Assembly (NCBI GenBank): GCA_008632985.1 | Contig: QPGO01000101.1 | Location: 310,001 to 332,024, forward strand | Direction: 5' to 3' | Origin: Psammoneis japonica | Taxonomy: Eukaryota | DNA length: 22,024 bases | Part shown: positions 1 through 22,024 of the stretch, piece after piece | Layout: each line of letters starts with the position of its first letter | How positions within the stretch are numbered: position 1 is the stretch's first letter | Position numbers and translations under genes: made by a program | Notes under the pieces: model-generated | What the model was told of the DNA's origin: nothing | Seen by the model: only the letters and a program-made list of their open reading frames with translations | Databases searched by the model: none

Positions 1-146
1 GATTGTCGTCAGGTGGTGTGTCGAGAGGAGTCGTGATGGAGTGCCGCTTTGTGTTTTTGTGCTGCGTCTGTGCAGGAATGTNGCGTGCTTGGCTCTCGTG
101 TAGTTTCCACACAAAAAGTGCACCAGGCAATCTCTGGACCGCCCTC
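1..146. mobile_element. Terminal fragment of a second copy of the Sola3-like element, running off the window's left edge
   Basis: 2-146 is the reverse complement of 244-389 and a direct match to 3915-4028. It ends in ...gccctc, immediately followed by an intact TTAA (147-150). Confidence 0.8.
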
Positions 147-1531
147 TTAATTGCCGAAGGCATGTCTGCCACGGCACACAAACACAACATCATCTTAAGT
201 GATGACTGCCAAAATCAACTTTTGGCGAAGACATGTGTGTCAAGAGGGCGGTCCAGAGATCGCCTGGTGCACTTTTTACACAGAAACTGCCAGAGAGCCA
301 ATCACGCACATTCCCACACAGACGCAGTGCAAAACAGAAAGCATGGCACTCCATCACGCGACCTCACGACGACACCACCTGACGACAATGCATCAAAATG
401 GCGTCGTCCGCATCTTTCTGCAGCTCCTCTTTCACTTGCCTGATTGCTCCAAAAGGGCCAGGGGAAGCCAACAAGCTTTCTCTTGCAATGGAGCAATGCA
501 GACAAAAGTTGTTTTTTGTTCCAAAATCTCAGAACACAGTGCAACCGATTGTCAAGGTGAACTTGCACGTTGGCGGCAACAACACCAGTTGATGTTCACT
601 CTAGAACAACAATGGAGACGTGACACCCCAACAAAATGAAGTCCACACCCCCATGACAAATTTCAAAGCCAGCTCTTCTTGTTGGCGTGCAATCTTTAGC
701 TGCTTTTTAGACTTGACAAAATGATCATCTGCCCCGGCTGTCACCCTCCAAGTTTGTTGCATTGGCTGACAAATTGGGCAAGCAAGCCACATGTTTCTAG
801 CTTGCAAACTGCCTTGCAGCCAAAAGAAGCAATCTAAACCTTCAGAACAGCCATGATGCACTGGTCTGCCGAATCAAACTCCACATCACCAAGTGGAGGC
901 GGGGAGAGCCATTGTCAAAAATGCACTGTGACGGATCTGAGCTCTTGAGAGCTTGTCCAGCTTTTGACACCACATGGCCCCAAATCACCACATTTGTCAT
1001 GAAGTCAGCCTGATGCTGTGTCTGTGACTTTGCCTCGTTTTGGAATTGCTGCGGCCATCGCATTGCAGAATTGACATTCTTGATGAGGAAAAGTGTTTCT
1101 GGGATGCCTTGCGACGATGGAGACCCTGCAGAACAAAAGAACAATGTAGAAAGAGACAACACATGCAAGTCAAACGGGCATTGATGTGTGAAGCCTCAAC
1201 AAAACACACAGCACAAATGGCGACACATGAGGTCGGTCGTGATGCAACAGAAGTGATGCTGTCAACGCGAACCTTCAGCAAGAATTTTCACCATCAGCTG
1301 CCCATGTGAGCCTGTGTGCTCTCGAGCTTGTCACATGCCTCATGCCATGACGTAAGATGTTCCGTTGAGAGCACACTGCAAAGTGCCTCAGAAACAACCG
1401 CATTTTTGAAATCGGCGAAACGCCATTGTCTGTGTCATTTTGCGTGTCATTTTGCGTCGCAAGCCAGAAAACACTCCCAAAAACTGTTCTGCAGGGCAAA
1501 ATGTGCTGAATCTACACAGATTTGGGTTGCA

Positions 1532-1633
1532 CCAGGCCACACAGAAAATGAACGGGCCGAGAACTGTGGTGCGCCCACTTGGTTAAGTGGGCGTGCCAGA
1601 GTTTTCGGCCCGTTCACTTTCTACGTGGCCTGG
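1532..1633. mobile_element. 102-bp hairpin MITE with a 2-bp TSD (ca, probably ex-TA; Tc1/mariner-like)
   Basis: 49-bp arms (1532-1580, 1585-1633) around a 4-nt loop ggtt. Flanked by ca/ca. The opposite palindrome arm (~2150-2165) shows the empty site ttg-ca-agg. Confidence 0.85.
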
Positions 1634-3342
1634 CAAGGACTGAGGCGAGCGCGCGGCCACACGAAGTTGTCAGTCCCGCCCACTCGTGACTCAGTGCATT
1701 TCCACGGTGAAAATTGCGCAGGAATCTGACGATGACAAAAACGGTCAGATGACTTCCACTGACTGCAATGTGAGCCGCACCTGACGTACATTCTTTGTTT
1801 GTTCACAGTTGAGTTGACCATTTCAGGCGTTGCATGCAGTTGCTTTGACAAATTGGAAGTCATCCGAGACAAAACACAAATCGCACGGAGTGCCGTGGAT
1901 TTGCACGCAATGCAGTGCTTGGCGTCATTTTGGTGAAATTCATCAAAGTGACTGCATCCAACGCTCAAAGGTGTTAATTCATGCACAAAAGAAGATGCAA
2001 TGCACATTGGGTGCAGTTGACATTGCAGCCAGTGGAAGTCATCTGACCGTTTTTGTCATCTTCGGATTCCTGCGCAATTTTCACCGCAGAAATGTGCTGA
2101 GTCACAAGTGGACGGGACTGACAACTTCGTGCAGCCGCGCGCTTGCCTCAGTCCTTGCAACCCAAATCTGTGTGGATTCAGCACATTTCGCCCTGTAGAA
2201 CAGTTTTTGGGAGTGTTTTCTGGCTCGCGGCTCAAAACAACACGCAAAATAACACAGACAATGGCGTTTCACCGATTTGAAAAATGCGATCGTCTCTGAG
2301 GTTGGAACCTGTGTGCTCTCAATGGAATTTGGTGCGTCACATCATAAGATGCGAGACAAGCTTGAGAACGCCCAGGTTCACATGGGCAGATCATGGTGAA
2401 ATTTTGAACTGAAGATTGGTGCTGACATCGCCGATTTTGTTGCATCAACACGCAACTCATGCATCACCATTCATGCTGTGCATTTCGTTGAGCACCCACA
2501 CGCTCACATTCTTTCAACGTGCACGTGTGTTGTCTTTCCTCATTGTTGTTTTGTCATGCAGGGTCTCCCTTGCCATGAGCCATCCCTGAGAGAGAAAAGC
2601 TTGCTTTGAATGTCACTTCTACCTTGCAACGGCCACGGCAGTCTGACGACAAGTCCAAGTCACATGTGCAGCATCAGGGTGACTTCACAACAAACACAGA
2701 AGCTTGGGTCTGTGGCTTCTGAAGATGTTCAAGCTCTTGGCAGCTCAGACTTGTCGTCGAGCAATTTTGCCGCGCATTTGACGTGCATCCAGAAGGTGAT
2801 GCGGAGTTTGACTTGGCAGGCCAGTGCATCATGGTGGTTCTAAAGGCATGGATTGATTCTTTTGGCTGCAAGGTGTTTTGCAGCCCAGAAACATGCAACT
2901 TGTTTGCCCCATTTGTCAGCCAATGCAACAAATTTAGAGGGCGAAGGACGGGACAAATGGGTCATTGTGTCAAGTCTCAAAAGTGGCTCAAGAGTTTCAG
3001 CCAACAAGAGCCATTGGCTTCACAATTTAACAAGTGAGTGCAGAGTGTGTGTGTTGGGGCACAACATCTCCATTGTTGTTCTAGAGTGAACAGCAAATGG
3101 CATTGATTTGGCTGACAGTGCAGCCAATGTGCGGGCGCACCTTGACAATCTGTTGCACTGCATTCTGAGATTGTGGAATGAAAAGAACAACTTCAGTTTA
3201 CATTGTTTCATCATGACAGAAGTGTGCGAGCTTTCCCTGGCCCTTTTGGAGCAATCGGGCAAGTGAAAGAGGAGCTGCAGACAGATGCAGACGATGCCAT
3301 TTTGATGCATGGTCGTCGCACGGTGTCGTCGTGAGTCGCTGA

Positions 3343-3906
3343 CAGGCTCATGGGCTCAGGGGGGAGCTGGGGCTCCCCAGTTTATTTTGTCTGGCGAGGT
3401 GGGTTGTGAGCCACTGGGGCACACCAAGTGCCACGTGCCGCACCACGCACTGTGCCAAGCAGCACGGACCACGCGACGAGCGCATGGTGCACAGTGCAGT
3501 GCACACAGTGCATGCAAATGAACCGCAATGGCAGATGCCATCCATTGCAAGCAGACACCATCAAATGAACACACCATGGAGCATGATGCGCCTGCTGCAG
3601 ATGAGTCTTTTCTCTCCTGAGGAACTTGTTCAATGAGAATCAAACAAGAGTTCTCAGACAAGATCACACTCTCTCTCCTTCTTGCATGCAACAAAAGGCC
3701 TGCCCAGGTGCCCAGCCAGAGCAGACTGCAGTTCAATGTGTGCAACAGATCGCATGATGATGGTCTGACCTGCACCGCAGGGTGTGATCCCCCCCAGGTT
3801 TAACAGGCAGCATGATGGCGCACTCCAAAAACTGGGCCCCTGCTTTTTTTGTCGGGGGGACTCCTCTTTTTCTCGCAAAGTGCTCCCCCCCAAACCCACA
3901 AGCCTG
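3343..3906. mobile_element. Non-autonomous hAT-like element, 564 bp
   Basis: Perfect 8-bp TSD gtcgctga (3335-3342, 3907-3914). 25-bp imperfect TIRs start CAGG (caggctcatgggctcaggggggagc vs caggcttgtgggtttgggggggagc). It interrupts the right arm of the palindrome and is absent from the left arm. Confidence 0.9.
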
Positions 3907-4260
3907 GTCGCTGATGGGCGTGTCATGCTTTCTGTTTTTGTGCTGCGTCTGTGTGGGAATGTGCGTGCTTGTCTCTTGTGTGGCTTCTGTGCAAAAAGTG
4001 TGCCAGGCTGTCTCCGGAGACTGCCCTCTCAATGTTTTGGCAATTTTGTTGGAAAACGAAAACATTTGTCTTACATCAGACACAATTTGTTGTGCTGTAC
4101 ATCCAACAGAATGCAACAAAATCCGTCAGCACAAGTCTGTGCTGAATGACTGGGCATGAGTTTCTGGAAAAAACAAATGGCAGAACCAAATTCCTCATGT
4201 GTGGAAAGGGGGGCAAGGCACTGAGGGTTTGTTGGATGACAGGGTTTGAGGTTGAGATGT

Positions 4261-4657
4261 GACAATCAAAGCAGGTTTGTGTGGGACCTTGCGCTGCCGC
4301 TGAGCTGTGACACTCCTGATGGTTTTTGGAATTGAGTCGCGTGTTGCGCACGTGCACTTCCCGTGATTTTGGTGAAATTTTGCGTCATTTCATGGCACAA
4401 TTGTTGGGCAATCCACTCAACAACTTTTGACGTTTTTTCTTCTGCACCATTCTCAAATGTCTTGAGAGCGGCACAGGGCAGGCAGGCCATCCCCAAAACC
4501 TCAAGTGTGAGCAGAGACAGATGCTCCACAAACTTGATTGTTTGCTTTGTGTTGAAGACAAACATGCCCATCAACCAGAGTGTGAACTTCAGAGCTTGTG
4601 CACAAAATTCCATGGGGCAAATGCCACAAACAGCCCAACCTGGGTCTGGAACATGTC
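4261..4657 (-). mobile_element. Degenerate copy of the ~395-bp GACG...CGTC MITE family
   Basis: Colinear with 16159-16548 (e.g. caacaacttttgac, cacaaacttg...gttgaagacaaa). Right end is ctggaacatgtc. Left end is eroded and no TSD is recognisable. Confidence 0.7.
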
Positions 4658-5094
4658 TTTTGTTGTTGATGACAAAGACAGCCAAATTTTGTCAAGTTGT
4701 GTGCTGAGCAAAAGGACATCGCCAAAGCACATGTTGAGCACAAATGACGTTGAACATTTTGTTGCTGAGTTTTACAATGTTTTTGTCCTGTTTGTCGCCA
4801 ATGATTTTTGCTTTGTCTTGTTTCCCTCTTTTCAAGACAAGCCATCAATCAAAACACTGTGTGTCCCAGAGAGTCACCTCAAATCTGTTGAAAATGTGTT
4901 GGCGGCAGTCCTTGGTTTGCTTGTGCATGTGTCACCTCACCTCACCAAACACAAAGCTGTGTGCAAAAGACATCTCCAATTGTGGCATGGCATGTGGTGC
5001 ATGACCGTTGCGGCACTGTGCATCATCGCGCATGATGCCAATTTGTTTGGGCATGAATGTCTGTGTCAAAAAATCTCAACGGACATCCAAAAAA

Positions 5095-5487
5095 TGTTGA
5101 ACCTGATGGTCTCAACAAAAACTCTGTTGAAACCACATGGTTTCAACAAAACTCTGTTGGCAGCCAAGAAAGTTTTGTTGAGGTTTTCTGTTGAAACCAG
5201 CAGTTTCAACAAAATGAGTTTTTGACAAAAAGTGCTGAAATTGTTGGAATGTTGAAAGTGACGTCATTGTTTGGAGATCGGTGCTTGTCAACATTGTGCC
5301 AACACACACAACAAACACTCCACTTTGATGAGTTGAAAGAACTTGTCAAAAAAACTGCTCACTGCCATGGCAACTTGCACAAAACAAACACCTTGTCTGA
5401 CGCGGAGTTCCGTGCACCACTCAGCGTGCAATGTCTGGCATCCACTCATTTTTCAACAAAATTTGTTCAAACCACATGGTCACAACA
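5095..5487. repeat. Cluster of ~24-bp palindromes tgttgaaacc...ggtttcaaca
   Basis: Copies at 5095-5117, 5125-5148, 5189-5211 and 5464-5487, plus half-sites in between. Confidence 0.7.
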
Positions 5488-5799
5488 AAAATCCGTTGAA
5501 ACTGAAAACATTCTGGGAAGCATGAACTCCTCTGGGGGGGCACCATGTGCAACACTTTTTTGTGTGTGTGCTCCATCATGTGTGAGTGTAAATTTGCAAT
5601 TTGCCAATTCCCTGCACATCCCCTCTCACAACTGTTGTGTCTTGTCACTGCGAGCGCAAGCTGCAGCGCATCTGCAGTGAGGGCCAAGGCTGCAGCAGAG
5701 CCGTGCAAGCTCAAAACACATGTGGTTGATTTGATGGTGTCATTTTGTTCTTTCCCTCTCTTGTGACAAGGGGGCACTTTGTGTTGATGTGCTGATGCT

Positions 5800-7480
5800 T
5801 CAACCATGCTCATCACCTGCAGTGAGTGGATGGTCATGGGGCTGCATGCACACCTGCCCAAAATGTTGACCCCATCCCCTGGGCCCTTTCAGGGGGCATT
5901 CCTTCCTGCAAAATCACCCTCATTTCCAGGGTTTCCCCAAAGAAGGTGAGTCAACTCCCCCTTGCTGCCTTGGCCACATTTTGGGGGATCCACAAATGTG
6001 CAACAACCACGCCGAGGGCTCAAAAATGCAAGCTTGCCAGCTCTGCCACAGACAGAGTGGGGCGCAATGATTGGCGCTTTGCCAGAGGCTTGGCATCTTC
6101 ACTCAAGGCCACAGTGGACACTGTGTCATCTGATGAGGTTGCTGCAGCACACTCTGGAACAGCAGCATCATGCATCATCTTGCTTTGGCCATTTCATGAC
6201 TGAGCATGCAGGTGCGCTGTCTCTCAGCCAATTTGTGTGCCTGGCGCAGTTCTTGATTTCTCTTGGGCAGAGATTCATTTGCACCAGAGCTGCAGTTGAG
6301 TTGACACCAGAGCTGCAATTGAAAGCACACAGTCAAAAAGATTTGTCACCTTGTCAACATCTTCACAAACCCACAAAGCTTTTCAAGAACATGTGTCATC
6401 TTCTCTGCAACAGCGTCATTTGCTGCCAGCACTGCTGCACTCACCTTGTTGGGCTTGTTGTTTTTGGGCTTCTTGTTTGACCACATCATGCAACAGCTTT
6501 CTGAGAATTGGGGCAACACAATGGAAAACAAGCCAGGATTTGACTGGCTTGCTCAGACCATCAAAACAGCCAGGGGCTGTGTGTGTCGGTGAGGGCATGG
6601 CGCTGCATCACTTCTCATGACCCGCGCTGGCTGGCACTGCAAAGAGTGCTCCATCTGTGGCGTGCAGAGAGATTCACATGCACAAGTGAAAATCTGGTCT
6701 GTCCTCTGCCTCATGGCATCTCTGCAAAAGTTTTTTTGTTTCCAAAATTGATGGCTTCTTTGCTGTGCGGTGCTTCTTTTGTGTCGACGGGTTCCAGTCC
6801 TGGGTGGGACTCCGTGTGACATTGGGCCCGCAGAATTCTGCGTGCGAGCTCCGCAGCAAATTTGCACTGCAATGAAAATGCACATGATTGCCAACAGAAA
6901 AAGAGGCAATTTTACAAACGTGTCTCCTCCTTCATGCACGCAGCACATCATTGACAGTTTGCTCGGGCATGTTCTTCAGACATCAAAGAACACACCCGGT
7001 GCATTTTCATTCTCACAAATGTTGAAAATAGAAAGCCTTTTGCTTTGCAAAACAGGGGGCACGAAACAATTTCGTAGAACATCACACGTAGAAATGCACA
7101 TGCGCGACATGCGACACGATCCAAAAAACTGTTGATGTCACAGTTCAGCAGCACGAGGTCCCACCTAGAGCTGGAATTCGTCTGTCTTCTGATGTCGCCA
7201 ATTGATGTGTCTTTGTTCCTGCATTTGCCATGTTTGTGGCTCACGCCACTGCTGCTGTTGCAACAAGGGCCTTTTTTTGCCCCAAGAGGACAGACAGGTC
7301 ATCAACAGAATTCCGCGTGGCAGCTCATCAAAAAAATTCTGAGTTTTTTTGGCATTGAACTTGTGCAGCAAGTCAATCACTCAGCCATCATCTCTTGCAA
7401 TGGCAGCATGACAAGTGCACAATGCACACTTTCATCAAACAATGTGGGCCCACAAACTCTCACTTGTTGTTGATTTGCCT
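5800..7480 (-). pseudogene. Possible decayed coding region of unknown product, interrupted by a MITE
   Basis: Protein-like minus-strand stretches (SWLVFHCVAPILRKLLHDVVKQE; ALGVVVAHLWIPQNVA) broken by TGA stops. No family recognised and boundaries are approximate. Confidence 0.25.
6786..7182 (+). mobile_element. 397-bp MITE, GACG...CGTC family, 4-bp TSD (Sola-like, tentative)
   Basis: TIRs gacgggttccagtcctgggtgggac / gtcccacctagagctggaattcgtc. TSD tgtc (6782-6785, 7183-7186). Colinear with 14204-14599. Confidence 0.9.
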
Positions 7481-7944
7481 TGTTGCCTGCATTTTGCATT
7501 CAGGTGTCATCACAAATTTGAAATGGACAATGTAAAAAGCACCCATCATTGAGGACAATCAACAACAAAAAATCTCAGCAAATTCTTGATCGGTGGATGA
7601 CTTTTCTCGTCACAGAAAATGCAGCGATGTGCTGCTTTTGACCACCCACCGCACCATGCTGCAACATTCATTTGTCCCACTGTTTTCATCAAGATCTCCA
7701 TTGACCTTCTGACTGATGCTTGCAGACTGGGTTTGTGCATCAGTTTGCTCTTGCCCTGACATGACAGACTGGCTGGAAGAGGACAGAGACCAATTTTCTG
7801 CTTGTGGTGCCACAGCAATTCAAAGCGGCGTTGGCTTCGCAGAAATGAATTTTTTGCACCAGTGCAGAAATGCATGCATGTGCATCTGGCACATGAAAAT
7901 CATGCCGGATCAATCTTTTTTCCCAACATTTGGCAATGGCGGCG

Positions 7945-8501
7945 GACGTGTTCCAGCCGTGCGTGAACCAAATCATGCACAAAAACAACATTTGCACAAT
8001 TTTTGCACGGCCCCTGACTTGCGATCGAACTTTCAACACCAAAAGCACAGATTCGCACAAATGCAAATGTTTTGCGACACTGACAAGACTCGTGTGAGTG
8101 TCGCAACATGTTGTTGTTGTTGCGCTCTCTGTGTTTTTCATTGCGCTAAAAGATTTGCAACACAACAGATGATTTTCGGCGAAAATGTTGCTGTCATTTG
8201 GACGTCACCTGAGTGTGTCTTTCTGCGATGCCACTTGGCAGGTTTTCCACCTGCAAAGAAATGTCAGCATAAATCAACTGATGCACAATCAGTGTTGAGT
8301 CCACTGAGGAAGTTTGTGATGCATTTCCCATGAGGATTTGAGTGATGCTCAAAAAACCGTTTGAATGTGCATGCTCAAGAAGCCCACAAAAGTCAATCCG
8401 TCTGAGTGTTTTGCATGAAAATGCTGCACACACTAAAAGATGCATGAACTGCACTCAAAATTGATTGTCGTTTTGTGCGTCACCTGGGGCTGGAGCATGT
8501 C
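7945..8501. mobile_element. 557-bp MITE sharing the GACG-family TIR
   Basis: Ends gacgtgttccagcc / ggctggagcatgtc. TSD ggcg (7941-7944, 8502-8505). Interior differs from the ~395-bp copies. Confidence 0.8.
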
Positions 8502-8820
8502 GGCGGTGGACCGTTCGCAGCTGATGCGCCACTGACACCACGTCAATTGTCATCAAACCCATGGCATGTTGCTTGTCACCCTCTTCTTGGCACACATGTT
8601 CCTTTGAAATTGCGCACTCTTTGGCCACAATCCAGACAATCAACAACATCAACATGGGCAAATGTCTGGTGGGGCAATGGTCTGACATTGCCCACGAACT
8701 CGCGCGCGACATTCTTGCCCGACATGTCTGATTTTTATAAAATTTGGTTTAAATTTTTTTACACACGGTGTCAGAAATCTCACTTCATCATCCAATGTTT
8801 TTTGTCATGTGTCTCAAGAA

Positions 8821-9581
8821 AATGGAGTGGCGCACTTTCAAAAATTCGGTGCGCATGCCTGATCTGCACAAAATGTGCGTGCGCAAAAATGTGCTGCAAA
8901 ATTTGTAGAGATGTTTGTTTGAATTCACTTCACACACAAACATCACGGCAACAACGCCGCGACATCGGCAATGGACGCACACAACAACGACAGCGGACTG
9001 GGAGGTTGTGATGCACTGAGACAACAACTGACATGCAAGAAATGAGGTGTCAATGTCAAATGACAATGATCAAGTTGTTTTGGGAGCTGGTTGAGCCATT
9101 GGTGACGAAGGGTTTTTGGCACGCACAACTTGGTGCTGAAATCACGCAGAGGTTTTGGCCATGGTGGGACTGTTGTTTTTCACTTTTTTTGGGGTGTGTT
9201 TTGTGTTTTCTCGGTCGATCGCATTGATGGAGCACTGAAGTGAGCACGCGACAACAGATTTTGACGAAAAGTTGGATTTTCATTCATTGTGGAGGATTGG
9301 CACGGGGTTTTTAACACGGTGAAGCACGGGGGGACGATTTTTTCACCAGATTTGCAAGATCCTGCATCCCGCCCAATTTGCGCGCATGACATTGGTGGAT
9401 TGATGCATTTTTCACACGCAAAAAGCGCAACAACGTCAACACACCTGACATGACAGACTTCCCGTGCTGTTGTCGCAATGAAGTGAAATCTTGTTGTGTT
9501 CGGTGCGTGGAGTCTAGCACCATTTGTCCGCATGTGGACGAGTGCTGCGCACCGCAATTTTGGAAAGTGCGCCACTCCATT
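8821..9581. mobile_element. ~755-bp TIR element, superfamily unassigned
   Basis: ~35-bp inverted repeat aatggagtggcgcactttcaaaaattcggtgcgca (8821-8855) vs 9546-9581, with weak similarity extending ~130 bp inward. Exact ends and TSD are ambiguous. Confidence 0.7.
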
Positions 9582-10387
9582 CAAATGTGGCGACCATGCG
9601 GAGAATGTTCCCGACATTTTCAAGTGCAGCACTCATCCACTTTTCACTGTGCAACAATTCCCCTTTGTGACAGCCCCCGATTCACATTGCTTTCAAACCC
9701 TGCTTTAAATCTGACAAGCACACGGACAACATTCCCGCCATTTTACAGTGCAACACTTGGATGCTTTTCACATTCTACATTGCTGCAGCTCCCGAGCTGA
9801 GTGGATTTCCCAGTTGACATCAATGCCACAGTCATTTCCTGTCACACATTGGCAAACGCCACCGCCATTCTGCACGCGTCCTCGTTGCACCCTTGGTCGC
9901 TTCTGTGTGTTGTTGTTCACTCCTCCTCATCAAGACCCCATTTTTCCTCTTCTTCTTCCTCTTTGCTCCCTTGCTTGTCATTCCTTCCTTTGGCCTCCTC
10001 CTTGCTGTCACTCCAATCATTTTTTGGAGCAGCCCATCCACTCATGCTGTCCTTTTTTTCTTCTTTCTTTTCTGCAGGCACTGTGCATTGACTCTGCCGC
10101 AATCCACTCTCTCCTTCACCACAGCATCGCAGAGTTTGTCGCACTTGTCGATCTCATCCTGGTTCCATCCTTGATTTCGTTTTGCACCTTTCCCCAAGAA
10201 AGTGCACTTGGTGGCCACGGGTTGTTTCAGTGGTGCAGCCACGTGACCTTGTTCGAATTGCTCTTCGATCTCTGCCACCGACACGGCCGTTTCACAGCAG
10301 TTGTCATGCATCAGCCTGGCAAAAGCTTCTGTGCATGTTGTCAGCCAATCGCAGACACCTTGGCTGTCTGCTGTTTTAACATGGCAT

Positions 10388-10971
10388 GAGACGAAAATTG
10401 TTTGGAATTTTTTCTGGTGTGATTTCCACACGTTTCTACACAAAGCGATGGTTGCACTTCGGCTTTTCCCAGGATGCCATCAAATGCTGCGTTTCCTTCA
10501 ACCAAGTGTCCTGCATTCTCAATTGGTGTCTCCTTGACTTGCCTGTGGAAAGAAGCTGCAAGTTTCAAGATTGTGTCAATGAGATGTTCCTGTTGGCAAA
10601 AAAAAGGTCCTGTTTTTTCGCCCCAAGTTTTTGAATTAGATGCTCAGATGGGAAAAAGTGTCGAAAGGTGCAGTTTCTTTCACTCGGCAGGAAGCCAAGA
10701 CAGTGGAGAAAGTGTCTGCATGCTTGAACTCACAAGTGTTTTTGTCTTGGAAGTGCCTTTCATGGCCTTTCCAAGACGATGTAGAGAACGAGGCAACAAA
10801 TGAGCAATCGCCAAAACGGAATTTCCGTTGAGCGACACACTTGCAATCACGCGCATGCCAACCCATGTGATTCGCCAATGAGACACAATGCTTTTGTCCG
10901 ACGACGAATTCCTGATTCCCGTGATTTTCAATGAAAATGCGCGCGGAAACGATTTTCACAATTTTCGTCTC
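10388..10971. mobile_element. 584-bp MITE with GAG...CTC ends and a 4-bp TSD (Sola2-like, tentative)
   Basis: Perfect 14-bp TIR gagacgaaaattgt / acaattttcgtctc. TSD gcat (10384-10387) / gcac (10972-10975). Inserted in the accessory pseudogene. Confidence 0.8.
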
Positions 10972-11059
10972 GCACCACCTTGAAGTGCTCTGTTCCTGCC
11001 GCTGGGGGGGCAGCAATTTTCCAAGAACCAGAAGTGCGTTTGAGGCAACGCAGCCATTT

Positions 11060-11126
11060 CTGAGCAAGAATCAATTTGTGAGAACACTGGCCCATCTCAT
11101 CCACGCACAGCCCTGACAGTGCTTGC
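11060..11126 (-). other. 67-bp spliceosomal intron with donor GCAAGC (probably ex-GTAAGT)
   Basis: Minus strand: G|gcaagc...ctcac...ctcag|AA. Splicing gives ...RKKLV-E-MAALPQTHFWFLEN. Confidence 0.6.
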
Positions 11127-12129
11127 CAACCAACTTCTTTCTAAAAACCTCCTGCCTGTTGTTTCTTCTTCTGTCAAGTCTTTTCCGCACCTTCTCCTTG
11201 TTCGCTTCCCACCAAACTGCAGAGTCACTCGCGTCCACATTGAGGTGTTTGCAAACCTTTTTCTGCATTTTGCTCCCGAACGCCAACTCAACATCGTCGT
11301 GCATCACGAATTTTGTCTTTGGGTGCACAGCCATTGCAGCGCAGTCGGTCATCTGGCCGTCCACAAACTTTCTCCTCACCGCCTCCGAGCTGACAACGGA
11401 CACTCCCGCAATCTCCACATCGTGTGATCTTGTCTCTGCCATGTCATGGGTGCCAACTGCAATGAAGGTCACAAGACATGCGTGAGCTTGCCAACCCATT
11501 TGTGCAATGATGCCGCAACGCACTCACCTGGTGAATCGTTTCGTGCCGACATGTTTGCTCACCCACTCTCCAGTGTGTTTTGTGTCAACGAAATTCCTCC
11601 CTCTGTGCCAAACCCAGTCCTGAGTGTGCGCCCGCCAGCACGCCCGTTGGCCCTGTTTGAAAACTCCCTTTTGTTGCATGCCAAATTTTTCAAAGCACTC
11701 ACTGTCAAGCATCAATTGATGAATTTTACATTCCTTTTGAATGGCATGTTTTGTCGTTGTCAGCCTCACATCATCCATTCACTGTGCATTTCATGATCCA
11801 TGCAAAGAACAATGGCACTCCCCACTGTTGCATGCCACAATTTTCAAATCTCCAGCTAATTTTTTTTTCGTCCAGATTTCAACAGAAGCAAGGGCTGCAG
11901 TCCGGACACTTCTTTTTACTTTTTTGTCTGGCGTGCGACACCTCGCTGTGCCGTCTTGGTTGCCATGCTCTGAGCTGCCCCGATCTTGTTCTCGCCCGGC
12001 CACAAAGAGCAGAGCACCGTTTTGACATGCAGCATTTCTCAACTCACTGGTCCGTTGCATGTTTCCATGATGTGGCATGCACTGTGTTGATGTCACACTG
12101 TCCAGGCCATCAGGCTCATCTCTTCACCC

Positions 12130-13592
12130 TCAGTCATTGCCCAGCCTTGCTCTCACACTTCTGTTTTCCTCATTGTTGACTGCCTCTTCTTCTCTCGCCG
12201 TCTCGCACGATTCGCACAAGCACTCCACAACTTCATGCAATCCACCGTTGTGACCATGTCTGGCTGAATGCACTCCTGTGCAAAATGTCCGCAATCCCAA
12301 GAGCACTTTCTTGCACACTGCTGTGTCTCCGCTCACCAGCGGGGGGCAAGTTCCCTCTGCGCAAGGCCAGAAGGCTCTGTCGCCGTTGTCGTGTTCTTCC
12401 AGATGAATCACGTTAACACGGGTTTCTCCTCCTGGTCTCACCTGACCATCTCTTCTGGGCGGCAGAGCACACACAATGAGCGGGTGGCGGCATTCTTTGT
12501 CTCCTTCAAGGCAAGCCAACACAATTGCGCAAGGCAGCTGCTGCGAAACGCACACCAGTGTCTCCAGCTCCAAGTCCACCAAATCTGTCGTCAACGTCAC
12601 TTTGTCCATGCACGGGTTGCAACGGATCTTTTCCTTTTTTATCCACCCTTTCACAAATGGTTGCCAGCTGTGCCAGTTGAATCTGTCACCATCCATGTGT
12701 CCCACCGCGACACAACAATTCAAAGCTCTGCGGTCGACGCAAGTTCTGTTTTTATCCAGTCTTTCATGCAAACTCATCATCTGAAATTCTCCCTCAATGT
12801 GCGCCTCTCGCAATTCACGCAATGGCCTTTTCATCTGGTTTTTCCGCATTGAAGTGCACCTGGGATTGCCAAAGTTGCGCCTCCACATTCTCAACGTGTT
12901 GTCTTGCTTTGCTGCTTCTCTCAAAGCATTGAGCACGTGTGGCAACATCTGTTTGTGACCCTGCAGCTCATGTGAGAAAACACACATTCCAGGATGCCTT
13001 TGGTTGATGCAAGGCATCCAAGGCTGCCCAGTGTGTTGTGCTGTTGGCAACTGGAACACAACATGTTTGATCAAAGTGCCGATTCTCTGTTGATGGATTG
13101 TGATGTGTGGCAGCTGCGGCGCCACTTCGACTCTGCAGGGTCGCTGCATCAAAATTTTGTGTGGGGCCAACTCATCTTCCAAAATTCTCCCTCAATGTGC
13201 GCCTCTCGCAATTCACGCAACGGCCTTTTCATCTGGTTTTTCCGCACTGAAGTGCACCTGGGATTGCCAAAGTCGCGCCTCCACATTCTCAACGTGTTGT
13301 CTTGCTTTGCTGCTTCTCTCAAAGCATTGAGCACGTGTGGCAACATCTGTTTGTGATCCTGCAGCTCATGTGAGAAAACACACATTCCAGGACGCCTTTG
13401 GTTGACACAAGGCATCCAAGGCTGCCCAGTGCACTGTGCTGTTGGCAACTGGAACACAACATGTTTGATCAAAGCGCCGATTCTCTGTTGATGGATTGCG
13501 ATGTGTGGCAGCTGTGGCGCCACTTCGACTCTGCAGGGTCGCTGCATCGAAATTTCATGTGGGGCTGCACCCGGGGATTCCAGTCGCACCAT
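12130..13592 (-). pseudogene. Unknown ~350-aa protein gene disrupted by an internal tandem duplication
   Basis: Collapsing the duplication merges ORFs 13149-13592 and 12130-13182 into one Tyr-free, protein-like frame. It is divergent from the gene at 14056. Confidence 0.5.
12771..13566. repeat. Tandem duplication, 2 x 398 bp
   Basis: 12771-13168 and 13169-13566 are colinear with a constant 398-bp offset. Differences are almost all transitions. Confidence 0.95.
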
Positions 13593-14203
13593 CCATTCAT
13601 CATGTGTCGCTGAAAGTGAGAATGAAATTTTGATGTTTGTCTTTCAACTTGTCGATTCGACTGCACACAACCAGGACACAAATCGACACACTGTCATCAA
13701 AAAAGAATTGATTTTTTGTCAAATTTTCTGCACTGTCACCCAAACAAGAGAGTGATTCTGTGCAGCTCAATTTTCATTGCTGAGGACAATTCTTTTGTGT
13801 TTTTTTGTGGTCCCAGGTGATGCTCCGGGAACACGCCCACGTGTTCACAATGTCACACAACCTCTTTGCATCTGTGTTGCTGTTTTCTTCTGCTTGGTTG
13901 CAACCCACTCTGCAACAAACATCCATTTTCTCCTGCCATGTCGTTGTCACATTCCAGCTGTCACCACATTTGTCATCTGCCACCCACTCCAACAGGACTT
14001 GATCGCCGAAACAACAAACACTCTCGGCAACGTGCGCATTTCCAACCCGGTCAGCATGTCAGCAAGAGGACCTTGACATGCAAGAAGCACCAATCATTTG
14101 TTCCGCACTCTTGATGCTGATGGATTTCTCAACACACTTCCAACGGGACAAGCTTTGGTCATCCGGCCAAGAGCGCTGCATGACTGTTTGATGGTGCACA
14201 ACA

Positions 14204-14599
14204 GACGGGTTCCAGCCCCAGGTGGGACTTTTTGTGACATTGGGCCCGCAGAATTCTGCGTGCGAGCTCCGCAGTAAAATCATCAAGCAATGGACACATG
14301 AATGATCGCCAACAGAAAAAGAGGCAATTTTGCGAACGCATCTCCTCCTCCACACTTGAAGCACATTCTTTGCAGCATGCCCGGGCATGTTCTTTAGACA
14401 TCAAAGAATGTGCCCAGCGCATTTTTGTTGGCACAAGTGCAGATGACAGAAAGCCTTTGGCTTCGCAAAACAGGCAGTGTGGAACAATTTTTCACAACAG
14501 AACACGCAGAAATGCACGTGCAAAACACACGACGGATGACAAAAAATGATTGTGTCACAGCTCAGCAGTGCGAGGTCCCACCTGGAGCTGGAACACGTC
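14204..14599 (+). mobile_element. 396-bp MITE, GACG...CGTC family
   Basis: TIRs gacgggttccag / ctggaacacgtc. TSD aaca (14200-14203, 14600-14603). Excision restores the host frame (VHN-NKHL). Confidence 0.92.
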
Positions 14600-15523
14600 A
14601 ACAACAAACATCTGTCATCTGCGCTGAGGGAGGTTGCAGAGGAATTGTCGTCGCAGATGAGCCGACGAAGACAGGCTGATGCAAGGAGAAAATCTCTTGC
14701 TGGGAAAAGGAAGTGCACGCAAGACGATGACTCGCTGGAAAAGAGCGCACCTGCTGACGAGGTTCATGGCAATTCTGTTGGTTCCCGTGTGGAGGGACTT
14801 TTGATTGAATTGACAAAGGACATGTCAGCAGACTTTTGACTTTGCTCACACCGCTTTGGAGGTGACGAGCCACTGTTTGCCGATCAAGCAGTGTTGGACA
14901 ACCATTGCTTCGGATGTCGCGACGAATCATCCGACTCACCCAATGTCTGCACCACCGGGAATGACGTTGTCAACAACAGTGTGTTGGTTGTGGGCCTTGT
15001 CTTCAGCGACGGGACAACTGACGCATCCTCCCAGGAGCGCAGAGACACCACAGCATGCAAGGCACTGGTCAAAAACGGATTCAACGTCCACACTGTTGAC
15101 TGCCATCAAACAGTTGCTTCGAATCCGAATCACGTGGTTGCCGATGTGCTTGCTCTCAATCGTTGTGAAAATTGGGCTTCCAAGGAATGTGCCCACAACT
15201 CAATGTTGATGGACATTGGGCTCAAATCTCACTTCAACGACAGAATCTTGACAGACTCGTTTTTCAGTCAATCGTTGACTCGCTTCCGTCAAAAGCTGTC
15301 TGATGTTGGCAATGCATTTCTGCCTGTCGATGCGACGGTGGCCCGTTGCCTTCATGAGAGCTGGGCTGTGGTTGGCAAAGTGTGGATTGTCAGGTGCCTG
15401 TGAAATGATCAGTTGGAGGAAGTGCCTCTTTTCCATCCATTTGCAGTTGCACACCTGCGCCGTGACGGAAAGCAGGTGGGCACTCATCCTTCTTGTGAAG
15501 ATTGTGGAGCAACATTGTTGGAG

Positions 15524-15602
15524 GTGCGTGTTTCATTTAGATTTTTTGTGCTGGCTTCTCGTTTTGGTTGTCGCTCACTTCTTGGATTTTGTCAATCTCT
15601 AG
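15524..15602 (+). other. 79-bp spliceosomal intron
   Basis: GAG|gtgcgt...T-rich...ctcac...ctctag|ATC. Splicing links ORF 15413 to the frame of ORF 15645 and everything downstream. Confidence 0.7.
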
Positions 15603-16158
15603 ATCAAGGACTTTGTCTCAGACAAAACACAGGAGCCAGTTGTTTTGTGCCCACATGGCGTTGAAAAAATCAACTGCATTGCTCTCACTCCACGAAGAAG
15701 CAACCGCGTCACCACCACTTGTGAGGTTGCAAACTCGTTGCAGGCAGTCGATGGTGTTGACGGAAAGGTTTGCGCAAGATGTTCCTTTGAACATCTGGAA
15801 AGCTGTGCAATGTGTCCCATGTGCTGTCAGATGCTGCTGTGAAAGGCTTGGAACACCAAGTCTCTTGCAGACCGGGGCCACAAGCTAGACGCAGCTTTAG
15901 ATGCCATTGATGCAAACTGTGGTCACATGGGCAGAAGGAGCAAGCGCAAGACTGGGGAAATCAGCAAGGCCGACCTTCCAAAGGAAAAAAAATTCAGTTG
16001 TTGGGTTGAACAGTGCCAGCCGCTGGACACCCCGAATGGGCAAGATGACAAGCATTGGGGAACAACCTCACTTTTCCCAACAGACAAGAAGAGAAGTCAC
16101 AAGCCCAGTTGTTCCCCGATTTCGATCTTGCCAATCTGCAAAAGATCAAAACTTCATG

Positions 16159-16548
16159 GACGCGTTCCAGGTCTAGGTGGGACCTCGCACTGCTGAACTG
16201 TGACATCGACAGTTTTTTGAATCACGTCGCATGTCGCACACGTAGATTTCTACGTGATTTTTTCGATGTTTTGTGTCATTTTACGGTGCACTTGTTGAGC
16301 GATCCGTCCAACAACTTTTGACATTTTTTGTTGCAGCGCGATTCTACAATGTCTTAAGAATCGCGCAGGGCAGGCGCATTTGCAAAAACGTTGAGTGGCA
16401 AGAGGCACAATTGCACCACAAACTTGGCAGTTTGTTTGATGTTGAAGACAAATGTGTCCATCAATTAAATTCTCATGCTACGGAGCTCGCACGTAGAATT
16501 CCACGGGCCCAATGTCACACGGAGTCCCACCTGGGACTGGAACCCGTC
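16159..16548 (-). mobile_element. 390-bp MITE, GACG...CGTC family (least mutated copy)
   Basis: TIRs gacgcgttccaggtctaggtgggac / gtcccacctgggactggaacccgtc. TSD catg (16155-16158, 16549-16552). Excision restores KLHG-KDSH. Confidence 0.92.
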
Positions 16549-18893
16549 CATGGAAAAGACAGCCATTGTCGAGAAAAAGCGTGGATGCCAGATTCAAGTG
16601 CATTTCCGTTTGCACGTGAGCTGGCACGCGGCAACTGGGTTGGAGTCTGCAAAGAAACTGGCATCGAATCTCGGTGGCGATGTTCGTGTGATGCCAAATT
16701 CGTGCAATCATCCTCATTCTTGTTGTGCCCAAAGGATCCAATCATCGTCAACAAACACAATGTTGCTGGAGCTGACACTCCTGCAGACAGCAAACCCATT
16801 TTTCAAATGCTTCAATTGCCACCGGAGATTGCAAATGAGGACCTTTTGTCTCAAACTGCAAGTGTCGTCGAGGATGGATCATGCACTGGACTCGGCGATG
16901 AGTTTGTCACCCTTTCAAAAGCAGACAAGCGCAGAAAGTTTTGCTCCATGGACGGCGGGGTCAATGCAGCTGGTGGGAAATGGAGCAGAAGCTGTGGTGT
17001 GGGAGTGGCAATGCCGGGATGCCCACCGGGAGCAACCGACCGCACATCTCCAAGGTTGCGCAGGTGGACACTCCAGCTCTCTGCAATGGTGGTGCATGGC
17101 GTTTGCCGTGGGGTGCTGGATGGAACACAACGATCGCAACAGGGTGCAACAAGCTCCCTCCGACGAAGGGTTGCCTCAAAATGTCAAAGATGGCTGAACT
17201 GCCCAGATGATCTGTGGGCCATTCTAAGAGAGCTCCGCACACACACCTCCTCAATTGGAGCAGCGACTTGGCATTCAGATGCGAGCAATGGGAAGGACAT
17301 TGATCACGATCACATCACACTTGCCTCACATTTGGTTGAGGACTGGTCCATGTTTCCATCCCAAAAAAATGTCAACAAGCCATTGGAGAATTGTGTGCCT
17401 GCAAGAAACAGCTGCTTTGCTCACTTGTTGCACACAAGGTCGATCATTGACAGCCAATTGAAGAAGCTTGAGTTGCACGTTGATTGTCCTTGTGCGGAGT
17501 CTTTGATTGCAGCACTGAAGGAACATTCCGACACCATTTGCCTGCACACACTCAGCAACCAGGAAGAAACAGCCAAGGCTGCAGAAAAGATTCTGTCTTT
17601 GGCAGAAACAAATGTCACATCTGACCACAGCAAAGGAAGGTGCATCAAGATGAAGGAGGGTGAGACTCAAACAACAGTGCTCGGGTGCATCGTGTGGCTG
17701 TGGATTCTGTTTTGTGAGCGCTGAGACGGAGCTGTTTGCCTCTGACATGTTGCAGAGTGCAAGGGGTTGGTTTGCAGGGAATGCAGTGGAACACCTCTGC
17801 CAGCTCGGTCTGTGTCAACTGCTGTCTCCTTGCCAGCTTGGGAGAGAATGCTCAAGTCTTTGACTGAACTGAGGGGCAAGATGTTCAAGTGCATCGCACG
17901 ATTGGTGAAAGAAGCAAAATGTGGTGGTGACCTCAGCAAGGCACACTGTTCCTCCCATCCCAGGTGGCAGAATGTCAGCAAGAGCCTGTGTGACGGGACA
18001 CCCGAAACAGAAGATTGTCCACATCTGTTTGTCAGTTTTTTGGAAGAACAAGACAGGGTGCTGCGCAATCCAAACTCGATGGAAGAAGCAAAGGAAACGG
18101 CTCGTCAGTTGACAATGGATGGGAAAAAAACAAGGAAAGCAGTGCAGCTTGGAAGCGCAAGAGGAAATTTGTGCATCCAATCTGGTGCCTGCCTTGGTGA
18201 TTGTCCAGCTGAGAATGCCACATTTGCTGCTTTAAGTGATGATGATAAAAACGGATTCTATCGGCGCCTGGTTGACACGGTGGTGGAGAGTTCTCCCGTT
18301 GAACATTCTGGTGGAATTGAGTTAGACGAGGCACAGAAGACATGTGAGGCAGCGCGGCGACTGACGCGCAACAACAAAATGTCAGTGACCATGGCATGCA
18401 TGGACCAGCCATCATGTCACCTGCACCGTCCAAGGAAACATGGTTTGAAAGAGGACTTCATTTTCCTCCACAATGACGGCACAGTCTTTTTGCTGATGAG
18501 ACACAAGGAATTGTGCGCCACTGCTGCCAAGACACACGGATTCAAACATCAGATCAAATTTTTCTCAGTCGACAAATGACACGGACTGGAGGATTTTGCT
18601 GCAAAATGCAGTCACACAACCGACCCGGAGAGTGTGTGGTCACATTCAAACCTTGTTGAATTGTGCCAGAAAACGTTGACAGAATTCCGGAAAATCATGT
18701 GAGGAGACTTGCTTTGTTGCAATGCATTGTCAAACTTCACATGCACTCCTGCCTCCCGAGTGCAAGCCACCATTTAAAAAAAGCTCAGGCCACTCATTCT
18801 TCATGTCGAGGACAAACAAAATCTTGTTGTCAGACGTCTCTTGATCGGACATGGAGCCGGACAGGGACAAATTGGTCACATTTTGACTTTCCT

Positions 18894-21800
18894 CTAAATT
18901 GTTTTCAACAGCTTTTTTTCTTTTCTGGCCTTTCTTTTGTTTTTTGCCCCGGTCAACAAAAGCTGTCTTGGGCAATGCAACACGCCCATTCCGCCGCCAA
19001 CAAGCACGTTCTTCTGACAATGCCCAAAGGTGCGTTTGGGTGATGTGCCCTCCATTCGCCAATGCTGAAACAAACCGTTCTTGCTCGTTTTTGTTTCCAT
19101 GGCGTTTTGCTTCAGACAAGTTCTCCCAAAAGCAACAACTTCTTTTTTGTTGTCACTCAGAATGAAACCACACAGTTGCATTGGAAACAAGCTGTCGGTT
19201 CCATCGTCATTTCTGCATTTGACACGTGCAAAGTCATGCCATCACCCGCCCTTGCGGCAATTTGGGTGCGCCCAAAAGCGCAGCTTGTGTTCGGCCTACA
19301 GATTTGACTTGGAATGCACAATGACGTGCCTGCGCCGGATTCCCCACTGGTTGCGACGGCACAAAAAATCAACAATGTCTGGCTCCAGATGAGTGCTTTG
19401 TTCCCTTTTCATTTCCAAGGTGCCGGTGCACTTGCAGTGTGTTTTTTTGACTCAGTCGACTGTGAACATGGCGCGACCCAGGTCGTGGTGCAATGATGCT
19501 GCCACTGACAAATCCTGAGATGCATGTGGATGGACAATCAAATTGTTGGCTCTCTCCAAAAGACTCTGCTTGTGCAGTCGGCTTGCAAGTTGACGTGTGA
19601 ACTCTTCTTTGCCTTGCAATGCTTGGCAGGTCCAACTTGGAAGCTTTGCCCATTTCTTTGGACCAGACTTGCCGGTGGCGGCATCCCATCCAGAAAACAC
19701 ACCCAACTGACAAAGAGCGGTGATCAAGCGCAGCAGGTTGTGGAACTTGGATGTTTTCCATCCATGCGTGCCTTCACCGTGATTGATCATGCTGCGCAGC
19801 TCAAACATCAGAGGTGCCAGGCAACATTTGATGTTGGCTCGGTTGGCGTGTGAGTGCAGGGAAGAACTGCAGCTGCAGAAGGAGTGGAGCAACAACAATT
19901 TGTTGAGCAACAGCAACAAGTGTTCCACATCGTCACAGTCCATTGAACAACAAGCCGGCTCCATGTCGTTGCACAGGCTGTTTGGCCTTTGGCGGAATGC
20001 AAGAGGCAACTCCTTTTCAATTTCTGAACAAACGAACGGCGGGTCGTGAGAATTTGCCTTTGTGTGAAGGGACTGGCGTCAATCCGCGCAGCATCTAAAA
20101 ATCTCAGAAACGGAGGAATCGGCATGGTTTGGGATGCAGAGCTGACGATCCAGGTTGACATTTCTTGTTTGCATCCACACAGTGTTGTGACAAATGTGAG
20201 CTTGAGCCATTGTCAGCTGCGTCATGCAACGATGTGTGTGCATGAGCCCGCGACGGTGATGTTGATCCTCCAGATGTTCATTGTGGACAGGGTCATTGTG
20301 GTTGCATTCTTCGTCAGCACAAGGCTTGCCAACCAAGGATGTGGAGGCCTGTGGTGGTTGATCCCCAGGGGAAACTTCCTCCTCGTCACTCTCTTCCTTG
20401 TCATCTTGCAGATTTGGCTGCTGTTCATCTGAGTCATGTGCGGACTCATCGTCATCATCAAGCAAATTGTTGTGGTTGTCGGAAACGGGCTCACCTTCTT
20501 TGTGTGCACAACCATCATTGTCTTCTTCTTTGCGCTCACATTCTTCTTCGTGCTCACATTCTGAAGGCTGATCATCGAAATTAGAAGCACCTTTTTTCTT
20601 TGTCTTGTCAAAATCAGGATGGCAACGAAGACGGAGCATGCTCTGTCCCTCCTCGGTCTGACCCATCAGTGCCAGCGCAAACAGCTTTCCCATCTTTTGG
20701 TCGCAGGTCAAACCAGACAAGGCACAAAATCCATTTCGCAAGACAACCGGTGGAAAGTTAGATCTCTGACCTGGTCTGCACGACTGAGATCCAAGTGTGC
20801 GGTTTGCCAAAGCAATCAGTTGGGATTGGGAGGAATCGGGCAAATCGTCGAGAATGACAGAGAGCGTCTGAGGGACCATGCCACCTTGGAACATGTGCAT
20901 TGGATCAGGGGGCGCAAACCCAAACACACCCTGACGATTGTCTCCCATCCAAAGATGAAAGAATGAGTTGTCAGCCGTGTGTTGGCCAAACACCTTGTGA
21001 AGCATGGTGGAACAAATGTTCATGCGCCGGATGACTGCGCTGTGTGCCTTGGAACGGATTGAATCGGCTTTCGTCTCAGACATCACTGTGTCGATTTGTG
21101 ATTCGACACAAAGATGCCATGGACTGTTGGTGGAACTGGGTGGTGGTCCAAGTGCTGCAACAGTCAAGTGCTCCATCAGTTCTTGGGAAAAGCGCCTGCA
21201 GCAATGTGAAGGTTCATCGCTGTTGGTCCACGAAGTGTGACAGGCATGACTGATGTGGCGGGAGTTTTCGCGACCAGAAACACGGCCGGTTGCTTGTGCG
21301 GCGTTGACAGCACTGCCCAACAATGTCATGCTGTGGACAACAATGCACTCACAACAACGCTGGTCACCGAGTCGGGCTCGGCAGATGGGAGGTGATTCTT
21401 GTGCTTGAATTGCAGACGCCAGAAGAACAGACAAAATTTGGTGGCAATTTCTGACGTTCATCCCGAAAACGGGATTCTTTGTTTTGCAACCTGTGTGTTT
21501 TGGAACAAAACCAAGAGGACGCCATGCTTCAAAACGACGGTGGGCACATGACTTGATGAGAGTTGCAGAGAAAACAAATGGCTCCATTGAATGAGGTGCG
21601 ACCTGTCCTTTCCCAGTTTTGTCGGTGCAATGCAAAATGAACACATGAAAGGAACCGGGGACAGCAGGAAAAATGCAGCCACAACATCAGTTGCTGCAAG
21701 TTTCACCATCCTTCATTTTGGCATCATCACAAAGTTTCCAGTTGCCATTCTCGTCCAACATGGGTTCACTGGAGATCACCTGAGACCAGCGTGAATTGGG

Positions 21801-22024
21801 AGGAACATCAAGATTTGAAAGTTTGGCAAAAAGGGGATCGTCGAACAGATCCTGCAGTTGGAGGGAAAAGTTGCACACAGGGATGCCGGGAGAGAGCTCC
21901 TGAGGCAGGTTGTTCTTGAGTTGGTTGGCAGTGGAGACAGACTCGAGAGGAGTGTGCTGCGGCACCGGGGGCACAACGCCAGGCAACATTGACTTGAGCT
22001 TGGACAGGAAAGTTTGAGAAGAGG
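18894..22024 (-). pseudogene. Plavaka-type (CACTA-related) transposase pseudogene; 5' end lies outside the window
   Basis: Motifs in order: TDKT, EP, AWRPLGFVP, RNCHQIL, PPDPMHMFQGG, acidic insert, GWKTSKFH..L......LG...GWD...G....K.WAK.P...CQ, and C-terminal AHPNCRKGG*WHDF (~19230-19270). Stops and frameshifts are present. Confidence 0.8.

Follow-up and report, generated by a model that had tools for sequence, protein, structure and literature searches.

What process could have removed nearly all TpA steps from a long, continuous stretch of DNA, and what kind of DNA has it acted on? The window, by which we mean the whole 22,024-nt stretch analysed, contains 87 TpA dinucleotides compared with 1437 expected from its base composition, an observed/expected ratio (o/e) of 0.06 or 16-fold depletion (binomial z = -36.8; TpA frequency 0.0040). 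An earlier note on this DNA had estimated about 85-90 TA by eye, with only three in 19501-22024, and our counts agree on both points, the three lying at positions 20096, 20582 and 20759. We consider it likely that the window belongs to a block of dead mobile elements, at least 22 kb long, from which TA was erased by a real, TpA-specific process that matches the one in Bigelowiella natans.

TpA depletion across the window

The depletion affects every part of the window. Each 1-kb bin holds 0-9 TA where 56-75 are expected, and Rho_TpA is at most 0.14 in 22 of 22 bins. CpA (2318 observed, 1353 expected; o/e 1.71) and TpG (2297 and 1397; o/e 1.64) are in excess, with a combined o/e of ~1.68, and Rho_CpA+TpG is at least 1.52 in 20 of the 22 bins and ~1.51-1.52 in the remaining two. 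CpG is reduced to 789 of 1315 expected (o/e 0.60). All dinucleotides other than these four lie within 0.80-1.30, and AG and CT, the product of A-to-G change after A, show no increase (o/e 0.86 and 0.89). The gains and losses balance closely: the surplus of CA and TG amounts to 965 + 900 = 1865, and the deficits of TA (1350) and CG (526) to 1876. The erased block is continuous over positions 1-22024 (no strand assigned), with both of its edges outside the window. Survival of TA is about 25 times as frequent in YTAR as in RTAY, where erasure is more complete.

Probable mobile DNA in the window

The content of the window looks mobile, consisting of MITE-like units with TIRs and matched flanks, foldback repeats and two pseudogenes of multi-copy families. 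No host gene was found by Pfam searches of 86 ORFs or by tRNA and Rfam searches, the latter two yielding no tRNA genes and no Rfam matches in the window. At E <= 0.01, Pfam gave nothing in the 86 stop-to-stop ORFs, each 100 aa or longer, and nothing convincing in 8 long ORFs or 9 homologues; a protein atlas look-up of three sequences returned no entry.

Four MITE-like units lie on the forward strand. Unit B (16159-16559) has TIRs of ~28 bp (GACG.GTTCCAG...GGTGGGAC) and matched 4-bp flanks, CATG, and retains TA where its sister copies have CA or TG. Unit C (6786-7182) has TGTC on either side, unit D (14204-14599; 77% identity to unit C) has AACA on either side, and unit A (4272-4652; 72% identity to unit B) is damaged at its left end. 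The flanks of the three intact units, TGTC, AACA and CATG, are not TTAA. Positions 2-4033 are occupied by nested long inverted repeats of foldback-like form (no strand assigned), with arms at 358-1531 and 2156-3339 that share 74% identity and palindromes at 2-389, 1532-1633 and 1633-2158. A tandem duplication of 398 bp x 2, with 95% identity, lies at 12768-13565 (+).

The first pseudogene, gene 1, lies at 19050-22022 (-) and belongs to an uncharacterised multi-copy family with five homologues (E 1.7e-118 to 3.1e-48). It is a single reading frame that continues past the right end of the window and is interrupted by in-frame stops at 21689, 19454, 19298 and 19244, in addition to an ORF end near 20078. 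The tblastn matches, residues 146-731 of homologue P0001 to 22022-20244 and residues 515-748 of P0003 to 19811-19050, require no intron. Gene 1 had been called a transposase in the earlier note; it has no match in Pfam or among PDB sequence profiles, no relatives were found among viral contigs, and the AlphaFold model of the family was unusable (mean pLDDT 41). Its DKTG...EPFVFT...R...LP pattern is presumably akin to the first catalytic region of DDE transposases of the CACTA/Plavaka/KDZ type. One of the homologues is a fungal protein.

The main part of gene 2 lies at 16577-18636 (+), carries two in-frame TGA stops (17722 and 17743) and has 14 relatives at E <= 1e-3, the best at 6.4e-42. A probable N-terminal piece at 14999-15475 (+) matches residues 108-267 of relative P0010 (E 3.8e-12), and the gap between the two pieces holds an inverted-repeat element of ~400 bp. 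The relatives are large proteins of up to 1521 aa that have no Pfam family and match PDB sequence profiles only weakly, at zinc ribbons. A word-index search with gene 2 gave no match and a search with P0010 matched only unnamed proteins. The family alignment is highly divergent. Both gene families appear to be multi-copy elsewhere, with, for example, 4 loci in one metagenome assembly, and from this copy number and their context both genes look foreign or mobile. Within the gene remnants, TA has an o/e of 0.026.

Direction of change

The direction of change can be read from conserved columns in the relatives of the two genes. Six Tyr columns could be polarised by these outgroups, and five of them read Cys or His in the window. 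All three columns in gene 1 read Cys when compared with its five homologues (two Cys and one Phe when 18 relatives were used), and two of the three in gene 2 read His (His, His and Leu; 11 homologues). Three of eight conserved Ile columns read Met, as expected for ATA to ATG. The 521-aa ORF at 20079-21644 (-) in gene 1 has no Tyr at all, as the earlier note had seen, compared with 1.1-3.5% in the five homologues. Low TpA is not an intrinsic trait of the family, which is ruled out by a TA o/e of 0.35-0.65 at 19 of 19 metagenomic loci that encode gene-1 relatives.

A second line of evidence comes from copies within the window. Among 3424 aligned dinucleotides, TA was paired with TA only 3 times, with CA or TG 44 times, and CA was paired with TG 68 times (80 before correction, when the next double-difference class numbered 19). 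Under a two-copy model of independent decay, the ancestral TpA frequency was 6.1% and each copy has lost 88% of its TpA. Both CA and TG occur at 27 sites of the multi-copy alignments; CG survives at 11 of these, marking them as ancestral CpG, TA survives at 4, marking them as TpA, and neither survives at 12. Direct witnesses are thus few, and the evidence that most CA/TG differences derive from TA comes from the decay model and the mass balance. The 20 differing bases of the tandem duplication include 4 TG/CA double differences and 7 differences of CG versus TG/CA. Strand-coordinated deamination tracts were rejected by a runs test of CA versus TG (z = -1.9), clustering being below that of all five control pairs.

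The direction from TA to TG or CA, which the earlier note had proposed from a set of markers, is thus upheld by the Tyr columns, the paralogue differences and a repeat boundary, although the markers themselves fared unequally. The change of RNYH to RNCH stands, with Tyr in 5 of 5 homologues, and the HPNCR at 19254-19268 (-), proposed to derive from HPNYR, aligns with HNYR in P0003. The change of WYD to WHD has to be dropped, as P0003 itself has WHD at that place. All three proposed paralogue pairs of TA with TG/CA (7085/14503, 7162/14579 and 16477/6830-6855) were recovered. The contrast of TCAA with TTAA also held and could be extended by a third state, TTGA: a short unit present three times in 1-4033 has the boundary CCCTC-TTAA at 142-150, CCCTC-TTGA at 240-248 (minus strand) and CCCTC-TCAA at 4024-4032. 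This marker is a property of the short unit and not of the MITE-like units. Our findings support a mutation that is specific to TpA, converts TA to TG or CA, and acts on both strands.

A matching process in Bigelowiella natans

The earlier note knew of no description of such a process. This is now outdated: Mettrop et al. report that integrated viral and other foreign DNA in B. natans undergoes hypermutation of TpA to TpG/CpA (bioRxiv 10.64898/2026.01.13.699255). According to the text of that preprint, integrated foreign DNA in mutation-accumulation lines mutates ~1000 times faster than other parts of the genome, and only at TpA, with a rate of de novo TpA mutation that in some lines lies at ~1e-7 to 1e-6 per site per generation. 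The baseline spectrum there is AT-biased and hypermutation is limited to certain regions and certain lines; a single-copy state is reported for the main hypermutable region; TpA-poor, CpA+TpG-rich clusters are enriched in transposon domains and unannotated ORFs; and the process is compared with repeat-induced point mutation, RIP (bioRxiv 10.64898/2026.01.13.699255).

The window shares with the B. natans system, as the preprint text presents it, TpA as the sole target, TpG and CpA as products, and long runs of 1-kb windows that are TpA-poor and CpA+TpG-rich; 20 of its 22 bins pass both preprint cut-offs (one on Rho_TpA, the other on Rho_CpA+TpG). Its TpA frequency of 0.0040 is of the same order as the mean of 0.0018 given for a low-TpA subgroup of B. 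natans coding sequences. The two differ in extent, the active B. natans regions being far from saturation (Rho_TpA 0.45 in an NCLDV insert) whereas the window is near the end state (0.06). CpG decay, flanking-base context and Tyr loss, all seen in the window, are absent from the preprint text, in which 'CpG' has no occurrences.

In the mechanism that we propose, a strictly TpA-specific transition process has probably rewritten about 94% of TA steps to TG or CA. Because the complement of TpA is again TpA, an A-to-G change in one strand and a T-to-C change in the opposite one amount to a single event. The TG and CA outcomes are about equally frequent and finely interleaved. The process was probably active over a long period, before as well as after the internal duplications, with slower CpG decay in parallel. 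The likeliest candidate for the chemistry is conversion of adenine to hypoxanthine by enzymatic deamination in 5'-TA-3' DNA, perhaps by a TadA/ADAT2-type polynucleotide adenosine deaminase, which may be guided to foreign chromatin that is silenced and not to repeats as such. Because TpA is symmetric, deamination of A and modification of T leave the same trace here. The sequence of the window holds nothing that points to an adenine deaminase. The effects would be irreversible, with loss of Tyr codons, TAA and TAG stops, TATA-like motifs and TTAA insertion sites. The losses of Tyr codons and TTAA targets foreseen in the earlier note are evident in the TA counts, the Tyr columns and the short-unit boundary, and extend to TAA and TAG stops.

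Alternative explanations

RIP in ascomycete fungi changes C to T at CpA, producing an excess of TpA and a higher AT content. It resembles the process seen here in its dinucleotide-context transitions, irreversible disabling of mobile DNA, skewed signature and independent strikes on copies, but it converts CpA to TpA and thereby raises TpA and AT, whereas the process here takes TpA away and raises GC; in the window TpA is down 16-fold and CpA is up. An RIP-like mutator of opposite direction, which would sense duplicated sequence and mutate only repeats at TpA, is nevertheless the least improbable of the alternatives, though we consider it unlikely. Repeats abound in the window (four MITE-like units, foldback arms and the tandem duplication), copies were mutated independently after duplication, and both gene families look multi-copy elsewhere. 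However, RIP requires duplication, whereas scoring repeats within the window shows that its 15,987 unrepeated bases are more depleted (TA o/e 0.044) than its 6,037 repeated bases (0.104), and the B. natans preprint likewise gives its main hypermutable region as single-copy (bioRxiv 10.64898/2026.01.13.699255). Of the repeat-targeted T:A to C:G mutator suggested in the earlier note, the TpA-specific change in dead, apparently mobile DNA therefore stands, but targeting of repeats is unsupported.

An untargeted bias, by which TpA turns into TpG/CpA in all unconstrained DNA and TA is preserved by selection only in functional genes, is improbable. The absence of a host gene from the window, in which both recognisable genes are pseudogenes, would fit it. 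Yet neutral DNA with an o/e of 0.06 throughout would have no precedent, and full-text literature searches found no report of such a case; moreover, B. natans, the one organism studied that has this signature, shows, as the preprint describes it, an AT-biased baseline and hypermutation confined to regions and lines (bioRxiv 10.64898/2026.01.13.699255).

Slightly less probable still is an artefact in which modified T or A in TpA is misread, so that CA or TG stands in the assembly at places that are TA in the DNA. Strand-dependent miscalls would also produce a random, finely interleaved mixture of CA and TG. Against this, 87 TA survive, a genome-wide version would leave the assembly with no Tyr codon, and the preprint reports the same signature as de novo mutations in Illumina-sequenced lines (bioRxiv 10.64898/2026.01.13.699255). 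The genes also carry damage of other kinds, including in-frame TGA stops, Arg changes in 5 of 12 conserved columns, and non-conservative replacement of conserved Asp and Gly residues, because of which they are dead regardless of any artefact.

Like the APOBEC and ADAR editing that retroelements and viruses undergo in animals, the process in the window would be a deaminase-driven, defensive hypermutation with a neighbour-base preference. It differs in that APOBEC makes C-to-T/G-to-A changes and ADAR acts on dsRNA and edits after A too, whereas here A:T becomes G:C, strictly at TpA, and the DNA bears no reverse-transcription signature. A route in which element RNA undergoes ADAR-type A-to-I editing and is then reverse-transcribed and re-inserted would suit the many inverted repeats of the window, on whose RNA ADAR acts, and the preference of ADAR for a 5' U noted in the preprint (bioRxiv 10.64898/2026.01.13.699255), but it is extremely improbable given the absence of a reverse transcriptase or other Pfam domain from the 86 ORFs of at least 100 aa, a depletion that stays uniform through element boundaries and unique DNA alike for 22 kb, and the lack of an AA to AG signal (AG o/e 0.86).

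A second process at CpG

A second, weaker process that converts CpG to TpG/CpA runs alongside TpA loss. Differences of CG versus CA/TG between copies number 89, and the two-copy model gives a CpG loss of ~34% per copy, compared with ~88% for TpA. Conserved Arg reads His, Cys or Gln at 5 of 12 columns of gene 1 and at 1 of 9 columns of gene 2, while none of 22 conserved His, Cys or Gln columns in the two genes reads Arg. Methyl-CpG decay is similar to the TpA process in that it yields TpG and CpA from a self-complementary dinucleotide and leaves CA-versus-TG differences between copies, but its target is CpG and not TpA. The earlier note overlooked this CpG decay, from which part of the CA/TG surplus comes.

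Could methylation decay at CpG alone have made the surplus, with TpA low for unrelated reasons? The CpG o/e of 0.60, the differences between copies, the Arg changes in gene 1 and the presence of CG at 11 of the 15 witnessed CA+TG sites speak for it, but the CpG deficit is under a third of the CA+TG surplus, the model attributes only 11.5 of the 68 CA/TG differences to CpG, and neither the Tyr to Cys/His changes nor the TTAA/TTGA/TCAA site can be accounted for. CpG decay as the sole cause, to which we give next to no probability, is thus refuted and remains a secondary process.

Implications

Genome defence by a mutator that acts only at TpA and opposes the usual GC-to-AT bias is rare. The window shows the process run to completion, with no Tyr codons, almost no TAA or TAG stops, and TTAA targets destroyed; because these are gone, the elements cannot be revived. 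Three details are open to testing by enzymology: both strands are mutated without long one-strand tracts, RTAY is erased beyond YTAR, and TpA loss is roughly 20-40 times background divergence (a rough estimate). A naturally TpA-specific DNA adenine deaminase would be of interest for base editing. It is possible, though we put this forward only tentatively, that the window does not come from B. natans, in which case TpA erasure would be a wider eukaryotic defence, and/or that it displays features unreported in the preprint text, namely saturation of DNA transposons, the YTAR/RTAY context, and a coupling with CpG decay that would suggest one silencing state erasing both self-complementary YR steps.

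Uniform loss of TpA

The window holds 87 TpA dinucleotides where a composition close to equal in the four bases (A 5451, C 5465, G 5299, T 5808) predicts 1437, an observed/expected ratio (o/e) of 0.06 (binomial z = -36.8), in line with the approximately 85-90 tallied by eye in an earlier note. The deficit is uniform along the window, with 0-9 TpA per 1-kb bin (expected 56-75) and a per-bin ratio, Rho_TpA, of at most 0.14 in 22 of 22 bins. CpA (o/e 1.71) and TpG (o/e 1.64) are enriched to an extent seen for no other step, CpG stands at 0.60, and the remaining dinucleotides all fall between 0.80 and 1.30. Gains and losses nearly balance, with CA and TG exceeding expectation by 965+900 = 1865 and TA (short by 1350) and CG (short by 526) together falling 1876 below it. 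TAA and TAG each occur only 7-18 times per ~7341 codons in all six frames, versus 145-197 for TGA, and it is this near absence of TAA and TAG that leaves the window with many long ORFs. Our counts also confirm two further points of the earlier note: 19501-22024 retains just three TA, and a 521-aa ORF lacks Tyr altogether. Two local features were recorded separately. Position 82 is a lone N amid clean sequence, and 10001-14000 shows a strand asymmetry (GC skew -0.15, AT skew -0.16; C>G, T>A) for which a symmetric TpA process does not account.

Gene remnants and repeats

None of the 86 window ORFs of at least 100 aa matched Pfam, and searches of the window for tRNA genes and Rfam families returned nothing. 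Homology nonetheless revealed two gene remnants. The first, gene 1, lies on the minus strand at 19050-22022, where it is truncated by the window edge. It follows a single reading frame, matches five homologues (E 1.7e-118 to 3.1e-48) and is broken by in-frame stops at 21689, 19454, 19298 and 19244 and by an ORF end near 20078. One of the five homologues is a hypothetical protein of Geosiphon pyriformis, a Glomeromycotina fungus, and relatives recur several times inside single metagenome assemblies. The family carries a long acidic, Asp/Glu-rich stretch downstream of its conserved core; it has no Pfam model, a PDB profile search gave no match, and its AlphaFold model is poor (pLDDT 41). The conserved block that comes first is similar to DDE transposases of the CACTA/Plavaka/KDZ type; the name transposase, given to gene 1 in the earlier note, is a putative one.

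Gene 2, on the plus strand, consists of two matching pieces (14999-15475 and 16577-18636) with two in-frame TGA stops and 14 relatives of up to 1521 aa (best E 6.4e-42); a MITE-like unit occupies the gap between the pieces. Relatives of gene 2 (P0006-P0021) are large proteins of 600-1676 aa. Their conserved motifs include N-G-x-G-V-A-x-P-G, no Pfam family covers them, and PDB sequence matches were limited to a zinc ribbon of RanBP type, present in only some of the proteins. The family may represent an undescribed mobile-element or viral protein.

The unit in this gap (16159-16559) is one of four of ~400 bp that share ~28-bp terminal inverted repeats, the others being at 4272-4652, 6786-7182 and 14204-14599. 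The middles of 4272-4652 and 16159-16559 differ from those of 6786-7182 and 14204-14599, and three of the four units have matched 4-bp flanks (TGTC, AACA, CATG). The window further contains a 398-bp tandem duplication and, at 2-4033, a 4-kb set of long inverted repeats, nested in a foldback-like manner and with TTAA-type unit boundaries. The arms of the nest (358-1531 and 2156-3339) are 74% identical, and it includes palindromes at 2-389, 1532-1633 (centred near the TTAA at 1583-1586) and 1633-2158.

Direction of change

Protein alignments indicate what the TpA sites became. At all three gene 1 columns where at least four of the five homologues have Tyr, the window reads Cys; with 18 relatives aligned, the residues at the three conserved Tyr columns are Cys, Cys and Phe, and in gene 2 the three such columns read His, His and Leu. 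Conserved Ile is replaced by Met at 3 of 8 columns, which fits ATA to ATG. Among the markers proposed earlier, HPNYR>HPNCR holds, as the window's HPNCR aligns to HNYR in the gene 1 homologue P0003; WYD>WHD fails because P0003 also reads WHD. The TpA o/e is 0.35-0.65 at 19 of 19 metagenomic loci encoding gene 1 relatives, and low TpA is not a trait of the gene 1 family. The nearest relative, P0001 (51% identity), is low in Tyr (1.1%) and high in Cys and His. Of its residues aligned to conserved Tyr, 2 of 4 are His or Cys, and of those aligned to conserved Arg, 6 of 15 are His, Cys or Gln; the numbers are small, but P0001 may be a copy, from this organism or a related one, that has undergone part of the hypermutation.

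Paralogous copies within the window record the same change. Counting each self-palindrome a single time, 3424 aligned dinucleotides included 3 TA/TA pairs, 44 of TA versus CA/TG and 68 of CA versus TG; in the uncorrected count, CA/TG led the double differences with 80, four times as many as AC/GT (19), which ranked second. A decay model in which TpA is lost independently in each copy gives 88% loss per copy from ~208 ancestral TpA (6.1% of dinucleotides) and predicts ~81 CA/TG differences. Applied to CpG (86 CG/CG pairs, 89 of CG versus CA/TG), it gives 34% loss and 11.5 CA/TG differences. One unit boundary is preserved in three states: CCCTC-TTAA (142-150), CCCTC-TTGA (240-248, minus strand) and CCCTC-TCAA (4024-4032). 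The change acted both before and after the internal duplications.

CpG decay also acted on the window, more slowly than the TpA change. Where Arg is conserved, the window has His, Cys or Gln instead in 5 of 12 gene 1 columns and 1 of 9 gene 2 columns, and Arg appears in the window at none of 22 conserved His/Cys/Gln columns. The 16 sites that differ within the tandem duplicate (95% identical) include 7 of CG versus TG/CA and 4 of TG versus CA. In three- and four-copy alignments, 27 sites have both CA and TG, with a surviving CG at 11, a surviving TA at 4 and neither at 12; an excess of CG witnesses is the expected direction because TA seldom survives. It is the decay model and the mass balance, rather than directly witnessed sites, that lead us to assign most CA/TG differences to TpA. 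The repeat copies are old and partly noisy: 201 of 594 differing sites belong to three context classes (TA versus CA/TG, CA versus TG, CG versus CA/TG), and the others comprise 150 transitions and 243 transversions. We infer that TpA loss per copy (-ln 0.12, ~2.1 per site) was ~20-40 times background divergence (~0.056 per base per copy).

Context, targeting and mechanism

CA and TG products intermingle on a fine scale (runs test z = -1.9, less clustered than in 5 of 5 control pairs), and we saw no long single-strand tracts of either. By context, the 87 surviving TA comprise 2 RTAY, 43 RTAR/YTAY and 42 YTAR, set against ~1253, ~2373 and ~989 matching CA/TG tetranucleotides. By tetranucleotide there were none in ATAT or ATAC/GTAT, 2 in GTAC, 19 in CTAA/TTAG, 18 in CTAC/GTAG, 15 in TTAA and 8 in CTAG. 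RTAY is thus the most erased context and YTAR the least, a lead rather than a measurement, as the denominators contain native CA/TG. On this pattern the mutating enzyme would favour RTAY over YTAR.

A full-text search found a sole description of TpA-specific hypermutation, a preprint on Bigelowiella natans (Mettrop et al., bioRxiv 10.64898/2026.01.13.699255). According to this preprint, two integrated viral regions in mutation-accumulation lines took 231 of 302 nuclear point mutations, 230 of the 231 being A-to-G or T-to-C and all 230 at TpA. The rate there was ~1000 times baseline, hypermutation arose in only some lines, and the region most subject to it is present as a single copy. In the reference genome, 324 CDS are low in TpA (mean TpA frequency 0.0018, versus 0.0040 in our window), and 1-kb windows poor in TpA and rich in CpA+TpG form 124 clusters; DDE, RT and unannotated ORFs are over-represented among these TpA-poor sequences. 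The preprint's cluster definition describes 20 of our 22 bins. Its authors compare the process with RIP and suggest an ADAT2-like adenosine deaminase, with Bn78255 as the candidate, a proposal made without functional evidence.

The TA to TG/CA change is real, restricted to TpA, present on both strands and situated on dead DNA that looks to be of mobile-element origin. It would most likely be explained by enzymatic deamination of adenine at 5'-TA-3' in DNA, which may be aimed at silenced foreign chromatin. A TadA/ADAT2-type enzyme would suit such a role given the universal U33-A34 context of its tRNA substrate. TpA is self-complementary, and sequence alone therefore does not separate this route from thymine modification. 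Homology-dependent, RIP-like targeting is unlikely, since within the window unrepeated bases (15,987; o/e 0.044) are more depleted than repeated ones (6037; o/e 0.104), and the gene remnants stand at 0.026. An untargeted neutral bias seems to us very unlikely as the source of the pattern, and an artefact slightly more improbable still. CpG decay alone is scarcely credible, as the model yields 11.5 CA/TG differences versus the 68 counted, and we give equally little credence to ADAR editing plus retro-copying.

The earlier note's observation and its reading as a TpA-specific TA to TG/CA change therefore stand. Its view of the process as repeat-targeted is unsupported, and its view of it as undescribed has been overtaken by the 2026 preprint, given also the window's fit to that study's cluster definition. 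The kind of process is already published; the window shows it at saturation on transposon-like DNA and, as far as the preprint's accessible text goes, adds a flanking-context bias, an accompanying CpG decay and consequences at the protein level.

Follow-up and report, generated by a model that had tools for sequence, protein, structure and literature searches.

Neighbouring-base signature of the TpA dinucleotides remaining in a hypermutated, transposon-like 22,024-nt window

The stretch of DNA analyzed here, referred to as the window over its whole length of 22,024 nt, has lost nearly all of its TpA dinucleotides, which raises the question of what removed them and whether the few that remain record the bases read by the process. 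Exactly 87 TA were counted, confirming the manual tally of about 87 in the original prediction, whereas base composition would predict 1,437.5 (o/e 0.061) and 200 mononucleotide shuffles gave a mean of 1,434 (sd 30.8, minimum 1,362). The loss is therefore of about 94%, and TA makes up 0.40% of the dinucleotides. Over the whole window CA (2,318, o/e 1.71) and TG (2,297, o/e 1.64) were in excess and CG reached 789 (o/e 0.60); when summed over the dinucleotide table, the CA+TG excess of about 1,865 nearly equals the TA plus CG deficits of about 1,876. TA was the only depleted step ending in A (AA o/e 1.30, CA 1.71, GA 0.99). The depletion was observed in 22 of 22 one-kb bins, with 0–9 TA per kb, and an ordinary TA o/e of 0.35–0.65 was found in 19 metagenomic loci carrying relatives of the same protein family. 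TA density was overdispersed across the kb bins (p = 0.006), meaning that elements of unlike age are pooled in the window. The features needed below are these:

1..22024, no strand assigned: continuous TpA-depleted, CpA+TpG-enriched tract (hypermutated cluster), from the TA o/e of 0.061 and the bin rho values
46..4033, no strand assigned: large degenerate palindrome, arms at about 46-1792 and 1999-4033, 72-91% complementary, from which substitution spectra between copies were taken
600..605, no strand assigned: TCTAGA, an example of TYTARA, from the tetramer listing and the +2 model
1786..1789, no strand assigned: GTAC, one of the two RTAY sites, with A at +2, from the tetramer listing
4097..4100, no strand assigned: GTAC, the other RTAY site, with A at +2, from the tetramer listing
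12768..13565, plus strand: tandem duplication of two units of about 400 nt, 95% identical, differing mainly by CG<->TG and CA<->TG
16159..16559, minus strand: least-eroded copy of a very high-copy repeat family of about 400 bp, with 11 TA within 16174-16494, from copy alignment
20079..21644, minus strand: decayed transposase-like ORF of 521 aa with 0 Tyr, 6.1% His and 5.2% Cys, with relatives at 31-51% identity

A TpA mutator as such is no new discovery, since one is already in print for Bigelowiella natans, where mutation-accumulation lines showed integrated viral and other foreign DNA to be hypermutated from TpA to TpG/CpA (Mettrop et al., bioRxiv 10.64898/2026.01.13.699255). In the available text of that preprint, 230 of 231 mutations in hypermutable regions are A>G or T>C, all of them falling on TpA; 124 depleted clusters are described, and the share of TA among the dinucleotides is 3.3% for the NCLDV region and 6.0% genome-wide. 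The window resembles that case, as far as the text describes it, in the exclusive TA to TG/CA direction, in TpA loss accompanied by CpA+TpG gain over consecutive 1-kb windows, in the enrichment of transposon-type genes among the depleted sequences and in the many unannotatable ORFs. Using Karlin's strand-symmetrised rho, which may differ from the formula of the preprint, rho(TpA) was at most 0.43 in 22/22 bins and rho(CpA+TpG) was at least 1.52 as well in 20/22 (the other two gave 1.50 and 1.51), values that place the window within the cluster thresholds given there (22/22 bins for TpA, 20/22 for both). It differs in a far deeper depletion (0.40% versus 3.3% in the NCLDV region) and in a target that is transposon-like and repetitive, viral relatives of the window having been searched for and none found. 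The main text of the preprint, in the version available, carries no neighbouring-base analysis, with 0 uses of the words context, flank, trinucleotide and tetranucleotide (bioRxiv 10.64898/2026.01.13.699255), and the signature at ±1 and ±2 described below appears to be new.

The remaining sites were distributed very unevenly among the NTAN tetramers. TTAA (15), TTAC and TTAG (10 each), GTAG, CTAA and CTAC (9 each) and CTAG (8) were the most frequent, followed by ATAA (5), GTAA and TTAT (4 each), GTAC (2), and ATAG and CTAT (1 each); ATAT, ATAC and GTAT were each found 0 times among the 87 TA of the window. By class, 42 were YTAR, 24 YTAY, 19 RTAR and 2 RTAY. It had been noted beforehand that about half of the sites were YTAR with the rest mostly mixed, that the only two RTAY sites were gtac near 1786 and 4098, and that atat, atac and gtat were missing; the exact counts agree on every point. 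Three ancestral normalisers were applied, namely a Markov expectation on the present flanks, the Y-R step totals with the same flanks, and the NTAN spectrum of the 19 related loci, whose proteins are 23-39% identical, come from other organisms and represent a single element family. In that order, RTAY was expected 18.1, 23.6 and 27.0 times versus 2 observed, and YTAR 25.7, 18.6 and 14.1 times versus 42 observed. All three are proxies for an ancestral sequence that is inferred and not observed, and under all three the class skew predicted originally persisted (chi-square 24.8, 49.5 and 78.7 with 3 df; p = 1.7e-5, 1e-10 and 5.8e-17). The pattern was present in TA-rich and TA-poor bins alike.

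A context-dependent rate model, proposed together with that prediction, also described the data well. A multiplicative model in which each TA is exposed to two half-site hazards left a residual deviance of 14.2 on 12 df (p = 0.29), and its likelihood ratio over uniform loss was 54-88 on 3 df. The hazards by +1 base were T 2.98, C 1.72, G 0.87 and A 0.72, giving the order of loss TAT > TAC > TAG ≈ TAA, and by bootstrap the extra hazard over A was 1.97 for T (1.43-2.64), 0.97 for C (0.52-1.34) and 0.09 for G (-0.34 to 0.42). The absolute hazard values are model-dependent. Plus and minus half-sites behaved alike (p = 0.66 at +1; p = 0.89 at +2). The strand symmetry of the preference thus stood, as did its enzyme-like character in so far as an active TpA-specific mutator has been shown by experiment in B. 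natans, but the YTAR/RTAY rule was incomplete: the base at +2 is a stronger determinant than that at +1, and the rule captures only half of the signature.

At +2, A was found in 112/174 half-sites versus a baseline of 26-27%, and the effect was kept outside repeats (64/88 half-sites); 86 of the 87 TA sites had a unique 12-mer context. The numbers of TA with 0, 1 or 2 half-sites bearing A at +2 were 11, 40 and 36, versus 11.0, 39.9 and 36.0 expected if the half-sites are independent. In a joint model each position was significant given the other, with a likelihood ratio of 96-107 for +2 given +1 and of 43-70 for +1 given +2, and the bootstrapped extra hazards over A at +2 were 1.41 for C, 1.13 for G and 2.18 for T, every interval excluding 0. 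Since A is enriched at +2, the spared motif is TARA and its full palindrome TYTARA, which accounted for 16 of the 87 TA sites versus 1.4 expected.

The balance between the converted sites, which is independent of the surviving TA, points the same way. The RCAR/RTGR ratio was 1.73 in the window versus 1.09 in relatives, and YCAY/YTGY was 0.71 versus 1.02. Compared with the control loci, TG:CA was lowered after AA (0.48 vs 0.85) and GA (0.91 vs 1.40) and raised after TG, TC and CG. The correlation of product bias at ±1 was r = 0.84, with a p-value inflated by contexts that are reverse-complement pairs, and the backing for +2 was modest (Spearman -0.49, p = 0.066; Pearson -0.56, p = 0.03; 15 contexts).

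Additionally, the copies of the repeats were compared with each other. Besides the copy at 16159..16559, the family of about 400 bp is present at 4272-4652, 6775-7182 and 14204-14599, and the summed word depth in run X1 rose to 121,919 in the bin of the first copy, compared with about 52-73 in single-copy parts. The commonest dinucleotide difference among repeat copies was the double change CA<->TG (57 in one comparison; 61 in 2,733 aligned columns in another), of which about 15 of 61 could be attributed to CpG decay as estimated from the CpG retention ratio. These doubles were most frequent in R..Y flanks (16/36), and therefore RTAY existed ancestrally. In the copy at 16159..16559, TA faces both CA and TG elsewhere (GTAA versus GCAA, GCAA and ATGA).

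None of 109 ORFs of the window matched Pfam at E <= 0.01, and no recognisable housekeeping gene was seen. Apart from the transposase-like ORF and the very high-copy repeats, this search gave no indication of where the DNA of the window came from. The ORF at 20079..21644 is, judged by its sequence relatives, a member of a transposase-like eukaryotic family, and the only identifiable element of the window looks like a DNA transposon. This ORF served as an outgroup test for TAY->TGY/CAY and carried Cys at 3/3 columns in which 4-5 of 5 relatives have Tyr (T|TGC, T|TGC and T|TGT). The Tyr to Cys columns, the CA<->TG doubles and the TA facing both CA and TG are all consistent with A>G/T>C change at TpA. 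A TA to CA or TG change is unable to create an in-frame stop and therefore the ORFs remain open: stop-to-stop ORFs reaching 90 aa numbered 110, and the 21 of at least 150 codons all end in TGA, with 0 in TAA or TAG.

These features suggest that the window is probably eukaryotic transposon-derived junk that was hypermutated almost completely from A:T to G:C at TpA, on DNA, by a process of the same kind as that of B. natans. In the most likely mechanism, an enzyme would act on both strands, deaminating the adenine within 5'-TA, and inosine would pair with C, such that a hit on the plus-strand A would give TG and a hit on the minus-strand A would give CA. As the A of either strand could be targeted, each TA would be under two independent half-site hazards, presumably set by the two bases 3' of the target A, with T > C > G ≈ A at +1 and anything but A at +2. 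TATB and TACB would be lost fastest and TARA would be refractory, and the TA that persist, or that linger after ordinary C>T at CA/TG has restored them, would chiefly be those with two refractory half-sites, which would account for YTAR and, in its fuller form, TYTARA. We tentatively propose, as a possibility short of an expectation, that the remaining TA are the footprint of a eukaryotic DNA editor reading 5'-T-A-[T>C>G≈A]-[not A], to which TYTARA is nearly immune, unlike any characterised deaminase.

The same context-dependent loss could also come from another chemistry, in which the thymine of TpA is oxidised (TET/JBP type) and the mispairing of 5hmU/5fU with G gives T>C; this is unlikely, although T>C on one strand and A>G on the other are indistinguishable from sequence alone. 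5fU is mutagenic towards T>C. In the equally unlikely event that thymine is the target, the signature would be recast as V-R-T-A favoured and T-Y-T-A refractory. Dinoflagellate TET/JBP enzymes are reported, in the accessible part of the source, to make 5hmU that silences transposons, but the authors of the B. natans preprint, in its available text, prefer adenine deamination and report an ADAT2 homologue (bioRxiv 10.64898/2026.01.13.699255).

It is rather improbable that the skew reflects regain of TA and not its loss, in that, once almost all TA had gone, C>T at CA/TG, whether ordinary or driven by methylation, recreated TA preferentially at CARA/TGRA. Single TA<->CA/TG differences between repeat copies (30) were close to the roughly 24 estimated from background transitions at CA/TG, and therefore many extant TA may be regained, in a balance of gain and loss. 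A second, cytosine-directed process is indeed shown by CpG-type decay (84 differences between repeat copies; CG o/e 0.60). Against regain as the source of the skew, TA per available CA+TG precursor spanned a 37-fold range, from 0.074 (TAGA) to 0.002 (TACC and TATG); the TG:CA product balance repeats the ±1 and +2 tendencies relative to the control loci with no extant TA involved; and half-site independence and strand symmetry are predictions of a two-strand loss hazard. The skew held in the original prediction is real, but survival had been assumed, and near saturation the residual sites should be read as a balance of gain and loss and not as pure survival.

A biased T:G mismatch repair restoring C:G in a TpA/TpG setting would turn replication errors into TA>CA/TG, would be strand-symmetric and would depend on context, both of which are seen here; we nevertheless regard it as very unlikely. 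In E. coli, very-short-patch (VSP) repair, which such an activity would resemble, is held to make CTAG rarer and CCAG/CTGG commoner, so that there too a word containing TA is biased towards T>C and its CA/TG derivatives are enriched, but that effect is mild, concerns one word and is tied to Dcm sites, whereas erasure in the window extends to all TA contexts and leaves 6% overall. A depletion to 6% far exceeds any VSP-type effect known to us. Moreover, the B. natans rates given in the available text are about 1000-fold over background, limited to regions and present in some lines only, which is hard to obtain from the correction of replication errors.

Scarcely credible is an ADAR-like A-to-I editing of element transcripts fixed via reverse transcription. 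ADARs prefer an edited A that has U upstream, according to the Discussion of the preprint, in its available text (bioRxiv 10.64898/2026.01.13.699255), and the inverted repeats of the window could form dsRNA. Against it, as many CA as TG products are found, intermingled along the window (runs z = -1.87), the variance showing no excess in bins from 600 nt upwards and strand-coherent tracts of that size being absent; AA is enriched and not depleted (o/e 1.30); Pfam detected no reverse-transcriptase domain in the 109 ORFs, the only identifiable element being DNA-transposon-like; and the hypermutated NCLDV region of B. natans is described as transcriptionally silent and single-copy. Just as hard to credit is an artefact of base-calling at modified bases, by which some sequencing platforms are misled, or of conversion during library preparation, or else selection keeping TAA/TAG stops (NTAR includes both, and YTAR has one per strand), given that the eight longest run X1 pieces among those listed, from single-copy parts at a word depth of about 52-73x, differ from the window by 0 letters, that the products are interleaved at fine scale, that the 21 long ORFs end in TGA, and that stop codons offer no rationale for the effect of A at +2.

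Among known systems, the RIP of ascomycete fungi is likewise a transition-only, dinucleotide-biased hypermutation of repeated or foreign DNA that leaves diverged copies and decayed ORFs. It acts by C>T at CpA, which enriches TpA, and makes stop codons; the window shows the reverse of its TpA excess and CpA/TpG deficit (TpA 0.061, CpA 1.71, TpG 1.64) and its ORFs stay open, so that fungal RIP was discarded. ADAR and APOBEC, which serve antiviral editing in animals, are likewise deaminases that hypermutate foreign or repetitive nucleic acid with a bias for context, but ADAR works on dsRNA and accepts A besides U upstream, unlike the window with its enriched AA, APOBEC converts C to U, and neither yields a heritable, strand-symmetric, TA-only signature in DNA.

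ADAT2/ADAT3 (TadA family) show a 5' T(U) ahead of the target A, as in the window, where TA alone is depleted, but the 3' context of their known substrates does not agree with the window order of TAT > TAC > TAG ≈ TAA, with TAGA/TAAA most spared. In tRNA, A34 follows U33, paralleling the T-A requirement, and the anticodons of the ADAT tRNAs are AGC, ACG, AAU, AAG, AGG, AGA, AGU and AAC; the TadA context is UACG. tRNA-Ser(AGA) gives U-A-G-A, a natural ADAT substrate, and TAGA is the most spared context of the window; we know of no natural ADAT substrate with U at +1, and TAT is the most erased. The family, which is the candidate named in the available text of the preprint (bioRxiv 10.64898/2026.01.13.699255), includes adenine deaminases with demonstrated activity on DNA such as amphioxus BjADAT2, to our knowledge the one natural ADAT2 whose context on DNA adenines has been measured, for which the accessible text gives contexts in E. 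coli of GAA (adenine) and TCG (cytosine) (PMC10354150). The signature fits neither this measured DNA preference of ADAT2 nor that of ADAR. The expectation that it would identify the enzyme was not supported, no known enzyme being indicated, and the mutator enzyme is not encoded within the window.

TpA hypermutation is a newly reported eukaryotic genome defence with a direction opposite to RIP, a role that the process in the window may share. A fingerprint of four bases per strand makes the search for the enzyme testable: it can be compared with the 231 published de novo mutations, it tells which oligonucleotides should be favourable or poor substrates of ADAT2/3 and other candidate deaminases, and it already argues against the known DNA preference of the candidate family. 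If the remaining TA do reflect such an editor, it would be a so far unrecognised deaminase of DNA adenine or modifier of thymine, or else the adenines of TARA would bear a protective mark; if, in addition, the window lies outside B. natans, a 'reverse-RIP' immunity would be more widespread and near-complete on transposons. Decayed foreign DNA also becomes easier to detect and annotate, with three diagnostic traits: Tyr positions occupied by TGY/CAY codons, ORFs that TGA alone closes, and leftover TARA sites.

Finally, Plavaka (PF18759) was considered for the ORF at 20079-21644, with no PF18759 match in the ORF or in nine relatives, and none at E <= 5 in the six A1 members among its relatives. 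The nearest ESM Atlas clusters of its relative P0003 were Plavaka-annotated (score 0.96; 38% of members), and this neighbourhood is the one source of a Plavaka affinity, which is offered as a lead.

The window, with ~49% G+C and a single N (position 82), contains 87 TpA dinucleotides versus the 1,437.5 expected from its base composition (o/e 0.061); in 200 mononucleotide shuffles the mean was 1,434 (sd 30.8, minimum 1,362). CpA (2,318; o/e 1.71), TpG (2,297; o/e 1.64) and CpG (789; o/e 0.60) were also counted. Between 0 and 9 TA sites were found in each 1-kb bin, the depletion being uniform along the window, and therefore a normal region for comparison is absent within it. The CpG level (o/e 0.60), together with 84 CpG-type differences between repeat copies (C/T before G, 44; A/G after C, 40), shows a second, cytosine-directed decay of the same DNA and suggests CpG methylation of its repeats. 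Additionally, the AT skew is persistently negative (about -0.15 to -0.17) at 9001-14000 and the GC skew reaches -0.21 at 11-13 kb, with no imbalance between the numbers of CA and TG; the asymmetry of the strands is unconnected with the TpA process.

The following features were recognized in the window:

~46-4033: large degenerate palindrome, a diverged repeat with nested inverted repeats, arms 72-91% complementary
12768-13565: tandem duplication, a diverged repeat
16159-16559, 4272-4652, 6775-7182 and 14204-14599: four copies of a ~400-bp family, diverged repeats
20079-21644, minus strand: transposase-like ORF of 521 aa, with relatives at 31-51% identity

A near-perfect 49-nt hairpin lies inside the palindrome at 1532-1633. 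The copy of the ~400-bp family at 16159-16559, which retains 11 TA within 320 nt, looks the youngest; it carries the repeated motif CACGTAGA/TCTACGTG, which could represent terminal inverted repeats and mark the element as MITE-like. Relatives of the transposase-like ORF were a hypothetical protein of Geosiphon pyriformis and metagenomic proteins. One of them, P0003, adjoins Plavaka-annotated eukaryotic clusters in the ESM Atlas (score 0.96); the assignment was unconfirmed by Pfam for both the ORF and its relatives, and Plavaka membership of this family is taken as a lead. Pfam gave no matches for the seven long ORFs. The window contains 110 stop-to-stop ORFs of 90 aa or more, and 109 of these (all but ORF 3-440, which spans the N) were likewise without a Pfam match; no relatives of the second long ORF (16258-17721) were found at E <= 0.01. 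A viral origin found no support: an exact 39-mer had no matches in viral contigs, and none of the 53 pattern matches to the transposase-like family in viral contigs was confirmed as a relative.

The single-copy parts of the window are covered by exact contigs of X1, the only public sequencing run that contains it; the eight longest pieces listed show no differing letters at a word depth of 52-73. No RNA run was listed as containing the window. The summed word depth of the ~400-bp family was about 34,000-122,000 in this run, versus about 52-73 for single-copy DNA, and related copies differ at 514 transition and 76 transversion places. The exact contigs, the depth and the transition-rich copies thus indicate that the sequence is real, repetitive, eukaryote-like junk, and exclude a base-calling artefact. 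The N at position 82 matches the site where three X1 contigs omit one base (position 83) and is probably an assembly ambiguity. Contigs of a second run of the same sample, X2, contained related copies of 2257-2809, 8821-9583 and 14479-14599. From window letter to copy, their differences were mostly C>T (31) and G>A (16), with fewer A>G (6) and T>C (4), and TA is frequent in their flanks; the same sample therefore contains versions with fewer mutations or with none.

Four lines of evidence agree on the direction TA to CA/TG. Firstly, the double change CA<->TG outnumbered every other dinucleotide difference among the repeat copies (57 in one comparison, 61 of 2,733 aligned columns in another). 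From the ratio of CpG columns retained (58) to those half-lost (84), only ~15 of the 61 doubles are estimated to be attributable to CpG decay, and the remainder require an ancestral TA struck independently on opposite strands. Secondly, in the four-copy alignment TA of the least-eroded copy stands opposite CA as well as TG among the other three. Thirdly, the protein encoded by ORF 20079-21644 contains no Tyr, 6.1% His and 5.2% Cys, Tyr being 2.0-3.5% in its distant relatives P0003-P0005, and at the three columns with Tyr in 4-5 of five relatives it has Cys (codons T|TGC, T|TGC and T|TGT). Finally, the TA o/e of 19 related metagenomic loci was ordinary (0.35-0.65). Since a change of TA to CA or TG is incapable of making an in-frame stop, the 110 long stop-to-stop ORFs are explained, as is the fact that the 21 ORFs with 150 codons or more all end in TGA; the latter also excludes selection on stop codons.

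The original prediction held that the surviving TA sites reveal a context preference in which RTAY was erased and YTAR spared (R, A/G; Y, C/T). Its manual tally was exact: 42 YTAR (TTAA 15, TTAG 10, CTAA 9, CTAG 8), 24 YTAY, 19 RTAR and only two RTAY, both GTAC (1786-1789 and 4097-4100), with no ATAT, ATAC or GTAT. Three proxies of the ancestral NTAN spectrum were used for normalization, namely (1) a first-order Markov expectation with the present flanks, (2) the total of Y-R steps (TA+CA+TG+CG) between the same flanks, a total invariant under central transitions, and (3) the spectrum seen in the 19 related loci. Survival was non-uniform under all three (chi-square 24.8, 49.5 and 78.7, respectively, 3 df): the two RTAY compare with 18.1, 23.6 and 27.0 expected, and the 42 YTAR with 25.7, 18.6 and 14.1. 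In the related loci RTAY is the commonest class and YTAR the rarest, and the contrast is therefore sharpened by normalizing.

A four-parameter Poisson model was then fitted to half-sites (the TA of one strand with its 3' bases, +1 being the base next to the adenine), in which a TA is lost if the adenine of either strand is struck, at a rate set by the +1 base. The hazards obtained were 2.98 for T, 1.72 for C, 0.87 for G and 0.72 for A. Uniform loss was rejected (LR 54-88, 3 df, the range reflecting the assumed shape of the ancestor), the residual deviance was 14.2 on 12 df (p = 0.29), and plus and minus half-sites were alike (p = 0.66). The context skew is confirmed as an observation, and its interpretation holds in part. 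The preference is genuine, strand-symmetric and enzyme-like. It extends beyond YTAR/RTAY, regain at saturation confounds it, and no known enzyme matches it.

Beyond the predicted signature, the base at +2 weighs more than that at +1. It was A in 112 of the 174 half-sites (TAAA 44, TAGA 43, TACA 23), versus a fraction of 0.26-0.27 in both baselines, and in 64 of the 88 half-sites outside the listed repeats; since 86 of the 87 12-mer contexts are unique, the effect is free of repeated-motif bias. Sites with zero, one or two such half-sites numbered 11, 40 and 36 (11.0, 39.9 and 36.0 expected), the two halves being independent. In a joint model the LR was 96-107 for +2 given +1 and 43-70 for +1 given +2 (3 df each). 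The bootstrap extra hazard relative to A was, at +1, 1.97 for T (1.43-2.64), 0.97 for C (0.52-1.34) and 0.09 for G (-0.34 to 0.42) and, at +2, 1.41 for C (1.02-1.94), 1.13 for G (0.71-1.69) and 2.18 for T (1.69-2.84). The full palindrome TYTARA was found at 16 of the 87 sites versus 1.4 expected, and 71 contain at least one TARA half-site. The +1/+2 pattern was seen in the eight TA-richest as well as in the fourteen TA-poorest kb bins. At +3, A or T was present in 127 of the 174 half-sites, versus about 58% in relatives, and TACG was comparatively spared, with 10 half-sites where about 7 were expected, unlike TACC (1) and TACT (2).

The balance of the products CA and TG, which is independent of the extant TAs, was also analyzed. 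With TAY and RTA as the fast half-sites, RCAR would be the main product of RTAR, and YTGY that of YTAY. RCAR/RTGR was 1.73 in the window versus 1.09 in relatives, and YCAY/YTGY 0.71 versus 1.02. The survivor-fitted hazards predicted a CA-minus-TG imbalance that correlated with the observed one (r = 0.84), the significance being overstated because the 16 contexts are reverse-complement pairs. TG:CA was lowered when the next two bases were AA (0.48 versus 0.85 in relatives) or GA (0.91 versus 1.40) and raised when they were TG (1.33 versus 0.74), TC or CG; the shifts with the following bases place the +2 effect on the strand of the target adenine. Product balance and survivor ratio were moderately related over 15 contexts (Spearman -0.49, p = 0.066; Pearson -0.56, p = 0.03). 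The CA<->TG doubles with conserved flanks were R..Y 16, Y..Y 10, Y..R 7 and R..R 3, compared with 14.0, 8.5, 4.9 and 8.5 in the model (p = 0.17), and those in R..Y flanks indicate that RTAY sites once existed and were since erased.

The context skew could alternatively be produced by a strongly context-dependent regain of TA, which is kept as a rival. Single TA<->CA/TG differences between copies numbered 30, close to the about 24 estimated for background transitions (about 6% between copies in other contexts) on CA and TG columns, and thus many extant TAs may be regained sites awaiting re-erasure. In that case the counts would express gain/loss instead of exponential survival, and the numerical hazards would change. 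However, TA per available CA+TG falls from 0.074 (TAGA) and 0.055 (TAAA) to 0.002 (TACC, TATG); because precursor abundance is incapable of a range this wide (37-fold) and the product balance points to context-dependent loss as well, the qualitative inference of loss holds. The same pattern could also be read on the opposite strand as T>C at V-R-T-A, by a putative thymine-modifying route. The order of CA and TG was almost random (runs z = -1.87), with a little more variance than expected in 150-300-nt bins (p about 0.01) but not at 600 nt or more; this fine interleaving speaks against in-vitro strand conversion and one-strand RNA editing, and ADAR is ill-suited, AA being enriched (o/e 1.30).

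A process of this kind was recently described in mutation-accumulation lines of Bigelowiella natans, where an integrated NCLDV region and a virophage region, the two being sc10:336000-521500 and sc146:17000-41997, took 231 of 302 nuclear mutations. Of these, 230 were A>G or T>C, every one of them on TpA, at rates about 1000-fold over background and in only some lines (Mettrop et al., bioRxiv 10.64898/2026.01.13.699255). The same preprint reports 124 TpA-depleted clusters and 324 coding sequences low in TpA, among which DDE endonuclease and reverse transcriptase domains are enriched, and proposes an ADAT2 homologue as the enzyme. Bn78255/Bn77986 form the candidate ADAT2/ADAT3 pair. All 22 bins of the window pass the preprint's TpA threshold for clusters and 20 pass every threshold, calculated with Karlin's rho, which may differ from the preprint's formula. 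Therefore, the phenomenon is already known, and the window is a further case of it, near completion on transposon-like repeats. Literature searches for a TA to CA/TG process yielded nothing beyond this preprint; PMC12730594 deals with TA target-site duplications and TCG hypermutation, unlike the TpA process. The main text of the preprint goes no further than the dinucleotide (context, flank, trinucleotide, tetranucleotide and logo do not occur in it), and the ±1/±2 signature thus appears to be new, subject to the supplementary mutation table and figures. This fingerprint is directly testable.

In tRNA, U33 precedes A34, and by TadA/ADAT logic the strict 5' T of the window signature is compatible with this order. 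No tRNA substrate of ADAT is known to carry U at +1, yet TAT is the most erased context in the window; likewise, U-A-G-A is the natural context of tRNA-Ser(AGA), yet TAGA is the most spared. Amphioxus ADAT2 (PMC10354150) is the sole natural ADAT2 whose context on DNA adenines has been measured; its preference is GAA (TCG for cytosine), in contrast to TA in the window. The signature does not match any known enzyme and, given these mismatches with the DNA preference and tRNA substrates of ADAT2, it does not yet serve to identify the enzyme as had been proposed.

The closest relatives of the transposase-like ORF, P0001 and P0002 (~50% identity), contain 1.1% and 1.3% Tyr, versus 2.0-3.5% in the more distant ones, and P0001 is rich in His/Cys, with His or Cys at two of the Tyr columns. 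The source genomes of P0001 and P0002 may be subject to the same TpA hypermutation.

Follow-up and report, generated by a model that had tools for sequence, protein, structure and literature searches.

A decayed Plavaka/CACTA-like transposon copy whose convergent cargo gene probably encoded a TET/JBP-related enzyme acting on DNA bases

According to papers that cite it, the 2014 PNAS study of Iyer et al. reportedly described fungal DNA transposons bearing TET/JBP genes. In the accessible parts of a later paper, fungal transposons, Plavaka among them, carry TET genes for which a role in the escape from methylation silencing is proposed, and some versions, termed "PE type", are recognisable by structure alone, via CMD1, NgTET and CcTET (Kojima, 2025; PMC12730594). 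A red-algal Plavaka is likewise described, in the sections available, as bearing a 2OG-oxygenase cargo (bioRxiv 10.1101/2025.02.11.637652). The locus considered here lies in a stretch of 22,024 nucleotides that was analysed as a whole (hereafter the window). Like the fungal elements of the Kyakuja-Dileera-Zisupton, Plavaka and EnSpm groups, it belongs to a Plavaka/CACTA-group element with a TET/JBP-fold gene beside the transposase. Unlike them, the cargo is a fusion of 1100-1700 aa with methyltransferase-fold, zinc-ribbon and HhH-glycosylase-like domains, no cargo member reaches any Pfam model, and the transposase fails PF18759; with the PE type, the comparison is by description and not by sequence. 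We consider it probable that a two-gene transposon of Plavaka/CACTA type has left a dead copy in the window, and that its cargo encodes an enzyme which acts on DNA bases, probably to counter silencing by methylation.

The cargo gene remains span 14990-18777 on the plus strand (Table 1). An earlier note, made from the letters alone, had proposed a single reconstructable frame of about 1250 codons. This size agrees with that of the family, given the five full-length relatives (1058-1521 aa), whose C-terminal half is matched by the window, and the N-terminal match: residues 108-267 of the relative P0009 align with 14999-15475 in frame +2 (tblastn, E 3.8e-12), and residues 565-657 of the ORF of L001, an unrelated metagenome contig, with 15227-15508 (E 4.5e-7), so that the N- and C-terminal parts of the relatives both map onto the window, in order. 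The frame, however, is not single. The gene survives in three pieces, 14990-15508 (+2), 16547-16720 (+2) and 16729-18777 (+1), which need at least one frameshift, as the alignments to four relatives pass from the second piece into the third; five in-frame TGA codons interrupt it, four of them in conserved parts. About 1 kb between the pieces lacks homology and contains a copy of a 400-bp repeat, and the linker before this copy has stops in frame +2 at 15662, 15722, 15758, 15788, 15908, 16007 and 16046. The tblastn alignments cross the stop at 18577, reaching 18672 with the relative P0018 and 18597 with the L001 ORF, of which 62 residues then remain, and the TAA at 18775 is probably the true stop.

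Table 1. Features of the candidate element and of the repeats within and beside it (window coordinates).
Feature	Position	Strand	Details
Very abundant ~400-bp repeat copy, just 5' of the cargo gene	14204..14599		Direct repeat with 6786-7182
N-terminal domain remnant, class I methyltransferase fold in relatives	14990..15508	+	Frame +2; TGA 15401
Cargo linker, homology not detectable	15509..16158	+	No tblastn match at E<=1e-2
Second ~400-bp repeat copy, in cargo gene linker	16159..16559		Inverted relative to 14204-14599
TET/JBP-like double-stranded beta-helix remnant	16547..17480	+	Frame +2 as far as 16720 and, after a frameshift near 16721-16728, +1
Helical domain remnant, HhH-GPD DNA glycosylase-like	17490..18440	+	TGA 17722, 17743
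C-terminal beta-rich domain remnant	18450..18777	+	Model strands 674-711; TGA 18577, 18700; TAA 18775-18777
Plavaka-like (CACTA/EnSpm-related) DDE transposase remnant	18894..22024	-	Single minus frame

The repeat copy in the linker takes part in inverted repeats I6, I7, I9 and I13 and in direct repeats D3 and D4 with 4362-4574, and the summed contig depth over it reaches 226,645. Over the copy 5' of the gene this depth is 70,000-81,000, against about 600 in the cargo gene, and three contigs connect 14198 to 14599, which corresponds to an empty site; this copy forms a mobile or satellite-like unit of its own, outside the cargo gene. The element itself is a dead, hypermutated copy in which nearly all Tyr codons have been lost through TA to CA/TG mutation. 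It is incapable of acting, owing to the frameshift, the five in-frame TGA codons, the inserted repeat, the loss of Tyr codons and a deletion that affects the methyltransferase-fold domain.

A phmmer search against 1.84 billion representatives recovered 23 homologous proteins at E<=1e-3, 12 of them at <=1e-10 (best 3.2e-60). Seventeen very divergent members, with a mean column identity of 16%, conserve about 75 positions besides an HxDxxN motif, including E402, H432, D653-Q654 and R661. The relatives also have repeated N-terminal modules and, within the variable linker, a Cys4 zinc ribbon (alignment A2; Zn_ribbon_RanBP below threshold in P0015). No sequence library supports any domain of the protein: Pfam returned no Tet_JBP, 2OG oxygenase, HhH-GPD or methyltransferase match among 24 members, even at E<=10, a PDB sequence search gave no matches at E<=10, and PHROGs and NCBIfam nothing meaningful.

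The folds were modelled with AlphaFold on the intact relative P0009, which shares 26% identity with the window copy, and not on that copy itself. These models and the alignments gave a class I methyltransferase fold, a TET/JBP-like jelly roll and an HhH-glycosylase-like domain, in the order in which the earlier note had read methyltransferase-like, HxDxxN and HhH-like motifs. For the N-terminal model (pLDDT 91.9), all 50 VIA-align rows were SAM methyltransferases (Z 7.2-8.4), and all Foldseek rows listed were class I SAM-dependent enzymes, that is, methyltransferases and spermidine synthase (best E 9.1e-4). The GxGxG motif is absent from this domain, which has LFIGL or LYIGMERP instead; strand 2 ends with D in four of eight members and with N in the other four, and a conserved D-F/Y-x-W-M-P stretch is deleted in the window copy (alignment A6).

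With the C-terminal P0009 model (pLDDT 90.8), a VIA-align comparison against 48,161 chains placed CcTet (7vpn), TET2 (9hxv), NgTET1 (5cg8) and CMD1 (7cy4) at ranks 1, 2, 3 and 5 (Z 8.5, 8.2, 7.8 and 7.2; 173-213 residues aligned). With 6-12% sequence identity, these four structures match the central domain best; AlkB-type enzymes and further 2OG oxygenases come next. Foldseek with the 775-residue model found no match at E<=1e-3 in PDB or BFVD. Since a Z of 7-8.5 is, by the tool's own account, a level often reached as best score, it is the coherent ranking, together with the motif, that carries the case for the fold. The HxDxxN motif is intact in the window at 17272-17289 (WHSDASN, with H-S-D-A-S-N as the motif) and is conserved in the family (H 16/17, D 17/17, N 16/17), as is a Y-x-R on the last strand (16/17 for each residue). 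With TET2 the family shares the HxD followed three residues on by Asn, and the Y-x-basic of the last strand (TET2 Y1902-x-H1904), with Arg at the position of H1904. In the available part of the source, TET2 touches 5mC with Y1902, H1904 and N1387, the last being the Asn of HRDxHN, while the T-specific JBP1 and NgTET1 have Asp where TET2 has Asn (PMC11804724). Unlike TET/JBP enzymes, the family has no TET-type Cys-rich domain, no Arg at the position equivalent to TET2 R1896, which serves 2-oxoglutarate, and no assignable distal His: no His is at least 80% conserved between HxD and model residue 431, and the classical distal iron-binding His cannot be assigned because the invariant H432 sits in a predicted helix.

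The helical domain (P0009 residues 342-690) gave 14 mapped VIA-align rows, all of them HhH-GPD-type proteins or relatives (Z 4.3-7.5). The top match was the phage PaMx11 5-PmdU glycinyltransferase (8z2m_A, Z 7.5, 225 residues aligned), with DUF2419 (6.9) and AGOG (6.7) within one Z unit of it. The overall fold is that of the HhH-GPD glycosylases and their relatives (AGOG, endonuclease III, MagIII, Mag1, DUF2419 of queuine salvage, PaMx11 gp46), with which the domain shares a Gly-rich hairpin-like stretch (18148-18198 in the window). It differs from them in that its alignment has no Asp at the usual spacing of about 20 residues past the hairpin and instead an invariant D-Q some 70 residues downstream (18403-18408); there is no Pfam HhH-GPD match, and the Z values are below the level (about 13) under which the tool cautions that a match between helical domains may reflect merely a common arrangement.

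The transposase has in-frame stops at 21687, 20079, 19452, 19296 and 19242, and about 280 N-terminal codons, including a C2H2 finger known from relatives, fall past the window end. Four homologues were found (best E 5.8e-121, 49% identity), and DKTG and PMH motifs are invariant in their alignment (A1). The designation as a Plavaka transposase in the earlier note stands at profile level, where sequence comparison places it as Plavaka-like: profile A1 matches two PF18759 proteins (E 3.5e-13 and 3.4e-12), and hhalign gives a probability of 97.8% (E 1.3e-12) over 291 columns. It does not stand for the Pfam model as such, as none of the window ORFs matches PF18759 at E<=0.1. The two genes converge, as had been proposed, but about 23-116 bp separate them and not some 200 bp, given that the next in-frame transposase stops, the candidate 3' ends, are at 18894, 18876 and 18801. 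A contig from another copy crosses this junction (18442-18875), and further copies of both genes are 80-90% identical (run X1). On L001, the same layout recurs with both ORFs intact, 4847..9931 (+) and 9936..13793 (-), and with stop codons 4 bp apart; they are 25.8% and 30.1% identical at the protein level to the window cargo and transposase, respectively, and residues 281-1197 of its transposase align with 21968-19050 in one minus frame (E 1.6e-123). Thus a very distant homologue is paired with the same transposase family, although this linkage outside the window genome rests on L001, the sole locus long enough of two extra ones. Tandem arrays in which an inverted repeat forms the core lie directly 5' of the big gene of L001 (76 bp x 2.9 at 4336-4558; 36 bp x 5.7 at 4917-5120). 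The intact L001 element sits in DNA of ordinary TA content (o/e 0.74), so that a link with the TpA mutator, about which the earlier note had been cautious, finds no support here.

In active copies of the preferred transposon, the minus-strand gene would supply a DDE transposase and the converging gene a multidomain protein of 1100-1700 aa. This protein is predicted to begin with the class I methyltransferase fold and to continue with the variable linker and its Cys4 zinc ribbon, then the TET/JBP-like jelly roll, the HhH-glycosylase-like domain and, last, a small beta domain. The TET-like domain, a jelly roll of the 2-oxoglutarate/Fe(II) type, would oxidise a 5-methylpyrimidine in DNA. The likelier substrate is 5mC, because of the motif Asn, which in human TET2 contacts the N4 of 5mC, and because of the CpG decay of the host (window CpG o/e 0.60, with copies differing by CG versus TG/CA, a hint of host methylation). 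The fused glycosylase-like domain may then remove or further process the oxidised base, and the element might thereby evade methylation-based silencing, a role that has been suggested for the TET genes of fungal transposons. Catalysis is a prediction; the second iron-binding His, the cofactor Arg and the SAM-binding glycine motif were not found.

The main competing reading, to which we give a small but real chance, is that the cargo hypermodifies DNA, its TET/JBP-like domain oxidising T to 5-hydroxymethyluracil and the helical domain decorating the base, so that the element is marked or shielded. In this reading the helical domain would work as do the phage amino-acid:DNA transferases of the aGPT-Pplase type, or as another transferase. 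The PaMx11 enzyme heads its matches, and BFVD rows named "Amino acid:DNA transferase" occur at E 0.66 and 0.95, which is not significant; T-oxidising TET/JBP relatives exist, by the partial accounts at hand, in kinetoplastids, dinoflagellates and phages. The Z values, however, do not separate transferase from glycosylase. The phage pathway requires a kinase that activates 5hmU, and no kinase-like domain or adjacent kinase gene was found in the relatives or the L001 ORFs. The Asn after HxD (16/17) is moreover that of the 5mC-specific TET2 and not the Asp of JBP1 and NgTET1 (accessible part of PMC11804724). Rather improbable is a non-catalytic accessory factor, with a role like that of the second CACTA-encoded protein, whose inactive enzyme-derived domains would bind subterminal repeats. 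The zinc ribbon and the repeated N-terminal modules fit it, the L001 arrays are candidate binding sites, and no residue could be assigned as distal His, 2OG Arg or glycosylase Asp, nor any stretch as the SAM glycine motif. Yet the HxDxxN motif retains its H, D and N in 16-17 of 17 divergent members, together with the other conserved positions, a pattern that typifies active sites and not scaffolds; binding and catalysis are compatible.

It is very unlikely that the big gene is no part of the mobile element but an ordinary gene of the host, placed beside the transposase by chance. Neither the window nor L001 yielded termini or target-site duplications, and the genomic context comes from two loci; against this stand the nearly abutting convergent layout in L001, at 26-30% protein identity, the multi-copy state of both genes with the junction-crossing contig, and TA-specific decay that has gone equally far in the two genes (Tyr 0.15% and 0%). 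An artefact of scarce TAA and TAG, with next to no probability left, had to be considered because TA is nearly missing from the window (o/e 0.06) and TGA is almost the sole stop (TAA 33, TAG 28, TGA 488 on the plus strand), which makes a composition-matched control necessary. The window has 135 stop-free stretches of at least 80 codons, and the median longest ORF in simulated sequence is 255-284 codons. The 488-codon ORF, however, was matched in none of 100 order-1 and two of 100 order-2 simulations, frame +1 of 16258-18579 has three stops against 17-33 in the five other frames, and the L001 counterpart is intact over 1331 residues; this frame-specific stop avoidance and the database homologues refute the artefact.

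The favoured transposon with a base-modifying cargo can be placed among known systems as a much enlarged variant of the TET-on-transposon theme, because the closest solved structures of one of its domains are TET/JBP enzymes; the cargo is thus differently built, as the earlier note had it, but more than analogous. The giant Plavaka of Bostrychia moritziana is likewise non-fungal with large cargo genes (PAG1-3), and L001 resembles it in having tandem arrays, with their inverted-repeat core, next to its big gene, as far as the accessible text describes them (10.1101/2025.02.11.637652). It differs, in the same text, in that PAG3 has an N-terminal ParB-like domain and an oxygenase match to 2OPW_A, not TET, and PAG2 has PF01555 and SET domains; such domains are absent from 46 window ORFs 5' of the cargo gene and from the L001 ORFs. 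Two genes are evident in the window element against PAG1-3 in the red alga, PAG1 and PAG3 being compared by description. In plants, ROS1/DME are HhH-GPD glycosylases that excise 5mC, and in mammals TET acts together with TDG. The logic suggested for the cargo would be the same, methylated cytosine being oxidised and/or excised to erase silencing marks. Those are host pathways made of separate proteins, whereas here the predicted oxidation and excision activities would reside in one transposon-borne polypeptide, and a transposon design known from mushrooms would appear in a new, larger form.

The two genes lie in DNA that has lost nearly all of its TpA, with an observed/expected ratio (o/e) of 0.06 over the entire 22-kb window, against 1.71 for CpA, 1.64 for TpG and 0.60 for CpG. 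The codons TAA and TAG are therefore scarce (33 and 28 on the plus strand) and TGA, with 488, is almost the sole stop. Since 135 stop-free stretches of at least 80 codons are found in the window, long open reading frames (ORFs) need a control here. In simulated sequence of matched composition the longest ORF had a median of 255 codons at order 1 and of 284 at order 2, and 488 codons were attained in 0/100 and 2/100 simulations, respectively. Between 16258 and 18579, frame +1 contains three stops and the remaining five frames 17-33; between 19452 and 22024, the minus coding frame also contains three and the other frames 17-38. This frame-specific avoidance indicates that the frames of both genes are former coding frames and, together with the database relatives, rules out TA depletion as the explanation of the plus-strand ORF. 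The third longest stop-free frame in the window (353 codons, 12130-13191, minus strand) has no Pfam match; its length was attained in 2/100 and 13/100 simulations and may be due to chance.

The big plus-strand gene has relatives in the protein databases. None of 11 window ORFs exceeded the Pfam threshold, the ESM Atlas gave no usable match to the big protein, and a word-indexed homology search of the read-through frame at near lengths returned nothing at E≤0.01. With phmmer, 1.84 billion representatives yielded 23 proteins at E≤1e-3, 12 of them at ≤1e-10, the best at 3.2e-60. Five relatives have full length, 1058-1521 aa, and it is to their C-terminal half that the window aligns. The earlier note had described a single reconstructable frame of about 1250 codons; a gene of that kind is present, but its pieces lie in two frames (see the table). 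The TAA at 18775 is at most two codons from the expected end of the protein encoded by L001, a metagenome contig with an intact pair of genes, and the D-F/Y-x-W-M-P stretch conserved in the N-terminal domain of the relatives is deleted in the window copy (N-terminal-domain alignment A6). One copy of a 400-bp repeat, that starting at 16159, falls within the homology-free stretch. Scans of viral contigs gave no match, and the 46 ORFs of at least 110 aa in window 1-13643 matched no Pfam family, so there is no sign of PF01555 or SET cargo in that part.

Pieces of the big gene and repeats in the window
Feature	Position	Strand (frame)	Basis or remark
N-terminal domain	14990-15508	+ (frame +2)	tblastn, relative P0009 aa 108-267, E 3.8e-12
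Homology-free stretch, ~1 kb	between N-terminal piece and 16547	+	tblastn
Conserved piece	16547-16720	+ (frame +2)	tblastn with four relatives
Conserved piece after frameshift	16729 to at least 18672	+ (frame +1)	tblastn
In-frame TGA of big gene	15401, 17722, 17743, 18577, 18700	+
400-bp repeat copy	14204-14599		inverted relative to 16159-16559
400-bp repeat copy	16159-16559
400-bp repeat copy	6775-7182
400-bp repeat copy	4346-4574
Foldback arms (example)	252-334/3936-4018
Foldback arms (example)	363-468/3230-3335
Foldback arms (example)	726-900/2785-2959
Foldback arms (example)	1386-1531/2156-2301
Foldback arms (example)	1633-1792/1999-2158

The transposase gene lies on the minus strand. Its 535-codon ORF (20079-21686) has four database relatives, the best at E 5.8e-121 and 49% identity, and a single minus frame extends from the end of the window to 19452 once two TGA codons are read through. 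The intact 1285-aa relative of L001 aligns in this same single frame from 21968 to 19050 (E 1.6e-123, 30.1% identity), crossing three more in-frame stops; the following ones are at 18894, 18876 and 18801. About 280 N-terminal codons, including a C2H2 finger known from relatives, lie beyond the window end. At gathering score, PF18759 matched neither the window ORFs nor the relatives P0001-P0004 nor the intact 1285-aa ORF. The profile of the transposase-family alignment matches two other proteins, P0006 (E 3.5e-13) and P0007 (E 3.4e-12), which score 56-58 bits on PF18759 (cut-off 26.3), and hhalign gave 97.8% probability (E 1.3e-12) over 291 columns, with the invariant D-K-T-G and W-R-P-L-G stretches paired. 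The transposase is thus Plavaka-like, related to PF18759 but not a model-level member; its earlier designation as a Plavaka transposase stands as a profile-level relation to PF18759 proteins and not as a match to the PF18759 model. The D-K-T-G and P-M-H stretches are invariant in 5/5 transposases, and the D preceding P-M-H is present in 4/5 (N in P0001); by analogy with CACTA and Plavaka, D-K-T-G and this D may be the first two acidic positions of the DDE triad. After the DPMH region, at 20250-20620 (minus strand), the transposase has a long insert of acidic low-complexity sequence (D and E runs), which P0001 shares. Plavaka ends are described as TGT..ACA or CATCA..TGATG with target-site duplications of 2-3 bp (Kojima, 2025; PMC12730594). 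Terminal inverted repeats around both genes were found neither in the window, which ends inside the transposase, nor in L001.

That the two genes belong together is indicated by their recurrence. Metagenome contigs were scanned with a sub-alignment of the big-protein family, which yielded two loci, L001 and the shorter L002. In L001 (14,243 bp) two intact, intron-free ORFs, 4847..9931 on the plus strand and 9936..13793 on the minus strand, converge with their stop codons 4 bp apart. The plus ORF shares 46% identity with P0009 and 25.8% with the big gene of the window, and the minus ORF 50% with the transposase relative P0003 and 30.1% with the window transposase. L002 (4,907 bp) carries a decayed big gene only, reaches the contig end and is not scorable for linkage. 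Linkage of both genes, to be expected if the big gene belongs with a Plavaka-type transposase as the earlier note had it, holds as a convergent pair in 1/1 testable extra loci, and identities of 26-30% exclude recent common descent of the window and L001 DNA. In the window the tail-to-tail ends had been placed about 200 bp apart; they do converge, but the gap is 23-116 bp. Two other features of L001 deserve mention. Upstream of the intact big gene, at 3668-5242, there are tandem arrays with units of 76 bp (x 2.9, inverted-repeat core GTGATCCATTAGATCAC), 36 bp (x 5.7) and 54 bp (x 2.1). An intact 530-aa ORF at 833-2425 (minus strand), with no Pfam or NCBIfam match and no window counterpart, shows by eye H-I-D ... 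H-G-G stretches and could be another cupin/oxygenase-like protein.

Closer copies were obtained from X1, the one DNA run found to contain the window, with 0.59 of the words sampled; no RNA run was listed for the stretch. X1 placed 7,208 contigs at ≥80% likeness on the 8-kb stretch of the two genes, mostly on the 400-bp repeat. The eight longest pieces listed, 81-89% alike, are spread over linker, big gene and transposase, and one piece (18442-18875) spans the junction of both genes. Each gene thus exists in several copies, and the two are neighbours in at least one copy besides that of the window. The locus is a real, decayed two-gene Plavaka-like transposon. As for the repeats themselves, the summed contig depth of the 400-bp repeat is 70,000-226,000 versus about 600 in its flanks, and three contigs connect 14198 to 14599, an empty site; the repeat resembles a satellite or a small mobile element of very high copy number. 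Nested long inverted repeats of 81-91% complementarity at 83-4018 form a foldback or palindrome of about 3.9 kb centred near 1900, and a 398-bp unit is repeated 2.0 times at 95% identity at 12771-13565, some 1.4 kb upstream of the point at which homology of the cargo gene can first be detected.

The sequence libraries are silent on the nature of the big protein. Tet_JBP (PF12851) and any other 2OG-oxygenase model were found in 0/24 family members even at E≤10, and PF00730 (HhH-GPD) also in 0/24; nine homologues gave no Pfam domain match at E≤0.01, the big-protein profile A2 hit no PDB sequence at E≤10, and PHROGs and NCBIfam returned nothing meaningful. The intact relative P0009 was therefore modelled in two parts. 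Its residues 538-1312 gave a model with pLDDT 90.8 and pTM 0.71 (24-row alignment), for which Foldseek against PDB and BFVD found nothing at E≤1e-3 with the 775 residues. When this model was compared exhaustively by VIA-align with 48,161 chains, CcTet of Coprinopsis ranked first, on model residues 9-340 (Z 8.5, 208 aligned, rmsd 4.1), with TET2 second (8.2), NgTET1 third (7.8) and CMD1 fifth (7.2); AlkB-type enzymes (Z≤6.9) and other 2OG oxygenases followed behind the TET family. Best scores of 7-8 are common with this tool and helical domains require higher ones, so the weight of the fold case comes from the coherence of the ranks, the TET family taking four of the top five. The central domain is accordingly modelled as a double-stranded beta-helix that seems closest to the solved TET/JBP enzymes. 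For model residues 342-690, 14/14 VIA-align rows are HhH-GPD-type proteins or relatives, at Z 4.3-7.5, under the caution level of the tool for helical domains: the phage PaMx11 5-PmdU glycinyltransferase (7.5), DUF2419 (6.9) and AGOG (6.7), with NTHL1, endonuclease III, Mag1 and MagIII at 5.0-5.4. The N-terminal part, P0009 residues 85-311 (pLDDT 91.9, pTM 0.90, 8-row alignment), matched class I SAM methyltransferases in 50/50 VIA-align rows (Z 7.2-8.4), and the rows listed by Foldseek (best E 9.1e-4) are all class I SAM-dependent, methyltransferases and spermidine synthase; a Rossmann-like methyltransferase fold is thus predicted. Between the modelled parts the relatives carry a Cys4 zinc ribbon, with Zn_ribbon_RanBP sub-threshold in another relative, P0015. 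The methyltransferase-like, HxDxxN and HhH-like motifs called from the DNA alone correspond to three real domains in that same order, and the models recover nucleic-acid-modifying folds in the form of a methyltransferase fold, a TET/JBP-like one and a putative HhH-glycosylase-like one. This fold evidence is coherent but moderate, and catalysis is only predicted.

The conserved residues give a mixed picture of the possible active sites. Conservation was counted in the 24-row alignment, whose mean column identity is 16%; about 80 positions are ≥80% conserved and 18 are invariant (including E402, H432, Q504, D653-Q654 and R661, in model numbering), which argues for strong functional constraint on the big protein. 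In HxDxxN, the H is present in 16/17, the D in 17/17 and the N three residues on in 16/17, and the window copy retains H-S-D-A-S-N at 17272-17289; in P0009 the H and D are H808 and D810. Human TET2 binds iron through its HxD, and its 5mC base is held by N1387 (the motif Asn) together with Y1902 and H1904; a change of N1387 shifts the enzyme towards thymine, and Asp stands there in JBP1 and NgTET1 (PMC11804724). At the last strand of the TET-like domain the family has Y-x-R (16/17 each, R326 being its Arg) where TET2 has Y1902-x-H1904, Y324=Y1902 being an inferred register; under this register an Arg equivalent to TET2 R1896 is absent. R177 lies in W-x-R (13/16), from model residue 277 to 431 no His that could be the distal one reaches 80% conservation, and the invariant H432 (14/14) falls within a predicted helix. 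The methyltransferase-fold domain lacks a GxGxG or glycine-rich SAM motif I after strand 1, where LFIGLV or LYIGMERP contains a single Gly (A6, by eye), and its strand-2 end residue is D in 4/8 and N in 4/8 rows. In the helical domain a hairpin-like G573..I581..A585..P591 is found, with no conserved Asp about 20 residues after it; D653-Q654 (12/12) lies about 70 residues downstream.

According to the preferred reading, the cargo enzyme would oxidise a 5-methylpyrimidine in DNA, the fused glycosylase-like domain would remove or process the oxidation product, and the element might thereby evade silencing by methylation. The motif Asn, the CpG decay of the host and the CG versus TG/CA differences between copies favour 5mC as the substrate. 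A hypermodification route on thymine would fit the top match of the helical domain, which is an amino-acid:DNA transferase from a phage, but a kinase is missing and we regard this route as unlikely. The big protein might instead be a non-catalytic DNA-binding accessory, a reading that the tandem arrays with an inverted-repeat core directly upstream of the big gene in L001 would suit and that we hold to be quite improbable.

It has also to be asked whether the cargo enzyme could have caused the TpA loss, a link offered earlier as speculation. The window copy is itself a victim of the loss, as had been supposed. Tyr amounts to 0.15% and 0% in its two genes, where relatives have 3.28% and 1.62%, and its His and Cys contents are raised. 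Three of the best-supported differences (15046/7, 17069/70 and 19171/2) have CA in the window versus TG in other X1 copies, the trace left when an ancestral TA mutates independently, on one strand or the other, and at five sites other copies of the 400-bp repeat retain TA where the window has TG or CA. Transitions directed at TA have thus struck the window copy, in a process working copy by copy. The pattern in the X1 copies points to a TA-directed T-to-C (or A-to-G) process on individual repeat copies. With its genes intact, L001 has a TA o/e of 0.74, and this ordinary content gives no support for the cargo enzyme as mutator, in keeping with the caution expressed earlier. L002, over its whole length (1-4907), has several stops in its decayed big gene and a milder window-like bias (TA 0.56, TG 1.34, CA 1.25). 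We consider very improbable a reading in which a self-contained base-editing module, with methyltransferase-fold, TET/JBP-like oxidase and glycosylase-like domains on a single chain, spreads with Plavaka-like transposons outside fungi and in this host oxidises the thymine of TpA, yielding 5-hydroxymethyl- or 5-formyluracil that mispairs with G, and so drives the extreme TpA to CpA/TpG hypermutation that later killed the copies.

Together, the window locus and L001 establish a family of large proteins unnamed in any library, in which a TET/JBP-like fold seems to be joined to glycosylase-like and methyltransferase-like domains, and which has been kept beside a Plavaka-like transposase across a very deep divergence (26-30% identity). 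If active, the protein would offer a one-protein, element-borne path from modified to processed base; it could serve as a compact anti-silencing or DNA-marking device, new DNA-modifying enzymes might be drawn from it, and it would be a sign that this transposon group has captured base-modifying enzymes from early on and widely. To our knowledge, transposons with their own TET-type enzyme have been documented mainly in fungi to date. One study describes fungal transposons, Plavaka among them, that bear TET genes, as well as 'PE-type' TETs recognisable by structure only, such as K5WYP2, A0A8H7KFD6 and A0A8H7C4L8 (Kojima, 2025; PMC12730594). Other papers report Plavaka elements across Archaeplastida (PMC13519894) and in Amoebidium (PMC11244446). 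A search of titles and abstracts found no fusion of a methyltransferase fold, TET and HhH on a transposon, which is weak evidence of absence given the limited journal coverage of the search. The giant Plavaka elements of red algae carry PAG1-3, PAG3 combining a ParB-like domain and a 2OG-oxygenase beside inverted-repeat arrays, and this cargo is so far described just as a weak 2OG-oxygenase match (10.1101/2025.02.11.637652). The big-protein family may be related to PAG3 or PAG1. The L001 arrays recall the inverted-repeat arrays reported next to PAG3 as well as the subterminal repeats of CACTA. As judged from the modelled folds, the cargo would add to the TET-on-transposon theme a variant that is new and much enlarged.
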